A stretch of 64,000 bases of DNA from Candidatus Magasanikiibacteriota bacterium (GTDB lineage Bacteria; Patescibacteriota; Patescibacteriia; Magasanikbacterales; UBA922): NCBI GenBank assembly GCA_052033375.1, contig JBPOJQ010000003.1, forward strand, positions 10,503 through 74,502, given 5' to 3'. Both the position numbers and the translations under genes were made by a program. Shown in pieces: positions 1-64,000 of this stretch; the stretch's first letter is position 1; each line of letters begins with the position of its first letter. Below the pieces are notes generated by a model that made no database searches, was not told the origin of the DNA, and worked only from the letters and a program-made list of their open reading frames with translations.

Positions 1-1256
1 ACAACATCTTTTAGTACCGAAATCGGCATATCGATTTTATTCCCCTGTACTATATCAGCGTATGCCCCCATATTTTCAGATGTCACCAATACTCTTCGAG
101 GAGCTGTAAATAACGTGTCTACTTCTCCCTCCACAAATAATTTCGGGTCGAGTACTACACCCACCTTTGCACTTTCAACTGCATTTCCAATCTGAATTAA
201 TCCTTTTCCGTATGTCTCTGCATATGCAGCTTCATCTGGATTTGGTGTGTGTCGGACAGTAGACTGCAGTGTACGAACAATTTGATCGACATGCCACAGG
301 GGCTGTACACTCTTTACGAGCGCAGCAGCAGCACTCACAAAAGGCGCAGCAAATGAAGTCCCGTTCCACCCCGTTTCGTATAATTCCAAATTATTAGACG
401 AAGATGATCGAATTGGTCCGGCAATATCTACCCCCGGTGCAGTAATATCAATACATCCAGCACCAATATTTGAAAAACCTGCAAGACGACGTGTAGAGTC
501 AATCGCACTTACTCCAATGACTTCTGTATAAGGGTCGAACATATCATTACAAATCGGAAATCGAGGTGACTCATTGAGATTTTCCATCTCATTTCCTGCA
601 GCACCGACTACAATTACCCCTTTTTGATATGCGTAATTCACAGCCGATCGAACCTCTGGAACCGAACCTTTTCCCACCATGCTTATATTGATCACGTCTG
701 CACCATTATTTGCCGCGTAATATATGGCCTCGACTAATGCCTCGGGTGTGCCCAAGCCATTTTCGTCTACTACTTGTAAATTCATGAGTTTAGCACCATA
801 CGCAATACCCACACCATATTGTTTGTTATTTCCTGCGGCCCCAATAATGCCAGCCACCACCGTCGCATGATTGATTACCAAATGTTCACTATTCTCATCG
901 GTATCCGATTGTGTGTCTATTTCCGTATCTCTTTTTACAAAACTCCACCCATGTATATCATCGACATACCCATTTGCATCATCATCCCGTCCATTATTGG
1001 GCACTTCATCTGTATTTAGCCAAAGAGCATCCTTCAAATCAGGATGTTCTTCATCAAAACCATTATCAATAATTGCGACTACCACACCTGGCGCTCCTGA
1101 TGTCTGCTCCCACGCACGGTACACATCTGCTGTTGCATATGCCCATTGGAGTGCTTGAGGGTCGTTCGGAAATTGCGCAAATACCTTCTGTGTAGGCAGA
1201 AGCAACAGACCCAGAATACTCAGGATGTAGAGAGGGGTATTTCTAAGGCTTATCAT
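1..1256 (-). CDS. Subtilisin-like serine peptidase (S8 family), secreted; C-terminus runs off the left edge of the window
   Basis: Hand translation of the minus strand gives a signal-peptide-like N-terminus MISLRNTPLYILSILGLLLLP. The S8 catalytic-triad contexts are present: AIIDNGFD (Asp), NHATVVAGIIGA (His) and GTSFAAPFVSAAAAL (Ser). There is no in-frame stop before the edge, so it is missing from the ORF track. Confidence 0.75.
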   Translation of the reverse strand, partial: MISLRNTPLYILSILGLLLLPTQKVFAQFPNDPQALQWAYATADVYRAWEQTSGAPGVVVAIIDNGFDEEHPDLKDALWLNTDEVPNNGRDDDANGYVDDIHGWSFVKRDTEIDTQSDTDENSEHLVINHATVVAGIIGAAGNNKQYGVGIAYGAKLMNLQVVDENGLGTPEALVEAIYYAANNGADVINISMVGKGSVPEVRSAVNYAYQKGVIVVGAAGNEMENLNESPRFPICNDMFDPYTEVIGVSAIDSTRRLAGFSNIGAGCIDITAPGVDIAGPIRSSSSNNLELYETGWNGTSFAAPFVSAAAALVKSVQPLWHVDQIVRTLQSTVRHTPNPDEAAYAETYGKGLIQIGNAVESAKVGVVLDPKLFVEGEVDTLFTAPRRVLVTSENMGAYADIVQGNKIDMPISVLKDV

Positions 1257-1327
1257 ACTCAAAAAAACACTTGTTTTTTTTCGATAAATCTGCTAAATTA
1301 TCCTTATTAGTATAACATACGCCCTCT

Positions 1328-2752
1328 GTGTTCGCAAACATCACCTTTAGTTATCGAATGAGACAAATCTTGCTTCTGCTTGCTGATTTTGCTTCCTACT
1401 ACATAGGATTTATTCTGGCACTCAGCTTGCGCACTCTCTCGTTGCCGCCCATCGAAAATCTCGTACACCACCTAGGACCTTTTACCATAGTATTCAGTCT
1501 CTGGATCATTGCAAACTATGTAAACGGCCTCTATGATCTTCGCCTAATGACACTCAATAGCAATACACGCAGAACCATTGAATCTGCGATTGTTGCTTTT
1601 CTGATTGGAATGTTTTTTTTCTATCTCGTACCAAGCGACAACATTACCCCAAAAACAATACTCTTTCTCACTACGACAATTGGATTTGGTATTGCAGCCC
1701 TGTTTCGTGCGTTTTATCTCACCTACATCGGCACACATAAACTCAAAACACGAATTTTATTCCTTGGGGTCACTGAGGAGATACAAGAGCTTATCTCGAT
1801 TGTCACCAGTCAGCCGAACCTGGGATACCACGTCTCGGTTATTATTGATCCTGATAAGCATTTCCAAAAACCACCCCATCCAGGAGTAGAGCTCTACCAT
1901 ACACTAAATACCCTCCGACCTGCGATAGACACGCAACACATTCATACCGTAGTTGTGGCACCTGATATGAGTAACAAGGACGAGGTCAAACGTGAATTAT
2001 ATGAACTCCTCTTCTGGCAAGTGCAAATCCTTGATATGACTTCTTTTTATGAGATGGTAACTGGCCGAATTCCTCCAAGCACTTTTTCTGAAAGCTGGTT
2101 CCTAAGTAATTTGCAAACAGCCGAACATCCTGTATACACCAAAGCAAAACGTGGAGTTGATATTATCTTTGGTGTTTTTTTTGGATTAATTTTTATTATA
2201 CTTTTCCCTCTACTGGCAATCGCGATCAAACTTTCATCTCCAGGCCCTATTTTTTTCAAACAACAACGCGGAGAAAGAGAGACCAATCGAATGGTTGGCG
2301 AAGGTGGAAAAATTTTTTGGATGTACAAACTTCGAACAATGTATGTTCTTGCCGAAGATGGAAGTGCAGAAACACATGGATATGAATTCGCCAAAAAAAA
2401 CGATACTCGGATTACTCCGGTTGGCACATTTTTGAGAAAAACACGACTTGATGAATTACCTCAAGCTTTCAATCTCCTCAAAGGTGAAGTGACTCTGGTT
2501 GGCCCTCGACCAGAGCGTCCTGAAATAGTTGAAAAGCTTACTCAACTTATGCCGTATTATCCACTTCGCCATATTATTAAACCAGGTATCACCGGTTGGG
2601 CAGCAATACAACAACACTATACTGATGATATTGAGTCATCTCTCAAAAAACTACAATACGACCTGTACTATATTAAAAATAAATCAGCACTTCTTGACCT
2701 CTCGATTATACTTCGCACCATTAATGTAGTACTCAGAGGAATGGGACAATAA
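1328..2752 (+). CDS. Polyprenyl-phosphate glycosylphosphotransferase, the initiating sugar transferase (WbaP/EPS family)
   Basis: N-terminal transmembrane segments are present. The C-terminal catalytic block KLRTM...RLDELPQAFNLLKGEVTLVGPRPERPE is the hallmark of the bacterial sugar-transferase family. Confidence 0.8.
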   Translation: MFANITFSYRMRQILLLLADFASYYIGFILALSLRTLSLPPIENLVHHLGPFTIVFSLWIIANYVNGLYDLRLMTLNSNTRRTIESAIVAFLIGMFFFYLVPSDNITPKTILFLTTTIGFGIAALFRAFYLTYIGTHKLKTRILFLGVTEEIQELISIVTSQPNLGYHVSVIIDPDKHFQKPPHPGVELYHTLNTLRPAIDTQHIHTVVVAPDMSNKDEVKRELYELLFWQVQILDMTSFYEMVTGRIPPSTFSESWFLSNLQTAEHPVYTKAKRGVDIIFGVFFGLIFIILFPLLAIAIKLSSPGPIFFKQQRGERETNRMVGEGGKIFWMYKLRTMYVLAEDGSAETHGYEFAKKNDTRITPVGTFLRKTRLDELPQAFNLLKGEVTLVGPRPERPEIVEKLTQLMPYYPLRHIIKPGITGWAAIQQHYTDDIESSLKKLQYDLYYIKNKSALLDLSIILRTINVVLRGMGQ

Positions 2753-3075
2753 GAGTCGAAAATACACTGTTATTTAAGAAACTTTATTAGACCTGAGAGC
2801 AACTTTGAAATTTCAATAGATACAAGTATTTTCTTTGGTGAGGTGCCCTAGTAAACGCAAGGTATCATATAGACCGGACTTCTCCACATGATCCCTTTGA
2901 GACAAAAAGAAAATGGGAGAATTCTTTGTCTCCCTTTCTTTCAACACCTTTGGCAATATTTCATGATAGAGAGTGAGGCTCTCTGAATCTGATCTTTGAA
3001 ACTGTAATCTTTACAGTTCTGTACGCTATAATAAATACCGCATGTCAATCTTTTTGCTTTTTGCCATGCACTAAT

Positions 3076-3996
3076 TTATTCGATTCCCCATTCTTTTTTG
3101 AGTTCAGCAATTCCTTCTTCAAGAGAAATTGTAGGTTCCCAGCCAAGTAATTTTTTTGCCTTAGTGTTATCTGCTTGTGTAAAACGCATTTCACCAGGAA
3201 ATGATTCTACCAGCGTTGTTTCCCCGCCAATAAGCTCTGCGAGCTGATTCACCGAATATGGATGATTATTACCAATATTGATAGTTTCACCTTTTCCCAC
3301 TGTATCCTTGGTCATTGCAAGTATATTTGCCCGGACCACATCCGCCACATGCGTGTAATCTCGATAAAACTCACCATCACCACGAATCGTAAGCGGTTGA
3401 TTATTTTTTCGTTGCTGCAAAAATTTTCCAATAACCAACGCATAAGCACCCTCAGGATCAGCAAATTGTCCAAACACATTAAAATATACCAATGAGACTG
3501 TCTCTACTCTATACAATTCAGAAAATAATCGGCAATACTCCTCGCCTATAAATTTATGTAACGCATACGGAGCTAATGGTTTTTTAATCATGCTGTCCTC
3601 TTTCAGGGGATACATTTCTCTCGGTTGATCACCGTATGTTGAAGACGAGGAAGAGAATACTACACGTTTAGCTCCTGCGTCCCTCGCAGCAAGCAATACA
3701 TTGAGTGTACCATTCACATTTACATCATGGGTTTCTTGCGGGTGCTCGACTGAGTATACTACACGAGGCAGAGCTGCCATATGAAAAACCCCATCAACAC
3801 CCTTCATTTCACGAATCAATAGATCTAAGTCGCGAATATCGCCTTCGATGTATTGCACACCTTTCTGCAGACGTTCTTCTTTCCGTCCACCTGAAAAATT
3901 ATCAATTACCGTGACTAGATGTCCTATCTTTTTTAGCTCGATCACTAGATTGGTTCCAATAAATCCTGCCCCACCGGTTACGAGATAATGTGCCAT
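3076..3996 (-). CDS. NAD-dependent nucleotide-sugar epimerase/dehydratase (extended SDR, UDP-hexose 4-epimerase-like)
   Basis: N-terminal Rossmann motif VTGGAGFIGTNL, a YxxxK catalytic region and a conserved GalE/WbpP-like C-terminus. Confidence 0.75.
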   Translation of the reverse strand: MAHYLVTGGAGFIGTNLVIELKKIGHLVTVIDNFSGGRKEERLQKGVQYIEGDIRDLDLLIREMKGVDGVFHMAALPRVVYSVEHPQETHDVNVNGTLNVLLAARDAGAKRVVFSSSSSTYGDQPREMYPLKEDSMIKKPLAPYALHKFIGEEYCRLFSELYRVETVSLVYFNVFGQFADPEGAYALVIGKFLQQRKNNQPLTIRGDGEFYRDYTHVADVVRANILAMTKDTVGKGETINIGNNHPYSVNQLAELIGGETTLVESFPGEMRFTQADNTKAKKLLGWEPTISLEEGIAELKKEWGIE

Positions 3997-4016
3997 ATTT
4001 TTAGGATTAGCGTTAG

Positions 4017-5426
4017 TTAGTGAGATTTCGACTGAGAAAAAAATGGAGAGCCGACCGCAATCACAGAAAAACCTGCAGCAACCAAATCTGTATATTGATG
4101 TTGGAGAATCCGTCGACCATCCATAATAAGTGGTCGATTTTTTAGAGAGAGTAATTGGTCTCCAATTCCCCTAAACTGCGGCCAATCAGTAGCGATAATA
4201 CACACGTCAATGTCAGCTATTGCCTCGCTTGCATTATTGACATACGCAATCTTTTGATACAATTCATTCTTTTCAGGATTAAAGTATTTCTTAGCTTCCC
4301 CAAGTGCTGCAGGATCATACACTTTTATTTCTCCAACCCCAGTACCAAGTAATTCATGGATAATATTAATAGCACCTGAATTTCTAATATCATTTGTTGA
4401 CTGTTTGAATGCGACACCAAGCATACCTACTCGCTTGCCCGCCCACTGCACACCCGCATCAGTCTCTGCGCGACTAAAAAAATGATTACACTGGAATGTA
4501 TTCGCATCCAGAATCTCTCGAATAAGATGTGCGTGCGACCCTGCCTGTTCGAGCTGATTTGCAAGAGATGCTGCATCTTTGATAAAACAACTTCCACCTG
4601 CGTACAGACTATTATAGAGTCCCCAGGATCCGATACGGGGATCAGTAATCAAAATTTTTCTTACAGACTCATAATTTACATTATCGAAGTATTCGCACGT
4701 TCTCCCCACTACGTCATAGGTAGTGACCACTTTATTAAACAACAAAAAATTTGCCAGTAACTTTCCACACGCAGCTTCATAGGGATTCACTTCGATATAT
4801 GCAACAGTACTCGAGTCATAAAAACGCTGATAAATTTCACGCATGATCTGAAAATCTTCGGGTGTGTGTGCTCCCACTACCACTCGATCGGGATGTATAG
4901 AATCTTTGATTGCCTTCCCTTCAACAAGAAATTCTGGATTCGAGACAATACCAAAATTTTTTACCCCCTGTTCAGTAAATAATTTTTCCGTATAATCAAT
5001 CATCTGAATAGGGACTGTACTTTTATTCACAATCACCAATCGCTTTTCCTGTGCACCTCCATTTCGTCTAGATAGTAGAGGTCCCAGGTCTTTCACCGCC
5101 TGTTCATAATATGATAGATCGGTCTCTCCTGCTGCACCATGCTTTTCAGGTGTAGGAAGACACATAAAAACTACATCGACTCCGTGCACAAATTTCTCCA
5201 CGTCTGACAGTGTATTTGTGAAGGTAATCCGTTCGTTATTTCTAATTAAAAGCTCAGAGAGACCCTCCTCGTGAAGACATGACTGAATTGCCTCTCGATT
5301 ACCGCTCGAAAGTTTTTGTATCCTTATTGGGTCAATATCATATACGAGTGTATTATGTCCTGAATCTGCTGACACAGCTGCAGAACACGTACCTACAAAC
5401 CCCCCGCCAATATACAAAATATTCAT
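4017..5426 (-). CDS. UDP-glucose/GDP-mannose dehydrogenase family protein (UDP-glucose 6-dehydrogenase-like)
   Basis: N-terminal NAD-binding motif [11 protein letters not shown]. The catalytic cysteine motif [12 protein letters not shown] matches the GGSCFPKD consensus. Confidence 0.8.
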
Positions 5427-6361
5427 AACACTGTTCTAAAATATTCAATAGTTTCTTGTAATCCTTTGTTTATATCAATTTTTGGGGACCAATGCAAGAG
5501 CTTGCGAGCTTTAGTAATATCTGGACATCGCCGTCGCGGGTCATCAATTGGAAGCTTTTTCTCGACTATCTTGCTTTTGGAATCAGTCATTTTCTGTATC
5601 ATGGTAGCCAGCTCTTTTACGGTCTGTTCTTTTGGGTTGCCCAGATTAATAGGTCCTTGTAATTTCTTTCCCGAATTCATGAGTTTTATAAGACCATCTA
5701 CCAGGTCGCTTACATAGCAGAAACTACGTGTCTGAGTACCTTTACCGTACAAGGTAAGAGGCTTTTTTTGAAGTGCTTGGACAATAAAATTTGAAACGAC
5801 CCTTCCATCTTCTTTTGACATTCGCGGACCGTAGGTATTGAATATTCGCGCTACTTTAATCTCCATTCCATGCATGCGATGATAATCAAAAAATAAGGTT
5901 TCCGCCGCTCGTTTTCCTTCATCATAACATGCTCTCGGCCCAATCGAATTCACGTTTCCTCGATATTCTTCGGACTGTGGGTGTACTTCCGGGTCACCAT
6001 ATACTTCTGACGTAGACGCTTGAAGCACGCGCGCTTTGTGTTTTCGTGCAAAGCCTAAAACATTAATAACACCCATAGTACATGCTTTGGTTGTATGCAC
6101 TTGATTTGATTGGTAGTGAACCGGGGACGCTGGACATGCAAGATTATATACCTGATCTACTTTTTCTGTAATAAAAAAAGGGTCTACAATATCATGCTCG
6201 ATAAATTTAAAATTTTTATTTTTGAAAGCGTTCTCCAAATTTTTCTTCGAGCCGGTAAATAAATTATCAAGTCCAATCACTCGGTTCCCCTCTTTCAATA
6301 ACCGATCGGTCAAGTGTGAGCCGATAAATCCTGCAGCACCAGTAATAAGTATCGTTTTCAT
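5423..6361 (-). CDS. UDP-glucuronate decarboxylase (UDP-xylose synthase)
   Basis: [29 protein letters not shown] and [19 protein letters not shown] closely follow the UXS family signature. The start overlaps the upstream dehydrogenase by 4 nt. Confidence 0.8.
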
Positions 6362-6363
6362 AT

Positions 6364-7227
6364 TTACGTTTTTTTAAATATATTGTAGATACGTGCGATA
6401 ATCATTCGGCAGTTGATACCCAACCAAACAATTCCGTTCGTCACTACATTTGACTGTTTTGCGAAATGCTTTTGATAATATAACCACATCGCATCATAAA
6501 AATTAATAAGAGACTGCGCTTTCCGCTTCTTACTACTACTCCCACCAAGATGAATAATACGAGCCTCACTCACGTATACAATGCTCCACCCCTGATCTCC
6601 GATCCTCTTGCACCAATCCAAATCTTCTCCATAGAAAAAAAATCGTTCATCAAAACCACCTATTTTTTCAAACACTTCTCTTCGAAACATCATTCCAGCT
6701 CCGGAGATAGCCTCAACAGGTTCGGTTATATCAGGATTATCGCTCAATCTTTTATACGAGACAACATGTTTATTTTTTTTGAATATTTTTACCAGCCCAA
6801 AAAGATGAAAAAAGGCATTTTTTGGATTCGGTAAATTCCTCCGACACGCATGCTGAAATGTCATGTCCCCATTAAGCAGTTTTGGTCCTACGCACATAAC
6901 ATCTCTATGTTCATCCAAATATGCAACCAATACATTAACCGCACGATCGAGCACCACGGTGTCACTGTTCAATAAAAACATGTACTCACCTTGAGCAATT
7001 TTCATTCCCTGATTATTTGCTTTCCCAAAGCCCACATTTTCTGTGTTCTCAATTAATACTACCTGTGGAAATTCCTGCTTAATCATCTGAACACTCGCAT
7101 CTTTTGAATTATTATCAATCACGATAACTTCGTACTCAAACCCATGAGTTTCAGCAAAAATAGCACTAAGTGTCTGTCTCGTGAGATCACATGTATTCCA
7201 ATTCACTATGATAATTGAAAGTTTCAT
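6364..7227 (-). CDS. Glycosyltransferase family 2
   Basis: [16 protein letters not shown]...[14 protein letters not shown] is the GT-A DxD-type fold signature. Confidence 0.75.
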
Positions 7228-7229
7228 AG

Positions 7230-8189
7230 TTATTCTTTTTTAATCGCACCCATCCACCGTTCGTACACCCCGAGAGGCCAACCGCACATTTTTGCCACAT
7301 CACCGAGTATAATGACTGCGGGAAGTAAACATATACCAACGAACTTATATTGTATACTCTTATTCGCAGTAAATACAATCCAGCGTTTCCAAAACTTATA
7401 GTTATATATCAATATACCGCTAATAAGTAGTGCCCACAAACCTGGGTGTACTGCCCCCACAACACACAAACCTAGTGAAAAAACATACGTACTGTACCGA
7501 ATTATTTGTCGACCAAAAAATAATTGCGCATGTCCATCACCTCTCGTATATTTGAATAGTTGCAAACAATATTGTTTGAGTGTAGGTCGTGGTCTCCACA
7601 AAACTAGCGGTTCACGTATATACGTAGTCGGTATATTACATTTTTGTATATTGAGGTCAAATACAATGTCCTCACAAATCGGCAACCACTCAGGATACCC
7701 CCCTGCTTTTTCCCATACTGTTTTTTTAAACGCTACAGATCTACTTGAGGGTAGCCAGTCGTTCCCAAACTCATGTTTAGCTGGAATTGTAGCGGCGGCG
7801 ATGAGATACACTTTGAAAGGATCGCCTTTTTTGAACCATGGATTAAATGCAGTGGTCACAAATTCCGCTTCCAACTCTACTAAAGGGGTTGTAATTTTTT
7901 CAAACCACGCTACAGAATATGTACAGCCAGCATCCGCAACTACAATATAACTTCCTCGTGCATGAGCAATTGCCACATTTCTTCCGTGTGCTATATTTCC
8001 TTTTTCCTGAAAAATACGAAGTACAGTATTATTACGTGCCTGTTCTTGGAGCCATTCCCATGTGCCATCAGTAGACCCTCCATCGACAATGATGATTTCA
8101 TCAGGTTTTTTTGATTGATTAACAAAGCTGGTAAGCCATTCAGCTATATTATTTTTCTCATTCAAAACAGTCGTTATTAACGAAATCAT
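7230..8189 (-). CDS. Glycosyltransferase family 2 with a C-terminal membrane anchor
   Basis: ISLITTVLNEKNNIAEWL...IIIVDGGSTDGT in the N-terminal half, with hydrophobic helices in the C-terminal third. Confidence 0.7.
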   Translation of the reverse strand: MISLITTVLNEKNNIAEWLTSFVNQSKKPDEIIIVDGGSTDGTWEWLQEQARNNTVLRIFQEKGNIAHGRNVAIAHARGSYIVVADAGCTYSVAWFEKITTPLVELEAEFVTTAFNPWFKKGDPFKVYLIAAATIPAKHEFGNDWLPSSRSVAFKKTVWEKAGGYPEWLPICEDIVFDLNIQKCNIPTTYIREPLVLWRPRPTLKQYCLQLFKYTRGDGHAQLFFGRQIIRYSTYVFSLGLCVVGAVHPGLWALLISGILIYNYKFWKRWIVFTANKSIQYKFVGICLLPAVIILGDVAKMCGWPLGVYERWMGAIKKE

Positions 8190-9088
8190 ATTTTAGACTT
8201 TAGTCGCTTCAGCCACAAGCTGATTGAACCTAAACACGCTATTTCACCCATCATAACGAATTGACGTACACCTTTTTTGTATTTTTTTATAAAGATTTCT
8301 AAAGCACTCAAAAATAACTTCAACCTTTTCTCGTCATACCTCGTCTTAAAACTTCCCCCATAGACATGGAGTACGGGATCCGCATTAATAGCTTTGACTT
8401 GCCATTTAGAACGTTTCAACCGAAAACACAAATCAGTTTCCTCGAAATACATAAAATAATCTTCAGCTAATAATCCCACTTCTTCAAGTGCCTCTTTACG
8501 TAGCATACACGCAGCTCCAGTCACATAGTCAAGCTCTATCCCATCTATTGGTAGTTGCTGTGGAAATAGTGCAATACTTTTCAGTTTCTGTCTAATATTC
8601 TTTGGAAAAAAGATGGGTATGGGAATCAAATAGGTGAATACATTCATAACTGTTGGGAAATACCCACCGACTGATTGTAGCTCTCCGGTTGGATAAATTA
8701 ATTGAGGACTAAGTGCACCAATTTTTGAGTGCTCACTCATATACACATATAAATCTTCCAAGCTTTTCACCCCTGCTTCCGTATCACTATTAAGCAACCA
8801 GATGTATGGTTGCGTTGAATATTCTCTAATTGCACGATTATTTGCTCTAGCAAATCCTATATTTTCCTGATTTTCAATAGTAATTACATCTGGAAATTTC
8901 ATTTTAACTTGTTCGACTAACCCATCCTCTGAATTATTGTCAACCAAAATGACTTGCGCTGGAGTTACTGACGAATTATACAATGCCACCAAAGCTTTGT
9001 ATGTGAGCTCGGGTGTTTTGTAATTCACAATAATTACTGACACTGGGACAGTTTTTTTATTCTCCATAGCGTGCAGATTTCTGTGCAA
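8186..9088 (-). CDS. Glycosyltransferase family 2
   Basis: VSVIIVNYKTPELT...VILVDNNSEDG. Confidence 0.75.
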   Translation of the reverse strand: MHRNLHAMENKKTVPVSVIIVNYKTPELTYKALVALYNSSVTPAQVILVDNNSEDGLVEQVKMKFPDVITIENQENIGFARANNRAIREYSTQPYIWLLNSDTEAGVKSLEDLYVYMSEHSKIGALSPQLIYPTGELQSVGGYFPTVMNVFTYLIPIPIFFPKNIRQKLKSIALFPQQLPIDGIELDYVTGAACMLRKEALEEVGLLAEDYFMYFEETDLCFRLKRSKWQVKAINADPVLHVYGGSFKTRYDEKRLKLFLSALEIFIKKYKKGVRQFVMMGEIACLGSISLWLKRLKSKI

Positions 9089-9926
9089 TCAAAAATAATG
9101 TATCTCGAACATTGAGTGGAATTGCTCTAGATCTCAAAACAGACTTCGAACACCAGGTTGCTAATCGTGAAAAAAAATTAAATCCGGTCCAACTATACAA
9201 CAGACGAATAATATAGGGTATCGTAAACCATTTTCCATGATGAGAAACCTTAACAATACCAAGTCCTTTTTTATTCAACAAATTCTTCAAATGTGACACT
9301 CGAAAATAAAATAAGTGTTGCGGCGGCACAAATGCATGCCATCGTTTGCCCCACGCTCGCGCCCACACACTTCCAGCATCTGGCGTAGTTATAACAATCA
9401 CACCCCTATCTGTCAACATACGCGCTGCTTTTTCGAGAGTTAGTACAGGATCTTTCACATGCTCAATTAAATCATACATAACAATGACGTCAAATTTTTC
9501 TTCTGTTTCGTAGGTATCAAGGGATGCAACTGATACTTGCAAACCTTTTTTCTTTGCTTTTTCTACAGCATACTCAGACAAATCAATTCCTGAAACTGCC
9601 CACCCTCTCTCTCGTGCACGTTCCAAAAAAAATCCGGTCGCACACCCCACCTCAAACATAGTAATTTTCTGATGATCTCCAAATACCTTTGTTATTTCAT
9701 CGAGGTATCCTTCATAGGTCTTTTGTGTCACTTCTTTGTCCTGCTCATAATCCATATACCCATCAAGACTCACGTCTCCCGTAAAATAGCCCTCAGCATA
9801 GTAAGGCGCTAAATCCTCGGGCACATTTTCAACAGCCATCAGTTTACATTGCGGACATTTTTCAATACTAAATCCTTTTTTAGTGAAAAAATATTTCATT
9901 GCTCCTTCACAATTGATGCATTTCAT
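9057..9926 (-). CDS. Class I SAM-dependent methyltransferase with an N-terminal Cys4 zinc ribbon
   Basis: CxxC...CxxC at the N-terminus (MKCINCEG...CPQCK). The SAM-binding motif is FEVGCATGFFLERA. Confidence 0.7.
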   Translation of the reverse strand: MKCINCEGAMKYFFTKKGFSIEKCPQCKLMAVENVPEDLAPYYAEGYFTGDVSLDGYMDYEQDKEVTQKTYEGYLDEITKVFGDHQKITMFEVGCATGFFLERARERGWAVSGIDLSEYAVEKAKKKGLQVSVASLDTYETEEKFDVIVMYDLIEHVKDPVLTLEKAARMLTDRGVIVITTPDAGSVWARAWGKRWHAFVPPQHLFYFRVSHLKNLLNKKGLGIVKVSHHGKWFTIPYIIRLLYSWTGFNFFSRLATWCSKSVLRSRAIPLNVRDTLFLIAQKSARYGE

Positions 9927-11473
9927 AATTTTTCTAACAAAAATACACTATACTTGTACGTATAACTCTCGTAGCCCAAAATTTTTTCTTTATACTTTTT
10001 TAACTCAGAATCAAGTGGTACTGAATCAAAACGATCAATAATTACAAATCCTTCAGGTATTTTACTCTCACTTCCCTGATTTGTATTTGAATCATCTGAA
10101 CTCGTAGAAAAAAACCACACACGACTATGTGCCGGGATCAGGGATGCCTCATCACCATAAATAGGAGAAATTTTTTTGAAATACTTTTCTTTATAAAATA
10201 AATATGTTCCTTCATTTAAATCACCATTAATTACGACTTTATCACCATCTTTTCCATATTCATGCACAAACTGAAATGACTCAAACGTATTAAAATAGCT
10301 TGCATTAATATAATTTTTTTTATTATAGAAATTATACAAACCAACACTTGCTACAAAAAACCAAATTAGCACACATAATTTTTCTATATTTTTTGATTTG
10401 ATATAGCGCATAGACCCGACAAGTGCCATAACAAAGAGTGGGTATGCTACAAATACATATTTCGGATATACAATAAAATTGTATCGAGGATTAAATACAT
10501 TGAGAAATATCGTATTAATACTGATCAAGGCAACCGATACACCGAGAATAAAAATATGTGATGAAGAAAGCGTCCTCTTTTTAAGAGAAAGAATTATAAT
10601 TCCCAGTATGTACAATAGAAACAAAGCACCCGGAATGAGTACTACCAAATTCCATGGGAGTATATTCTCACCAAAGAAAAAAACATACACATGGAACGCT
10701 ACGGTGAGTGCGATATGCGATACTGAATTGGCCAATAAATTATGCTTTTCAAATCCCCCATCCCCTTGGAGCAGTATCCGGTCAAGCAGTAACCACAACA
10801 TTGGTATAAAACTGAGTACAATTATTAATTGAATCTTTACCCACGACCAGATGCTGTGTTGTAATCTTTTTTTTAATACCTGGTAACAAAGATACAGACT
10901 TGTTACTCCGAATATGTATATAAAGTGCGGGTAGTCGGTAAAGCATGTAGCTATACTTGCCAGTACATAGCCTAAAATATTTTTTCTATTCCATTTTTCA
11001 TGTGTAAGTAGGTAGAAATAATAAATGGACAACAAGCTAAATAGCGCTGCAAGCGTATGATACCTTGCCATCTGTCCAATCAACACAAAATAAGAAGAGA
11101 ATGCAGTAAAAAATGCAGAGAGATATGCATATTTTTTCTCAGACCATATTGTTCGCGCAAATACGTATACCACGGCTACAATACCAAGCGCAGATGCTAT
11201 TGAAACCAAACGGATAGTCATCTCGCTCCACGGCAAAATAAATGATGTGATTGTAACTAGCAGATAATATAGTGGCGGATGGTTATCTGGAACTTTACTA
11301 TATTCAATTAAAAACTGAATTGGATTATACGTTAGATACCCCAGTACAGCTGTCTCATCCATCCAAAATGTTCGTCCAGAAGCATTACTGAATAAGAGTA
11401 CTGCTGCGCATAGAAAAATTAATATACCGTATATATGTTCCATCACCCGTTTTTTGTATTTCTGAAGCAGCAT
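9923..11473 (-). CDS. Polytopic GT-C-type glycosyltransferase (GT39/GT83, PMT/ArnT-like)
   Basis: About 11-13 predicted transmembrane helices, with a DE motif in the first extracytoplasmic loop (FWMDETAVLGY). It lies immediately upstream of a DPM1/ArnC-like GT2, so the two look like a pair. Confidence 0.55.
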   Translation of the reverse strand: MLLQKYKKRVMEHIYGILIFLCAAVLLFSNASGRTFWMDETAVLGYLTYNPIQFLIEYSKVPDNHPPLYYLLVTITSFILPWSEMTIRLVSIASALGIVAVVYVFARTIWSEKKYAYLSAFFTAFSSYFVLIGQMARYHTLAALFSLLSIYYFYLLTHEKWNRKNILGYVLASIATCFTDYPHFIYIFGVTSLYLCYQVLKKRLQHSIWSWVKIQLIIVLSFIPMLWLLLDRILLQGDGGFEKHNLLANSVSHIALTVAFHVYVFFFGENILPWNLVVLIPGALFLLYILGIIILSLKKRTLSSSHIFILGVSVALISINTIFLNVFNPRYNFIVYPKYVFVAYPLFVMALVGSMRYIKSKNIEKLCVLIWFFVASVGLYNFYNKKNYINASYFNTFESFQFVHEYGKDGDKVVINGDLNEGTYLFYKEKYFKKISPIYGDEASLIPAHSRVWFFSTSSDDSNTNQGSESKIPEGFVIIDRFDSVPLDSELKKYKEKILGYESYTYKYSVFLLEKL

Positions 11474-11475
11474 AC

Positions 11476-12168
11476 TTACTTATTTCTTATCTGATATATG
11501 GTGTACCGAATAACCTGTTTCAAGAATAGCCAATGCTCCTTCCAATCTAGTTTTGAAGTGCTGTGTTTACGCATACGAAACTGATATGGAAATTCTTTAA
11601 TTTTTTCATAGTTTCCTTTTACCAATATTTCAAATAAGATTTTATACCCCTGTGTTTCAAGCGGTACATCCTTGATTACTGATTGCCGTAAGAAAAAATA
11701 GCCACTCAATGGATCTTTTGTACCAGTCAACCCTTTTGTCAAAAATACCCCAATTTCTGACAACACTTTTCTCCACCATACCCATTTCTCGACCGAACTT
11801 CCAGTTTTAAACCGACTCGCAACGGATATATCGCATTCATCAAGAGCGTATATCATGTTATTCAGAATACTCGGATCATGACTCAAGTCAGCATCCATCA
11901 CCCCAAGCACAGGTCGAGTACTCAAAGCAAATCCTTCCCGTACCGCGCTACCAAGTCCAAGTTTTTTGGCACGATGTATAACCTTGATTGGAAATTTTTT
12001 TATCAATTCTTCAGCAACCTCTCCTGTTCCATCAGGAGAATTATCATCTACAAAAATAATTTCCGCATTTATTTCATCAGTATTCAGAGAAGAAAAAATT
12101 CCTTCCACCAATAATGGAAGGTTTTTTGACTCATTATACGTCGGAATAATAATCGAGACAAACTTCAT
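11476..12168 (-). CDS. GT2 polyprenyl-phosphate sugar synthase (DPM1/ArnC-like)
   Basis: VSIIIPTYNESKNLPLLVEGI...EIIFVDDNSPDGTGEVA...VMDADLSHDP matches the Dpm1-like family. Confidence 0.75.
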   Translation of the reverse strand: MKFVSIIIPTYNESKNLPLLVEGIFSSLNTDEINAEIIFVDDNSPDGTGEVAEELIKKFPIKVIHRAKKLGLGSAVREGFALSTRPVLGVMDADLSHDPSILNNMIYALDECDISVASRFKTGSSVEKWVWWRKVLSEIGVFLTKGLTGTKDPLSGYFFLRQSVIKDVPLETQGYKILFEILVKGNYEKIKEFPYQFRMRKHSTSKLDWKEHWLFLKQVIRYTIYQIRNK

Positions 12169-12863
12169 ACTGCTTTTTTTTCAAATATCATCACGATACT
12201 TTTTGGAAATATCCGACTAATCAACCAACCGATAGGGAGGGTAAATATGTATATAAAAAATAAATATTTAAGTGGGGTAATGAACAGTCGAGTATCAAAT
12301 AACCAAATAAACGCAACTAAAGACTTGGGGAAACTTGGTGAGCCAGTCTGATGTTCTACATGTCGACGATTTTTATTTAGAAAAAACAAAAGAGCATATA
12401 CAACAGCCTCCATACCCCGTGTTTTTACTGTTTTGAGAGCTCGATAGTTCTTTTTTCTTAATGTATCTTTCAATACTATTGGGTCAACAATACGTACATG
12501 CCCCACCTCGTCAAAATATGAGGGTTTTAATTTGAGTAATTTTTTTTCCGAAACTTCCGCAGGCACGACAACAAAAAAATGCCCATTTGGTCGCAATACT
12601 CTATTAATTTCACTCAAAACAATATCGATATTATCTACATGTTCCAAGACGTCATATGCATGTACTTCATGGAAATAATTATCAGGAAATGGAAGTGACT
12701 TCCCGTCAGTCACATAGAATGTTCCTTCTGCATGCACCTTTTTAGCGTATTCAATATTTTTTTCTAAAATATCAATACCAACATACACACCTCTTTTGGA
12801 AAGAAATTTGTAATTTCCACTCCACCCACATCCGTAATCCAAGATTATTTTTTCTTCTGACAT
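12165..12863 (-). CDS. Class I SAM-dependent methyltransferase with a hydrophobic C-terminus
   Basis: ILDYGCGWSGNYKFLSKRG...GIDILEKNIEYAKK is an MTase motif I plus post-I region. Confidence 0.65.
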   Translation of the reverse strand: MSEEKIILDYGCGWSGNYKFLSKRGVYVGIDILEKNIEYAKKVHAEGTFYVTDGKSLPFPDNYFHEVHAYDVLEHVDNIDIVLSEINRVLRPNGHFFVVVPAEVSEKKLLKLKPSYFDEVGHVRIVDPIVLKDTLRKKNYRALKTVKTRGMEAVVYALLFFLNKNRRHVEHQTGSPSFPKSLVAFIWLFDTRLFITPLKYLFFIYIFTLPIGWLISRIFPKSIVMIFEKKAV

Positions 12864-13831
12864 ACAATCATTAATCCTTGTCCATGGTCCAGTCTCGTAA
12901 GAGATTCCACTAGTGAATTAATCGGATTCAATACAACATCGCATAATAGACGGATCACTTTGATCCTACTCAAAAACTTGGAAATTGCCACTACTCCTTT
13001 CACTAACACTGAATGTGCTTTGTATTCATTGTCAAAAAGCTCAACGTATGATTGTATTGGCCAAATTACACCCCAAATTTTCTTAACTATTACTGGCTCA
13101 AACCCATTTTTCTTCCACCGTTCTACACATGCACTAGGAAGTTCAAGTCCAATATGTCCTCCGATTTTTTCAATAAAATATTTCTGAAATAACTCAGGAT
13201 ATCGATGTGCAAATCGAAACCACCTATTATTACTATCATTTTCTATAATATGAACTGTCTTCCCTCCGGGTTTTAATACTCTATGTATCTCCTTCATAAT
13301 CTGATCTTTATCCTCGCTGCGAATATGTCCAAAAAAATCAGAACTCACTACGTAATCAAATGTATTATCGGAAAAAGGAAGTTTATTAACCCCACCTTGT
13401 ATGACCAAATCGTATCCTTTTTTTGCAATTGCAAGTGCATCAAAAGACAGATCAATACCTATTATTTTCCCATATTTTGTAAAATAATCTCTTCCCGCAC
13501 CACATGCTATATCGAGAACAAGATTATTTCTACCCTTGATATTTCTCTTAAAAAACCTTTCTCGACGATATGCGAGACTTATTTTTTCTAAAATTTGCTT
13601 TAGAATATTATTCCGATTTAATCCTTGAAACCAATGTTCTCCTAATTCACCAGAATAAATATGGTCATAAAATTCTTTGTCTTTTTCTGCCAATATTTCT
13701 CCGCTCACCAACACCCCATCTTTTTTTTCAAAAGTAAATGAGCATTTACTGCACGCGCGGGTTTCCCCAGCATCCTTATCAAGCGTTGCCCGACAATTAG
13801 GACAAATTAATATTTTTTCTAGTGATTCCAT
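12845..13831 (-). CDS. SAM-dependent methyltransferase with an N-terminal Trm112-like zinc ribbon
   Basis: ICPNCRATL...CSKCSFTF is a zinc ribbon. The SAM-binding motif is VLDIACGAGRDYF. Confidence 0.65.
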   Translation of the reverse strand: MESLEKILICPNCRATLDKDAGETRACSKCSFTFEKKDGVLVSGEILAEKDKEFYDHIYSGELGEHWFQGLNRNNILKQILEKISLAYRRERFFKRNIKGRNNLVLDIACGAGRDYFTKYGKIIGIDLSFDALAIAKKGYDLVIQGGVNKLPFSDNTFDYVVSSDFFGHIRSEDKDQIMKEIHRVLKPGGKTVHIIENDSNNRWFRFAHRYPELFQKYFIEKIGGHIGLELPSACVERWKKNGFEPVIVKKIWGVIWPIQSYVELFDNEYKAHSVLVKGVVAISKFLSRIKVIRLLCDVVLNPINSLVESLTRLDHGQGLMIVCQKKK

Positions 13832-13840
13832 ATATGCTTC

Positions 13841-15040
13841 TTAGGATTGTAAAACTTTTTTATAAACCTCAGTCGTATTTCTAATAAATTCTTCTACAAG
13901 GAAATTTTTTCTCTGCAATAGACATTCCTTTTTTAATTGAGCATATACATCCATATTCTCGAGGCTCTCCAATGCATCAGCTAGTGCGGGAGGGTGCGCT
14001 GGAGGAACGAGAATCCCTGCCCTACCAACCACTTCCGGTATTGCACCTGAATACGTAGAAAGTACCGGACAATTATTTGTTATCGCTTCAGCTGCCACAT
14101 ACCCGAACTGCTCCTGCCACACAGAATTTGGTATACTCCCGAGAATAAGCACGTGTGCACGTGAATAGAGTCTACGCAATACACGATTCGGTAATGAGTC
14201 TATAAAACGCACCGAACTGGATAGCCCAAACTCACGAACCAATCTCTTCAGATTCTCTTCCTCCCGGCCTTTTCCAATAAAAATAAGTTGTTTTGCTTGA
14301 TTCGTAGAGCGACTAAAAAAAATTTTCCACGCGTAGAGTACATCATACACGCCCTTTTCTTTTACCAAACGATTTACCGAGAGAAATATTTTTTTTTCTT
14401 GCCACTGAATCGCGTGATTATGCAATAGTTCTTCGAGTTGTATATCCTCTTCTGGATTTTTTTTCTCTACAACCACAGCAGGAGTGACTATCTGGATTTT
14501 TTTTTCTGGTACCCCCAAATCTCTCAACATATCAGCTGAATATGCAGATACAGGAAGAAACATATCAACACCGTCAATATTTTCTTGTCGATGTTTATAT
14601 ATAGTTCGAAGCCAAAAACGTGGTGGTTTTGAAAACAGTGGCCAGTAATTATACTCGAATCGCCCAAAACTATTATCCCATACGGTAGTTACAACTTTCA
14701 ATTTTGGATTTAACTTTTTAGCACGTACGGCTTGAGTGGTATAAAAATAACTAATTTCTGATGTATGCACAATATCAAAAGAAGAAACTTCTCTTTCTAA
14801 CCCAAACATCCACTGAAAACGTCCGCATATGCGCGCAGTAATTGGATTTAATACTCCGCTATCAGTACTTGAATGCAGGCGCTTCACAGGAAAAGCCACA
14901 TCAGTCGCATATAAATTTTTTCGAGTACAAAAACCCGTTACATCAAAAAAATCTGATAACTGTTCCCACAGTACCCCTTCCCAAGTATTGAGACTATCAC
15001 CTCGGACAAGTGCTATCCGTTTTTTCTTTTCAGACGCCAT
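13841..15040 (-). CDS. Glycosyltransferase family 4 (GT-B fold)
   Basis: C-terminal GT4/GT1 signature LIFIGKGREEENLKRL...GYVAAEAITNNCPVL with an E-x7-E-like context. Confidence 0.7.
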   Translation of the reverse strand: MASEKKKRIALVRGDSLNTWEGVLWEQLSDFFDVTGFCTRKNLYATDVAFPVKRLHSSTDSGVLNPITARICGRFQWMFGLEREVSSFDIVHTSEISYFYTTQAVRAKKLNPKLKVVTTVWDNSFGRFEYNYWPLFSKPPRFWLRTIYKHRQENIDGVDMFLPVSAYSADMLRDLGVPEKKIQIVTPAVVVEKKNPEEDIQLEELLHNHAIQWQEKKIFLSVNRLVKEKGVYDVLYAWKIFFSRSTNQAKQLIFIGKGREEENLKRLVREFGLSSSVRFIDSLPNRVLRRLYSRAHVLILGSIPNSVWQEQFGYVAAEAITNNCPVLSTYSGAIPEVVGRAGILVPPAHPPALADALESLENMDVYAQLKKECLLQRKNFLVEEFIRNTTEVYKKVLQS

Positions 15041-15843
15041 ACAAGACTATATAGATAAAGGTAGTAGATATACTGCTGGAATACTACTTGCCAGCCATAC
15101 CGGCTAGTATATAAACCATTGCGCAATTGACCCACGCTCATTTTGACAGGTTCCCACAATAAATACCATACGGTGTGCCGACGCACTTTTTTTGTAAAAC
15201 TAATCCATTTGTCAGGATTGATATTAAAGCCTTCATAATGCACTAAATTGGGGAAAAAAAATGTAGCATGAATTGGCACCCATCGTTTTGCTTTTCTAAA
15301 GAATGCTTTCCATCCAATATTATTATACACCGGACGATGATGTAAACGTAAACCCGACTTTACTGTTTTTCCGTCCACATATGCCCACCCATGAGTTATG
15401 GACAAATAGTGGAAATGATTCTTTTTGAACAAACAATCTTTTTGAAAACCCTTTACATAAATTGATTTTTTCAAATTCCACATTTCCCATTGAAAATTAT
15501 AACAATTAATATCTGTCCCCTCAGCCTCGGATACCAGTTTCTTGATCACTGCATGGTCATTTGTGTCAATGTACTCGTCAGCGTCAATTTGAAAAATCCA
15601 CTCACTGCGAGCCTGCTCATAACTAAAAACGCGATGAAGTGATGAATCGCCCGTATGTGGACGTATAAAAATTCGATCGGTATATTCCCTGACAATATCA
15701 AGCGTTCCATCGGTGCATTCTCCGTCATGTATTACCACAATCTCATCCACCAAATCCTTAACACTATCAAGACAACGACGAATAATCGTCGCCTCATTGT
15801 AGATTACCAAGCAGGCAGAAATTGTAGGAATTTTGGTATTCAT
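15013..15843 (-). CDS. Glycosyltransferase family 2-like
   Basis: ISACLVIYNEATIIRRCLDSV...IVVIHDGECTDGT. Confidence 0.6.
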   Translation of the reverse strand: MNTKIPTISACLVIYNEATIIRRCLDSVKDLVDEIVVIHDGECTDGTLDIVREYTDRIFIRPHTGDSSLHRVFSYEQARSEWIFQIDADEYIDTNDHAVIKKLVSEAEGTDINCYNFQWEMWNLKKSIYVKGFQKDCLFKKNHFHYLSITHGWAYVDGKTVKSGLRLHHRPVYNNIGWKAFFRKAKRWVPIHATFFFPNLVHYEGFNINPDKWISFTKKVRRHTVWYLLWEPVKMSVGQLRNGLYTSRYGWQVVFQQYIYYLYLYSLVWRLKRKNG

Positions 15844-15847
15844 ATAT

Positions 15848-17200
15848 TTATTTCAATTTATCTTCAAGGAAGTCTCTCACTTTATAATACAGTCTGAACG
15901 GAAGTCGTAATATATTAGCACATTTCTCAGTAACAGATAGCGTGCCGAAATCCACTTGCAACAGTGCTGGGTATTTTTCTTTATACGCGATAATATCTTC
16001 TGTGGTTGGCGAAAACGAAATGGCGTCAAAAGCATTACGTATATTCACATCGACCATCCCTCGTGTAACGCACTCAGTGAGTACTACTTTCTCGAATTGT
16101 GACGTGATGTGCACTGGTCTATTATCACGAAAGACTTTTCGATTTGCCGCATCGCCCATCTCACGGAGAATTGCCCGATTACTGAGCACATACCCTACTG
16201 CACGGGCCATGGTTTGTGGATGATTTGCGATAATACCATTTTTCATATGATCAATCTGTTCCAATTGACCATTATCTTTCCGTGGCGTCGAATTCACTAC
16301 CACTGGTTTTTTCCAGAACATTGCCTCATTTATCGTATTACCATTACACTCTCCGATTTTTGAACTATGCACGAGCACATCAAGCGCCTGGTAAAAACTA
16401 TGAATTTCTTTTTCACTAGAAGTCTCATCACGGATGATAAAGTGATTACTATAACCACTTCTCTCTATTCTCCTCTTTCTCGACTGCGGAACGCCGATAA
16501 TAATGAACTTAATATTTGGCACTATATCCACCAGATACGGCATCATTTCAATCACCAGATCGCTCCATTTCGCCACATGAGCTCGAGCAATTTTACCAAT
16601 AACGAAATCCTCTGGCTCAATACCCAAACTTTTTTTATACACTACGATCTCTTCTGGGGTAAGTGTGTATTTACTCAGAGCTTCTGCGTCTACCATGTTA
16701 TAGAGCACCCTCATGGATTGACCATTGAACGGCTTCCCTGAACGTGGCAGATATCGTTCATGTATATGCATTTTGCTCTGAAAAAAAGAGCAGTGAATAT
16801 GATCAGCAACCGCCTTAGTATATCCCCCAAACACATTTTTTTCAACTATGACAATACGTGGATCGTACGTATGAATTTTTGACACCAGTTCTACTTCAAG
16901 GGGGACTGAAAACCCCGAACGATGTATATGCACCACCTGGATATTATTTTTTTTAATGTAATTCATTATTTCATCAGCAGTATTGGTGATAGCATATGGT
17001 ACACCGAGCTCAATCAGAGATTTCTCACCTACCCCACCACTATACGCTGCTGCAAAAATATTAAAATATTTTCGATTTAAATATTTACAAAACCCAATCA
17101 TATTACGCGTGCCACCCGCGTAACCAAAATTTGAAACAAGTTCAAGAATATTTATTTTTGATATTTTCTCATCCATAATTCTAACATTACAAGCGACCAT
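15848..17200 (-). CDS. Glycosyltransferase family 4 (GT-B fold)
   Basis: GGTRNMIGFCKYL in the N-terminal domain, and FIIIGV...EAMFWKKPVVV in the C-terminal GT4 domain. The true start may be the internal Met MDEKISK. Confidence 0.65.
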   Translation of the reverse strand: MVACNVRIMDEKISKINILELVSNFGYAGGTRNMIGFCKYLNRKYFNIFAAAYSGGVGEKSLIELGVPYAITNTADEIMNYIKKNNIQVVHIHRSGFSVPLEVELVSKIHTYDPRIVIVEKNVFGGYTKAVADHIHCSFFQSKMHIHERYLPRSGKPFNGQSMRVLYNMVDAEALSKYTLTPEEIVVYKKSLGIEPEDFVIGKIARAHVAKWSDLVIEMMPYLVDIVPNIKFIIIGVPQSRKRRIERSGYSNHFIIRDETSSEKEIHSFYQALDVLVHSSKIGECNGNTINEAMFWKKPVVVNSTPRKDNGQLEQIDHMKNGIIANHPQTMARAVGYVLSNRAILREMGDAANRKVFRDNRPVHITSQFEKVVLTECVTRGMVDVNIRNAFDAISFSPTTEDIIAYKEKYPALLQVDFGTLSVTEKCANILRLPFRLYYKVRDFLEDKLK

Positions 17201-19032
17201 ATATGATTACTATAATCAGCACGTCCATTTATATGATCTCTCCACATATTTTCTCGAGCAGATAGTAAAAAGAAATCTCCAATTCGACTTGTCGCTGATA
17301 ACACAGTATCTTCAACGAGCGGTCTCAATTCTCGAGAAATACTAGTGTTCAATGGAAACGCAAACCCCCGTTTTGGTTTTTGAATAATTTCCCTCGGTAA
17401 TTTTGCGGCTACAATATCTTTCCAAATATATTTTTGTATTTTTCCTCGAATTTTATGCTGTACCGGCAGCTGAAGCGCTTTTTCCACGAGCCTGTAATCC
17501 AAAAATGGTGATCGTACTTCAAGACCACTTGCCATGCTCGCACTATCGATTTTTGCTAGGTACCCTTCCGCAAGACGTCCAGGAAAATCCGCAATCATTG
17601 CCTGGGATACTATGTCTTTCCCCGCCGTATGATCAAACCATTTGTGCATCTGCGCTCTCGCACGTTCACTATCAACTGCTTTCTTGAATTCCGGTGTATA
17701 AAGGTCGTCCTTCGTAAGATAAAAATGACTCTCTGGTAAGTTTTTTTTCCACAGAGCACAATATTCAGTATACGCCGAAAAGAAATCATTTTGTAATATT
17801 TCCATTTGGTAATGACGATGCGATCCTTTTTTTGCCATACGCATCATAATTTGGCGTATTAAATTCGGAATGCGTTGATAATGTTGCAATACAGTCACAA
17901 AACGATAATTTTTGTATCCACCGAAAAGTTCATCTGCTCCATCTCCACTCAAAACCACTGTTACATACTTTTTCATTTCGCGACTGATAATAAGACTTGG
18001 AATAGCTGACTGATCAAAGAATGGCTCATCGTAGTGATCAGCAATATGCATCATAATATCTGGAAGATCTCCTGGATTGATATGTAATTCATGATGATTA
18101 GTTTTAAAAAATTTAGACACTACTCGTGCCATGCGTTCATCCTCACTCTCGCCACCAATACTAATAACAAACGTATCAATAGGTGACGTCGATACTTCAC
18201 TCATTGCAGCGACGACAGAACTAGAATCAATTCCACCGCTCAAAAAGGCACCTAATGGCACGTCACTTATCATTCTCTTTTCGACTCCATCAAGAAATAA
18301 TTTCCAAAGATCATACTTCCACTGCGCATATGATGCCGTGGTATTTACCTCAAATGAAGTAGGATTCCAATATTCTTTAATACTCAGAGTATTCCGCTGC
18401 CACCAGAGATAGTGTCCAGCAGGTAATTTATGAATATGTGTAAAACCAGTACGTGGTGCTGGGGCATAGCTAAACGTTAGAGCCTCATCAATTGCCTGGA
18501 AATCTATAGTACGATCAATCGTTGAATCACTCAATAATGATTTTATCTCTGAAGCAAACACAAAGCGATTATGGTTGAAAAAATATTTAAATGGTTTTTT
18601 CCCCACCCGATCACGTGCTGCAAATAATTTTTTTTCACGACTATCCCATACTGCAAATGCAAACATTCCATTGAGTTTTTCTAAACACAACTCCTGCCAT
18701 TCAATAAATGCATACAGCAGTACCTCAGTATCACTTGAAGAATCAAATGAATAACCTTTTTCAACCAATTCACGTTTCAATTCTTGATAATTATAAATTT
18801 CACCATTAAAAACTATAGTAAATCGACCATCGCGACTTACTCTTGGCTGTCTGCCGCCACTTGAGAGATCGATAATCGCAAGCCGACGCTGACCCAACGC
18901 GACTGTCTGATCATCACTAAACCACACACCCTCATCATCAGGTCCCCGATGTTTGAGACACTGAAGCATCCGATTAATTGTATCAGGGTGTATTTTTCCA
19001 TTATCGTGAATGCTACCAGCGATACCGCACAT
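17152..19032 (-). CDS. Asparagine synthase (glutamine-hydrolysing) family amidotransferase (AsnB/WbpS-like)
   Basis: MCGIAG gives an N-terminal Cys2 class-II glutamine amidotransferase domain. The PP-loop motif is SGGIDSS. Length is about 626 aa. Confidence 0.8.
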   Translation of the reverse strand: MCGIAGSIHDNGKIHPDTINRMLQCLKHRGPDDEGVWFSDDQTVALGQRRLAIIDLSSGGRQPRVSRDGRFTIVFNGEIYNYQELKRELVEKGYSFDSSSDTEVLLYAFIEWQELCLEKLNGMFAFAVWDSREKKLFAARDRVGKKPFKYFFNHNRFVFASEIKSLLSDSTIDRTIDFQAIDEALTFSYAPAPRTGFTHIHKLPAGHYLWWQRNTLSIKEYWNPTSFEVNTTASYAQWKYDLWKLFLDGVEKRMISDVPLGAFLSGGIDSSSVVAAMSEVSTSPIDTFVISIGGESEDERMARVVSKFFKTNHHELHINPGDLPDIMMHIADHYDEPFFDQSAIPSLIISREMKKYVTVVLSGDGADELFGGYKNYRFVTVLQHYQRIPNLIRQIMMRMAKKGSHRHYQMEILQNDFFSAYTEYCALWKKNLPESHFYLTKDDLYTPEFKKAVDSERARAQMHKWFDHTAGKDIVSQAMIADFPGRLAEGYLAKIDSASMASGLEVRSPFLDYRLVEKALQLPVQHKIRGKIQKYIWKDIVAAKLPREIIQKPKRGFAFPLNTSISRELRPLVEDTVLSATSRIGDFFLLSARENMWRDHINGRADYSNHIWSLVMLELWMRKYQK

Positions 19033-19035
19033 ATT

Positions 19036-20931
19036 TTATATAGAGAATGATAGATGCACTAGCATTATATTGTCGATAGTCTTGAAGCGAGGAAATTTTT
19101 CTAGATTTGGATCAGATTGTGCAATTGATTTAGCATGATCCACCACTGCACGTATTCCTCCAGCTTCGATCAGCTCCCAAAAGGTATATAAACCATCTGT
19201 TGTGTGTATATCAATATCAGATGGAATTGCCCCATCAGTACATACTACCATTTGCTTCATATCAACCAGTGGCACCGCGGTGGTATCGACTCGAAATTTT
19301 CCACCACCATTAATGCGTGGAATTTCTCCTGTATTGAACTGTCGTAATGATTCCATCATCTCACCCAAAACAGGCGAAAAGCGATGGTCTGTTTTTTTAT
19401 TTTTAAGCACCTCTGAAACAGAGCATTTGTATTGTGTAGCCAGCGCACTAGCCACCTCTAATACTTTTTGGTCACGTGAGTGCACATGGTCAATAGTTAA
19501 TAGTCTAACAGAGCCATCGGTGTGCAGTCCAATTGCATATGCATCGCCTGCGTTTGAAATTTCTATCAATCCACGCTCACTATCTACACACACACCTACA
19601 ATTGAGCCGTATGGCACTGAATCAGAAAATTCAGTCTGTTCAATATCTGCATGATTTTTTTTCATGTCTCCTGCGATTGCAGTATTTATCTGCATAAGTA
19701 CATCAGCTGTTGAAGAGCTATGATTGATCTTAGTTGCATGTTGTAGTACTTGGTCACGTATATATTGTCCTCCGGTTTGCCCCCGTAGACTGGGCACCTC
19801 TGCCATCTGAGTACCTCCATCAACTACCAAAAAATAAGTACTGTTCTCATGTAGTACCGCGACGCATCCATCTTCATTAACCGTATTTCCTTCACCACGT
19901 TCAGTCAGAGCCTCGAGCTGCACCGTTATGTTTGGAAGACGAATTTCCTGTTTTCTTACACACCCGTCAACTAAATCTCTTGAAGAAAAGGGTGCCGACT
20001 TATCAAGTGATTCAAGTGCCGGAACTAGACTATCGGATAATTGATTCAGGACACTGTCAAATGATACCGTGGTTACCTGTTCGACATACTTTTGCAATCC
20101 TTTGATATACCTCCACGCATTTTCATTATGCAGAGGCATACGTTCACGCATAAATTGATCTGTAATCCGACCTGAAGGTGGTTTATCTTGATACGGATCA
20201 GACCAATTCGTTTGCTCGGCAGGACGAAAATCCTCTACTTGTTTAAGACGATTAGTGTGCGGAGCACGCTTCGCAAATTCATCTAAAAGACGTACTAGCA
20301 CTGCTTCAGGTGGTAATTTTTGAATAGCTTCATCCATTGATTGATCTGCGGGGGTCTGCATCAATGACTCATTTGGAAGTACAGCTAAAATGTCTTCGCG
20401 TATACCGATACGCTCCAGCGCTCTTTTCCCAATTGCTTCATTCGTATAAAAAAGATGGGTAACGAACCTACCATCATCATGGAGAGCAGCTGCAGCTGCT
20501 GTATGATGTGGATTCAGTGTATACAAATCGTTAATTGCTTTTTGTGCCCATGGTTCCTCGACATCTTGTATATCTTTTAGGTGATTCTTGATGTACTCGA
20601 CTACAATCTCTGCACCCTTTGTCGCAAGCTCGATATGTTCCTCGGGTCCTCCTGGCTTATCCCAATTAGCATAGCTTGATAGGTCGACAATCTCACCTGC
20701 AGCAAGACTTTTGTTTGCAGGAGTGAGACGCCATGGATGTTCTGCATTAGTTGGGGAAACTGCCTTATGATACCGACGGATTGCATCAACATCAGCCGCA
20801 GTAACAGGCTTTGTACTCTCAAGGATTGCAGTCCCGGCTAGTAGCTTCTGACCTTGCTCAATAACAAAAGAATATCGCTCACCTGCCTCAGGATCGACAA
20901 TAACTGGCGGACGCTCATGCCGTTCGGACAT
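19036..20931 (-). CDS. Hypothetical protein with a C-terminal PP2C/PPM-like phosphatase fold and an N-terminal domain of unknown function
   Basis: The C-terminal 280 aa carry four PPM-like motifs in the canonical order: FLVVDGGTQ, ISNAGDAYAIG, MVVCTDGA and KTIDNIMLVHLS. GC content is noticeably higher than in the neighbours. Confidence 0.45.
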   Translation of the reverse strand: MSERHERPPVIVDPEAGERYSFVIEQGQKLLAGTAILESTKPVTAADVDAIRRYHKAVSPTNAEHPWRLTPANKSLAAGEIVDLSSYANWDKPGGPEEHIELATKGAEIVVEYIKNHLKDIQDVEEPWAQKAINDLYTLNPHHTAAAAALHDDGRFVTHLFYTNEAIGKRALERIGIREDILAVLPNESLMQTPADQSMDEAIQKLPPEAVLVRLLDEFAKRAPHTNRLKQVEDFRPAEQTNWSDPYQDKPPSGRITDQFMRERMPLHNENAWRYIKGLQKYVEQVTTVSFDSVLNQLSDSLVPALESLDKSAPFSSRDLVDGCVRKQEIRLPNITVQLEALTERGEGNTVNEDGCVAVLHENSTYFLVVDGGTQMAEVPSLRGQTGGQYIRDQVLQHATKINHSSSTADVLMQINTAIAGDMKKNHADIEQTEFSDSVPYGSIVGVCVDSERGLIEISNAGDAYAIGLHTDGSVRLLTIDHVHSRDQKVLEVASALATQYKCSVSEVLKNKKTDHRFSPVLGEMMESLRQFNTGEIPRINGGGKFRVDTTAVPLVDMKQMVVCTDGAIPSDIDIHTTDGLYTFWELIEAGGIRAVVDHAKSIAQSDPNLEKFPRFKTIDNIMLVHLSFSI

Positions 20932-20939
20932 AGGATTTA

Positions 20940-22067
20940 TTATTCAATGACTATCGCATTAATCGTAGCGATAATATACAGTACCTCTTCATCAGTTAAT
21001 TTTGGATAGAGCGGAAGTGTGATTGTTGAGGCGCCGATATGCTCAGCGATTGGAAAAGCTCCTGGTTGAAAGCCGTATTTCTCGCGATAATATTTCATCA
21101 AATGAATCGTCCGGAAATTCACGGCAACTCCAATACCCGCGTCTTGAAGTGCGTGCAGGTATTCGTCTCGTTTTTCAGGTTTTACCCAAATAGTATAGAG
21201 ATGCCGAGCATGTTTGGTACCTGATAGTACGGCTGGTTTACCTATATGTGAATTTGCTTTAAACCCCTCATCATACATAGCCGCAATTCCTGCTTTTTTC
21301 GTCAAATATTCTTCCATTCTATCTATCTGATGAATAAGTACTGATGCTGCAATATTATTCATATTGCATTTATACCCTAAAAATTCCATGTCATAATGTT
21401 CATACCGTTTGGTATAACGATCAGCAGCATTTTTACTCATACCATGAAGACGCGCTTTGGCAAGCCAGGCATACCATTCAGCATTCTTAGTAACGAGCGC
21501 CCCACCTTCACCACTGGTAATATTTTTTGTAGCATAAAAACTAAAACATGAGATGTCTCCCAACTGTCCCGGACGGACTCCATCGCGCTCACCTTCGATA
21601 CAGTGGGCACAATCTTCGACTACTTTTAGCGCATGTTTATCGGCAATTCTTCGAATTTCCCGCATATCACACATTTGTCCATATAGATGGACGACGATAA
21701 TTGCTTTTGTTTTTGGTGTAATCGCAGATTCAATACGGCTCACGTCAATATTACCCGTGGTTTGTTCAACATCCACAAATACAGGCTGTGCGCCACAATA
21801 TTCAATCGCATTTGCAGTTGCAATAAATGATAGTGGTGTCGTAATTACTTCGTCACCAGGGCCCACACCAAAGCAGCGAAGCGCCAAAAGCAATGCATCT
21901 GTGCAAGACGTCACACCTACTGCATATTCTACACCAAGGTAGCGAGCAAATTTTTGTTCGAAATTTTTTACTACTTCGCCAGTTGTCAAAAACAGTGAAT
22001 CAAGCACTTTAATGCATTCTTCTTTATCCGCAGCAACTAGATTGTGCTTGTAAAATTCTATTTTCAT
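20940..22067 (-). CDS. DegT/DnrJ/EryC1/StrS-family PLP-dependent sugar aminotransferase
   Basis: GVTSCTDALLLALR...GDEVITTPLSFIATANAI, and the Schiff-base lysine context SFYATKNITSGEGG. Confidence 0.8.
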   Translation of the reverse strand: MKIEFYKHNLVAADKEECIKVLDSLFLTTGEVVKNFEQKFARYLGVEYAVGVTSCTDALLLALRCFGVGPGDEVITTPLSFIATANAIEYCGAQPVFVDVEQTTGNIDVSRIESAITPKTKAIIVVHLYGQMCDMREIRRIADKHALKVVEDCAHCIEGERDGVRPGQLGDISCFSFYATKNITSGEGGALVTKNAEWYAWLAKARLHGMSKNAADRYTKRYEHYDMEFLGYKCNMNNIAASVLIHQIDRMEEYLTKKAGIAAMYDEGFKANSHIGKPAVLSGTKHARHLYTIWVKPEKRDEYLHALQDAGIGVAVNFRTIHLMKYYREKYGFQPGAFPIAEHIGASTITLPLYPKLTDEEVLYIIATINAIVIE

Positions 22068-23098
22068 AACTCAAATAACACTGATCCTAATTTTACCTGT
22101 GACAACACCCTATCAGCGGCAATGAGGTACTTATAATGTTCGACCGTTTTGGTAACTAGCGTATCGGTAATCTCTCCTTTTTCAAGCGCTGATCTAATTT
22201 CTACAATACCGTCATAAATTGTTTTTTCAACATGGTAGTCAAGCGTATTTGTAATTTTATCAAAATTCACATGATAATTCCGTCGATCAGCATCATCTGG
22301 TGTTTCTTCAATAATTAAACTTGGAAAATATTTTTTAAACTGATGTGCGACCTGAAAGACTTGGTAGTTTTGTTCATTTGAACCAACATTGAAAATTTGT
22401 TTATTAATTTTTTCTTTCTGTGATTCATTAACAACTTTATCAAATGCTTTAATTACATCATCAATATGGACCAATGGACGCCATTGTTTACCACCACCCA
22501 TGATAAATAATTTATTATTTTTCCATGCATGCAATGTCATGATATTAATAATCAGATCAAAGCGCATACGTCGTTTTGATAATCCATACACAGTGCCATT
22601 TCGGAGAAATGTCACACAGAACGAATCATCACCCAACAACGCAATATCACGTTCAGCCAACAGTTTACAGCGCGCATAGGTGGAAACAGGAGCTGTGGGT
22701 GATTCTTCATTCATAATAGATTCCCCTGCGCCATAGACACTACATGACGAAGAGAGGATATATCGTGCGACTCCCATTTTTTTTGCTATTGTTGCCAATC
22801 TCACTGCGCCTTTGTAATTGATAGACTCAGTAATCTGTGGGAGCAATTCTGATGAAGGATCATTTGAAATTGAAGCCAAATCAATTACCACATCAACATC
22901 TTTTAAAATAGTCTCATCACATGAGCGGATATCTTCTTTTATAATCCTTAGTCGGGGATTACCTGCAAGATCATTCAAATTATCACCAAAAAAATAACGA
23001 TCAAGAGCGGTTATTGTATATCCTTTCTCTAAAAACTGTTCAACCATACGGGAACCGATATATCCCCCTGCTCCTGCAATCAGAATATGTGTACTCAT
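22064..23098 (-). CDS. NAD-dependent epimerase/dehydratase (SDR)
   Basis: Rossmann motif ILIAGAGGYIGSRMV. Typical length of about 340 aa. Confidence 0.7.
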   Translation of the reverse strand: MSTHILIAGAGGYIGSRMVEQFLEKGYTITALDRYFFGDNLNDLAGNPRLRIIKEDIRSCDETILKDVDVVIDLASISNDPSSELLPQITESINYKGAVRLATIAKKMGVARYILSSSCSVYGAGESIMNEESPTAPVSTYARCKLLAERDIALLGDDSFCVTFLRNGTVYGLSKRRMRFDLIINIMTLHAWKNNKLFIMGGGKQWRPLVHIDDVIKAFDKVVNESQKEKINKQIFNVGSNEQNYQVFQVAHQFKKYFPSLIIEETPDDADRRNYHVNFDKITNTLDYHVEKTIYDGIVEIRSALEKGEITDTLVTKTVEHYKYLIAADRVLSQVKLGSVLFEL

Positions 23099-23120
23099 AC
23101 TATGCGATACAAAAATAAAA

Positions 23121-24332
23121 TTACTTAAGATAGTTCACGTATGGACTTAATTTTTCTGCGATGATCTCACCAATAACAATTGAGCTCGTCGCAGCAGGTG
23201 ACGGCGCGTTAAGCACATGGAGCGCCTGTCGCTGTTCCATAAATAAAAAATCATCCACTAATCGACCCGATCGATCGACAGCCTGAGCCCTCACCCCACT
23301 CTCTGCAGGTTCTAGCATGTCTGCTGTAATATCAGGAACCAGCTGCTGGAGTGAATGCACAAATGCTCTTTTGCTCAATGATCGATACAATTCAAACGCA
23401 CCTATTTTACCATATCTTCCTAATAATTTCCAGAATCCCACAAATGTCATATTCAGGACCATATCGCTCAGCCGGACATCAGTTTTTTTGTATCCTTCCC
23501 GAGCAAATGCCAATACTGCATTCGGCCCAACCCCGACACTGCCATTAATATGCCTCGAGAAATGCACTCCTAAAAAAGGTAGGGCTGGATTTGGGGTTGG
23601 ATATATCAAACCTTTTACCAAATATTCATACTCAGACTTAAGTTTAAAATACTCTCCCCGAAAAGGGATAATGCGTACATCTGGTTTTGCACCACAGAGC
23701 TCTGCAATACGATCGGAAAAAAGTCCACCACAATTGATGAGAATATCATAAGTAAAATCTTCTCGTTCTGTATACACTTTCCACGTGCCATGAGAAAACG
23801 CAGCTTTAATCACCTGTGTATCCGTATGAATAGTGCCACCCCTAGCTGTCACCACCTTAGCATATGCGTTGGCAACCTGAGTATAATCAACAATAGCGGT
23901 CTCTGGAACCACCAATGCTTCATTTCCCTCAGCATAAGGCTCAATCTCACGTAATCGCTTGCGTCCAATTTTTTCTACCCCCACTATACTATTTTGTACA
24001 GCCCGTCTTTTGAGTTCTTCTAATTGAGCTGATTCTTCTGGGGAAGTTGCTACTATAACCTTACCTGTGACCTGAACCGAAATAGCATGTTCACGACAAA
24101 ATACTTTGAGTCTTTTTGATCCTTCAACACACAGCCGCGCCTTTAGAGAGCCTGGCCGATAATAAATACCTGAATGGATTACACCAGAGTTATGTCCGGT
24201 TTGGTGTAGCCCTAGACCACGCTCTTTTTCAATTACAGAAACCACCGCTTGCGGAAAACGATGAGTTACACCTACCGCAGTGGCAAGACCCACAATCCCT
24301 CCACCAATAATACCAACCCGCAGAGGTGACAT
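23121..24332 (-). CDS. FAD-dependent oxidoreductase, L-2-hydroxyglutarate oxidase (LhgO)-like
   Basis: The dinucleotide-binding motif VGIIGGGIVGLATA and the block HQTGHNSGVIHSGIYYRPGSLKARLC match the LhgO/YgaF family closely. Confidence 0.6.
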   Translation of the reverse strand: MSPLRVGIIGGGIVGLATAVGVTHRFPQAVVSVIEKERGLGLHQTGHNSGVIHSGIYYRPGSLKARLCVEGSKRLKVFCREHAISVQVTGKVIVATSPEESAQLEELKRRAVQNSIVGVEKIGRKRLREIEPYAEGNEALVVPETAIVDYTQVANAYAKVVTARGGTIHTDTQVIKAAFSHGTWKVYTEREDFTYDILINCGGLFSDRIAELCGAKPDVRIIPFRGEYFKLKSEYEYLVKGLIYPTPNPALPFLGVHFSRHINGSVGVGPNAVLAFAREGYKKTDVRLSDMVLNMTFVGFWKLLGRYGKIGAFELYRSLSKRAFVHSLQQLVPDITADMLEPAESGVRAQAVDRSGRLVDDFLFMEQRQALHVLNAPSPAATSSIVIGEIIAEKLSPYVNYLK

Positions 24333-24335
24333 ACA

Positions 24336-25100
24336 TTATGATACATGTTTATGATACACAAGCTCCATATTTTCAACCACAAAACCCATTTTTTGATAAA
24401 ACGCAGTTGCAGGAATATTTTCTGCCTCGGTAACAACTCTCACTGTAGAAATTTTTGATTTACTCAAAAATTGTAACGCGTGTTTCATTAAAAATGAACC
24501 AAGTCCTAAATTATGCCACCGCGGTACCACTCCAAGCAAATCAATATATCCGCAATCCCCTTTTATCTTTATGGTGACCAAACCTACCAACTCTTTGTTT
24601 TTTGTAATACAGAAGGATGCATCTGCGTAACCATTGTAGAGACTGTTAAATATCCATTCAGTATAGAGATCTTGCGATTTTTTTATTGGAAGCTCTAGAT
24701 CCCGAAAGTACCTGCTTGTGCCACCAATTACTACTGCCATTTTCTTAATGGATGCAATTTTCAATTGTGGAATTTCACTTGTTTTTTTAATAAATTCAAA
24801 TCCCGCAGGAAGCTTTGCGGAAAAAGTTCGCTTCATGTCCCTCAGTCGATAGGTTGCCCTACTACTTATGATATGAAAATTATTTTCCTCCAAAAATCGC
24901 GTAATTTTAGGTGAGCACGGTGCAAAACAAAAAATAATTTCAGGAGAATGTCCCACAACCAATGTTTGTTTAATTTTTTGTAAATCTACATTACCTGAAA
25001 TAAATAACTTTGTTACCTGTTTTTCAAAAATTTTTGTATCAAAATTATCAATTATTTTTTTAAACATACTATGTATAGACTTAAGTATCAAAAACCACAT
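24336..25100 (-). CDS. GNAT-family N-acetyltransferase (C-terminal GNAT domain, WecD-like architecture)
   Basis: LVGLVTIKIKGDCGYIDLLGVVPRWHNLGLGSFLMKHAL is a GNAT motif A/B region. Confidence 0.55.
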   Translation of the reverse strand: MWFLILKSIHSMFKKIIDNFDTKIFEKQVTKLFISGNVDLQKIKQTLVVGHSPEIIFCFAPCSPKITRFLEENNFHIISSRATYRLRDMKRTFSAKLPAGFEFIKKTSEIPQLKIASIKKMAVVIGGTSRYFRDLELPIKKSQDLYTEWIFNSLYNGYADASFCITKNKELVGLVTIKIKGDCGYIDLLGVVPRWHNLGLGSFLMKHALQFLSKSKISTVRVVTEAENIPATAFYQKMGFVVENMELVYHKHVS

Positions 25101-25746
25101 TCAGAGCTTTCTGACGCTCTTCGGCAGAAAATCTATATTTAATAAAAGCTGCGGGCACCCCGCCTACAATAGCAAATGGTTCCACGTCTTTTGTTACCAC
25201 TGCATGAGCGCCGACGATTGCCCCTCTTCCGATTGTAACATTCGGTAATACAGTCACCCCAGTCCCGAGCCATACATCATCTTCGATTATGACCGTACCG
25301 CACCGATCGGTTTGTCTACACATTGGTTTTGTCCAGTCTGAATATCCATGCATCGACGTAATAATATTACACCTTCCTGCAATCATCACATAATTTCCAA
25401 TACGTACCTCTCCCCCACTACCTACATAACATTCAGCGTTCAATGAAGAATTATTCCCAATTGTAAGATTTTCATGTTCACCAATAAGAACTGTACTCTT
25501 TCCAATCACAACATTATTGCCTATTCTAATATTTTTATTTCCCCCTTCGATATACACATTTTTTCCTATACGAATACCATCTCCTAAAAATACTTTATTC
25601 GGATGAGCTATCTTGACCCCCTTTTCGATTTCAACTTTTTGCCCCATTGCTCCACACACTCTCCGTAAAAAAAATACCCTCATCACACGCATACATCCAT
25701 TGAAACCGCGCACCATTCTCGCAACAATTGTATATATCATACACAC
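25081..25746 (-). CDS. Hexapeptide-repeat (LbH) sugar O-acetyltransferase
   Basis: Tandem [LIV]GxxxxI hexapeptide repeats (IRIGKNVYIEGGNKNIRIGNNVVIGKSTVLIG...). The real start may be an internal Met. Confidence 0.7.
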   Translation of the reverse strand: MCMIYTIVARMVRGFNGCMRVMRVFFLRRVCGAMGQKVEIEKGVKIAHPNKVFLGDGIRIGKNVYIEGGNKNIRIGNNVVIGKSTVLIGEHENLTIGNNSSLNAECYVGSGGEVRIGNYVMIAGRCNIITSMHGYSDWTKPMCRQTDRCGTVIIEDDVWLGTGVTVLPNVTIGRGAIVGAHAVVTKDVEPFAIVGGVPAAFIKYRFSAEERQKALNVVFDT

Positions 25747-25753
25747 AAAACTT

Positions 25754-26548
25754 TTATCGGACTAAGCGTTTGAAAATTAATAGTAAAAAATTCAAACATG
25801 ATTTTAGACTACTAAGCTGGGTAGGACCATTTTGTACACCAAAAACTTCTGGCACAGGTTCTTTGATTTTAGTTCCTATTATGCAATAGGTTTCCCGTCT
25901 TTTTTCTTTTCGTGTTCCATACGAGCTATATTCTTCATCATCTGTAGGTGATCTTTTCAGATGGGTCATGTGCCAATATTTATGATGCAGAATAGCAGTA
26001 CTTTCCTTTTGAAACACCTCACTACCATTAGCATATATCAGCATATCACTATTATAATCACCAGACCAATGGACGCCACGGCATATTCTGATAAACCGAG
26101 GGTAAAAAAAATCTTTTTTTCCTAACATTTCAATACTACCATTCTTACGATATGTATGAAACACATCACCGACACACAAATAAAACGGAGCAATCAAGCA
26201 ATCAATTTTCTTATTTTCTCGTATTACCTCTATAGCTTCACGCATTGCCCTCTGTGTCCACACCTCATCTCCATCAAGAATCATAAACCACTCTGTGGTC
26301 GTACGATCAATCATTTCTTGTCTCAACACAGTATGCTGTTTTTTATCACAGACGCCCTTTTCTTCAAAAATAATTTTTTGAGGATATTTTTTGATTATTT
26401 CACGTATAATCTCTGTGGTTGCATCAGTCGATCCTGTGTCAAAAATAATCAGTGAATCTACAAAATCAATCACGGATAATATTGCATACCGTATAAAATA
26501 TTCTTCATTTTTTACAATACAATGGGCAGTAATTGCCATATCATGCAC
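25754..26548 (-). CDS. Glycosyltransferase family 2-like
   Basis: ITAHCIVKNEEYFIRYAILSV...IIFDTGSTDATTE. Confidence 0.6.
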   Translation of the reverse strand: MHDMAITAHCIVKNEEYFIRYAILSVIDFVDSLIIFDTGSTDATTEIIREIIKKYPQKIIFEEKGVCDKKQHTVLRQEMIDRTTTEWFMILDGDEVWTQRAMREAIEVIRENKKIDCLIAPFYLCVGDVFHTYRKNGSIEMLGKKDFFYPRFIRICRGVHWSGDYNSDMLIYANGSEVFQKESTAILHHKYWHMTHLKRSPTDDEEYSSYGTRKEKRRETYCIIGTKIKEPVPEVFGVQNGPTQLSSLKSCLNFLLLIFKRLVR

Positions 26549-26551
26549 ACA

Positions 26552-27424
26552 TTAATCCTGGTACGGTTGTATACCTTTGGGCAACAATAAAAATTTCTTT
26601 TTGATTTTTTTTCGATATACGTAACGCACTAATTGATATAGGCCAAAGACCGAGGTGATTGTTTTAAAAATTCTAAATGAAGATTCCCTCATGATGCCCC
26701 GCATGTGATACCAATCAGTTTTTATACCAGGAAAGTATGTACGGGCAATTTTTAAATTTTCCAAACGACAAGGTAGCCAATTATTGAAAGAATTGCCCAG
26801 TGTACCCACCCGAAAAATAATTTTTTCTAATCTCTTGAAACGACAGCCTGCGACTACGCAACGTGCTAAAAAATCTCCATCTGCTGAATGTCGGTATTGC
26901 AAATCATAGGGAAATTTCTTTGCGATCTCGTTGCGTACAAATAGTGTAGAATGGCACGCTTGCATACCTTGCCACGCATTCGTATGTACATCCTTATTAG
27001 CCGGACACAATACTGCCTGACCACTAAAATTACCCACAAACCCTCCATATACGATATCGAAATTCGAATATTCCTGATCTTTATTTTTAAAAATTTCTTC
27101 AATAATAGTATTAGATATTAGATAATCCCCACTATTTAATATCTGTACCCATTCGCCCGATGCATGACAGACGCCTTTATTCATAGCATCGAACATTCCC
27201 GCATCCTTTTCACTCACCCAATATCCCAAACGAGGACTATACTTTTTTATGATATCAACGGTTCCATCAGTGGATCCACCATCGATAATAATATACTCGA
27301 TATGTGCACTGAACGTTTGATCGAGGACACAGCGTATTGTCCGCTCTACATTTTTTACATCATTAAAAACAACAGTTACTACCGTTACTACAGGCTTTCG
27401 ATTAACCTGACTCACTGGTTCCAT
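26552..27424 (-). CDS. Glycosyltransferase family 2
   Basis: VVTVVTVVFNDVKNVERTI...YIIIDGGSTDGTVD. Confidence 0.7.
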   Translation of the reverse strand: MEPVSQVNRKPVVTVVTVVFNDVKNVERTIRCVLDQTFSAHIEYIIIDGGSTDGTVDIIKKYSPRLGYWVSEKDAGMFDAMNKGVCHASGEWVQILNSGDYLISNTIIEEIFKNKDQEYSNFDIVYGGFVGNFSGQAVLCPANKDVHTNAWQGMQACHSTLFVRNEIAKKFPYDLQYRHSADGDFLARCVVAGCRFKRLEKIIFRVGTLGNSFNNWLPCRLENLKIARTYFPGIKTDWYHMRGIMRESSFRIFKTITSVFGLYQLVRYVYRKKIKKKFLLLPKGIQPYQD

Positions 27425-27429
27425 AACAG

Positions 27430-28254
27430 TTATTCTTTAGTAAACAAAAATAGACCACATCCATACACCTGTTTCTTAACCATACTTGGTTCAGCATCTT
27501 CGATCAGCCCTCCCTCATCTGGTAATAACGTAAATTCAACCAATTTAAGGCTTGGAAACGAAGAAACTATCTGTTCATACGAATAAATACGCTGAGCATT
27601 AAACATTAGCTTCGGAGCACCTACAGGTACCACAAACAACAAGTGACCGCCCTTTGCCACCACTCGTGATAGCTCTTTCATGGCTTTTAAGTCTGCCTCG
27701 GAATCAATAGGATCGCCATATCGGCCCAACCCGACATGCTCAACCGTGTGCATACATGACAAGGATTCAATACTACCATCAGGAAATGGTAATCTCAAAA
27801 GGTCGGCTTCTCCAAATTTTAAGTCTGATAACTTCAAATCTGTAGGTCGATAATCATAAAAATCAATAGGTATAAAAGCCGACGCAATCGCGCAGAAATT
27901 TAGAGTTGAGCTAATGTCTACATGTTTTTTTGGGCGCAATTCAGCGAGCTTTCGAGCTGCCCAGGCTGGATGATAGGTATAATGCCGGTCAAAATGCTGT
28001 AGATTAGCCATTTCGTGCAAAATAGGAGAAAAATTTTTAACTGATAACGTAAATCTAGTATCTCGAGAAAGTTCTGCTGATTTTTTAAATTTCTTCCAAT
28101 GATTTAAAAAAACTGAATACATTACTTTATCTCTGATGCGTCCCCATAATCGATGTGCAAAAATCAAAAATCCCAGAGGAAAAACTTTCTTCAAAAAAAT
28201 CTTTAATTTGACATTCATAATCCAAAAAATAAATATGCTTAATACCTCATACAA
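27430..28254 (-). CDS. Putative methyltransferase (DUF268-like class I MTase fold)
   Basis: N-terminal transmembrane segment. The block LSCMHTVEHVGLGRYGDPID resembles the DUF268 putative-methyltransferase family. This is the first gene of the long minus-strand block. Confidence 0.4.
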   Translation of the reverse strand: MYEVLSIFIFWIMNVKLKIFLKKVFPLGFLIFAHRLWGRIRDKVMYSVFLNHWKKFKKSAELSRDTRFTLSVKNFSPILHEMANLQHFDRHYTYHPAWAARKLAELRPKKHVDISSTLNFCAIASAFIPIDFYDYRPTDLKLSDLKFGEADLLRLPFPDGSIESLSCMHTVEHVGLGRYGDPIDSEADLKAMKELSRVVAKGGHLLFVVPVGAPKLMFNAQRIYSYEQIVSSFPSLKLVEFTLLPDEGGLIEDAEPSMVKKQVYGCGLFLFTKE

Positions 28255-28468
28255 TATAGTAGAAGTGTAATCAAAATTATCTACTGAGTCAACAGACCTA
28301 TCTTTTATATATCTTCATGTCTAGAGCCCATACAATAAAAAAATAATAATTTTTGTATACACCACTATGATTGACGTCCACTACATTTTCTGTTATGTTT
28401 ATCGACTCATCAGTCTGTCCTATTGATCGGCTGGCGAGACAACCCGACTCTCAACCAGAGGAGACCGA

Positions 28469-29171
28469 CATGCGAGATAATACGGCGTTTGGATACCCCA
28501 TCGCGACCCTCGAGAATCTCCATGAGGTTCTCACGAATCTCAAAATCGAGCGATGGAACTCTATCGCACCCACAGTCCTCCTCGAGGACTACCTCAAGCG
28601 TGATCTCTCTCCTGAGGATCGTACAGACCTCAGATATGTTCCTAAGACTGAAGTTCTCTTCCTCGAGAATCCTCACACCAAGGAGAGATTCACAGCCTTC
28701 CGGAACACTGGCAAGCCGTGGGTGACGGTCTTTGCAGTCATCCCCCATGAAGGCCAACTGCTCGTGCCCGTGACGGTCGAGTTCAAGCAAGGCTTCGGCG
28801 AAGTGGTGCTCGTGCCACCGAGTGGCGTCAAGAGCCGCACTGATCACTCATTCGCTGATACGGCGCGCCGCGAGTTCGAGGAGGAGACTGGATTCAAACT
28901 CGATCATGTGATCCCGCTCGCGGGAGGCATTATGCAAGGTGCCACAGTTCGACAGAACACGGGTGGTATCCATCCCTTCCTCGGAATCCTCAAGGATCCG
29001 ATCCAACGCGGTCCAAGCAAGCTCGATCACCATGAACTCCTCCGGATCATCCTGTTCCCGCTCGACGAGTGGCAAAAGGTGGTCTTGAGCGGACTGACCT
29101 ACGACATGGCATCGACTGTTGTCACGTACCATGCTCTTGCTCTACTACGTACGATGGGCATGGTCAAGTAG
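28469..29171 (+). CDS. NUDIX-hydrolase-like protein in GC-rich island 1
   Basis: Degenerate Nudix box GVKSRTDHSFADTARREFEEETGF (G-x5-[ED]-x8-REFxEExGF). A strong SD GGAGGAG lies 7 nt upstream of ATG 28469, so the ORF-track start at 28371 is probably too early. GC content is much higher than in the flanks. Confidence 0.5.
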
Positions 29172-29202
29172 AACATCTCTCGGCCCCCTGGGACCGAACA
29201 AG

Positions 29203-29245
29203 CCCCCCGGTGTGCATAAGGCACGCCGGGGGTTATTCATTTGTA
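29203..29245 (+). terminator. Rho-independent terminator after the NUDIX-like gene
   Basis: An 11-bp GC stem ccccggtgtgc/gcacgccgggg with one G-U pair and the loop ataag, followed by ttattcatttg. Confidence 0.6.
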
Positions 29246-29367
29246 ACCTACATTATTTCTATGCTACATGGTTTGACAGATACCCTTATTTTTCATACAC
29301 TATACTGGTAAATTACTATATCTTTTGAAGGAGTTTGGTGACTAATCTACCAAAATAAATATTAACT

Positions 29368-30297
29368 ATGAACATTTTGATTACTGGGGGTGCGGGCTAT
29401 ATTGGATCACTCGTAGTTTCAGAACTTTTGAAAAACGGACATACTGTACGCGTACTTGATAACCTTACGTTTGGACTTAATTCCCTCATGCCTTATTTTA
29501 TTGACGATCATTTTGAATTTATCAAAGGAGATATCAGAGACACTGACATCGTCAACAAATCAGTTCAAGGTATGGATGTCATTATCCACTTGGCTGGAAT
29601 TGTAGGCGCCCCAGCATGCAAACGGGATCCTAAATTAACTGAAGAAGTAAACTACCAAGGGACAGTTAACATCAATAATGCAAGAAAAGAATCGCAGAAA
29701 TTATTCTATGCATCAACCGGAAGTGTATATGGAAAAGTGGAAAATATCTGTACTGAAGAATCTCCTACCAATCCACTTTCTACATACGGAGATACTAAAC
29801 TACGAGGAGAATTAGAGGTAATGAGTAAAGGAAATGCAATCGCCTATCGATTTGCAACTGCATTTGGATTGTCAGCCCGCCCACGCTTAGATCTACTGCC
29901 TAATGATTTTGTATTTAATGCACTCAAGAATAAATATTTAGTAGTATACGACAAACACTTCAAACGAACATTCATCCATGTGCGAGATATCGTCAATTCA
30001 TATGTATTTGGAATTGAGCATTTTGATAGCATGAAAAATGAAGTTTACAACGTGGGATCAGAAAAAATGAACAAGACCAAAGAAGAAATCGCTCAAATGG
30101 TACGGGAGAAAATTAATTTTGAAATCCTCTATGTTGACCAGGGCATTCCTGACCCTGATCAAAGAGATTATGAAGTTTCATATCAAAAAATCCGTAACAA
30201 AGGCTTTGAACCTACTATCAGTTTTGAAAAGGGTCTCAACGAAATGATTAAGGGTCTTGAGCATCTGCGTATTTCAAATCCTTTTTCAAATGTATGA
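29368..30297 (+). CDS. NAD-dependent epimerase/dehydratase (SDR)
   Basis: ILITGGAGYIGSLVVSEL Rossmann motif with a YxxxK region. Confidence 0.75.
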   Translation: MNILITGGAGYIGSLVVSELLKNGHTVRVLDNLTFGLNSLMPYFIDDHFEFIKGDIRDTDIVNKSVQGMDVIIHLAGIVGAPACKRDPKLTEEVNYQGTVNINNARKESQKLFYASTGSVYGKVENICTEESPTNPLSTYGDTKLRGELEVMSKGNAIAYRFATAFGLSARPRLDLLPNDFVFNALKNKYLVVYDKHFKRTFIHVRDIVNSYVFGIEHFDSMKNEVYNVGSEKMNKTKEEIAQMVREKINFEILYVDQGIPDPDQRDYEVSYQKIRNKGFEPTISFEKGLNEMIKGLEHLRISNPFSNV

Positions 30298-31220
30298 GCA
30301 AAAAAATACTTATTCTTGGCGCAAGTGGTTTCGTGGGCAGTAATCTCACCACTGCACTTGAAAAACTAGGTCACACTGTATACCGTGCGTCACGCACACT
30401 AGGAGTCGATATAACTGACTACGGGCACATCGAACAATGTCTGCGAAAATTCACGCCAGACATTATTTTTAATTGCGCTGCACACGTGGGAAGTCTACAC
30501 TATGTGACTACGTACGCTGCAGATGTTATCCACGATAACGTACAGATGTCTCTCAATCTATACAAAGCTGTTGCCACAGTCTGTCCAAAGACAAAAATAA
30601 TCAACCCCCTTTCCAACTGCTCTTACCCTGGTACGAGCGCAATTCAAACCGAATCTGAATGGTGGAGTGGTGAAGTACATGATTCAGTTTTTTCATATGG
30701 TAATGCCAAACGGATACTATATGTAATTGCCACGTGCTACCAAAAACAACACAAAATCCACAGTGTAAATTTTCTTATCCCTAATACCTTTGGCCCAGGT
30801 GATTCGACTGACCCCAATAAAACTCACGCCCTCAATGGTATGATTATTCGTATGATTGAAGCACAGAAACGCGGAGATACCGAATTTGAAATTTGGGGTA
30901 CCGGCAGTCCAGTGCGCGAATGGGCATATATTGACGATGTGGTGCACGCTCTCATACATGGTATGGAAATTGATAAAGATACCCCCCACCCTATAAATAT
31001 TGCTCAACAAAAAGGATTCACTATAAAACAAACGGCTGAATTTATCGCCGAAGCGGTTCATTTCACAGGCAAACTCGTATTTAATACATCTTATGCCGAT
31101 GGTGCCCCAGTAAAAATTCTCGATGATAAAAAATTTCGACAACTATTCCCTGATTTTATTTTTTCTGACCACAAAAAAGGTATTGCAGCGACAGTCGCAT
31201 ATTACAAATCAATTTTATAA
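30294..31220 (+). CDS. GDP-L-fucose synthase-like 3,5-epimerase/4-reductase (Fcl/WcaG family)
   Basis: ILILGASGFVGSNL...IIFNCAAHVGSLHYVTTYAADVIHDNV...PLSNCSYPG runs parallel to the Fcl signature. Confidence 0.65.
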   Translation: MSKKILILGASGFVGSNLTTALEKLGHTVYRASRTLGVDITDYGHIEQCLRKFTPDIIFNCAAHVGSLHYVTTYAADVIHDNVQMSLNLYKAVATVCPKTKIINPLSNCSYPGTSAIQTESEWWSGEVHDSVFSYGNAKRILYVIATCYQKQHKIHSVNFLIPNTFGPGDSTDPNKTHALNGMIIRMIEAQKRGDTEFEIWGTGSPVREWAYIDDVVHALIHGMEIDKDTPHPINIAQQKGFTIKQTAEFIAEAVHFTGKLVFNTSYADGAPVKILDDKKFRQLFPDFIFSDHKKGIAATVAYYKSIL

Positions 31221-31231
31221 TTTATAACATT

Positions 31232-32365
31232 ATGACAAAAAAACCTTATGAGATCGGTAAAGAAATTCGTCCCTGGTCTGTATTTGTTCCATCAGAAACG
31301 GGACGCGAAGTAGACAAGGTATTACAATCCAAATGGATTAATACTGGCAAACAAGAAAAATTGCTGCGCGAACAATTTGCCAAACGATTCAACATCAAAC
31401 ACATCGTAGCATGCAATAGTGGTACTTCTGCTCTCCGCGCAAGCTTGGCTGTACTTGGGGTCGGTCCAGGCGATGAGGTTGTCTCTACACCGTATACGTT
31501 TATTGCCACGAATACTTCGATACTTGAACAAGGCGCAAGACCAGTATTTGCAGATATTAACTATGACACATTAAATATCGATCCACAGAGTATCGTGAAA
31601 AAAATTACAAAAAAAACTAAAGCTATCATGTGCGTCCATTACGGTGGTAATGCATGTGATATGGATGCTATTCGTAAAATCGGTCGAGATTACAACTTAC
31701 CAATTATTGAAGATTCTGCACATGCCATGAACGCAAAGTATAAAGGTGATTTTATCGGTACAAAAGGTGACATCATCACTTTCTCACTTCAGGTGGTAAA
31801 GATTATTACCTGCGGAGATGGAGGCATGATTGCAACCCCACATAAAAAATACTATGAAAAATTAAAGAGACAGGTATGGTTCGGTGTCGACCGAGAAAAT
31901 AAAAAAACTAGTATGATCGACCCGCTTCCTGATCGAATTGATACTCTGGGTTTCAAATATAATATGAATGATATTACCGCAACGATCGGTATTGTCGGAC
32001 TCAAACATATCAATGAGCCACTAGCTCGCCGTAAAAAAATCGGCGAACTCTACCGTCGCGAGTTTGAAAATTGTTCAAAAGTGCAAACAACTTATTATCC
32101 TGCTGAAAATACTCCAAATTACCAAATATTTCCGGTACACGTACAAAATCGAATGAAATTCGCTCTATTCATGCGTGAACATGGGATCTTTGTAAATATC
32201 AATAACCGTCGAAATGATAGATATTCAATTTTTGGGGGTATTAAAAACTTACCCAACCTCAAGCGCGCAGATGAAGATACGATTCTCATTCCTATCCATT
32301 ATGATCTAACTGATCACGATGTAGAAAAAATCATCGATACTGTTAAAAAATACGACCGCATCTGA
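31232..32365 (+). CDS. DegT/DnrJ/EryC1/StrS-family sugar aminotransferase
   Basis: ACNSGTSALRASLAVLGVGPGDEVVSTPYTFIATN, and the lysine context ITFSLQVVKIITCGDGG. Confidence 0.8.
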   Translation: MTKKPYEIGKEIRPWSVFVPSETGREVDKVLQSKWINTGKQEKLLREQFAKRFNIKHIVACNSGTSALRASLAVLGVGPGDEVVSTPYTFIATNTSILEQGARPVFADINYDTLNIDPQSIVKKITKKTKAIMCVHYGGNACDMDAIRKIGRDYNLPIIEDSAHAMNAKYKGDFIGTKGDIITFSLQVVKIITCGDGGMIATPHKKYYEKLKRQVWFGVDRENKKTSMIDPLPDRIDTLGFKYNMNDITATIGIVGLKHINEPLARRKKIGELYRREFENCSKVQTTYYPAENTPNYQIFPVHVQNRMKFALFMREHGIFVNINNRRNDRYSIFGGIKNLPNLKRADEDTILIPIHYDLTDHDVEKIIDTVKKYDRI

Positions 32366-32366
32366 C

Positions 32367-33155
32367 ATGAAACTTCCACACGCTCTTATCGGGCACACTG
32401 GTTTTGTAGGTAGTAATTTAGCACGCCAACACCGATTTGAATTACAATACAACTCGCGTACTATTGCCGAAAGTTCTGGAAAACAGGTCGATTTGTTAGT
32501 ATGCGCAGGCGCGCCAGGAACGAAATGGCTTGCCAATAGGGACCCTGAGCATGACTGGAAAAACATTCAGGCCCTCATGGAGAGCTTATCACATATACAG
32601 GCGCGCACCTGCGTCCTAATTTCTACTATTGATGTATACGCACCCGCTTATAGAGTCAATGAAAATTCCCCTATTGACCCTTCGATGTTGACAAGTTATG
32701 GAAAACATCGCCGGTTACTTGAAGAATTTGTGATTACACATTTTAATAGCCTCATCATACGATTGCCAGGTATTTTCGGTAATGGTCTTAAAAAAAATGT
32801 TATTTATGATTTTATACATAAAAACACAGACTCTCACGATGCTCGCAGTGTTCTCCAGTTCTACTCACTAGACCATCTCTGGTCTGACATTGAAAAAGCA
32901 ATACATCATGGACTTACACATCTGAATATTGCGACCGAACCAACCACCTTGCGTGAAATGGCAAAAGAAATTTTTAACATTAATTTTGATCACGAACCTA
33001 CTATCACCCCAGCTTACTATGACATGCAGACACTGCACGCACCTCTATGGGGTATGGAGTCACCCTATCTGTATACAAAAAAAGACGTGTTTATAGATCT
33101 TAAAAATTTCATCCACCAAAACTATACAATAGCAGATGCTCCACACCCCCGCTAG
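32367..33155 (+). CDS. NAD(P)-binding SDR-like reductase (RmlD-like)
   Basis: GHTGFVGSNL glycine-rich loop, SYGKHRR, and a length of about 260 aa. The assignment is weak. Confidence 0.45.
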   Translation: MKLPHALIGHTGFVGSNLARQHRFELQYNSRTIAESSGKQVDLLVCAGAPGTKWLANRDPEHDWKNIQALMESLSHIQARTCVLISTIDVYAPAYRVNENSPIDPSMLTSYGKHRRLLEEFVITHFNSLIIRLPGIFGNGLKKNVIYDFIHKNTDSHDARSVLQFYSLDHLWSDIEKAIHHGLTHLNIATEPTTLREMAKEIFNINFDHEPTITPAYYDMQTLHAPLWGMESPYLYTKKDVFIDLKNFIHQNYTIADAPHPR

Positions 33156-34450
33156 ACCGGCTGTCTCGGGGGTTTTTTAAATAGATACATTACCACACAC
33201 GCGCTATATAGATGGACAGCAACAGTCCCCATACCGAATGCGACCACTGCACCTATCACACCATACTGTGGGATAAAGAGGAGTCCACACATCACATTGA
33301 TGATTAATTGCAGAAATCCAGAGAAAGCAATAAGGTCTGTACGATTGTATACAGATATGATAAGGGGCAAAGGAATAGCCAAAAAATTCACCAGTGTAAA
33401 GTAGCTCAAATATGTATAAAGTGGCATAGAAGCTGCATACTTTTCACCAAAAATAAGAGACACAACAAACTGTGATGGATAAATACAGAAAGCCAGGAGT
33501 ACTGCAACAGGTACAATCCATTTAAAAACTTTTTTGGAGTAGGCCGCAAGTTCTTCCCTAGAAGTAATCTTGCTAATCTTCGGAATTAATACTGATGAGA
33601 TTGATTGAATTGCTAAACTATAGATGAAAATAAATTGAAATGCCACTGAATATATTGCAACCTGTCCCAGATCCAAAAAATTACTAATTAGTATTTGATC
33701 AATACGACTAGAAACGATTGCAGAAAATGACCAAATGGTAATCCAGAAACTATATCGCGCCAATTGTGAATGTAACTTTTTCTTCACATCTTCTTCTACT
33801 TTTATAGTATTAAAATTTTTGGGAAGTTTATGATAGAGCATTCCTAATAAAATCCATGGAATCAGCAAATACGCTAAAATCAATACATACAAATTCGTCA
33901 CCTTACATACAAGCAAAATCATAATGATGAGAAATCGAAGAATCCCTTTGAGTCCTTGCAACATCGAAGTCAATGTGAAATGCTGCATCGCTTGCAAATA
34001 TGTGGTGACAAACCCAAGTAAAATCACACCTCCCACACCCAAAAAAGAAAGGCGGAGTAGCCCTGTAATTGCGGGTTGCTTGAATATATATACTGCAATA
34101 TATTTTGCAAAAATGATTCCACCTACCGTAAGTATAGCCGACATGGTCAAACGCCAACGCCATACCGTCTTAACCAGCTGCGTCAGTTTACCGACCTCAT
34201 TACGCTCTCGGTAATAAGGGGCAAACCTAAGGAATCCAGCATTCAGTCCAAAATCGGATAATTCAGCAACAGTGCCCAATACCAAAATTGCCAATGAAAA
34301 TGCGCCAAAATTTTCTTTACTCAGCATGTGAGCTAATACAACATTCAGAGCAAACAATGCACCCCCATTGGCGAGTGCCCCTCCATACACAAACACAGCT
34401 TCATGGAGTGTTTTAGTCGATGCAATATTTTTTATCTTAACGAAGCGCAT
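33152..34450 (-). CDS. Wzx-like oligosaccharide flippase (MOP superfamily polysaccharide biosynthesis protein)
   Basis: 432 aa with about 12 hydrophobic helices, placed inside a glycan cluster. There is no soluble domain. Confidence 0.6.
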   Translation of the reverse strand: MRFVKIKNIASTKTLHEAVFVYGGALANGGALFALNVVLAHMLSKENFGAFSLAILVLGTVAELSDFGLNAGFLRFAPYYRERNEVGKLTQLVKTVWRWRLTMSAILTVGGIIFAKYIAVYIFKQPAITGLLRLSFLGVGGVILLGFVTTYLQAMQHFTLTSMLQGLKGILRFLIIMILLVCKVTNLYVLILAYLLIPWILLGMLYHKLPKNFNTIKVEEDVKKKLHSQLARYSFWITIWSFSAIVSSRIDQILISNFLDLGQVAIYSVAFQFIFIYSLAIQSISSVLIPKISKITSREELAAYSKKVFKWIVPVAVLLAFCIYPSQFVVSLIFGEKYAASMPLYTYLSYFTLVNFLAIPLPLIISVYNRTDLIAFSGFLQLIINVMCGLLFIPQYGVIGAVVAFGMGTVAVHLYSACVVMYLFKKPPRQPV

Positions 34451-35894
34451 AAGAAATTTTACGCCATTGCAGAAGTTGGTACAACGGATAGAGAATAATA
34501 AGTACTACCACGTAATAATAGTACCATAATTGTGTATCATTACCAGGTAACAAGAGCCCTGGAATATAAAACAAAAAAGGGGCCGCGGACAGCCAGCGGA
34601 TACCATTCTGTACTCTAGCATTACATGTGTCTGCAAGAAGAATCGCAGCGAACGGAATCAGCCAAATAACATACCAAGGGAAAAAAGATTTCTGCCACAC
34701 CAATAAATATACACTTAACCCAATATACGTCATTTGAATATATTCCTGTGTGGTTGCTACATATTTTTTCACCGCAATAGCATATGCCTTCGTACACAAT
34801 GGCCAAAGCAGAAATAATACCATAACACCTAATGATCCCTGGACTAATCGTGTGAGCCACCAGTGGGCTGACTGTGATTCACTGAATATAGCCTGCATTA
34901 TTGGTGAAAACGAATAATATATTGAAGCAAAAATGCTTTGGGCTGCCCATTTGCTTTGTAGAATAAGTGGATAAAACACCTGAAAACCTTGCCACAATCC
35001 AGACCAGGATACGACACTTACAAGCATCATCGCTATCATACTGCCCACCCCCTCTCGAAGATGTGTTTTCCATTTCTTCCGTTCTACCGTTTGCCACCAC
35101 CATAATACAAATACTGGCACCAAAAAAATAGGGATAAACTTCAACCATATCCCGACTGTTAGCGCACTTGCCACTACTACCCAACGCCTGTGTATAGCGC
35201 CTGCAAATGCAAGAAGTACCATACAAATCCAAAGCCCATCAAAATGTCCAGCAACCACCCATTCCCAAATTAAAAGTGGTTGTACAATCAACCAGGCAGT
35301 ACTCACATGCTTATGCGCATTTATTTGTCTACTCACATACTGCACCAGATAACTAACCCCAACCAGAGCACCCACCATCACAATCTTCCACAAAAAGCAG
35401 AAAAGAAGAAAATTACCTCGGCTTATCTTATAAAAAAAATCGAACAAGTGAACAGCCAATGGTCCGTACATTACACCATTTGTCTGACTCGACATCGCAT
35501 ACAATGGAGTCGTAACGAGTGTCCAATCTTCGACATATGGATTATTCGTTGCACCACCAATACTATAATAAAAACGCATATCAGCTGAGGTGAACGGAAT
35601 TACACATACTGCAGCTAATAAAATACCAATCAACCATATTTTTTCTTTTTTGCGCAATGATATATCAAAAGATAGAGTGCTCAAAAACCAACTAACATAT
35701 GTCAGCAAACCACACACCATAAGTACCGCCAATACTTGAACTATTTTTTGGTGGCCACCGGGTGCTGTACACCATGGCCAGTTAAAAATAAAACTACACT
35801 CATTAGAATAAACAAAAAATCTATTATATAGAGTTACTAATGCCCCCCCTACCAAAACCACAGAGAGAGCTCGTACATATTTTGTAGCGATCAT
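34437..35894 (-). CDS. Polytopic membrane protein, possibly a GT-C-type glycosyltransferase or glycan polymerase
   Basis: 485 aa with more than 10 transmembrane helices. No recognisable soluble motif. Cluster context only. Confidence 0.35.
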   Translation of the reverse strand: MIATKYVRALSVVLVGGALVTLYNRFFVYSNECSFIFNWPWCTAPGGHQKIVQVLAVLMVCGLLTYVSWFLSTLSFDISLRKKEKIWLIGILLAAVCVIPFTSADMRFYYSIGGATNNPYVEDWTLVTTPLYAMSSQTNGVMYGPLAVHLFDFFYKISRGNFLLFCFLWKIVMVGALVGVSYLVQYVSRQINAHKHVSTAWLIVQPLLIWEWVVAGHFDGLWICMVLLAFAGAIHRRWVVVASALTVGIWLKFIPIFLVPVFVLWWWQTVERKKWKTHLREGVGSMIAMMLVSVVSWSGLWQGFQVFYPLILQSKWAAQSIFASIYYSFSPIMQAIFSESQSAHWWLTRLVQGSLGVMVLFLLWPLCTKAYAIAVKKYVATTQEYIQMTYIGLSVYLLVWQKSFFPWYVIWLIPFAAILLADTCNARVQNGIRWLSAAPFLFYIPGLLLPGNDTQLWYYYYVVVLIILYPLYQLLQWRKISYALR

Positions 35895-36619
35895 ATACGA
35901 GGTTTGCGGACTACTGCAAAAAGAGACAGCCCAAAAGGAAGCCTATGAAATAACCTGAAACACCCCAATTCAATACTGTACAACGTTCGCATAACAAAAT
36001 TTATCACCCTAGAAGCTGGTCGCACATCTGATTCACCATTATTTTTGAAAAAACGTTGTATTACACGCATACCCGCTGCCGGCGCGAGAATAATCAAATG
36101 TATCCAACTTATAAACTCCACAGTACATGATGTAGTCAATACCTTTCTTAACCCCTCCTTGCTGTAGCGACGAACATGATGGAGGGCATGGTCATGGTAG
36201 GAAAATAATGATTGATGCGCTGGCACCGTAACAATAAATATTCCTCCGGGTTTTAACACCCGCGCCACCTCCTGTACAGCTGCCGCATCATCAGTGATAT
36301 GTTCCAATACATCTGACGCAATTACAACATCAAATGAACTATTTTGAAAAGGAAGCTTTTCAGCGAATCCATGATGCACGGTTAGATTCTTTTTTCTACA
36401 ATACTGTAAGGCATTCTCACTCATATCAACTCCTTCTACCGTGTAATTTTTTGATCGGACAAAATCCATGATAGCGCCTGTACCACAACCGATATCTAAA
36501 ACACTCGTACCCGCTACGGCGTATCGATCGAGTGCATTCGAGATATAATCACGTTTTGCAACAAACCACCAGTGACTTTTTTCAACCATGTCCATTTTTG
36601 CGTATTCTTGTAATTCCAT
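35891..36619 (-). CDS. Class I SAM-dependent methyltransferase
   Basis: VLDIGCGTGAIMDFV...GVDMSENALQYCRKK. Confidence 0.7.
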   Translation of the reverse strand: MELQEYAKMDMVEKSHWWFVAKRDYISNALDRYAVAGTSVLDIGCGTGAIMDFVRSKNYTVEGVDMSENALQYCRKKNLTVHHGFAEKLPFQNSSFDVVIASDVLEHITDDAAAVQEVARVLKPGGIFIVTVPAHQSLFSYHDHALHHVRRYSKEGLRKVLTTSCTVEFISWIHLIILAPAAGMRVIQRFFKNNGESDVRPASRVINFVMRTLYSIELGCFRLFHRLPFGLSLFAVVRKPRI

Positions 36620-36624
36620 ACTAT

Positions 36625-37350
36625 TTAATGATACAAACCTTTTAGACGATTTAGAAATATCTGACCAAGTTCTTTAATTGAACTTATAATAGCTTTTCCG
36701 ACATGCACACGTGAATCTTCATCATGGACCCAGGCGACCGGCATTTCACGAATTGATAATTTTTTGAAATGCGCAATATACAAGAGCTCAGTATCAAAAC
36801 CCCAACGATTGATATGCGCTCTCGAAAAAATAGTATTCACCGCCGCTTTCGAAAAACATTTAAAACCACACGTAAAATCAGTAATACCCGGCACAAGTAT
36901 ATTTGAAAGTTTGGTAAAACCGCGACCCAAAAAGGTTCTCAGTCTTGATTCACCTTTTTTAATCTCTGCACCCTGTAACCGACGACTGCCAATCACTACC
37001 ATGTCATCAGGTTGTAAAAACGTCAACAAATGATTGAATTCACTCAGTGGTGTTGCAAGATCTATGTCAAAAAAAATAATCCACTCCCCTGTTGCATGTT
37101 TGACTCCTTCTCGCACAGCATACCCTTTCCCCTGATTCTCATTGTAGCTCACGATGATAAAATTATATTTTGTACGATATTTTTCAAGAATGATTTTGGT
37201 CTGATCACACGATCCATCATCTACAAATATAATTTCGCTATTCACCCCTAGGTGATTAAAAAAAGAAAAAATAGCATCAATTGTTTTTGGTATTCTACTT
37301 TCCTCATTATAGACCGGAATCACTATAGAATAAAGTGCTTGCGTATGCAT
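36625..37350 (-). CDS. Glycosyltransferase family 2 (Dpm1/dolichyl-phosphate glucosyltransferase-like)
   Basis: YSIVIPVYNEESRIPKTIDAI...EIIFVDDGSCDQT...FFDIDLATP. Confidence 0.75.
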   Translation of the reverse strand: MHTQALYSIVIPVYNEESRIPKTIDAIFSFFNHLGVNSEIIFVDDGSCDQTKIILEKYRTKYNFIIVSYNENQGKGYAVREGVKHATGEWIIFFDIDLATPLSEFNHLLTFLQPDDMVVIGSRRLQGAEIKKGESRLRTFLGRGFTKLSNILVPGITDFTCGFKCFSKAAVNTIFSRAHINRWGFDTELLYIAHFKKLSIREMPVAWVHDEDSRVHVGKAIISSIKELGQIFLNRLKGLYH

Positions 37351-37436
37351 AGCGCAATTTTTAGATAGTAGTTTTGATAGAAATTACATTGCTTTTTCAC
37401 ACGCTCTGTTATATTTGAAATTACGAAACTATTCTG

Positions 37437-39551
37437 TTATTTGGCTTGGATTACAGGTTCTGTGGTCAGTAGTTGCTCGAGTATCGGTTTCCAACTTTCA
37501 TTCAATAAATATACGGTCGAACTACCAAACCAACCGAGTACTTTTTCTGATGTTTCTTTTGCTTCTTGCGTTTTATTCTGTGCGGCATATACCAGCGCTA
37601 ATCGCACCCACCCCTCACCAATACTCTCGAAATCACTGATTGATCGCTTGAGCACCTCTTCTGCCTCAGGTAATCTACCTTGTTGAATATAATTTTGCGC
37701 AAGTCCATAGAGAAATTGTTGACGTTTTGGCGATAGTTCAACCGCACGATGAAGCGCACCCTCGCTTTGTATCAAAAAATCTTTATTCTGCGTTGCTTGA
37801 TATAATAATTCGTATAACTGAGATAATACGAAATGTACCCGAACATCCAGAGGATGGAGGAGTTGATTTTTCTTAAGTTCTTCAACTGTTTCGTTGAACA
37901 GTATGACGGCCTGTTCGCCTTTCCCTTGCTGAATGAGCTGAGGAATTACCCCGAGAACTGTACGCGAAATATCATTACGTATATCATCGATATGCGGACT
38001 TGAAAATTCCAATGCATCATCATACAGTTGGGAAGTTGCAACCCCTGCATATACTTTTTGTATTGCCGTAATTGTCGCCTTGTTTGCACGTGCCGGTGTG
38101 ATGTTGGTCACATAGACCAATCCTAATACCATAATACCAATCATTACTACTAGACCAGACGACACATTTCGATTTGAATCTAGAGAAATGTTTTTTGCTG
38201 TTTTTACTACTTCTTCTTTTTCTTTTTTCTTCGAGACTACGCCACGTATTGAGAATGCCACGAATGCTAGAAAGACAAAAAAATACAAATACGATGTCGG
38301 ATTTTCAAATACCGTCACCAGTCCGACAAAATGCGCTACCAAAAATGAAGCCGAGATGTATCCTACCTGACGTCTAATCGTATTTCTTCTCACGCCAATA
38401 AAGATAAGAATACAAGCTGCGATATAGATACTGAGGTACAGTAATATGCCGACAACCCCCTGTACGGTAAGCGTATTAAAGATAACACTATGCGCATTAT
38501 CAAACCAGGTTTCATTCCATCCAAATTTCAAAAACTCAGGATTGTAATGTTCATTAAATGCATAATAAAAATTATTAGGCCCCCACCCGAATAATGGTTT
38601 CTCCTTCCACGCCTCGACTGCGGTCTTCCAAGCCATCGGACGTGTACTTTCAGTCGAATCGAGCGAAAACGAGGTATTGAGAAGCCGACCAAGTCCTGGA
38701 ATTCCTGACACAAACGCAGTTTGTCTAAAAACAAATAACAGCGCAATAATTACTACTCCTACTGCTGCGAGGTAGGTAATCAGCGTGCGAGTTTTACTTT
38801 TTTCCTTCTCCAATACAATATAGCAAAACGCAAGTGTCACAAAACCTGCGAGCATTCCCAGTATCGCACCTCGAGTTCCCCCCAAAAATATACCAAAAAA
38901 ACCCAACAGTCCCACTCCTAATGCACTATATTTCCAATTTTTATTCTGTTCTCTAAAAAATTGCAACCCCCCTAAAAACATTAAAAACAGTCCATATCCA
39001 CTATAATAAATAGAATTTCCTAATGTCGCAGATACACGCCATGAACCACTATTGAGCAATGCCTGCGGGTCTACAAACTTTTGCCACACCCCAATCAACA
39101 TTACAATTGAACCCAGTACAAGCGCTGATCGAAAAATTATATTCCATTCACGATCAGACTCAATTACTGATGCGGCAATCATGTATAACAACACATAGTG
39201 GGTAATCGTAAATAACCCCAACATACGTTCATGATTGTCCCAAAAACTATGATACCAATCGACTCCGGTAAACGTAGAGATAGCAAAACTGAGCCAAAAT
39301 AATAAGATACTAATCGTCAAAAATGAAAAACGTGGTCTATATTTTTTGAAATTTGAAATCAACATTACCCCATAACATCCTGCAATTATGAGCACGAGCG
39401 ATCGAAAAAAGACAATTTTAGGAACAATAAACGGAAAAATGTAATTGTTTAAGATAATCAATGGTGTAATAAATGTAGCCGCAATCAGATACGGAAGTGC
39501 TCGCCTGATGATAGTCGTCATACCTGCTGAATTTTTAAAATTTATGCCCAC
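37437..39551 (-). CDS. O-antigen ligase/Wzy_C-domain membrane protein fused to C-terminal TPR repeats
   Basis: About 12 transmembrane helices with the Wzy_C-like loop GGTRGAILGMLAG. The C-terminal 250 aa form TPR-like helical repeats (LALVYAAQNKTQEAKE, and others). Confidence 0.6.
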   Translation of the reverse strand: MGINFKNSAGMTTIIRRALPYLIAATFITPLIILNNYIFPFIVPKIVFFRSLVLIIAGCYGVMLISNFKKYRPRFSFLTISILLFWLSFAISTFTGVDWYHSFWDNHERMLGLFTITHYVLLYMIAASVIESDREWNIIFRSALVLGSIVMLIGVWQKFVDPQALLNSGSWRVSATLGNSIYYSGYGLFLMFLGGLQFFREQNKNWKYSALGVGLLGFFGIFLGGTRGAILGMLAGFVTLAFCYIVLEKEKSKTRTLITYLAAVGVVIIALLFVFRQTAFVSGIPGLGRLLNTSFSLDSTESTRPMAWKTAVEAWKEKPLFGWGPNNFYYAFNEHYNPEFLKFGWNETWFDNAHSVIFNTLTVQGVVGILLYLSIYIAACILIFIGVRRNTIRRQVGYISASFLVAHFVGLVTVFENPTSYLYFFVFLAFVAFSIRGVVSKKKEKEEVVKTAKNISLDSNRNVSSGLVVMIGIMVLGLVYVTNITPARANKATITAIQKVYAGVATSQLYDDALEFSSPHIDDIRNDISRTVLGVIPQLIQQGKGEQAVILFNETVEELKKNQLLHPLDVRVHFVLSQLYELLYQATQNKDFLIQSEGALHRAVELSPKRQQFLYGLAQNYIQQGRLPEAEEVLKRSISDFESIGEGWVRLALVYAAQNKTQEAKETSEKVLGWFGSSTVYLLNESWKPILEQLLTTEPVIQAK

Positions 39552-39609
39552 TCACTATAGCCCAAATAAGCCCTAATTGCAACCCTCATAAAGAAACTTA
39601 CGCCTTACC

Positions 39610-39650
39610 AAAAACACAACCCCGCCCTTCGAGAAGGGCGGGGTGTGTGT
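39610..39650 (-). terminator. Rho-independent terminator after the large surface-protein gene
   Basis: Perfect GC stem ccccgcccttc/gaagggcgggg. Read on the minus strand it is followed by ttgtgtttttgg. Confidence 0.6.
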
Positions 39651-39692
39651 TCTGTATTACTACAGAACAGATGGGAATACTCTCAAACTATG

Positions 39693-42600
39693 TTAGTTCA
39701 AAGTACCACCTACGACATCTGGATATCCAGACCATCGAGGTTCCATCTTCTTCAAGTCGGTGTATGACACGTCATTGGTATTGTCATTGTTAATGTCATA
39801 ACCCCATACAATTCCTGACGAGTCAACATCCTGGAGACTTCCCTGAGCGAACTTATCAGTAACGCCTGAGAAGGTTCCACGAACTTCGAACTGTACAGTC
39901 TCACCACTGTTGACACGTCGGTCGTCAACGTTTGTAAACTGAGTAAGGTCTACAGTTGTAGCATTACCAGCTTGTGAAACATGGTGGAGATTTCCTGGAG
40001 AAGTCCATGGAGTTGTTGTTGCCAAGTCAATACAGTTTCCTGTACTTACACGGCAAAGCTTCGTACCAGTAACACTTGAAGCGTCTGTTGCAAGCTGTAG
40101 TTTCAAGCTTGTTAAGAGAACATCGAGAGTGTCACCGTCTTCATCAGTGTTTGATCCTGCGTTTGCGGTAACTGAGAAGGTGAAGAAGGTCTGTTCACCA
40201 CCAGCAAGATTTCCATCTACAAAGCTGGTAGCAACGTTAGTTACCTGCGCACCTACTACAGTCATTTTCTTTCCAAGAGTCTCAGTAACAGTGATATCAC
40301 TTGCTGAGAGGTCACTCTTTGAAGAGACACCTTCTGCAGTAGTGTTATCATCTTCAAGTCTGAGTTTCAAATCAACACTTGAAGTTGCAGTACCATTGTC
40401 ACCGTTTCCAATGCCATTAACATTGATTCCGATATAGAGATACTTGGTAGTATCACGAGGTACTACATAGTTAACATCTTCGAGGGTGGTAGTAACACCA
40501 TTTCCAGTCTGACCACCTGAGAAATCATCAGTTCCAAGAGGTTTGGTCATTGCTGCATCCTCGTAGAGAGTAATCGATGCAAAGGTAGAATCGAGCACTG
40601 AAACAGTGTCTCCACCACCATTGTCGGTTGAAGTTGCAAAGATTACGAGATCCTTGAGTTTGATATCTTCGTTAGTTGCACGGAGCTGAATACGACCTGC
40701 AAGGTGCTTTGAAGTACCTGCGAGTACATAGTGGTCATTTCGAAGACCAGTGTAGTTGGTGTCGATTACAGCTTCGAGTGTACCAGAACCAGAAACGGTT
40801 ACGATACGACTACTTACAACTGCAGCTCCTGAGATTGCAGCGCCACTAGCGTTTTCTGCATCTACAGTATCGCCATCTTCGTCTTCTGCATCAACATCAG
40901 AAACCTGGGTCTCGATACTTCCAGTAGCGGATCCATCAGTGATGTTTGCATACACTTCGAAGTTGACTTTGTTTGCTGAGCCAGCCTTTACTACATAGCT
41001 AAATCCATTGAAGAGAGCGATTTCATCGTCTACATCACTTGTATTGTCTACAAGGTCAGTAGCGGTGTCTACAGCTTCTCCTACTGGAGCGATGTAGAGT
41101 TTCATCTCGTCAACGAGTGACTGCCAGAGATCACTGTCGTTTGATCCTTCAGTGATTTCAAGTGAGGTCACAGTAACGTCTGAAGTAGAACCAGCTTCAA
41201 GTGTACCACGGAATACGAGTACACTGTCAGTTCCAGCTACTACAGTCTCATCACTCAATGCTGAACTTCGTACAGTCAAAGATGAAGGACTTACAGTCAT
41301 TGTAGGACCAGTAAGGTTCGAACTTGAGAAGTCAGAAGTAGAGATTGCATTGTCAGATGATACACCTTCTGCATCAACATCAGATGCTGCCCAAGTGAAG
41401 TAATATGCATCACTTTCAACAGCATTACTTGCGATGTCACCTACGATTTCAAATTCATAGGTTACACCTTTGGTAAGACTCATGTTTTCTGCAGTGGTAG
41501 TAGCGTTTGCAGTTCCTGTAGTACAGGTTGCATCATAGTCAAGAGAGTAACTTCCCTTGCCATTCTTTTCACGCAAGCGAAGATCTTCGAGACATACAGC
41601 TGAATTTGGACGCATTACTACGAATTTCATTTCACTTGCATCAATATCTTCAGCAGTTGAAAGAATAGTAAAGGTACCAAATACTACATCATTCTGGTCT
41701 ACACGTACATCTTCGTTGGTTCCTTCAAGATCAACATTGATCTTTCCACCCTGAAGAGTTACAACGAGTGCGTCGTCAGCACCAGTACTTTGCAAGTTGT
41801 TGGTCACACCTGCGAGACTTCCAGGGAAGTCTACACTGTATGCCATTACATCAGCTTTTTCGTCGAGTACGAGTTCTACAGTATCACTGGTGTCAGCGAT
41901 TCCAAGATCAGCGTACACTTTGAGACGTTCAGTGTCTCCTGCTTCAACAGTAACTTTCTGGGTGAAATCAAATTTAACCCAGTCTCCGGTTACTACACCT
42001 GAAGCGATCAAAGCTCCACCTTGCATCAATTTCACGTTGGTCAAAACTGTTGCAGGAGCGGTTCCTTTTTGCTTCAAGGTAATACCAGTTACTTCTACAT
42101 CGTCAGTAGCTGCAGCAGTAATATCAAATTCACTTACTACTACATTGTTCTGACCGATCTTTGCACTTGCATCAGATCCACGACCAGTAACGGTGACGGT
42201 TCCAATATCTTGTGCTCCAAGTGTTACTGCATTACCACGAACTGGGAATGAACCACCTACTGAACCAGTAGCATCTACATCAGACGCTGTTCTGATTTCA
42301 AAGTAGTTCTGATCACCAGCAGTTGCAGTAGCATCAACATTCATGTCAGCTTTTACCCAGAATGTTTCAGTAGAGTTTGCTGAGATAGCTTTGTTGACAT
42401 TGAAAGTAACTTCATCATCGGTGTTCAATGAACGACCATTGTCGAGTCGAACTCCATTGTGATAGAGGTATACTTTTGCAAAGTCATTTCGACTTCCGAT
42501 TCCAGCTCGTTTCAAAGTAACCTGTTCAAGGGTACCAGCTGAAGATCCAGCTCGAACTGAGAATGCGAGATATTCAACTCCCTGTGCACCCATAGGTACA

Positions 42601-43382
42601 ACTCGTGAAGCTGAAGTATTTGAAGCGAGACTTACGGTAAGTGCTCCAGTGGTAGGGGTAGGTGCACTTCCATCAACCTGTGTTGGGTTTTCAAACGCAG
42701 TGTTTACAGTTACTGATCCACTTGCAACTGAAAGAGTAGCAAATGTTTCAGCTGATACAGTGCGAACGTCTGGTACACTTGATCCATCTACTTTGTGGAG
42801 CATACCATCTTTTACCCAATATACTGTTGATTCACCTGACTTCTTAACAAATTGTCCATCATGTGGTTTTGACTGACTCCAAGTAGTTCGGGTGTCAGTG
42901 TAGTTTGACCAGTGGAATGGACTAACGTCACGAAGAACAGATGCCCAGTTTGTTCCATAGAGAGCAGCTGCTGATTCTCCAGTGAGCTGTACGAGTTTGT
43001 TACCAGGGGTAACAGCGAATACAGCTGGAGCGTCTGAAAGTTTTACCAAGCGTGAACCAGGTCGGTAATCAATACCTGCTGGAGTAGCTACTGGGTAAGC
43101 AAAAAGACATTCACCAGATACAGTTACTACATCGTTGAAACTAAGATTCCAACTATTGAATACATCCACATGTGGGAAGTATGCGCGTTCCATGCCAGCG
43201 GTAAGATAATATACTGCTGAAGCACCTGACGCTTTAAACAAATCTCCTGCTTCGAGCTCTGGACAGGTTGCAGCCTGAGCAACTGAAGGAACGAGAGCCG
43301 CAAGGCCCATGCTCCAAGCGATGGTTACTCCGACTACAGAGGCTGTGAAAAGCTTCTTGCCGAATTTCATTACATCATTCAT
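39693..43382 (-). CDS. Large secreted Ser/Thr/Val/Gly/Asp-rich surface protein (S-layer-like, 1229 aa)
   Basis: Signal peptide ...LAALVPSVAQA-AT. The remainder is long, low-complexity and beta-rich with no catalytic motif. Such proteins are typical surface-array or adhesin proteins of small-genome bacteria. The reverse-strand ORFs that overlap it are ignored. Confidence 0.6.
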   Translation of the reverse strand: MNDVMKFGKKLFTASVVGVTIAWSMGLAALVPSVAQAATCPELEAGDLFKASGASAVYYLTAGMERAYFPHVDVFNSWNLSFNDVVTVSGECLFAYPVATPAGIDYRPGSRLVKLSDAPAVFAVTPGNKLVQLTGESAAALYGTNWASVLRDVSPFHWSNYTDTRTTWSQSKPHDGQFVKKSGESTVYWVKDGMLHKVDGSSVPDVRTVSAETFATLSVASGSVTVNTAFENPTQVDGSAPTPTTGALTVSLASNTSASRVVPMGAQGVEYLAFSVRAGSSAGTLEQVTLKRAGIGSRNDFAKVYLYHNGVRLDNGRSLNTDDEVTFNVNKAISANSTETFWVKADMNVDATATAGDQNYFEIRTASDVDATGSVGGSFPVRGNAVTLGAQDIGTVTVTGRGSDASAKIGQNNVVVSEFDITAAATDDVEVTGITLKQKGTAPATVLTNVKLMQGGALIASGVVTGDWVKFDFTQKVTVEAGDTERLKVYADLGIADTSDTVELVLDEKADVMAYSVDFPGSLAGVTNNLQSTGADDALVVTLQGGKINVDLEGTNEDVRVDQNDVVFGTFTILSTAEDIDASEMKFVVMRPNSAVCLEDLRLREKNGKGSYSLDYDATCTTGTANATTTAENMSLTKGVTYEFEIVGDIASNAVESDAYYFTWAASDVDAEGVSSDNAISTSDFSSSNLTGPTMTVSPSSLTVRSSALSDETVVAGTDSVLVFRGTLEAGSTSDVTVTSLEITEGSNDSDLWQSLVDEMKLYIAPVGEAVDTATDLVDNTSDVDDEIALFNGFSYVVKAGSANKVNFEVYANITDGSATGSIETQVSDVDAEDEDGDTVDAENASGAAISGAAVVSSRIVTVSGSGTLEAVIDTNYTGLRNDHYVLAGTSKHLAGRIQLRATNEDIKLKDLVIFATSTDNGGGDTVSVLDSTFASITLYEDAAMTKPLGTDDFSGGQTGNGVTTTLEDVNYVVPRDTTKYLYIGINVNGIGNGDNGTATSSVDLKLRLEDDNTTAEGVSSKSDLSASDITVTETLGKKMTVVGAQVTNVATSFVDGNLAGGEQTFFTFSVTANAGSNTDEDGDTLDVLLTSLKLQLATDASSVTGTKLCRVSTGNCIDLATTTPWTSPGNLHHVSQAGNATTVDLTQFTNVDDRRVNSGETVQFEVRGTFSGVTDKFAQGSLQDVDSSGIVWGYDINNDNTNDVSYTDLKKMEPRWSGYPDVVGGTLN

Positions 43383-43754
43383 AACTATTTTTAACCTTTT
43401 ACCTATAGCTGTACGCGACCTGGCTAAAGCCAGGTGTCACTGCGATAGGCATGTTTTAATTAATCCACTTCCCCCTCCAATATGGAGGGTCGACCTTGCT
43501 GGCGGTGGTTTTGTGCTCGAGGGCCAAACCCGAGCATTTTTTGCCCCTAAACCATAGAGTGTATCTATGGCACTGTATGGCAATCATGGAGACGAGCATT
43601 GTACAGAAACTCATCTTGCATAATTGCCACACTGTTCTAGGGGATGGCGTTCACACAAAAACTAGATAACAATTGATACACCTTGCTTCTACTCTTTCTT
43701 TTCGAGGCAAAGTGGAAAAGGACGTACATACTACCCTTTCCACTTTGTCCCGAA

Positions 43755-44963
43755 TTATTGGGTAGAAGTTCCACTCTTTGTGGTTGTTGTATTTGGAATT
43801 GAAGTCGTCTGATTTGTTGTAGTCGTACTGACTGGAGTCGGGGCAGTCGGTGTATTTCCTGTTTGTGTATTGATTTGTTCAATGACCGTGGTCACCTGTT
43901 CTGCAAGCGCTTTCGTCGTATTGATTGCCTGGAGCAAATCAGTCTCCTTGAGTGAATCTACTGTTTTTTTCTGTTCATCTATAATCTTTACTGTGGTAAG
44001 CGCCTCTACTATTGTAGTCTGGACAGGGCTAGTCGAGCTTGAAACAGTGCTCGTACTCGCAGGAACCGATGAATTCACGATGACGGCACTAGTACTCGTA
44101 GGTTGCTCAGTTAATTTTGTCTGCGCTTTGAGTGCTTCTGCCACAATTGATTCTACCGCTTGATCGATATGATCTTTTACAATTTCTTTTTCTTCATTTG
44201 AAATTTCCAAATTTGCTTCAGTCTTCTTTTGTACTGCATCCCCCACCATCTCAAGACTTTGCTTCGTCGTCTCAGCAGCAGTCTTTTCAATTGTCTCAGA
44301 AATTCCACCTACCTCCGCACTTTCGAGTGTTTCTTTCAAAGTCTGTGAAATATCTTGTGTAGAAAGTGATACTTCTTTTACCAAATCCTCTGAATCGATG
44401 AGTGCAATTGTTTTGATACTCTCTTGAGCAGAATCTAATTTTTTCTGGAGACTATCTACTGTCTTTTCTACTAATCTGGCTTTTTTCTCACCTTCTAGAT
44501 TGGTTGTTTCGACCACCTGTTTCAATACATGCGCTTGCTTTGACGCATATGAGAGTTTGAGTGATGCCTGCTCTGATTCTGGGGCAAGAGCAAGTCTACC
44601 ATTTTCAACTACCGAGTTGAATGCGCTTTTTGCTCCCCACAACACATCTCCCGGCTCTGCATACGCACTCGCAATCCACCCGAGTGTAGTGAGCATCAGG
44701 GCAAAAGCTACTGATGTCACTGGTTTTAGAGAACGGATAAGTGACTGAGGTATAAAAATTTTTGTCCACGTACTCATGGTGTGCGCCACACGGGGAGCTT
44801 CAGTCTGAGGATCACTGGATTGCAGTGATGTGTGCCCAATCTGGGTCATCAATTGTATTCGATTACGCAAAATCCACTCGCGATCAGGATTGATCCGAGT
44901 CTCAAGTTTTTTCATTCTTTTCAATTGTGACTTGAGTTCTTTCATACAAAATAGTCTGCGCAT
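43755..44963 (-). CDS. Anti-sigma-factor-like single-pass membrane protein with an extracytoplasmic coiled-coil and a Thr/Ser-rich tail
   Basis: It follows the ECF sigma gene at a 2-nt gap. One transmembrane segment, SVAFALMLTTLGWIASAYA, then KE-rich helical repeats and a C-terminal PT/ST-rich tail. Confidence 0.45.
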   Translation of the reverse strand: MRRLFCMKELKSQLKRMKKLETRINPDREWILRNRIQLMTQIGHTSLQSSDPQTEAPRVAHTMSTWTKIFIPQSLIRSLKPVTSVAFALMLTTLGWIASAYAEPGDVLWGAKSAFNSVVENGRLALAPESEQASLKLSYASKQAHVLKQVVETTNLEGEKKARLVEKTVDSLQKKLDSAQESIKTIALIDSEDLVKEVSLSTQDISQTLKETLESAEVGGISETIEKTAAETTKQSLEMVGDAVQKKTEANLEISNEEKEIVKDHIDQAVESIVAEALKAQTKLTEQPTSTSAVIVNSSVPASTSTVSSSTSPVQTTIVEALTTVKIIDEQKKTVDSLKETDLLQAINTTKALAEQVTTVIEQINTQTGNTPTAPTPVSTTTTNQTTSIPNTTTTKSGTSTQ

Positions 44964-44965
44964 GA

Positions 44966-45577
44966 TTACTTTTTCTTTCTACCAGGGTTTACTTTACTGT
45001 GCACCGATTTTTTATCCTCAATCATTTTCTTCAAAATCTTCAACGCACGATGGAGTGTTACTCGCACAGATACCGTGCTTTTTCCTAATATATGTGCAAT
45101 CTCGCTCGTTGATAATTCTTCAATATATTTGAGTACGATAATTTCTTGGTACTCTCTTTTCATTATTTTCAAATTTCTAAGTGCCAGCTCAACCTCCTGA
45201 TCACGCATAGCCGTCTCTTCGATATTATGATCATGGGCGACTGTTTCTAATACTTCAATGGTGCACTCTTTTCGTTTTGCTCGATTTCTAAAGAAATCAA
45301 CCAAGGAAGTACGCGCGATAGTGTAGATAAGCCCACTGAAACTCTTAATCTCTTTATCAGCCTCTCTCTGAATATCAGTAAGATAGTTCCACGTTTTCAA
45401 AAATACATCACTTGCAATATCTTCTGCCTCTTCTTTGTGCGAGACTTTGAGATAGATGAATCGGTATATTTTTGAAACATACCGGTCATAAAGTTCGCCA
45501 AAAGCTTCGGTATCTTTGTGTACCCGCACTCTATAGACAAGCTTCTTTTCGTTAAATGTATTCAGTGCCTTCACCAT
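44966..45577 (-). CDS. ECF-type RNA polymerase sigma-70 factor
   Basis: Region 2: YDRYVSKIYRFIYLKV...AEDIASDVFLKTW. Region 4 HTH: ELSTSEIAHILGKSTVSVRVTLHRALKILK. Confidence 0.85.
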   Translation of the reverse strand: MVKALNTFNEKKLVYRVRVHKDTEAFGELYDRYVSKIYRFIYLKVSHKEEAEDIASDVFLKTWNYLTDIQREADKEIKSFSGLIYTIARTSLVDFFRNRAKRKECTIEVLETVAHDHNIEETAMRDQEVELALRNLKIMKREYQEIIVLKYIEELSTSEIAHILGKSTVSVRVTLHRALKILKKMIEDKKSVHSKVNPGRKKK

Positions 45578-45754
45578 AGAAGACGGAAATATTATGAAAG
45601 TGTTACAGTTGGTCGAATACTATCATCTGGAGATACCCCAGACTATAGCATAAAAATGCCAAATAATAAAGGCTTACTGTACACATATATACGGTACCGC
45701 CCAAACACCGTAACAGGGTAAAATAAGCCCAAACATAGCCTTATTTAGGCTATT

Positions 45755-45895
45755 TTGTATATACTATTGTATACATTTTTGTTATATTTGTATATACTAT
45801 TCTATACAAATAGGCATCTGAACGTGCCCCCATCAGGGGTCTACCCTTGACAAAAACCGTATAATTGGTAGTATTTGTATATACAAATCTATACT
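45755..45895. promoter_or_regulatory. Three copies of a 21-bp palindromic operator-like motif TTGTATATAC-N5-TATAC(A/T), with inverted half-sites TGTATA/TATACA
   Basis: Copies lie at 45755-45775, 45788-45808 and 45875-45895. The first two are 33 bp apart centre to centre. The third overlaps the leader or first codons of the HTH gene. Confidence 0.55.
45847..45874 (+). promoter_or_regulatory. Sigma-70-like promoter for the HTH gene
   Basis: -35 TTGACA at 45847-45852, a 16-nt spacer, and -10 TAGTAT at 45869-45874. The third operator copy lies immediately downstream. Confidence 0.45.
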
Positions 45896-46285
45896 ATGGT
45901 AATTCAACCCCCCATCTCAACACCTGACCATAAAGAGATAATCAGAGTCTCAATTTCAGAAGCAGCACGTCTTTTTGGTGTTAATCCACAGACCATACGA
46001 CGAGCTATTAGAGACCAAGAGATCACATACGTCGTAGTCGCTGGTAGATATAAGATCAATTTTGAAAGTCTGGTGAAATGGTCACAGAGGAAAACCACGG
46101 TCAAAAACAAGACTGAAAAACACGGTATCGGACAATTCGTAGACAAATGGAAGATCTCTAATACCCTCTACTCTCCGAGTAAAAAAGCAGTGACTAAGAC
46201 AACGGTAGTACCTGAATCATTACCTGCTGAGCAACAAACAGACAACGTATCTACATCCGAGATCTCAACTAATACTGAGAATTAA
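45896..46285 (+). CDS. Excisionase-family (HTH_17/MerR-like) DNA-binding protein
   Basis: RVSISEAARLFGVNPQTIRRAIRDQEITYVVVAGRYKI matches the excisionase-type HTH. The ORF-track start at 45875 is a TTG inside the operator, so ATG 45896 is preferred. Confidence 0.55.
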   Translation: MVIQPPISTPDHKEIIRVSISEAARLFGVNPQTIRRAIRDQEITYVVVAGRYKINFESLVKWSQRKTTVKNKTEKHGIGQFVDKWKISNTLYSPSKKAVTKTTVVPESLPAEQQTDNVSTSEISTNTEN

Positions 46286-46330
46286 TGCTATACTAGAAAA
46301 GGATATTCGCGTGTTCTTTTTTCAAACACA

Positions 46331-46371
46331 ATTCCTAACATATACAGATTTCATTTTCCTAATATAAACGG
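46331..46371. repeat. Inverted repeat (10-bp arms TATACAGATT, 21-nt AT-rich spacer) upstream of the GC-rich lipoprotein gene
   Basis: tatacagatt...aatctgtata, perfect arms. Confidence 0.6.
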
Positions 46372-46437
46372 AATCTGTATACGCTAGGAGACGCCTAGTC
46401 GTACGATCTTTTCAACCTACCAAAAAGGGACCCCCCC

Positions 46438-47328
46438 ATGCTTCGCTCGATGTTTCTGTGCATCTTCCTCTTCCCGTTCATGAGCTGCGACATCACCATC
46501 CCGAAAAGCGGGAAAGTGATCCGAGGAACCTATCACAGTGCCGCAGACACCACCGGCGGCGAGGACACTGCCCCAGTCGACGTGTCTACGTCGACGGAGG
46601 CTGATGGCACCTCTGTCACCACTCCCCAGGACGTCGGCACCTCGACGGCGACCGACACCACCAGTACCTCGCTCGGTGAAGACACCGCCGACTCTCATGA
46701 CACCGAGAATCCGGTACCACCGACTCTCCGCGTCTGCAGCACAGACGGGGAGTGCATCGACGAGTACCCGAACAACGGGTTCGTCTGCGACGACGACGGA
46801 CACTGCACGCACCCGTCCTTCTCCTGCGAGACCGACATCGACTGTCCTCCGGACAAAAATGTCTGCAACGGCATCAAGGTGTGCCTTGATCGAAGCTGCT
46901 ACCTGACCGAAAACCCTGACTGCGATGATGGGAATCGCTGGACAGGCGACTTCTGCAGTCCAGCAGACGGCTGTGGACACTACAACATCGAGTGCACGGA
47001 CGACCAGGGCTGCGGGGAGGACGAGTACTGCGATACCGAAAGCAGGCGTTGCGAACCGATCGGCGCATGCGATAGTCCGGACGACTGCGATGACGGAAAT
47101 GCGTGCACCTATGATCGGTGTACGCTGACCGAGTGCTCAAACATACCTATCGCATGCGCCGACTGGGATCCGGACACCATGGATGTCTGCGACCCGACGT
47201 TGATGTGCCTCTTTACCGAGGGGTGCACCACGAACGCGAACTGTGTCGACGATGACTTCTCAACCGAAGACGTCTGCGATGACGGTTTCTGCAGGCACAT
47301 CTGCAAGGACGGTGAATGCCCTCCTTGA
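46438..47328 (+). CDS. Cysteine-rich secreted lipoprotein with Myxococcus-type cysteine-rich repeats (GC-rich island 2)
   Basis: Lipobox FMSC with Asp at +2 (CDIT). Asp/Thr-rich linker. Repeated CDDGNxCTxDxC spacing: DCDDGNRWTGDFCSP, DCDDGNACTYDRCTLTEC, and others. Very GC-rich. SD AAGGGA upstream. Confidence 0.65.
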   Translation: MLRSMFLCIFLFPFMSCDITIPKSGKVIRGTYHSAADTTGGEDTAPVDVSTSTEADGTSVTTPQDVGTSTATDTTSTSLGEDTADSHDTENPVPPTLRVCSTDGECIDEYPNNGFVCDDDGHCTHPSFSCETDIDCPPDKNVCNGIKVCLDRSCYLTENPDCDDGNRWTGDFCSPADGCGHYNIECTDDQGCGEDEYCDTESRRCEPIGACDSPDDCDDGNACTYDRCTLTECSNIPIACADWDPDTMDVCDPTLMCLFTEGCTTNANCVDDDFSTEDVCDDGFCRHICKDGECPP

Positions 47329-47382
47329 GGGCGTAGTGGTGGGTGAAGACACCTAAAGAGGATCCCACTACTGGGTCATGCG

Positions 47383-47430
47383 CGCCACACCAGCGCGCAT
47401 GACCCACTTCAATCTATTTTGCAATTTGCA
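47383..47430 (+). terminator. Rho-independent terminator
   Basis: Perfect 13-bp stem gggtcatgcgcgc/gcgcgcatgaccc with a 7-nt loop, then acttcaatctattttg. Confidence 0.6.
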
Positions 47431-47557
47431 GAAATACTACCTGTTGTATATCAAAGCTATGTCCACATACTACAACACGCACTATTTCTGCGCATTGGAA
47501 AACTGAAAAGACACGGTGTTTTTTCAGACAAGACGACTCACCCAACAGAGGAACACA

Positions 47558-48285
47558 TGTGGCGCATTGCTCTTTCTTTGGTCATCATGTTACTCGTGGC
47601 CTGCGACATCACGGACGGTGAATCATACGAGTCCCTCTCGATACACAGAGAGGATGTCACAGACACATCGAGTGACGGTGTACTCCAGCCAGCAGATGAC
47701 ATCATCCTCGAACATGGGCTCATGCGTGTCGAGAAAATCGACACTGCTCTTAGCCATCTATTCACCCCCGACACCACGTCTGATTCCACATCTGATGTAC
47801 AGGCACCCGACACTGCCGTACCAGACGAAATCGAGGTACTGTTCACAGAGACTATCCCCTGTACAGAGGACTGGCACTGTGCACCTGGCAAAGAGTGCAC
47901 TCCTGATGGACTCTGCATCACACAGCTCGTGTGGATCGCTGTCATTACAGGGTCCGACGGCTCTCATCCGCCAGTACTGGACCACAGCGGAGAGGAAGTC
48001 ACACTCTGGTATGGACGTGAACCATGGACAGAGACACATCAGGTTCCCTACACAGGATGGCTCCCGCTCGCAGAACTCTGCGAGAGTGGGATTGAAATGG
48101 AACTCCGGAATCCGTCTGACGACGGGTATCCATATGGCGAAGGATGTGTGACTGATTTCAAGAATCTGACACCCTACCTATTCGCCAAGCGACTGGAGTT
48201 CACCATCCATGAGAGCGGTACTGGAGACATGTGTCCAGAGATGCTCCACATCGCTCGAGATCAACTACCCTGCGACAAGGACTGA
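47558..48285 (+). CDS. Secreted lipoprotein of the same family, with the shared C-terminal LWYG module (GC-rich)
   Basis: Lipobox LLVAC with the same CDIT continuation. SD AGAGGAA 5 nt upstream. The C-terminal VTLWYGREPWTETH aligns with KVKLWYGNHTEPETY of the 60165-60902 gene. The ORF-track start at 47419 is AT-rich leader. Confidence 0.6.
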
Positions 48286-48298
48286 CGCATCCGGAGAG

Positions 48299-48375
48299 TG
48301 ACGCACGATACACCGCGTCGCTCTCCGGCCCACACACTTTCGAACTACTCATATTGAGTGGTTTTTTGTTATAAA
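48299..48375 (+). terminator. Terminator region: a GC hairpin (14-bp arms, one mismatch) followed by an AT hairpin and a T-run
   Basis: ccggagagtgacgc...gcgtcgctctccgg, then actca-tat-tgagt ggtttttt. Confidence 0.5.
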
Positions 48376-48529
48376 AATACTTATGTATATTCTGGAGAAA
48401 CCTACGACATCGACATCACAAACTCCGCTTGGACACACGTCCATCTATCTGATGCTGATGGTTTGTCTAGTGTACACAAAAATCCACACCGAAAAGGTGT
48501 GGATGTTGCTACTATACTTTTTTTCTACA

Positions 48530-49705
48530 TTAGACTCTTACTGAAGAAAATAATGGTGATTTTTTTGCTAATATACCTCGATATACACCTTCTGTCTTTT
48601 CTACAATATGTTCCCATTCATACTTCTCATAAATAATTGCACGATTCTGCTTACCTACCTTCATTCGATCTTCTTTCTTCAATTTCATAAATTTCTCAAG
48701 TCTGGACACCAGCGAGTCTACATCATTTTCTTTGAAAAACATTCGCTCATCTCCAATAATCTCTCTATGCTCTGGAATTGAGGAAAGTAATACTGGAATT
48801 CCATGGCTCATCGCTTGAAGTACTGTAATTGGCAAACCTTCATTTATTGACGGGTGTACGAGCGCACGCGCATGCGCATAGAGCTCATTGAGTGCTTCCC
48901 CAGACTGAAAATCAGTAAAAATTACATCATTCATAGTCGCTGCCGAAATATGCAGACTCTGAACATATGAATCAGTATATGCCGCCCCACCTACGATAGC
49001 CAATTTGAGCGACTGAATTGTTTTATTCTTTCTATTTCTTTCTTTTAATTTTTTGAATGCTTCAATCAAAATATGTGCTCCCTTATGGGGTACCAATCGA
49101 GAAATCATTACTATGTATCTACCAGACGCGAGACCAAATGATGTGATATGTGATTTTGTTTTTACCTTTGATGGCATATCGACCCCATTCGATATATACG
49201 TCGTATCTACACCATACTCAACTTTCAGATACTCGTGCAAACTTTTTGACACACAAATAGTGTCGTGTGCAAACGTATATGCAGCTCTCTCACCCAATCG
49301 AAGAATCGCCCTAGCAAACCAGTTCCATTTTTGATGAAAACGATCCAGTGAATGGAGCGTGACTATTACCCGCATCCGTGGTCTGAATATTCGAGGAATC
49401 CACGCGAGAAGAGCTGGGCCAACCCCGTGATAATGGATGACATCATAGGATGCAAAAAGTGCATGCATCGTCGAAGTGAAGACATGCACAATAGTATCAA
49501 GATGTTTGGTCTTAATCGTTCTAGTATGTACACGCTGAACACCCTCGACAGTATCAGTGCCTGTGCTACCGGTATACCATTTTCTCGAGTATACGGTCAC
49601 TGTGTGTCCACGTTCAGCAAGACGAACCGAAAGATCGTGAACGTGTCTCTCAACGCCACCGTAGACTGCGGGAATACCTTTTTGACCAATCATGGCTATA
49701 CGCAT
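48530..49705 (-). CDS. Glycosyltransferase family 4
   Basis: MRIAMIGQKGIPAVYGGVERHVHDLS...GHTVTV in the N-terminal domain. C-terminal GT4 motifs LAIVGGAAY...EGLPITVLQAMSHGIPVL. Confidence 0.75.
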   Translation of the reverse strand: MRIAMIGQKGIPAVYGGVERHVHDLSVRLAERGHTVTVYSRKWYTGSTGTDTVEGVQRVHTRTIKTKHLDTIVHVFTSTMHALFASYDVIHYHGVGPALLAWIPRIFRPRMRVIVTLHSLDRFHQKWNWFARAILRLGERAAYTFAHDTICVSKSLHEYLKVEYGVDTTYISNGVDMPSKVKTKSHITSFGLASGRYIVMISRLVPHKGAHILIEAFKKLKERNRKNKTIQSLKLAIVGGAAYTDSYVQSLHISAATMNDVIFTDFQSGEALNELYAHARALVHPSINEGLPITVLQAMSHGIPVLLSSIPEHREIIGDERMFFKENDVDSLVSRLEKFMKLKKEDRMKVGKQNRAIIYEKYEWEHIVEKTEGVYRGILAKKSPLFSSVRV

Positions 49706-49854
49706 ATGCTACAGATATACACAGTTATATCGGATTAACGAACATCGTAGTATAACACAGACAAGAGCTTTTGTCAAGCATGGTTTTCTCTCTGGTATAT
49801 GATATAAAATTGCTTATTTTAGCCATTTTTTTACTTCTTCTCCCCTATACGTTC

Positions 49855-51705
49855 TTAGCGTACAGTACCACCTTTTGCACCCCCTCGCGCATCTGTGTTG
49901 AGCGATGCATCAAAAGCACCGAGCGCACGCGTGAAAGAGTAGCCGATATACGAATCCCACCCAGAAATTTCGACACTCTGTATCAAAACTGGAGTGGTGC
50001 CGCGATCAGCCTCAGTCGGTGTCAAACTAAGCTCAAAAAATACACCTGCATTCGAGTGTGCTGAAATAGTTCCCATATTCCAACGTAGTGTGCGTGTCGA
50101 TGGAGTATATACTGGTGCTGAACCTTGGGTAACACTAGTTTTTCCAGTCCACACGACTCCAGGAGACAATCGCGCAGTAAATATACCCTCAGTCACATTA
50201 CTCGTTGTGTTACGTATAGTGAATAGACCTGCATACTTGGTCTCTTTTCCCACTTCAGGAGGAAGAGGTCCTCTACCCAATTGATCCCCCTCATCCGTAT
50301 AATAACGAATTTCACCAACCAATGTGACGTCAGTACCAACTTTGATTGATTCAGGTACTGAGACCGCCTCTACTGATACTTCTGGTGCTAATAGCACATT
50401 CCCTTTAAATCGAACCGTGGGCTGAAGTACGATATTGGTACCTGCATCAGATGTGGAAATAACTGGAACTAATAAGGTGATGACTCGTGATTCTCCGGAT
50501 GGTATTGAACGCAAATTAGTGTGACGGACTGAATTAAGTGTCACGGTATTCTGAGCTATCGAGCCTGCATTTGCTCGTGCTGCTTCTGACACATTTACTG
50601 TTCCTCGTGGAAACGACACCTCAATCACTCCTCCCGACAACTCTACAGTACCTCTATTGAAAATATTCACTAATAGCCTTCCTGTCTCACCAGGTTTGAG
50701 AGATGAAATCGCTGAATCCCACGCAGTGGTTATCTGCACTTCAGGATGTCCAATTGTCATGGTTTTTTTCACGACTGATTGTGGAATCGTCTTCCCCTGC
50801 ACGATAATTGCTGGTGCAAGTTCGATTGTATACCCGGACTGTGGGAGAGTGTCTGAGATATGCAATGATCCCCGTAATGTCACCGCCACATTCGGACGTA
50901 ATTCAGATACTGACCACGCATGCTGGTCTCCCAGACCTTCAGTCGTTGAGACATGTTCTACGACTCCAATTGTCTGGAACGGTGCAAGTGGAAATACGAT
51001 ATCTCGCAATATCTCATCGCCTGTGTTGGTAAGCGTGATAGAAAAAGGAATATGTGAATCTTCAATCACCTTATCCTGGATGTCGATTGATGCATTGAGA
51101 AGTGAACCACGCAAAAATATGATATGCGGACCTACTTTTTCTTCAACATGATTCTTTCCGTCCTGTCGATATGCGATCGTTGCATGAATATGATCTTCTA
51201 CATTGGGTGTTCCATAAAATCTTCCTGCCACTGATACACTCCCTTCTTCACCCACTCCAATAGTTCGAAGATTGAATGTCTGCGTTTCACTTTCGAATTG
51301 CTCTTTCGGTTCAGCTGCACCGACAATAAAACCATCGGGCAACTCGACAGATAATCGCACATCAGCCAAACGCACACTGCTCTCATTTGTATAGTTAATG
51401 GTATATGTGACATATTCACCACTCAATACCCTATCCTTCGAAGGGACGACAGAGAGATACACCAACTCGGTCACTGTCGGATTATACGTACTCCACCCAA
51501 GCAGTGCAGCACCAATGACTATGAGTGTTGCCACCAATGACATGTCGAATAAAAATAATTTTCTTGCATGTGAAAACTGGAGATGATACCGCTTTTGATA
51601 ATGCATCTCGGCAAAATGAATTGGTGATGCTAAAAATGCGAAAAACCATCGATGTGGAGCGTGGAATAAATGGTGCTTAGTGAGATGTGTTTCAACGAAT
51701 TTCAT
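49855..51705 (-). CDS. Membrane-anchored beta-rich repeat protein (DUF11/CARDB-like), hypothetical
   Basis: N-terminal transmembrane segment LVATLIVIGAALLGW, then about 550 aa of beta-strand-rich Thr/Val/Ser repeats with no catalytic motif. Confidence 0.4.
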   Translation of the reverse strand: MKFVETHLTKHHLFHAPHRWFFAFLASPIHFAEMHYQKRYHLQFSHARKLFLFDMSLVATLIVIGAALLGWSTYNPTVTELVYLSVVPSKDRVLSGEYVTYTINYTNESSVRLADVRLSVELPDGFIVGAAEPKEQFESETQTFNLRTIGVGEEGSVSVAGRFYGTPNVEDHIHATIAYRQDGKNHVEEKVGPHIIFLRGSLLNASIDIQDKVIEDSHIPFSITLTNTGDEILRDIVFPLAPFQTIGVVEHVSTTEGLGDQHAWSVSELRPNVAVTLRGSLHISDTLPQSGYTIELAPAIIVQGKTIPQSVVKKTMTIGHPEVQITTAWDSAISSLKPGETGRLLVNIFNRGTVELSGGVIEVSFPRGTVNVSEAARANAGSIAQNTVTLNSVRHTNLRSIPSGESRVITLLVPVISTSDAGTNIVLQPTVRFKGNVLLAPEVSVEAVSVPESIKVGTDVTLVGEIRYYTDEGDQLGRGPLPPEVGKETKYAGLFTIRNTTSNVTEGIFTARLSPGVVWTGKTSVTQGSAPVYTPSTRTLRWNMGTISAHSNAGVFFELSLTPTEADRGTTPVLIQSVEISGWDSYIGYSFTRALGAFDASLNTDARGGAKGGTVR

Positions 51706-51837
51706 AGATATCTATCTCAAAACTTAAAACTCAAAATTCAAAACGAGAACTACAAATGTACAACTCCTTATTCTTCAATGTAATAATACTTGATCCAAGC
51801 ATATTTGCAACTTCTGCAAGCTCATTTTGTTTTTATT

Positions 51838-53847
51838 TTACAATGCCCCTTCACTCAACGTCACAATTTCATCTATTCCATCAAAATCAATATCAAGTGC
51901 TCGCACCTCTACCCCTGGCTTGAATACTGTAGAGTATGCGTCAAATGATTTGTATTTTTCTTTTCCCTCAAGTGAGAATACTCTGACTGTCGGTTTTCCT
52001 CCATATCCTTTTCCTGCAATAATTTCCTGCACCCCATCTCCATCCACATCTCCAGCAGCTACTGACACCCCGCCTGTAAACGATGTTTCAAAAGCTGTAA
52101 ACGAATGTATTTTTTTATACTCATATCCAAATAAAGTGATCGTCGGACGTGCTCCTGCTCCTGACCCAACAATGAGACGGGATGGTACTTTTTCTGTTGC
52201 CTTGGTCAGACTAATGTGATACCCGCCTGTATAGGTATTTCCAAATGGAAAAAAATCATTTGCTAATGTATTCCCATGACGATTGTACGACCGAATTGGT
52301 TCTCGAAAACCTGCGCTCGGCGCTGTATATATTTCATAAAAGCCATCATTATTCAAATCACCCACTGCCACATTCAATGAACCTGTATAATTTGCACCAT
52401 ACGGCATCAATCTGAATAAAATCTGGCCATCATCTCTCCATGCTTGAATTTTATTTCCCATCACCACAATCAATTCTTCAGCTCCATTAAAATCCAAATC
52501 AATGTGAGCAATCTGAGCACCACCTTTGTGTTTCTCCTCAAAAACGAAGAATCCATTTTTTGCCCGCTCGCCATCTGCTCTGAAAAAACGAGCAAAAAAA
52601 CCATTGGTAAACACAATCTGTTTGAGCGTCTGAAATGTCTTGAGTAATATAATTCCATCTTTTGGCGCAAGTGTGACTTCTGCAACAATTGCTCCATTAT
52701 TTATTTCTGTATCCTGCGTACCATGTATTTTTTCATATTCACCACCGAGAGAGACACCTCGCGTCTCGCCTGTACTATTGACAACCGCAATTCCATTTTC
52801 AAATGTTCTACTCCACACGTCTTCGGCATATTTGGATTTTCCTGTCTGCGAGCGTGCAGATCCGAGCGGATCGCCAAGCGATACTCCATATTCATCATAA
52901 TTCCACAGCCGTGCATGATCCTTGTCCCCATAATCAAACGAATAGTAGCCATTTTCAAGCAATGCTGAAGTAAGACCAAAACGCATACTGCGATAATTTT
53001 TTGCATTCTCGACATTTCCTGTATTTGCATTGATAATATTCACTGTTGGTCGATTTCTTGTAAGCTGATTCTCCTGATACACAGACATAATTTCTGACCA
53101 TGGATGATTCTGAAAATTTTCAATCATCTTTCCATTGAGTGATTCAGTATACCCTCGCGTATGCCCATTACCGATAATAATAGGATCACCCGGAGCCTGT
53201 GCGCGAGTATCCTCATATAATTTTTTCATTCCTTCATACCATTTCTGGTCAATACCTGTATCTGGAGACCCGTTGCGATCATAATCTACCCGAGTACCTG
53301 AAAACCATGTGAGATCTTTCCACGCATTATCATAAAATACACCGTCCCATACTCCAGATCCCAAAATTTCTGTAGCAACAAAATGAGACAAGTACTCATT
53401 GAAATTCTTTCCATTATGTTCTGGGGCATTTTCAGCTAGATTGAGCATTGTCGTGCCCTGCCAAAAACTATATGCAGCACCCAGGTCGTTTGCCAGATAC
53501 CACTCGGAAGAAATTCCTCGCGCCAAACGATCACGCATCTTACTCGGACCCCCGAGCGCATCATTTCGAATTTCTTGGGGAGTAATGTATGCAAGCAAAA
53601 TAATCCCCGGATTCAAGCGACGCAATTCACGGAGACGCTCGGGATTGGTCACTTGATTTTCCATATCAAGGACCAAGAGATCCCATTTTGCAAGTTCACG
53701 CATCTCAGCATCCGTAATACTCCATTTCAAAAAATAATTTGCAGTTTTTGGATACGTCTCAGTATATGCAACAGACACACTCACTACAGTGCCATATGCG
53801 CACAGTCCGAGAAACAAAATTGATTGTATGAAACGCGCCAATGTCAT
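51838..53847 (-). CDS. Secreted glycoside-hydrolase-like (GHL) domain protein with C-terminal FG-GAP/VCBS repeats
   Basis: Signal peptide. The N-terminal about 400 aa (WDGVFYDNAW..., GNGHTRGY...) resemble the putative glycoside-hydrolase GHL families. The C-terminus carries calcium-binding FG-GAP-type repeats: DLNNDGFYEI, GDVDGDGVQEII, DIDFDGIDEIV. Confidence 0.45.
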   Translation of the reverse strand: MTLARFIQSILFLGLCAYGTVVSVSVAYTETYPKTANYFLKWSITDAEMRELAKWDLLVLDMENQVTNPERLRELRRLNPGIILLAYITPQEIRNDALGGPSKMRDRLARGISSEWYLANDLGAAYSFWQGTTMLNLAENAPEHNGKNFNEYLSHFVATEILGSGVWDGVFYDNAWKDLTWFSGTRVDYDRNGSPDTGIDQKWYEGMKKLYEDTRAQAPGDPIIIGNGHTRGYTESLNGKMIENFQNHPWSEIMSVYQENQLTRNRPTVNIINANTGNVENAKNYRSMRFGLTSALLENGYYSFDYGDKDHARLWNYDEYGVSLGDPLGSARSQTGKSKYAEDVWSRTFENGIAVVNSTGETRGVSLGGEYEKIHGTQDTEINNGAIVAEVTLAPKDGIILLKTFQTLKQIVFTNGFFARFFRADGERAKNGFFVFEEKHKGGAQIAHIDLDFNGAEELIVVMGNKIQAWRDDGQILFRLMPYGANYTGSLNVAVGDLNNDGFYEIYTAPSAGFREPIRSYNRHGNTLANDFFPFGNTYTGGYHISLTKATEKVPSRLIVGSGAGARPTITLFGYEYKKIHSFTAFETSFTGGVSVAAGDVDGDGVQEIIAGKGYGGKPTVRVFSLEGKEKYKSFDAYSTVFKPGVEVRALDIDFDGIDEIVTLSEGAL

Positions 53848-53850
53848 ACA

Positions 53851-54933
53851 TTAATGAGATGAAACAAATGATGCATATATTTGTGCAATGGCACGATAAT
53901 GATCGTGTATATCGCCCTGTTGCTGTACATACTTCTGTGCTGTCTTTCCGACATTCGATATTTTTTCTGGATTCTCAAGCACCTGTCCAAGCAGACGTTT
54001 CAATTCTTGAACATTGCCTGTTTCGAACAGATACCCTGTGCGTGCATTCTCGATGATCCCCGCCCCCGCAGCAGTGCTTGCAATAACCACCCGACCTGCT
54101 GCCATAGATTCGAGTACTACGAGACTCATACCTTCCCATAACGACGGCTGTAGTACGATATCGATATCTTTGAGGGCCATCGCCATATCACTCTCATATC
54201 CATGCCAGACGATACGATGCGCAATTCCCAGTGCTCGCGCAGTATATTCCAATTCAGACTGAAGACTTCCCTCTCCATACACATGGTACTCCCACGGAAG
54301 ATGCTTTAATTCAGCGAGTGCACGCAATGCGTACACGTGCCCTTTTTGTTCTTCCAATCTTCCAATTGTTGCAAGTGATATATGTGTCGCATCTATTTTT
54401 TTTGTAGTGACTCTGCGCCATTTTTTCGTCTCAACTCCGTTATAGATAATGCGTATTTTTTCTTCAGGAATATTGAAATGGTCACGCGAATATACTGCCA
54501 CCGAATCAGATACGGCCACGACTGCGTCAACTTTTTTCAAACATATTTTCCATATCATACGCTTCATAAACGATGTATGATATTCCACATTATGCACCGT
54601 CGAAATCCAGATAGTCTGAGGGTATATCCGTTTCCATGCATATCCAATGATGTCACCCCCCATCAGATGGGTGTGAATGATATCTGGCTTGATGCGCAAC
54701 AACTCACGTTTCAAAAATTTCCACACACCCCACCGTCCCCCATGCACCTTCCGACTTCCCACAATCAATCGCGCTTTTGTCTGCTCGAACAATGGACGCA
54801 ATGCACCGTCATCGACACTACTCATCACATATACTGAAAAATCTTTTTTGCTAAATTCTTGTGCATACTGCAACACCAGACGTTCAGCGCCACCTGGATA
54901 TAATCGTGGAATGACTTGTACAATCGTGGTCAT
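53851..54933 (-). CDS. Glycosyltransferase family 4
   Basis: From the internal Met: MTTIVQVIPRLYPGGAERLVLQY, plus C-terminal GT4 motifs. The upstream extension of the ORF (MCCIAMNAK...) is unlikely to be real. Confidence 0.7.
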   Translation of the reverse strand: MTTIVQVIPRLYPGGAERLVLQYAQEFSKKDFSVYVMSSVDDGALRPLFEQTKARLIVGSRKVHGGRWGVWKFLKRELLRIKPDIIHTHLMGGDIIGYAWKRIYPQTIWISTVHNVEYHTSFMKRMIWKICLKKVDAVVAVSDSVAVYSRDHFNIPEEKIRIIYNGVETKKWRRVTTKKIDATHISLATIGRLEEQKGHVYALRALAELKHLPWEYHVYGEGSLQSELEYTARALGIAHRIVWHGYESDMAMALKDIDIVLQPSLWEGMSLVVLESMAAGRVVIASTAAGAGIIENARTGYLFETGNVQELKRLLGQVLENPEKISNVGKTAQKYVQQQGDIHDHYRAIAQIYASFVSSH

Positions 54934-54940
54934 AAATCTA

Positions 54941-56422
54941 TTAGGTAATCTCGGTATCGATTTTATATTTATTTGGTCTGAAATGAGTATAAAATGCATC
55001 TCCTTCGCGTTCATGGCGATACAGCACATGCGCCGATATCGCCAACATCAATGGCACCCACATACGCGCTGAATAATATTGGGTATTAAACAGTTGAAAA
55101 AATAAAGGGGCGATAATAAGACACAGACACAAATGTGCAACCGCGCGAGCCTCGAGAGTATATTCTTTTGATTTGATACGCGCGTATACCGAGGATATAA
55201 GTATACCAATAAATAACCCAAATGTAGCGACCCCTACGATCCCCTGTTCGGATAAAATTTTCATGAGAATACTATGTGCATCAATTGGATCGCCAAATTC
55301 ATATGTAAAATAACGTACATCTTCCAATCGTCCAACGAAGGTCCCCACTCCTTGTCCAAACAATGGATGTTCTAGAAAAAAATTCCAGGCGACTTCTGTC
55401 AGCGTGATACGTGCACTATTCGAAGACGAGACGACAGCGCTCTGCAAAAGCATACCCATATATACCCCCGCAGGAATAAAAAATATAAGTATACCAATCA
55501 TATAGCCTCTTATTTTTTTCCATTTGATATGTGATCGAAATATATACAGTGCAAGTACTCCCTCGACAATAAGCGTAAGCCAACTTGCCCGAGAAAAGGT
55601 AAGAAACGCAGTAACGCCACAGATAATACTCGCACAAATATACACAAGCCTGCGCACATCAGTCTTTGCAGCATAGGCAAGATATATTGCAATTGGCAAC
55701 GCCACCACCAGCACTTCGGCAAGCAAAATATGGCCACTAAAGACATCATAATTAAATGGTTGCCAACCGAATACTGAAATCGGCACGGCACGCGCAATGC
55801 TTCCGCTTCCCCCGACGACAAAAGATAGTAGCCCCAATAGTGCACCAATAACACCCATCCACACTACCACTTCGAGTGCATGGGATAGTGTTTTTTTGGT
55901 ACGTATAATATTTGCACCCAAAACCACGTATGCAATATACACAAATACGATAAATCGTATGGTGTAAGAAATACTCGGCTGCAATTCCCATCCTCCCACA
56001 TTCATCAATGATACTGCGGCAGATGCTACAAACAATCCATACCATGTAATCTCTGGAAGATTAATCCGATGTTTTTCTCCATATAACCATTTGCGTATTA
56101 AATAGAATATATATGAGCCAACCATAAGTAGTGCCCACATATCGACCATTGGCGCATACAATTCGAATATTTCAGAAGATGATCCAAGTATTCCACGAAA
56201 TATGTCGGCATGAAATTCCCACCCAATAAGTGGATAGAGAATAAGCAGAATATAGAGGCCTGCTTCCAGATGGTACGAAAAAAATAACATAACCAAACAT
56301 ATCAACAGTCCCAAGACCGCTATATTTCCCTTGAGCATCAACGCAAGTAGTATCAGAGCTATGAGCGCACCCACTCCAAATATTCCTGAAAATTTTGATG
56401 TTTCAGACTGAGGAATACTCAT
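54941..56422 (-). CDS. O-antigen ligase/polymerase-like (Wzy_C) polytopic membrane protein
   Basis: About 12 transmembrane helices with a Wzy_C-like loop FLTFSRASWLTLIVEG. Confidence 0.55.
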   Translation of the reverse strand: MSIPQSETSKFSGIFGVGALIALILLALMLKGNIAVLGLLICLVMLFFSYHLEAGLYILLILYPLIGWEFHADIFRGILGSSSEIFELYAPMVDMWALLMVGSYIFYLIRKWLYGEKHRINLPEITWYGLFVASAAVSLMNVGGWELQPSISYTIRFIVFVYIAYVVLGANIIRTKKTLSHALEVVVWMGVIGALLGLLSFVVGGSGSIARAVPISVFGWQPFNYDVFSGHILLAEVLVVALPIAIYLAYAAKTDVRRLVYICASIICGVTAFLTFSRASWLTLIVEGVLALYIFRSHIKWKKIRGYMIGILIFFIPAGVYMGMLLQSAVVSSSNSARITLTEVAWNFFLEHPLFGQGVGTFVGRLEDVRYFTYEFGDPIDAHSILMKILSEQGIVGVATFGLFIGILISSVYARIKSKEYTLEARAVAHLCLCLIIAPLFFQLFNTQYYSARMWVPLMLAISAHVLYRHEREGDAFYTHFRPNKYKIDTEIT

Positions 56423-57501
56423 ACACTGGTGGTAGTAATCTTACGATATATGTCCTCATACGCCTTTGACATAGTCTCTACGCTCCCCCTTTTCTCCACC
56501 CACCGCTTTCCTTGGACTGCTATTTTTTTTGCCAGAATTGGATTCGAGATATATTCTCGGATGGCTTGTGCGAGCTGTCGACTGTCCTCTGCTTCGACCA
56601 ATACACCATTTTCTCTATCACTAATAATTTCGGGGATACCCCCGACACGGGAAGCGATTACGAGCCGGCCTGATGCCAATGCTTCGAGGATGACGATTCC
56701 CAGCCCCTCCCACCGCGAAGGAGCGAGCACTATATCTGCGTCTGCATATGCCGCGGCAGCATTCTCGGTTGCTGGTTTCCACATCACACGATCACCCAAT
56801 CCTAATTCTTTGGCATACTGCATGAGTTGTTCTTTTTTTTCTCCCTCACCCACTATTGTCAACATGCATGGGATATCAGTAATTTTTTGTAGTGCCTCAA
56901 GCGCACGCGCGTGTCCTTTTTGTTCTACCACTCTTCCAATCATGAGTAATTTATATGGCGATGCAAAAGATGCGGGGGGGATTTTGGCAAAATGCGCTAA
57001 TTCAATACCATGCATAATCACTCGAGTATGTTCGGGTGCAATCCCATACGCAATTTTCATGTATTCTCGGACAGCATGTGACGGCGCCGTGTACACGCGA
57101 GAATAATTTTTCATTACACGTTTGATTCTTCCCCAGAGCCACGATTCTTGTAAATTAATATTATGTTCAGTTGTGACTACAGGAATATCCACTGACTTTG
57201 CAGCCAGTCTACCCCACAAATCTGCACTAAAAAGATGTGTATGTACTACATCAGCCCCCATACCACGGAGCATCTGTGCCAGTTTTTTTCTGCGACTCAG
57301 ATACCCGATGTGATCTAGCGGAAACACGCTACATGCAACAGTGGATGGTAATTCCCGAGCAAGCGGACGATCATCCCAGAGTGTAATCACTGACTGACGA
57401 ATATATTTTGATGATATGTGTTTTGCAAGCGATACCACAAAACGCTCGGCTCCTCCGAAACCAAGTCTAGGAATAATATGCACGACGTGTATTTGTTTCA
57501 T
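56419..57501 (-). CDS. Glycosyltransferase family 4
   Basis: IHVVHIIPRLGFGGAERFVVSLAKH, and the C-terminal EGLGIVILEALASGRLVIASRVGGIPEII. Confidence 0.75.
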   Translation of the reverse strand: MKQIHVVHIIPRLGFGGAERFVVSLAKHISSKYIRQSVITLWDDRPLARELPSTVACSVFPLDHIGYLSRRKKLAQMLRGMGADVVHTHLFSADLWGRLAAKSVDIPVVTTEHNINLQESWLWGRIKRVMKNYSRVYTAPSHAVREYMKIAYGIAPEHTRVIMHGIELAHFAKIPPASFASPYKLLMIGRVVEQKGHARALEALQKITDIPCMLTIVGEGEKKEQLMQYAKELGLGDRVMWKPATENAAAAYADADIVLAPSRWEGLGIVILEALASGRLVIASRVGGIPEIISDRENGVLVEAEDSRQLAQAIREYISNPILAKKIAVQGKRWVEKRGSVETMSKAYEDIYRKITTTSV

Positions 57502-57547
57502 ACAATTTCATCTAAGTATATCATATGCAGAAGAAAAATTAAAAAGA

Positions 57548-57582
57548 AAAAATAACAAACAAAAAACCGCATAGTGCGGTTA
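57548..57582 (-). terminator. Rho-independent terminator of the GC-rich lipoprotein gene
   Basis: aaccgca-tag-tgcggtt hairpin. On the minus strand it is followed by ttttttgtttgtt. Confidence 0.6.
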
Positions 57583-57592
57583 TTCTAGCGTG

Positions 57593-57640
57593 CCCTTCTA
57601 CTCTATCTTCAAGATAATACTTGAATTCAGAGTAGAGGGG
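57593..57640. repeat. Inverted repeat (12-bp arms, one mismatch, 24-nt AT-rich spacer) at the left edge of GC island 3
   Basis: cccttctactct...agagtagagggg, with a nested ttcaag/cttgaa palindrome in the spacer. Confidence 0.55.
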
Positions 57641-57766
57641 AGGAAGCGGTCGCTGTAGTAGCGAGCGCACTTCCCCCAGTTTGTGTGATTGTCTTCGAAC
57701 ATTCACCTACAGAAGCGAATCACACGTTCACTTCGAGATGCTCCTGCAGTCGTCGCAGAAGAAGTT

Positions 57767-59815
57767 CTAGGGTGCCGCGGGGCATCCCAGGTCGTTGTCA
57801 CCGTTCTCGTCGGAGAGCCACAGGTTGCCCGGCGGAGCGCCGTCGCATGCCTGCGGATCACGAACCTCGAAGTCGTTCGCCTTCGTGACACCATTGACCA
57901 TGACGGTCAGGGTGGACTTCGAGGGGAACCCCGGGTTGCAGTCCCAGAACAAGTTCGTGCTCGGACGGTTGACGGCGATGTCGACGCCCCAGCTGCATGC
58001 GAGCGTCTTCGGCAAGGTCCCGTCGAAGGGCATGTTGCCGGAGATCGTCGTCCCGTTGTAGTAGAAATTGACCTGCCAGGTCTCCGACGTGTCGGTCGAC
58101 GAGACCTGCACGCGGACACCTTCCACGTGCTGGCAGACGAGCTCGACGCAGGTGTCGTAGGTCAGGGGATTGCTGTCGTTGCAATCCGCGTTGACCGTGC
58201 AGTTCCCCGTCGGCGTGTACACGCAACCCGTCGCCGGATCGCAGGTGTCGGTGGTGTTGGAGTTCCCGTCGTTGCACACCACCGCGGTGTGCTGCACCCC
58301 CATCTCGGGATCGCACGCGTCGATGGTGCAGGCGTTGTTGTCGTTCGTCGTCACCGCCATGTGTTGGCAGGTGTTTGCCGAACAACTGTCGATCGTGCAG
58401 ACGCTTCCGTCATCGCACGTGAGCGGCGTACCCGCGACGCACCCGGAAGCCGGGTTGCACGTCTCGGTGCCGTTGCATGCGTTCCCATCGTCGCAGACGA
58501 TCGCGACGTGTGTGACCGCGCCGGTCTCGGGATCGCACGCGTCGATGGTGCAGGCGTTGTTGTCGTTCACCGGATCGACCTTCTGCGCCATGCACTGTCC
58601 ATTGACGGGATTGCACGTGAGGCCTCCGCAGAGGTCCCCGCCGCAGTCCTTCTCGACGTGGGTGACCACGCCGGTCTCGGGATCGCACGAATCGATCGTG
58701 CAGTTGTCCCCGTCGGTCAGGACCTTCCAGCCCGTCTCGACGCACACATGTTCCGCGCACGCCATCTCGGTGACGCACGCGGTGGTGGGCTCGCAGTCGT
58801 CGTCGTCTGCGCATTCGCACGCCTCGGACGGCATGAACGCGTACTCGCAGACGCCCTGCAAGTTGCAGGTGTCGGTGGTGCACGTGTCGCCGTCGTCGCA
58901 CTCGGCCCCCTCACCTTCCGAATCGCAGTACACGAGACACGAGAGGTTCGGCAGATCCCAGGGCAACACGTCGGGGTAGAGGTCTCCGTCGCAGTCGACG
59001 TCGCAGACGTCGCCCATGCTGTCCTCGTCCATGTCCTCCTGCCCCGCGTTCTTGAAGCGGGGGCAATTGTCCTCGCCCTCGCAGATGGGCATCACCAGCG
59101 CGTTTCGCGGCATCGAGACGGGGGCAGCTTCGTCGCAGAAGCTGTCGTTGTCGTCGTCGGTGTCGCAGACGTCGCCCCAATCGTCGCCGTCCAGGTTCGC
59201 CTGGTCGGGGTTGACGTTGTCGGGGCAGTTGTCGACGGGGTTCAAGACCCCGTCGCCGTCGACGTCGTTGTCGCAGACGTCTCCGACGAAATCGTCGTCC
59301 AGGTTCGCCTGGTCGGGGTTCGGATCGGCGGGGCAGTTGTCCTCGCCCGCACACATCTCGACCTGACCCGGATGGGATTTCTCCCACCCGTCCTCGTCGA
59401 GCCAGGGGTCGCAGAAGCCGTCGTTGTCGTTATCGTTGTCGCAGACGTCTCCGAAGAGATCCCCGACCACGGTGACGTTGCCGTCGGCACCGGCCAGGAC
59501 CTGGTCCAGGTTCGCCTGGTCGGGGTTCGGATCGGCGGGGCAGTTGTCGACGGGGTTCAAGACCCCGTCGCCGTCGCGATCGGTGTCGCAGACGTCGCCC
59601 ATGCCGTCGCCGTCGGTGTCCACCTGGTCGGGGTTGTACCACCCCAAGCAGTTGTCGCGGTTGTCCGCGACGTCGTCACCGTCGGTGTCCGCGGCCTTCG
59701 TGAAGCCGAGCCCGCCGTCGTTGCCGGATTCGTCATACGCACACGCCGCCATGAACCCCATGGCAAGGGCACCCAAGATGCAGAGCACCCGGGTGTTGTT
59801 GTTCTTCAGACGCAT
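57767..59815 (-). CDS. Secreted lipoprotein with about 8 thrombospondin-type-3 calcium-binding repeats, many Myxococcus-type cysteine-rich repeats and the shared C-terminal module (682 aa)
   Basis: Signal and lipobox ...GFMAAC. TSP3 units DTDGDGMGDVCDTDRDGDGVLNPVDNCPADPNPDQANLD are repeated. Cysteine-rich units DNNACTIDACDPETGAVTHVAIVCDDGNACNG are repeated. SD GGAGGAAGG lies 4 nt upstream. Very GC-rich. The C-terminal LFWDCNPGFPSKSTL aligns with TYWGCNDGLPSKRDI of the 60165-60902 gene. Confidence 0.7.
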   Translation of the reverse strand: MRLKNNNTRVLCILGALAMGFMAACAYDESGNDGGLGFTKAADTDGDDVADNRDNCLGWYNPDQVDTDGDGMGDVCDTDRDGDGVLNPVDNCPADPNPDQANLDQVLAGADGNVTVVGDLFGDVCDNDNDNDGFCDPWLDEDGWEKSHPGQVEMCAGEDNCPADPNPDQANLDDDFVGDVCDNDVDGDGVLNPVDNCPDNVNPDQANLDGDDWGDVCDTDDDNDSFCDEAAPVSMPRNALVMPICEGEDNCPRFKNAGQEDMDEDSMGDVCDVDCDGDLYPDVLPWDLPNLSCLVYCDSEGEGAECDDGDTCTTDTCNLQGVCEYAFMPSEACECADDDDCEPTTACVTEMACAEHVCVETGWKVLTDGDNCTIDSCDPETGVVTHVEKDCGGDLCGGLTCNPVNGQCMAQKVDPVNDNNACTIDACDPETGAVTHVAIVCDDGNACNGTETCNPASGCVAGTPLTCDDGSVCTIDSCSANTCQHMAVTTNDNNACTIDACDPEMGVQHTAVVCNDGNSNTTDTCDPATGCVYTPTGNCTVNADCNDSNPLTYDTCVELVCQHVEGVRVQVSSTDTSETWQVNFYYNGTTISGNMPFDGTLPKTLACSWGVDIAVNRPSTNLFWDCNPGFPSKSTLTVMVNGVTKANDFEVRDPQACDGAPPGNLWLSDENGDNDLGCPAAP

Positions 59816-59868
59816 TTGGCCTTCCTCCGTAGTGTGAGGCCGTTGAACTCCAGCAGTGACACTGTGTC

Positions 59869-59938
59869 TCAGCTAGAGGGTGGCTATCGATACAAGATAT
59901 GTTGCATATATCAGTATCTGCACCCATCCTCTAGCTGA
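59869..59938. repeat. Inverted repeat (15-bp arms, one mismatch, 39-nt spacer) upstream of the 57767-59815 gene
   Basis: tcagctagagggtgg...ccatcctctagctga. Confidence 0.55.
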
Positions 59939-60164
59939 ACATAGAACTTATGTGATTATAATGAACATACACACTTGAGAATGATTCTCCAGTGGCGCAT
60001 ACCAGATACCTCTCTAGATATCCGATATGCGTGGACACAATCGTACCAACATATCAAGAAAAGAGTATTTTGTCAATATAATTCTATAAAGTGAATTAGT
60101 GGTGCTCGCGAAAGGAGGCGGCATAGCGTATACGCCATCCTACCCTTCGCGAGACACCCGCCCC

Positions 60165-60902
60165 TCAGTCACATGCGAGCTGTGCCTGCAGGAAGTAGAG
60201 ATCCCCCTCTCCCTTCCCACCGCACGCAGTGTTGGGGACCTCCCATCCGAGATCCGCGGCAAAATAACCGAATGCCTCTGCACCGTCGATCTCGACCGCG
60301 ATATCCCTCTTCGAGGGAAGACCATCGTTGCATCCCCAGTATGTCCCTGGAAACTCCTGGTCCTCTACCGCGAGAGTGAGCATGCCGTTTTCGACGCAGA
60401 GATCCATCTTCCGGATCTCGAAGCTCGAGTTCATGGGATAGGTCTCTGGCTCGGTGTGATTCCCATACCAGAGCTTCACCTTCCCCGGACGCTCTGCGCG
60501 TACGGTGAAATGAGTCACCCGGTGTACACTGGAGCATGCCCCAGTGTCGGGGACGCACTCGTCATCCGTCCAGCGATTCCCATCGTCGCAGTCGATTGCT
60601 CGATTACGACATGTGCCCTGGATGCAGACATCGATCGTGCACATGTCGCCATCATCGCAGGGGTTTCCCTCTGCAATGAACTCCTCGATGTCGCACTCAC
60701 TGGGCGACGCCGGAGGAAGCTCGATCTCGTACCGATCACGGATGACCCGCGAATCAGCATCTTCGACTTCCTGGAGTATATCCTCGATCCCCGTCGACGT
60801 ATCGACCTGGATCATGGTCGTACCCCTCTGTCTCATGTCCTCGATGCACGCAGTCGTAATCACGAAGTAACAGACGCACAAACGAAACATCTTAGAAAGC
60901 AT
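60165..60902 (-). CDS. Cysteine-rich lipoprotein, a family member with the shared C-terminal module
   Basis: Start at ATG 60902 (MLSKMFRLCVCYFVITTAC lipobox) with SD GAGGGGA upstream. The ORF-track start is a GTG 12 nt earlier. Motifs NPCDDGDMCTIDVC and DCDDGNRWTDDEC. C-terminal LWYG...YWGCNDGLPSK. Confidence 0.6.
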   Translation of the reverse strand: MLSKMFRLCVCYFVITTACIEDMRQRGTTMIQVDTSTGIEDILQEVEDADSRVIRDRYEIELPPASPSECDIEEFIAEGNPCDDGDMCTIDVCIQGTCRNRAIDCDDGNRWTDDECVPDTGACSSVHRVTHFTVRAERPGKVKLWYGNHTEPETYPMNSSFEIRKMDLCVENGMLTLAVEDQEFPGTYWGCNDGLPSKRDIAVEIDGAEAFGYFAADLGWEVPNTACGGKGEGDLYFLQAQLACD

Positions 60903-60990
60903 GTGTCCCCTCACGTATTGGTATGAACTGGCGTGTAGAATTCCTCTACCGTTGATATACCATCATCATATGGATATACCCAAGGTAATG

Positions 60991-61017
60991 GAATTTAAAA
61001 AACCCGTGGATACGGGT
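60991..61017. terminator. Bidirectional rho-independent terminator
   Basis: aaaaaa-cccgt-ggat-acggg-ttttt. Confidence 0.55.
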
Positions 61018-61365
61018 TTTTCCCGCGTAAAAGTCGATCTTCTCCGCGGCTCATTTTCGTAACCCGCTTCATAGTAAAGCAGATACACCATTGTACCATA
61101 CCACACACAGGTGTTGTATGACTGGGTCAGCATAGTATGCCTATTCTGACCGTGTTATTTCCCACATCTCTTTACCAATACTCACTAGTCGCTCACTGTA
61201 ATCTGAGTTCTGAATTTTGATAAAGATATGTTGGAATGGGAGAGGGGCTCGTCAATGAATCGTTTGCACGATCCACTGAACGCTAGGCCCCGCTCCCGCA
61301 ACTTGTACCATAGTGAACCCTGAGTCTTGTTGCTAAACTACTCAGGGTACGTACCGATATGTCCT

Positions 61366-62373
61366 CTACTCCTCGGGGCAGTAGAAGTTGGTCCACCGGT
61401 TCAGGTCGCAGACGAGCCAGCAGCCGTGCTGCTCGGGCGTCGTCCCGACGAATACGTCCGCAGGCGCGTAGTTGTAGTGCGCGTCTGCGTTCGTGACACA
61501 ACGGTCCTCGCCGTTGTCGTTTCCGACAACGAAGTCAGACCCGACCTGGTTCACGAACTGCTGGACATTGAACAAGGCAACCTCACCCTCACAAATCGTG
61601 AGGGTGTGGCAGGAGCCAGCACCGTCCGGGCAGGACATCCAGATGGCCTCGGGCCACCCGAGGGAGCCCGCACCGCCAACCGACGCCTGAAAGCGCCAGT
61701 TCTGCTTCACCGTGAAGGTGAAGCACTCCGGCGAACCCTGATCTTCGCAGCGGTTCGAGGAGTTGTTGCACTCCTCGCCATCCCCGCAGTCGCCATCCTC
61801 GACGCAGCAACCGGGGATGGGCGTGTTGTAGCACACACCACTCACCGTGTTGCGCCAATCTTCCGTGCAGATGTCTCCATCATCGCACGTGAAGGTTGCG
61901 TCATGGCAGGCGCCCCACTGGCCCCAGTGGCCGGCGGAGCACGTCCGCTCCTGCGTCCCCGTGTTACCGGTGCCGCAGGACTTCGACTGCTCGGACCCAT
62001 CGACGCACTCGTCGGGGTCTGCGCAGGTGCCCCACTGGCCCCAGTGGCCGGTGGTGGCGCACGTCCTCGTCTTCGTCCCGCGACCATTGAGGCCGCAGGA
62101 CACCTGCTCGGTCGCGCCGACCGAGCACTGCTGGGTGGGGGGGAACGGCGTGCTGTCGCACACGTTCCCTCTGCCGTCGCCGTCCGCGTCCGCCTGATCC
62201 TGGTTCGGATCGGCGGGGCAGTTGTCGGCGTCGTCCTTGACGCCGTCGTTGTCGAAGTCGGTGTCGGTGTCGGTGCAGTCGTCGCAGCCCTCCTCGGGCT
62301 GCTTCTCCCAGTCGCACGCGACCGCGACGATGATGAACGACGACGACAGGACGAACATGGTGATGTTCTTCAT
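61366..62373 (-). CDS. Lipoprotein with TSP3 repeats and a cysteine-rich C-terminal region (family member)
   Basis: Lipobox VAVAC with Asp at +2. TSP3 units DFDNDGVKDDADNCPADPNQDQADADGDGRGNVCD. Cysteine-rich C-terminus. SD GGAAAGGAA upstream. GC-rich. Confidence 0.65.
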   Translation of the reverse strand: MKNITMFVLSSSFIIVAVACDWEKQPEEGCDDCTDTDTDFDNDGVKDDADNCPADPNQDQADADGDGRGNVCDSTPFPPTQQCSVGATEQVSCGLNGRGTKTRTCATTGHWGQWGTCADPDECVDGSEQSKSCGTGNTGTQERTCSAGHWGQWGACHDATFTCDDGDICTEDWRNTVSGVCYNTPIPGCCVEDGDCGDGEECNNSSNRCEDQGSPECFTFTVKQNWRFQASVGGAGSLGWPEAIWMSCPDGAGSCHTLTICEGEVALFNVQQFVNQVGSDFVVGNDNGEDRCVTNADAHYNYAPADVFVGTTPEQHGCWLVCDLNRWTNFYCPEE

Positions 62374-62459
62374 GACTATTCCTTTCCCCCTGTCTGAGGG
62401 GGACTCTCGAGTGATCTCGCCGGAAACCTTCCGGCGAACATTGTAACGCTATGGTACTT

Positions 62460-62512
62460 CCGCAGCGTGTAGAGAACATATTTTTGTAAAAACACACTCT
62501 CTACACACTGCG
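62460..62512. repeat. Inverted repeat (16-bp arms, one mismatch, 21-nt AT-rich spacer) upstream of the 61366-62373 gene
   Basis: ccgcagcgtgtagaga...tctctacacactgcgg. A second, perfect 7-bp inverted repeat tacagaa-tttc-ttctgta lies at 62531-62548. Confidence 0.6.
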
Positions 62513-62749
62513 GATTTGTAAGGTACATGTACAGAATTTCTTCTGTATATGAAGTAGTGTCCACCTGTCTACTCCCTATACAATAGAAATACGTATCATA
62601 ATTTTTCTCACCTTATTCCCCACATCCATATGATATGAAGAGTAAGTTGAGCTCTGGAGAACGAGAAGGTGCCACCCTTCATACGTTTTCCAGAGCGATC
62701 GATTCCCGAGCCCTCATTTTCCTCCGAAGAGGTATTGAGGAGCTCCTGA

Positions 62750-63577
62750 CTAGAACCGATATCCGGCGGTGAACACACCGCCGAGACCAAAGGAGATCTC
62801 CTCCGGTCTCATCTCGACACCGAGGATGGCGTCGAGACCGAGCACCGCTCTCCGATCTTCCCCGAGGAAGTACCGGATTGCAGGCCCGAGGCCCGCCGTG
62901 AAGTGATCCGTTCGGCTGAAATTACCGTGATCGACCAGCGTGCCGACCACGATCCCACCCGTAAGGAACCCTTCTCCCCAGAGGTAACCGGTCCGTGCGG
63001 ACCAGCCGAACCCATGGGGCGATGCCCCCGCACCGGCGACGAGGAAGAATTCCCCGCCCTGGTTCGGAAACACCAGACCGACTTCGACGCCAGCTGAGAG
63101 GCCGACGAGATCACTCGCCAGCCACCCGCCGAGGCCGAACATCGGCCCCCCGAGCTTGTCGATCTTGCCCTTGATGCCGGCGACCTCGACCTCGAGCTTG
63201 TCGATCTTGCCCTTGATGCCGGCGACCTCCGCACCGAGCTGTTTGCACTGCCCGAGCAGGGTCACCAGGTCCGCGGACGGACCCTTGACCTCCATGAGCG
63301 CCCCCTCGAGGGACGTGATCTTCCCCTCGAGGGACGTGATCTTCCCCTCGAGGTTCTGATCTGTCCTGCGGAGAGCTCCTGCCCTGCGGAGAGCTCCTGC
63401 CCTCCACTTCTCCTTCTCGACCTCGAAGCGAATCGCCTCGAGGTCGACGAGTGCTGCGCGAGCCTTGTCGACCGCCCCCTTTCGGATCTGGTCGAACTGC
63501 TCTTGGGCGGTGGGCTCTGCAGCCTGCACCGGCGACGCGACCAGCATCAGCATGGCCGCAACGATCATCATCATTCC
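62750..63577 (-). CDS. Secreted coiled-coil protein with in-frame tandem repeats and a Gly-rich beta C-terminal domain ending in Phe (outer-membrane-barrel-like)
   Basis: Probable start at MMMIVAAMLMLVASPVQA-AEP (signal peptide). The ORF-track start at 63895 adds an Arg-rich extension that looks artefactual. Repeats: AGALRR x2, LEGKITS x2 and a 14-aa unit built on AGIKGKIDKL x2. C-terminal ...GGVFTAGYRF. Confidence 0.5.
   Translation of the reverse strand, partial: GMMMIVAAMLMLVASPVQAAEPTAQEQFDQIRKGAVDKARAALVDLEAIRFEVEKEKWRAGALRRAGALRRTDQNLEGKITSLEGKITSLEGALMEVKGPSADLVTLLGQCKQLGAEVAGIKGKIDKLEVEVAGIKGKIDKLGGPMFGLGGWLASDLVGLSAGVEVGLVFPNQGGEFFLVAGAGASPHGFGWSARTGYLWGEGFLTGGIVVGTLVDHGNFSRTDHFTAGLGPAIRYFLGEDRRAVLGLDAILGVEMRPEEISFGLGGVFTAGYRF
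63152..63401. repeat. Nucleotide-level tandem duplications inside the coiled-coil gene
   Basis: A 42-nt unit x2 at 63152-63235 (36 nt identical), a 21-nt unit x2 at 63303-63344, and an 18-nt unit x2 at 63366-63401. Confidence 0.7.
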
Positions 63578-63621
63578 CTTCACGGCATTTCTCCTTCCCC
63601 TCCGTGAGGAGGGGACGTGAC

Positions 63622-63945
63622 TCAGTTGTTGCTGCCCTTGTCGATCTGGCCGCCGAAGGCGACCGTTCCGAGACGCCAGCACCGTGCTGCCGCCTCGTCG
63701 TCTTCTGCCTGGATCAGGCACTTCGCTGCCCTCTGGCACTCGAGTCCCTGATCCTCGTCGCCGGTCTTGTCGACGAATTCGTACACGCACTCCTTGAGTG
63801 CGAGTTCGAATTTCTCGTCCACGTTTCTGCCCTTGGCGGCACCGCGGAAGACCGTCTCGATCCCACCCTCGAAGGTGGCGACGACGACCGACCACTCCTG
63901 ATCGGTGAAGAAGCCACCGGGGCGGAGCCCCTTGACCTGCGTCAT
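63622..63945 (-). CDS. Hypothetical GC-rich ORF; may extend beyond the window edge
   Basis: Open frame with codon-like periodicity in a GC-rich context. No recognisable motif. Confidence 0.25.
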   Translation of the reverse strand: MTQVKGLRPGGFFTDQEWSVVVATFEGGIETVFRGAAKGRNVDEKFELALKECVYEFVDKTGDEDQGLECQRAAKCLIQAEDDEAAARCWRLGTVAFGGQIDKGSNN

Positions 63946-64000
63946 GACGCAGGTCCCGAACTCGTCCCCGGACAGCCCTTTGCAGGGATCCGCCGGGTTC

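Follow-up and report, generated by a model that had tools for sequence, protein, structure and literature searches.

Modular repeat proteins with putative lipid anchors encoded by GC-rich genes at a surface-polysaccharide locus of a Magasanikbacteria-like CPR bacterium

Five GC-rich genes (G1 to G5) were embedded in AT-rich DNA from Candidatus Magasanikiibacteriota bacterium (GCA_052033375.1, JBPOJQ010000003.1:10503-74502; the whole 64,000-nucleotide stretch analyzed is referred to as the window), raising the question of what these genes encode and how they came to lie there. The initial annotation had described them as a paralogous family of cysteine-rich, calcium-binding lipoproteins in a glycosylation locus, possibly acquired horizontally. 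The host was a Magasanikbacteria-like CPR bacterium (ultra-small): the UDP-glucose dehydrogenase of the window showed 74% identity to Magasanikbacteria proteins, and the window backbone was syntenic with Magasanikbacteria GCA_016193335.1. A scan of window ORFs bore out the AT-rich glycosylation setting, and all five ORFs were present, but G2 began at 47557 rather than 47558, the earlier coordinates containing stop codons. A Shine-Dalgarno-like sequence preceded every start codon of G1 to G5. The locus was composed of the following features:

44966-45577, minus strand: ECF-type sigma factor, which together with the next gene spans 44966..46285 directly upstream of G1
45875-46285, plus strand: HTH_17 protein directly upstream of G1
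46438..47328, plus strand: G1, 296 aa, secreted, Cys 10.8%, near-canonical lipobox FMSC followed by DIT
47557..48285, plus strand: G2, predicted 242-aa lipoprotein, LVAC followed by DIT, GC3 0.56
48530..57501, minus strand: AT-rich host cluster between two GC-rich islands, in the order GT4, DUF11, GHL15+FG-GAP, GT4, Wzy_C, GT4
57565..57581, minus strand: terminator-like hairpin plus T-run downstream of G3, a consensus match only
57767..59815, minus strand: G3, predicted 682-aa lipoprotein, MAAC followed by A, GC3 0.89
60048..60076, minus strand: consensus match only to a sigma-70-like promoter, TTGACA-17-TATGTT with a preceding TG, located upstream of G3 in the AT-rich spacer
60165..60902, minus strand: G4, predicted 245-aa lipoprotein, TTAC followed by I; an acidic linker and one or two CTDC-like units precede a C-terminal module (CTM, see below)
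61366..62373, minus strand: G5, predicted 335-aa lipoprotein, VAC followed by D
62750..63574, minus strand: G6, GC-rich accessory gene with likely start MMMIVAAM, its product combining a signal peptide, a coiled coil that contains internal tandem duplications, and a C-terminus rich in Gly with F as the last residue (homolog in the related genome L003: 22% identity, 1e-7)
63622..64000, minus strand: G7, another GC-rich gene of which the window contains just the 3' end; this part shows 35% identity to the C-terminus of a 482-aa L003 protein at the same position

The N-termini were compared with a PROSITE PS51257-type pattern composed of K/R among residues 1-7, an uncharged segment, [LIVMFWSTAG]2-[LIVMFYSTAGCQ]-[AGS]-C, and the Cys at position 15-35. 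The lipobox regular expression matched G2 (Cys16), G3 (Cys25), G4 (Cys19), and G5 (Cys20), while G1 (Cys17) missed it solely through Pro at position -4; by lipobox sequence, four of the five fitted the lipoprotein claim, with G1 a near-match only. Asp at +2 after the lipobox Cys in three of the five (G1, G2, and G5) and the C-D-I-T continuation common to the adjacent G1 and G2 were both found as described; this Asp is unlikely to act as a sorting signal in a CPR envelope. The Cys content was 8.5-10.8% for G1, G3, and G5, 6.1% for G4, and only 3.7% for G2. Judged from their sequences, the five gene products are supported as putatively secreted, lipobox-bearing, disulfide-rich modular proteins, in which the following modules were delimited:

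58946..59692, minus strand: thrombospondin type-3 (TSP3) repeat region of G3 (~aa 42-290), from Pfam TSP_3, the COMP match, and motif positions
58121..58918, minus strand: Dicty_CTDC repeat region of G3 (~aa 300-565), Pfam PF00526
57770..58120, minus strand: CTM copy in G3, ~117 aa, four conserved Cys, motif FWDCNPGFPSK
60168..60518, minus strand: CTM copy in G4
47923..48282, plus strand: CTM copy in G2, more divergent than the other two
62152..62283, minus strand: TSP3-like unit of G5 (aa 31-74)
61369..61731, minus strand: C-terminal domain of G5, not CTM, conserved in the L003 counterpart

TSP3 repeats scored above the gathering threshold of Pfam TSP_3 (PF02412; 25 bits) in G3 (66.1 bits, three stretches, 2e-18), and these repeats matched the structures of COMP (3fby, 1.4e-33) and of TSP-2 and TSP-1 (down to 2e-13). 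The unit of G5 stayed below the threshold (20.5 bits; partial NCBIfam match, ~1e-8), and G1, G2, and G4 had no TSP_3 match in Pfam. Because TSP3 was absent from these three, the calcium-binding label given to the family was narrowed to at most two of the five proteins carrying Ca-binding motifs (G3 and, weakly, G5).

The cysteine repeat, previously taken as Myxococcus-style, matched Pfam Dicty_CTDC (PF00526; gathering threshold 27 bits): G3 scored 118.1 bits over six stretches (1.2e-34), G1 (22.2 bits) and G4 (16.8 bits) fell below the threshold, and G2 and G5 had no Dicty_CTDC match in Pfam. G1 and G3 were related through these repeats (BLASTP, 1.5e-22). TIGR02232 gave no match at E <=0.1 in NCBIfam, the positive control P0087 with one such unit giving none either, and the signature CG[DN]G...E.CDDGN was absent from all five proteins (that of TIGR02232 we take to be CG[DN]G...E-x-CDDGN). 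PF00526 proteins include slime-mould extracellular matrix proteins. G3 shared with the Dictyostelium proteins a 24-residue C-x-D-G-N-x-C-T-x-D-x-C-d-p-x-x-G-C repeat and a presumably extracellular, disulfide-rich repeat array, but here the repeat occurred in CPR lipoproteins joined with TSP3 and CTM; we know of no characterised bacterial function for it.

CTM is proposed as a previously undescribed domain of ~110 aa with four conserved Cys and a beta-rich fold in AF2 models, defined by a V-x-[LF]-[WY]-Y strand, an [AL]-C strand, W-x-C-[ND]-x-G-x-PS, A-C-x-G-x-x-x-G-[ND]-L, and a terminal L-x-C. When leave-one-out HMMs were searched against all 330 window ORFs, G4 was recovered by the HMM built without G4 or G2 (E=2e-9) and G2 by that built without G2 (E=1.8e-5; E=0.013 with a thinner profile), while G1 and G5 were not matched, so the C-terminal module was supported in G2, G3, and G4 only. 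AF2 models of the G3 copy (pLDDT 62) and G4 (49 overall) displayed the same strand/helix order. The CTM sequence matched no PDB chain and Foldseek returned nothing significant for the model; the Ca-dependent carbohydrate-binding module 2xhh, at 12% sequence identity and a model pLDDT of 62, is a lead rather than an assignment. Further CTM copies were found in L003 (four), L004, L007, and the C-terminus of the Azambacteria Dicty_CTDC lipoprotein P0086 (locus L005).

The five genes thus made up a domain-shuffled mosaic with partly common modules rather than a simple paralogous family: (i) G1 had an S/T/D-rich linker after the lipobox, then Dicty_CTDC-like repeats, and no CTM; (ii) G2 had an acidic linker rich in S/T, a small Cys knot, and CTM; (iii) G3 ran from TSP3 repeats through Dicty_CTDC repeats to CTM; and (iv) G5 contained its one TSP3 unit, two W-x-x-W/C-G-x-G repeats, a Cys-rich stretch, and its different C-terminal domain, the only part kept in the L003 counterpart, of which the N-terminal and middle parts differed. 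As a group, the proteins combined eukaryote-like matrix repeats with a new terminal domain. As initially stated, the full architecture fell into no named family, with no curated family match in Pfam or NCBIfam.

G3 resembled thrombospondin/COMP (PF02412; 3fby, 1yo8, and 1ux6) in its repeated D-x-D-x-DG-x-x-D-x-x-DNCP-x-x-x-N-x-x-Q units, by which an Asp-rich Ca-binding repeat with paired Cys would be expected, but the window proteins are predicted bacterial lipoproteins lacking the lectin-like C-terminal domain, EGF repeats, and coiled-coil oligomerisation domain, and the type-3 repeats of G3 led into Dicty_CTDC repeats and CTM. MtsC, a Myxococcus cell-cell cohesion MYXO-CTERM protein, is also a surface protein built on TSP3 repeats; G3 (114 bits) and G5 (32 bits) matched it (NF047638, cutoff 350 bits) over repeat-only stretches and were not members, and G3 had a predicted N-terminal lipobox anchor and ended in CTM without a MYXO-CTERM sorting signal. 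The Omp28-related selenoprotein model (NF045500, cutoff 200 bits) was matched through TSP3 repeats only (G3 60.8 bits, G5 33.7 bits). The true relatives were two proteins annotated 'hypothetical protein', the 1184-aa P0086 from Candidatus Azambacteria and the 1149-aa P0011 from Candidatus Magasanikbacteria: they shared the lipobox, Dicty_CTDC arrays, GC3 of 0.84-0.85 in AT-rich surroundings, and adjoining Wzy_C/GT4 genes, but they were longer, differed in module order and number, and reached 31-38% identity in alignable parts; P0086 ended in CTM and P0011 in TSP3 units.

The contrast between GC-rich genes and AT-rich locus was confirmed: the five genes had GC 0.53-0.65 and GC3 0.56-0.89 vs. 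GC3 0.34 in host genes, and GC shifted abruptly at 46.4-48.3 kb and from 57.7 kb to the window end. Such shifts would suit an assembly chimera or contamination, with GC-rich pieces of foreign origin joined to AT-rich DNA, but both islands, their junctions, and the AT-rich spacers inside them recurred in Logan contigs of SRR12762285 and SRR12762283 as well as an independent ENA MAG. The arrangement of GC-rich Cys-repeat lipoprotein genes flanking the GT4/Wzy_C/GHL15 cluster was also present in two other Magasanikbacteria assemblies; in L003, the same two islands flanked the same cluster, which was a conserved neighbor of the lipoprotein genes by synteny in L003, L006, and L005. Other lineages displayed the same gene class and composition contrast: in a JGI fragment, two GC-rich lipoprotein genes were separated by an AT-rich spacer, and further cases came from two NCBI MAGs. 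The chimera was effectively ruled out, its probability being negligible, by the recurrence of the layout in both additional Magasanikbacteria assemblies and by the similar genes in the Azambacteria MAG.

Two tracts stood out in comparison with genome L003:

57552..61027, no strand: block of anomalously high identity to L003 (87.7% over 3.5 kb including spacers vs. ~70% in flanking host genes)
57640..58561, no strand: near-identical tract nested within this block, taking in the 3' third of G3 plus some of the spacer downstream (94-99% identity, pS 0.00-0.07)

Because the G4-G3 block was 84-99% identical between the window genome and L003 while backbone genes were ~70% identical, the sequences point to this block as a putative cassette recently exchanged between related lineages; dS was 0.19 for G3 and 1.1-2.1 for host genes, and the G4-G3 spacer was 93% identical. 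A recent import from a donor of high GC content, for example Myxococcota (rich in TSP3/Cys-repeat proteins), with the genes as passengers that have no settled role in their CPR host and keep a donor composition not yet decayed, would agree with the reversed codon usage (Asp GAC/GAT 90/19 in G3 vs. 34/147 in host genes), with the many high-scoring repeat matches from Polyangiaceae, Bradymonadia, and 'Deltaproteobacteria', and with GC3 falling as ortholog dS rose (G3 0.89/0.19, G4 0.68/0.60, and G2 0.56/1.56, the last for the L003 ortholog), which resembles post-import decay to host composition. Import is nevertheless unlikely: among 5.8 billion proteins, no close donor outside CPR was found and all non-ortholog matches were repeat matches of <=50% identity covering at most about half of G3; GC-richness ended at ORF boundaries, and spacers of 27-50% GC, like host intergenic DNA, traveled with the genes at 91-93% identity; equally biased genes of this class occupied syntenic sites in three Magasanikbacteria assemblies and occurred in the Azambacteria MAG; and CTM has so far been found only in CPR-type contexts. 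The horizontal acquisition proposed initially was accordingly retained for the foreign codon usage and the recently exchanged block, but it was countered by the conserved positions in related Magasanikbacteria, the similar genes beside the Azambacteria Wzy_C/GT4 pair, the host-like spacers, and the lack of a close non-CPR donor.

Four Dicty_CTDC genes in L005 adjoined a Wzy_C/GT4 pair homologous to that of the window (33% identity), and an ECF-type sigma factor/HTH_17 pairing also adjoined a Dicty_CTDC lipoprotein gene in L006. The five proteins might be structural envelope glycoproteins instead of adhesins, serving as substrates or scaffold of a polymer from the GT4/Wzy_C/GHL15 genes. Wzy_C could then function as an O-oligosaccharyltransferase of the PglL/PilO type, or Ser/Thr-rich linkers could be glycosylated by the PMT_2-family enzyme encoded at 9923-11473 in the same locus. 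The Wzy_C family includes protein O-oligosaccharyltransferases, S/T/D-rich linkers follow the lipobox in G1 and G2, and Wzy_C/GT4 adjacency was shared by two CPR lineages, seen in three samplings of a single Magasanikbacteria lineage and in a single Azambacteria locus. Wzy_C proteins are, however, more often ligases or polymerases, and adjacency alone is no proof of a substrate relationship; as an account replacing adhesion, the glycoprotein role is a tentative and rather improbable one, although it is compatible with adhesion rather than exclusive of it.

The favored interpretation, held with somewhat better than even confidence, is that G1 to G5 encode modular surface proteins held by a lipid anchor and acting as adhesins or matrix components, two of the five bearing Ca-binding repeats; this model does not account for the ORF-delimited GC-richness. 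Lgt and LspA were not among the scanned window ORFs (64 kb of the genome only). A signal peptide would export each protein, with a lipid anchor most likely on the Cys right after it, and a spacer (acidic, Ser/Thr-rich, or TSP3 Ca-binding in G3 and putatively G5) plus a disulfide-locked Dicty_CTDC stalk would hold the terminal domain, CTM in G2, G3, and G4, off the membrane. The analogy to bacterial repeat adhesins and to matrix proteins of the thrombospondin/COMP type suggests that these presumably surface-exposed proteins would probably mediate attachment to a partner cell or matrix, and they may be glycosylated by the adjoining GT4/Wzy_C machinery. The lipoprotein genes would be transcribed separately, with AT-rich DNA between them, in a conserved surface-polysaccharide locus, and they would have evolved by domain shuffling and cassette exchange between related lineages.

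All five open reading frames (ORFs) that the initial annotation had described as paralogous, calcium-binding, cysteine-rich lipoproteins were present in the window, with one coordinate changed: G2 started at 47557, because the earlier 47558 was out of frame. They lay in two GC-rich islands, G1–G2 and G3 onward, and differed in composition and modules (TSP3, thrombospondin type-3 repeat; CTDC, Dicty_CTDC [PF00526]; CTM, a shared C-terminal module of about 110 aa).

Composition and modules of the five lipoprotein genes
G1, 46438–47328 (+): 296 aa; GC3 0.74; Cys 10.8%; lipobox near-match; CTDC-like (below threshold)
G2, 47557–48285 (+): 242 aa; GC3 0.56; Cys 3.7%; lipobox; CTM
G3, 57767–59815 (−): 682 aa; GC3 0.89; Cys 8.5%; lipobox; TSP3, CTDC, and CTM
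G4, 60165–60902 (−): 245 aa; GC3 0.68; Cys 6.1%; lipobox; CTDC-like (below threshold) and CTM
G5, 61366–62373 (−): 335 aa; GC3 0.88; Cys 8.7%; lipobox; TSP3 (weak) and a C-terminal domain of its own

GC3 of the host genes was 0.34, and GC content outside both islands was 33–46% across the window. Host codon preferences were reversed in G3: Asp GAC/GAT was 90/19 (host genes, 34/147) and Asn AAC/AAT was 55/6 (host genes, 12/132). G2 to G5 fitted the PS51257-like lipobox pattern, while G1 (FMSC) failed it with Pro at −4 as the sole cause. Asp at +2 was confirmed in G1, G2, and G5, as was the C-D-I-T continuation in G1 and G2; this Asp is a sorting signal in Lol systems of the enterobacterial type, and it probably had no such role in these three proteins. 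A GGAGG-like sequence preceded every start codon of G1 to G5. G3 displayed promoter-like and terminator-like sites of its own (consensus matches only), by which it appears to be a separate transcription unit. Two inverted repeats, possible terminators or regulatory hairpins, were observed: (i) a perfect 14-bp GC-rich one directly 3′ of the G1 stop codon (47372–47406) and (ii) an imperfect 24-bp one between the HTH_17 gene and G1 (46333–46389). A 749-aa antisense ORF (57689–59938, +) covering all of G3 was rejected as a gene, being an artefact to be expected wherever coding sequence is GC3-rich; it recurred in the compared locus L003 (CAYSXR010000001.1) because the coding sequence there was GC3-rich too.

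Calcium binding, proposed for all five proteins, could be retained as a prediction for G3 and, weakly, for G5. TSP3 scored 66 bits in G3 (Pfam threshold 25), and this region matched solved type-3 repeats of COMP (1.4e-33) as well as TSP-2 and TSP-1; G5 harbored a single TSP3 unit of 20.5 bits, below the Pfam threshold, with partial NCBIfam matches (~1e-8); TSP3 was found in none of G1, G2, and G4. The cysteine repeat was Pfam Dicty_CTDC (118 bits over six stretches in G3; below threshold in G1 and G4) and probably not the Myxococcus repeat initially named: TIGR02232 gave no NCBIfam match and its signature was absent, although a positive control also went unmatched, so this result was only indicative.

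The shared C-terminal module held for G2, G3, and G4 in leave-one-out searches of the 330 window ORFs: with both G4 and G2 left out of the HMM, G4 was recovered at E=2e-9 and G2 at 0.013; with G2 alone left out, G2 was recovered at 1.8e-5; and G1 and G5 matched none of the CTM HMMs. G5 contained a distinct C-terminal domain, common only to G5 and its L003 counterpart. CTM was matched by neither Pfam nor NCBIfam models, nor by any PDB sequence. Its AF2 models were beta-rich, with pLDDT of 62 for the G3 copy and of 70–78 in blocks covering about residues 131–170 of the CTM in G4, and strand/helix order was equal in the G3 and G4 models. Three wider searches were made: (i) the profile of alignment A2 returned, from 671 word-selected candidates, solely the fragment P0244 and missed known members, so it said little on the spread of CTM; (ii) the A5 profile (662 positions, including the long N-terminal columns of the proteins P0001 and P0086) gave 18,262 matches, which represented TSP3/CTDC repeats and not CTM; and (iii) the A6 metagenome scan gave one locus, L007. 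In all, the initial observation was largely right and needed three corrections: the identity of the cysteine repeat, the number of calcium-binding members, and one coordinate.

G5 additionally carried, at aa 83–158 (61900–62127, −), two tandem S-C-G-x-x-G-x-G-T-x-x-R-T-C-x-x-G-H-W-G-Q-W-G-x-C units, visible in the underlying DNA as a repeat of 117 nt. In their order W-x-x-W...C-G-x-G...R-x-C, the units resembled thrombospondin type-1 repeats, yet there was no Pfam match at an E value of 0.1 or less.

The entire window was a surface-polysaccharide locus, containing a sugar transferase, UDP-glucose dehydrogenase, a PMT_2-family protein, several GT4 genes, two Wzy_C genes, a flippase-like protein, a GHL15+FG-GAP protein, and a DUF11 protein; tRNA and Rfam matches were absent from the entire window. 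An identical copy of the UDP-glucose dehydrogenase was found on a 92-kb NCBI contig, and its closest named relatives belonged to Candidatus Magasanikbacteria (74% identity). Look-ups by exact sequence with G3, the GHL15 protein, and P0121 returned no record. The backbone was syntenic with that of Magasanikbacteria GCA_016193335.1 (L006), which had the order large protein–446-aa protein–ECF sigma factor–HTH_17–DUF11–Dicty_CTDC lipoprotein–GT4–GHL15–GT4–Wzy_C–93-aa protein–second Dicty_CTDC protein; ortholog identities were 63% for HTH_17, 56% for GT4, 49% for the sigma factor, and 49% for GHL15. The PMT_2/PMT-family protein (protein O-mannosyltransferase-like; 9923–11473, −) shared the locus with the lipoprotein genes; PMT relatives in actinobacteria glycosylate Ser/Thr-rich linkers of lipoproteins, and linkers of this kind occurred in G1 and G2. 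A 30-nt direct repeat (core TTTGTATATAC-N-CTATAC) occurred three times in the spacer that separates the genes of the ECF sigma factor and HTH_17 (45745–45894); its copies overlapped a promoter-like site (45847–45874) and look like operator sites.

The L003 contig belongs to a GTDB representative MAG that carries the label 'Gammaproteobacteria' (title 'uncultured Gammaproteobacteria bacterium'); this label is probably wrong, because the contig was syntenic with the window and the window backbone matched Magasanikbacteria MAGs. Gene order and GC profile were alike in L003 and the window, the L003 order being two genes like G6 and G7 (further GC-rich genes at the window end)–G5-like gene–G4–G3–GT4–Wzy_C–GT4–GHL15–DUF11–GT4–G2–further CTM gene, and Logan contigs of two runs were identical to L003. 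The JGI fragment L004 contained a third G3-type C-terminus, followed by a spacer of 30–38% GC and the start of another GC-rich lipoprotein. The two Dicty_CTDC genes of L006 had GC3 of 0.84 and 0.94 versus 0.32–0.52 in their neighbors. L005, from an Azambacteria MAG, harbored four Dicty_CTDC genes (GC3 0.70–0.85), one of which encoded P0086, a lipoprotein with a C-terminal CTM, plus other GC-rich genes; these Dicty_CTDC genes adjoined a Wzy_C/GT4 pair homologous to the window pair, the adjacent Wzy_C gene having GC3 of 0.53 and other neighboring small genes 0.29–0.39. An assembly chimera was effectively rejected, as the interleaved arrangement recurred in L003 and the Logan contigs, and the GC contrast also in L004, L005, and L006. 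Three GC-rich genes without cysteine repeats (L005 4933–9044; GC3 0.58–0.84) also adjoined the L005 Dicty_CTDC genes, and the product of one of the three had a signal peptide and an Ala-rich coiled coil; therefore, GC-rich islands were not limited to repeat genes.

Divergence between the window and L003 varied along the locus.

Divergence between the window and L003
Host genes: nucleotide identity 66–73%; dS 1.1–2.1; dN/dS 0.08–0.18
G2: nucleotide identity 67%; dS 1.56; dN/dS 0.18
G4: nucleotide identity 82–84%; dS 0.60; dN/dS 0.22
G4–G3 spacer: nucleotide identity 93%
G3: nucleotide identity 88%; dS 0.19; dN/dS 0.58
G3–GT spacer (aligned part): nucleotide identity 91%

The block of raised identity had a sharp edge at 57552, and within G3, pS was 0.00–0.07 over codons 419–682 and 0.18–0.37 over codons 1–418. 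The G3 region thereby reads as nested tracts of differing ages; since they include non-coding DNA, they point to DNA exchange between lineages, not codon constraint alone. G5 and its L003 counterpart had the C-terminal domain alone in common (last ~125 aa), the remainder being replaced; the counterpart (3922–6036, +) was a lipoprotein (MKKFNKFLFVVMFISFVAAITGC) whose middle was made up of G-x-x-G-rich and Dicty_CTDC-type parts, and the pair makes, on sequence comparison, a clear case of module replacement. At the G1 position, L003 had a gene (20814–21065, −; cut by the locus end) ending in a divergent CTM (E=4e-4), while window G1 had none; therefore, the members occupying the G1 slot differ between these genomes. 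Variable surface proteins typically show domain shuffling and cassette exchange. An integron-cassette arrangement was dropped, the spacers displaying neither shared repeats, shared 8-/9-mers, nor integron-/att-like repeats; the spacers also had no ECF-type promoter motif, and two viral scans for phage carriage gave no match.

G6 (62750–63574, −), which had a homolog at the same position in L003, encoded a signal peptide and a coiled coil in which segments were duplicated in tandem and in frame (42-nt units at 63148–63231 and 21-nt units at 63303–63353); the C-terminus was Gly-rich, with Phe as the last residue, and this ending resembled that of an outer-membrane beta-barrel, which is odd in a CPR cell.

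The GC shift fell at ORF ends, within about 60–120 nt, and island spacers had 27–50% GC versus 27–45% in host intergenic DNA. Simple import from a GC-rich donor, with composition decaying towards that of the host after arrival, fits the drop in GC3 as ortholog dS climbs from G3 through G4 to G2; however, the GC-rich ORFs travel with AT-rich spacers, the GC3 bias recurs in separate CPR lineages, and outside its ortholog, G3 had no match above 50% identity, and the matches obtained lay in its repeats and extended over about half of its length or less. Alternatively, Dicty_CTDC/TSP3/CTM genes would be kept at GC3 0.7–0.9 in genomes of GC3 0.3–0.4 with host-like spacers, possibly by GC-biased gene conversion accompanying frequent cassette exchange or by selection on codon choice. 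A conjecture of rather low probability is that the ORF-delimited GC-rich codon usage is no fading import signature but is actively kept up in a system of recombining surface-protein cassettes common to CPR lineages, with the cassettes serving as the episymbionts' variable attachment organ.

The best-supported reading of G1 to G5 is that of lipid-anchored modular surface proteins, in which the disulfide-rich repeats of G1, G3, and G4 would form a stalk, the TSP3 spacer of G3, perhaps also of G5, is predicted to bind calcium, and the CTM of G2, G3, and G4 would be a terminal, plausibly ligand-binding tip. The initial interpretation was partly supported, as regards secreted, disulfide-rich modular proteins with a lipobox; that they adhere to a matrix or to partner cells is inferred by analogy. 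Glycosylation of the lipoproteins by the adjoining machinery is an alternative compatible with adhesion. Known repeats and an undescribed domain were combined here in an uncharacterised CPR family, and the unusual features of the locus are its ORF-delimited GC bias and cassette exchange; a literature search yielded no link between CPR and Dicty_CTDC or TSP3 proteins. A cell-attached lifestyle is generally assumed for CPR/Patescibacteria, and to our knowledge, few of their attachment proteins are known apart from those of Saccharibacteria. From this locus, a recognisable class of predicted surface proteins emerges, matrix-like and probably lipid-anchored, with an undescribed terminal domain, a conserved surface-glycan neighborhood, and clear signs of cassette exchange between lineages, and proteins of the G1–G5 type are concrete candidates for host contact, amenable to expression and experiment. 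ORFs of GC3 ~0.9 between AT-rich spacers recur in distant CPR genomes and could inform how codon bias is kept up in reduced genomes, and ORF-delimited high GC3 could be a simple genomic flag for such surface-protein genes.

Follow-up and report, generated by a model that had tools for sequence, protein, structure and literature searches.

Concerted evolution by intragenic gene conversion is known among the repeats of streptococcal and staphylococcal adhesins, and repeat variation in the staphylococcal SD-repeat proteins has reportedly been discussed in one paper. The window analysed here (the whole stretch of DNA under study, 64,000 nt) carries the gene of a predicted 682-aa surface lipoprotein, hereafter A682. 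Like these adhesins, A682, by prediction a secreted cell-surface protein, has in-frame repeats and short mosaic tracts, and its paralogous units are locally closer to each other than to the orthologous units of another lineage. It differs from them in that its units are dispersed and heterogeneous, with no long array of identical tandem units, in that copy-number change has not been observed, and in its host, which is uncultured and probably Patescibacteria-like.

The thrombospondins and COMP (PDB 3fby, 1yo8/2rhp, 1ux6) show homology to residues 43-285 of A682 (E-values 1.4e-33 to 2e-13), the match in the PDB sequence search being to the type-3 repeats of COMP 3fby (E-value 1.4e-33), TSP-2 and TSP-1. 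As in these proteins, the units of A682 possess D-rich Ca2+-binding motifs and paired Cys in each unit, and the alternation of its two unit types presumably resembles that of the N-type and C-type motifs of thrombospondins. However, A682 is a predicted bacterial lipoprotein without an EGF or an L-lectin-like thrombospondin C-terminal domain, and its TSP3 region is followed first by Dicty_CTDC modules and then by a small beta-sandwich of unrelated type.

The same two surface repeat types are found in Myxococcus, namely in TraA (a polymorphic receptor with Cys-rich repeats), TraB (TSP3 with OmpA) and MtsC, a MYXO-CTERM protein of cell-cell cohesion. The Myxococcus alleles are polymorphic and owe their diversity to HGT and to homologous recombination (PMC6372800). 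MtsC (NF047638) is also the best NCBIfam match of A682 (114.3 bits against a cut-off of 350, with the TSP3 stretch alone aligning), but with this score, the C-terminus ...NDLGCPAAP and the absence of MYXO-CTERM, A682 is not an MtsC equivalog. Nor is it an Omp28-related selenoprotein (NF045500; 60.8 bits against 200, TSP3 stretch only). Unlike the Myxococcus proteins, A682 has both repeat types in one polypeptide, lacks a PA14-like variable domain, MYXO-CTERM and OmpA, and is most conserved in its C-terminal domain and most variable at its N-terminus.

Within the CPR, Ca. Peribacter riflensis encodes large Cys-rich extracellular proteins with signal peptides which are weakly similar to Cys-rich repeat proteins of Myxococcus; their genes lie in clusters and are a main source of strain variation, and the proteins have a proposed role in attachment (PMC4736985). 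A682 shares their Cys richness and has a putative signal peptide. In contrast to A682, these proteins are larger (~1,655 aa) and were described without an analysis of conversion tracts, and they are encoded by genomes of 58% GC, hence no compositional contrast was reported (PMC4736985).

Architecture of the A682 gene

The features of the gene and its surroundings are listed in Table 1. The lipoprotein rule calls for basic N-terminal residues, a hydrophobic core and a lipobox with a terminal Cys within the first ~35 residues, and the N-terminus of A682 (MRLKNNNTRVLCILGALAMGFMAAC25) fits it when judged by eye rather than by a dedicated predictor. This lipobox signal is also present in the closest known allele, and the paralogues of A682 have N-termini similar to its own. 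The TSP3 region (Pfam PF02412, 66.1 bits against a cut-off of 25, three stretches) contains five units of the form DNC...N.DQ, with DNC starting at aa 54, 90, 159, 195, and 249, while the Cys-rich region matches Dicty_CTDC (PF00526) in five stretches with 118.1 bits against a cut-off of 27.

The C-terminal domain had no match in Pfam or in a PDB sequence search, and a word-indexed search with it returned a single fragment. It appears to be rare, as an exhaustive profile search matched 33 of 1.84 billion cluster representatives; in these the domain is nearly always C-terminal and found in Cys-rich, collagen-like or TSP3 secreted proteins. An AF2 model of the domain (pLDDT 86.4) is a beta-sandwich for which Foldseek gave no match in the PDB (best E-value 0.33). 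A682 is thus predicted to be a lipid-anchored surface protein with a TSP3 stalk, predicted to bind Ca2+, a disulfide-rich Dicty_CTDC rod and an uncharacterised conserved beta-sandwich domain, and it may serve as an adhesin or attachment stalk.

Upstream, the TTGACA hexamer is invariant across the spacers of the window and of two other lineages (L003 and L004). An antisense shadow ORF (57689-59938) exceeds the real gene in length, and gene callers may pick it over A682. Rfam identified no family over the entire window, and PADLOC found zero anti-phage defence matches among six proteins of the island in which the gene lies.

Table 1. Features in and around the A682 gene (window coordinates).
Feature	Position	Strand	Description and basis
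Promoter-like site	60048..60076	minus	TTGACA, 17-nt spacer with TG, TATGTT
Shine-Dalgarno	59823..59828	minus	GGAGGA, 7 nt 5′ of ATG; read from sequence
A682 gene	57767..59815	minus	predicted 682-aa modular secreted lipoprotein; ORF call, Pfam TSP_3 and Dicty_CTDC
Putative signal peptide with lipobox	59741..59815	minus	MRLKNNNTRVLCILGALAMGFMAA followed by C25; translation inspected
TSP3 region, aa 43-285	58961..59689	minus	Pfam TSP_3, unit count, PDB sequence matches
Cys-rich region, aa 286-565	58121..58960	minus	Dicty_CTDC-type modules a-e; Pfam Dicty_CTDC
C-terminal domain, ~115 aa	57770..58120	minus	four conserved Cys, end ...LGCPAAP; profile search, AF2
45-nt tract, start of unit 2	59504..59548	minus	identical to 59297-59341, encodes DNCPADPNPDQANLD
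45-nt tract, start of unit 3	59297..59341	minus	identical to 59504-59548
41-nt tract, unit 1/2 junction	59536..59576	minus	probable donor; identical to 59221-59261, encodes DGDGVLNPVDNCP
41-nt tract, unit 3/4 junction	59221..59261	minus	probable recipient; identical to 59536-59576
25-nt tract, unit 4 (NPDQANLD)	59188..59212	minus	identical to 59296-59320 and to 59504-59527 (24 nt)
44-nt tract, Cys module c	58525..58568	minus	identical to 58303-58346, encodes NDNNACTIDACDPE
44-nt tract, Cys module e	58303..58346	minus	identical to 58525-58568
Cys module b, third, diverged copy	58639..58719	minus	79% identity to 58489-58569 over 81 nt
26-nt exact match to units 2 and 3 (DNCPADPN)	62202..62227	minus	in paralogue 61366-62373; candidate ectopic donor
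Terminator-like hairpin and T-run	57565..57581	minus	3′ of the A682 gene

Identical tracts and their relation to the closest allele

A sequence-only reading of this DNA had reported near-identical repeats within the gene and took them for recombination substrates formed by a recent expansion of cassettes. The repeats themselves are real, with exact tracts of 45, 44, and 41 nt, and were placed correctly to within a few bases, although the second Cys copy begins ~6 nt earlier than claimed. The core GTCCAGGTTCGCCTGGTCGGGGTT said to be common to the three TSP3 copies is present in all of them as the 25/24-nt tracts, the third, diverged Cys copy was also recovered (Table 1), and a 21-nt exact match joins positions 58519 and 58669 of the Cys modules. 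The repeats are dispersed at spacings of 108, 207, 315, and 222 nt, every one a multiple of 3, and TRF detected trivial rows of 6-15 nt and no tandem array. None of the tracts spans a full unit of 108 nt, and they overlap as a mosaic.

The closest allele (P0001, from L001/L002/L003) is 680 aa long and 80% identical to A682 at the amino acid level over 100% of its length. The gene sequences of the contigs L001 and L002, which were obtained in two sequencing runs, are identical, and L001 is 100% contained in contig L003. This allele is colinear with A682, possessing the same five TSP3 units and the same Cys modules, but it lacks the identical tracts, its longest internal repeats being 26, 24, and 23 nt. 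The homologue of a third lineage, L004 (43% identity), also has five TSP3 units and differs in its Cys-module content, which shows that the set of modules does change over larger evolutionary distances; this homologue is too diverged (51-52% at the amino acid level, pS saturated) to serve as an outgroup for the polarity of units. A scan of JGI metagenome contigs for alleles gave TSP3-level relatives only, with at most 47% identity along long segments, and added no orthologue.

The profile of identity between the window and L003 is mosaic. Units 2 and 3 of the window (W2, W3) agree at 45/45 positions, and their tracts differ from their own L003 orthologues at 7/45 (W2) and 8/45 (W3) nt (38/45 and 37/45 identical). 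The upstream parts of W2 and W4 are identical at 27/27 positions, and the downstream part of W4 matches unit 2 of L003 (P2) at 43/45 positions compared with 34/45 for its own orthologue P4, which argues for short-tract intragenic conversion in the lineage of the window. Likewise, block 2 of the window is closer to block 1 of L003 (112/132) than to its own orthologue (105/132), and the two blocks of one genome agree at more positions in the window (110/132) than in L003 (96/132). In the Cys-rich region modules c and e are identical over 44 nt in the window, while their L003 counterparts differ at 9/44; module c has three differences from its L003 orthologue, and the module e tract holds 6 of the 25 window-L003 differences found in the 3′ part of 786 nt, which is otherwise 95-99% identical (P = 0.002). 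Thus paralogues are locally closer than orthologues between alleles which are colinear and equal in unit number.

The tracts are most probably footprints of short-tract gene conversion between old, diverged repeat units of a predicted modular lipid-anchored surface protein. Paralogues locally closer than orthologues, mosaic tracts and clustered differences, by which conversion is recognised, are all present here, as seen by direct comparison with the one close allele. The repeats, as had been suggested, are therefore recombination substrates bearing the marks of recombination among themselves. Synonymous sites had also been named as a test of recent expansion; at these sites the divergence between copies is zero inside the tracts and ordinary outside them (pS 0.23 in the window and 0.40 in L003), a combination which fits conversion and not expansion.

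Regarding the events, the junction of units 1 and 2 would have been copied into the junction of units 3 and 4 over at least ~70 nt, with the converted stretch probably reaching ~59188. Tract 59536-59576 differs from its L003 orthologue at 1/41 nt compared with 10/41 for its twin 59221-59261, hence the former is the likely donor and the latter the recipient; with one close allele and no usable outgroup, this polarity rests on parsimony. In a later event the starts of units 2 and 3 may have been homogenised. A possible source of the 'PADPN' variant in these two units is the TSP3 unit of the neighbouring paralogue 61366-62373, with which they have the 26-nt match in common (probability of the same codons given the same peptide ~0.03, by arithmetic from per-amino-acid values), a match that is suggestive only of such ectopic input. 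At least one further conversion would have taken place between Cys modules c and e. It is worth mentioning that L003 module e has TGCACCACCGACACCTGC, equal to window module a, so that the L003 lineage may instead have undergone a conversion from a to e, in place of one from c to e in the window. All these conversions would postdate the split of the window allele from its closest known relative, none would have altered the number of units, and RecA-type homologous repair with a misaligned repeat as template is the presumed pathway. Gene conversion is an ordinary evolutionary route for such repeat genes, and the tracts could seed in-frame gain or loss of units.

It could instead be that the identities are ancestral, having arisen by older conversion or duplication before the two lineages split, and were kept in the window, while the L003 lineage changed by point mutation or by conversions of its own. 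No outgroup is present to polarise the changes, and L003 module e has an 18-nt string in common with module a, hinting at conversion there too. However, with a dS of 0.29-0.42 between window and L003 in the tract regions, three identities of 41-45 nt would be expected to have decayed in the window lineage as well, and the closeness of W4 to P2 and the uneven divergence of the twin tracts would need massive divergence of P4 alone. Ancestral retention is consequently regarded as improbable; it would still entail conversion and not expansion.

Expansion, codon bias and assembly as explanations

The proposal of recent cassette expansion, with a repeat number varying between strains, draws on the near-identical tracts, on in-frame spacings (108, 207, 222, and 315 nt) that would make the products of unequal recombination viable, and on the different Cys-module content of the distant L004 allele. 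A new duplication would be identical across the whole unit, so tracts confined to 41-45 nt, with flanking repeats at pS 0.23-0.40 and therefore old, speak against it. Moreover, for each unit of the window there is an orthologue at the corresponding position, the modules of window and L003 are the same, and no variation in the number of TSP3 units has so far been seen among the window, L003 and L004 alleles, with five in each. Given the colinear orthologue, expansion is largely refuted and we consider it very improbable. A phase-variable (contingency) tandem array was likewise rejected on the TRF result, the dispersed repeats and the equal unit number in three lineages. The repeats are also not the target of a diversity-generating retroelement, as those repeat pairs that are not identical show differences at all four bases and not at adenines only; no reverse-transcriptase match was found among the subset of window proteins scanned.

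Identical DNA could also arise with no recombination at all, by purifying selection on identical peptides together with extreme codon bias. The gene has a GC3 of 0.89, and two identical residues have a probability of 0.7-1.0 of having the same codon in the case of D, N, C, Q, I, F and K. This bias lifts the background identity, for which the permutation test allows: synonymous codons were permuted 1000 times with the protein and the exact codon usage of the gene held constant, codon choice being taken as independent of position. The longest exact repeat under this null had a mean of 21.9 nt (95th percentile 32); the probability of one of at least 41 nt was 0.005, and three such repeats occurred in 0/1000 permutations. 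For each tract, the probability of all codons being identical given an identical peptide is 0.0006-0.004. The exact tracts thus exceed what protein sequence and codon bias predict. In the L003 allele, with the same bias (GC3 0.887), repeats reach 26 nt at most, and its peptides differ at the tract positions, indicating that nothing constrains the peptides to be identical. Convergence of this kind is hardly credible.

Equally hard to credit is an assembly artefact in which the repeats were mis-threaded or homogenised by short-read assembly: repeats are well known to cause such errors, and the window comes from one assembly, probably a metagenomic one, but the tracts (at most 45 nt) are probably below read length, the gene is in frame, colinear and without a unit-sized indel relative to an allele assembled independently three times, and the deletion or duplication of 207-315 nt expected of a mis-join was not found.

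Base composition, allele exchange and implications

What is odd about this locus, more so than the tracts, is that A682 has very GC-rich codons while the genome is AT-rich. The gene sits in a variable island, and its GC3 of 0.89 compares with 0.30-0.39 in its neighbours. Three related lineages show the anomaly at this locus, although synonymous sites in their flanks are saturated, and it is also found in Cys-rich genes of two Patescibacteria MAGs; in Patescibacteria-like genomes with a GC3 of 0.3-0.45, genes for Cys-rich (Dicty_CTDC) surface lipoproteins have a GC3 of 0.7-0.94. At a second syntenic locus, between HTH and GT genes, the window and a Ca. Magasanikbacteria MAG each have a GC-rich Cys-rich gene. 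The anomaly is restricted to coding sequence, with the intergenic spacers of the islands being near host composition. In addition, the gene tree ((W,L003),L004) contradicts the tree of the flanks (W,(L003,L004)), indicating that alleles have been exchanged between lineages.

A chimeric assembly does not account for the jump in GC, since low-GC genes lie on both sides of GC-rich ones (window 46.4-48.3 kb) and the architecture recurs in the independent assemblies L001/L002/L003, L004, L101, and L102. TSP3 genes are not rich in GC3 in general, as controls in other low-GC genomes show, and simple amino acid composition is also rejected, the signal being carried by GC3 and not by GC1 or GC2. We tentatively put forward, as a possibility that is on balance doubtful, that the conversion tracts are one symptom of a hyper-recombining gene class whose GC-rich composition is actively maintained. 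Such maintenance could come from selection acting on properties of the codons or the mRNA, or from GC-biased gene conversion for which recombination within the gene, at ectopic sites and between lineages would provide the material. Alternatively, the genes may have been imported recently from GC-rich donors, the anomaly then being a passive relic.

The repeats of A682 would accordingly mark the homogenisation of a surface protein and not its growth, and for annotation and strain typing, length polymorphism should not be assumed here without evidence. Composition-based binning may separate GC-rich islands such as this one from their genomes. The locus appears to bring together three layers of recombination, namely intragenic, ectopic (with a paralogue) and inter-lineage exchange, in a gene whose product is probably used for attachment by a bacterium that is uncultured and likely episymbiotic. 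If the GC3 anomaly is general and actively maintained, it would bear on the control of base composition (mutation bias as against biased conversion or selection) and on how the CPR acquire and diversify their cell-surface proteins.

Organization of the lipoprotein gene A682

Gene A682, to which the sequence-only reading had assigned the repeats, is a single ORF (57767-59815, minus strand) encoding 682 aa, with an N-terminus (MRLKNNNTRVLCILGALAMGFMAA/C) that reads, by eye, as a putative lipoprotein signal. Its TSP3 region is homologous to the type-3 repeats of COMP/thrombospondin (3fby, E-value 1.4e-33; 2rhp, 1yo8, 1ux6) and is followed by a Cys-rich region and a C-terminal region, for the last of which (aa 566-682) no match was found in Pfam, NCBIfam or PDB sequences. 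The best NCBIfam matches to A682, namely MtsC and an Omp28-related selenoprotein, were rejected, being far under their cut-offs and aligning with the TSP3 stretch alone.

The spacer 5′ of A682 (59816-60164) contains the conserved promoter-like site and a 5′-UTR of approximately 230 nt, in which an inverted repeat with 25-nt arms lies (59869-59893 / 59914-59938). Rfam gave no match for this spacer. The opposite strand carries an antisense "shadow" ORF of 749 aa (57689-59938, plus strand), and similar ORFs occur opposite gene 61366-62373 and in the homologous loci of contigs L003 and L004. Such ORFs are a side effect of codon usage with high GC3, and the one opposite A682, as it exceeds the gene in length, presents a hazard for gene callers.

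Features of A682 and GC3 values of the window genes
Feature	Position	Strand	Evidence or content
45-nt direct repeat	59297-59341 = 59504-59548	-	encodes DNCPADPNPDQANLD
41-nt direct repeat	59221-59261 = 59536-59576	-	encodes DGDGVLNPVDNCP
25/24-nt direct repeat	59188-59212 = 59296-59320 and 59504-59527	-	encodes NPDQANLD
44-nt direct repeat	58303-58346 = 58525-58568	-	encodes NDNNACTIDACDPE
Third Cys module, diverged	58639-58719	-	sequence comparison
TSP3 region	aa 43-285	-	Pfam TSP_3, 66 bits (cut-off 25)
Cys-rich region	aa 286-565	-	Dicty_CTDC, 118 bits (cut-off 27)
C-terminal region	aa 566-682 (57770-58120)	-	no family match
Promoter-like site TTGACA-17-TATGTT	60076-60048	-	-35 hexamer conserved in two related loci
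Ribosome-binding site GGAGGA	7 nt ahead of ATG	-	sequence
Terminator-like hairpin	57581-57565	-	3′ of A682
GC3	57767-59815 (A682)		0.89
GC3	60165-60914		0.68
GC3	61366-62373		0.88
GC3	62750-63895		0.70
GC3	essentially all other long ORFs (polysaccharide-synthesis region)		0.26-0.41

Origin of the repeats

The near-identical repeats noticed from the sequence alone are real, with exact tracts of 45, 44 and 41 nt, and the diverged third copy of the Cys-rich unit was also located. They are dispersed, not tandem, and their spacings of 108, 207, 315 and 222 nt are all in frame. As the codon bias of A682 is extreme (GC3 0.89), a strict null was used in which synonymous codons were permuted among positions with the protein and codon usage fixed (1000 trials). 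The longest exact repeat under this null averaged 21.9 nt (95th percentile 32), with a probability of 0.005 for one of at least 41 nt, and three repeats of at least 41 nt arose in 0 of 1000 trials, placing the observed tracts beyond it. Given identical peptides, full codon agreement has a probability of 0.0006-0.004 per tract.

Protein searching identified one close allele, P0001 (680 aa, 80% identity, full coverage), present with identical gene sequences on contigs L001 and L002 from two separate runs and also on L003, a 277-kb MAG contig containing L001 at 100%; a scan of JGI metagenome contigs found no further alleles. The window and L003 proteins are colinear with gaps of only 1-2 residues, and have in common five TSP3 units and an identical set of Cys modules. 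The more distant homologue on contig L004 (43% identity by tblastn, about 52% by global alignment) differs in its Cys-module content and also has five TSP3 units, so that unit number is unchanged across the three lineages. In the L003 allele the longest internal repeats are just 26, 24 and 23 nt, though its codon bias equals that of the window.

Among the TSP3 units of the window (W1-W5) and of L003 (P1-P5), W2 and W4 are identical in the 27 nt upstream of DNC, while the 45 nt downstream of DNC in W4 agree with P2 at 43/45 positions and with its own orthologue P4 at just 34/45. W2 and W3 match at 45/45, each with 7-8 differences from its own orthologue. Block 2 of the window (aa 166-209) matches block 1 of L003 at 112/132 positions, more than the 105/132 at which it matches its own orthologue. 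When the blocks of a single genome are compared with each other, the figures are 110/132 (window) and 96/132 (L003). Cys tracts c and e are identical in the window and have 9/44 differences in L003; the 44 nt of tract e hold 6 of the 25 window-L003 differences of the last 786 nt, which are elsewhere 95-99% identical (P = 0.002). Synonymous divergence (pS) between repeat copies is 0 inside the identical tracts and 0.23 (window) or 0.40 (L003) outside them, from which it follows that the copies are old.

These repeats are thus, with good though not full confidence, attributed to short-tract gene conversion between old units, intragenic and possibly also ectopic, in a modular surface lipoprotein; this type of process is well known. 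Conversion is preferred to recent duplication because the patches of identity are shorter than a unit, overlap as a mosaic and are set in diverged repeats. The history would comprise at least two conversions among the TSP3 units and at least one among the Cys modules, all within the lineage of the window. The tract 59536-59576 appears to be the donor of its twin 59221-59261, since it differs from its orthologue at 1/41 nt as against 10/41 for the twin; the direction is uncertain for Cys module e, as the L003 copy resembles module a. The variant PADPN, common to units 2 and 3 of the window, is absent from L003 and is matched exactly in the single TSP3 unit of the neighbouring paralogue 61366-62373 (DNCPADPN; 26/25 nt, 62202-62227 against 59524-59549 and 59317-59341; P about 0.03 given the peptide, by our own arithmetic from per-amino-acid codon-agreement values), which weakly suggests that this paralogue may have been an ectopic donor of the variant.

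The recent cassette expansion proposed from the sequence alone is not supported, as the allele is colinear, unit number is equal and identity is limited to sub-unit patches, nor was the predicted variation in repeat number or length between strains seen in the three lineages. The suggestion that the repeats are prone to recombination holds in that conversion tracts mark real recombination among them, but does not extend to a demonstrated expansion or change in length. Efficient RecA-dependent recombination in E. coli requires roughly 25 bp at minimum. Given tracts of 41-45 nt and spacings all in frame, unequal exchange could plausibly delete or duplicate 69, 74 or 105 codons.

The neighbouring gene 62750-63895 (minus strand) encodes a protein with a signal peptide, a coiled coil and a Gly-rich C-terminus ending in YRF, and it has true in-frame tandem repeats of 21 nt (×2.5, 100%, 63302-63353), 18 nt (×2.4, 96%, 63361-63403) and 42 nt (×2.2, 89%, 63150-63240). 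It is this gene, rather than A682, that would be expected to have expanded recently and to vary in length.

Exchange of alleles between lineages

L003 and L004 possess a GC-rich island of 8.5-11 kb at the same position, between a gene for 932-948 aa and the flanking GT gene. Pairwise dS between window and L003 is 1.1-2.1 for flanking genes and 0.19 for the lipoprotein gene, a contrast not due to saturation (pS 0.17 vs 0.57-0.71). Between window and L004 the values are 1.2-1.3 and about 1.1, and for L003 against L004 the lipoprotein gene gives about 1.0, the two genes of the right flank 0.39-0.66 and the left-flank gene for 948/932 aa, which evolves fast, 0.92; such NG86 values are approximate under so strong a codon bias. 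The trees (window 57552-61027, L003 9635-13097 and L004) conflict, the flanks giving (window,(L003,L004)) and the lipoprotein gene ((window,L003),L004). Window-L003 identity is also mosaic, being 95-99% over 58521-57622 with 3′ non-coding DNA included, 92-97% over the promoter and 5′-UTR in spacer 59816-60164, which is above the 72-74% of the first 70 codons, and 57-85% in the GT gene. This conflict and mosaicism imply that alleles of A682, or parts of them, have moved recently between genomes only about 70% identical in nucleotide sequence.

An A-rich tandem repeat of 7/13/14 nt lies in the spacer between A682 and the GT gene (57531-57567), and the high-identity alignment breaks exactly there with a large indel. 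The most divergent part of the alleles is the N-terminal and membrane-proximal aa 1-70 (59610-59815; 47-65% aa identity), with an NG86 dN/dS of approximately 2 for aa 1-42, from only 40 codons. The distal C-terminal domain is the best conserved, opposite to the situation in many adhesins.

The segment 39693-53847 of the window is largely colinear with L101, the Ca. Magasanikbacteria contig JACPSK010000001.1. Common to both are genes for a 1229/1257-aa protein, a 402-aa protein, ECF sigma (49%), HTH (70%), GT (56%), DUF11 (35%) and GHL15/FG-GAP (49%) proteins, as well as Cys-rich gene(s). In L101, as in the window, the HTH and GT genes lie on either side of a Cys-rich gene that is GC-rich. The DUF11 and GT genes of L101 are together on the other side of this gene from the one they occupy in the window. 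This shared neighbourhood suggests that the window probably comes from a Patescibacteria-like genome, with which the title "uncultured Gammaproteobacteria" of the related MAG contigs L003 and L004 conflicts.

GC3 excess and the C-terminal domain

A682 forms the last gene of a GC-rich island reaching the window end, and two further GC-rich genes for Cys-rich lipoproteins lie among low-GC genes at 46438-48285. Genes with GC excess have a GC3 of 0.53-0.89 (window 57767-64000, 46438-48285 and 28371-29171), and excess also occurs in L003 (about 4500-12900), L004 (about 3800-14500), L101 (10001-13450, 21297-22508) and a further comparison contig, L102 (4933-20398). The NUDIX-domain gene 28371-29171 (plus strand; GC 0.54, GC3 0.63) stands alone amid the low-GC polysaccharide-synthesis cluster. 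Island spacers are only 42-47% GC, so the enrichment is mainly a property of coding sequence. Cys-rich genes of Ca. Magasanikbacteria (GC3 0.84, 0.94 vs neighbours 0.32-0.52) and Ca. Azambacteria (0.70-0.85 vs 0.29-0.39) exhibit the same excess. In other low-GC genomes, TSP3-repeat genes have a GC3 close to that of the adjacent genes (e.g., 0.17 vs 0.24, 0.31 vs 0.36, 0.34 vs 0.36), and in GC-rich genomes the Cys-rich homologues are compositionally native.

Biased gene conversion or selection may actively maintain the anomaly, for which three points speak: the host-like composition of the island spacers, the persistence of the anomaly at a single locus across three lineages with synonymous-site saturation in the flanks, and the lack of a close homologue from a GC-rich donor (best outside matches ≤50% over ≤1/3 of the protein). 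None of these is decisive, and GC-rich donors may instead have supplied such genes repeatedly, with fast turnover. No description of the anomaly was found in the literature; the nearest published cases are a report (PMC4736985) that Peribacteria have clustered Cys-rich extracellular proteins varying between strains, and the TraA/TraB receptors of myxobacteria, which are polymorphic (PMC6372800).

The C-terminal domain of A682, of approximately 115 aa with four conserved Cys and ending in LGCP, has homologs in the products of 60165-60914 and 47419-48285. It is rare: of 1.84 billion cluster representatives searched exhaustively by profile, only 33 contained it, almost always at the C-terminus of a protein carrying Cys-rich, collagen-like or TSP3 repeats. 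An AF2 model from a 17-sequence alignment gives a confident beta-sandwich (pLDDT 86.4, pTM 0.80), for which Foldseek returned no significant PDB neighbour (best E-value 0.33). The domain is undescribed; together with the coding-restricted GC3 excess and the exchange of alleles between lineages, it is of more interest than the repeats themselves.
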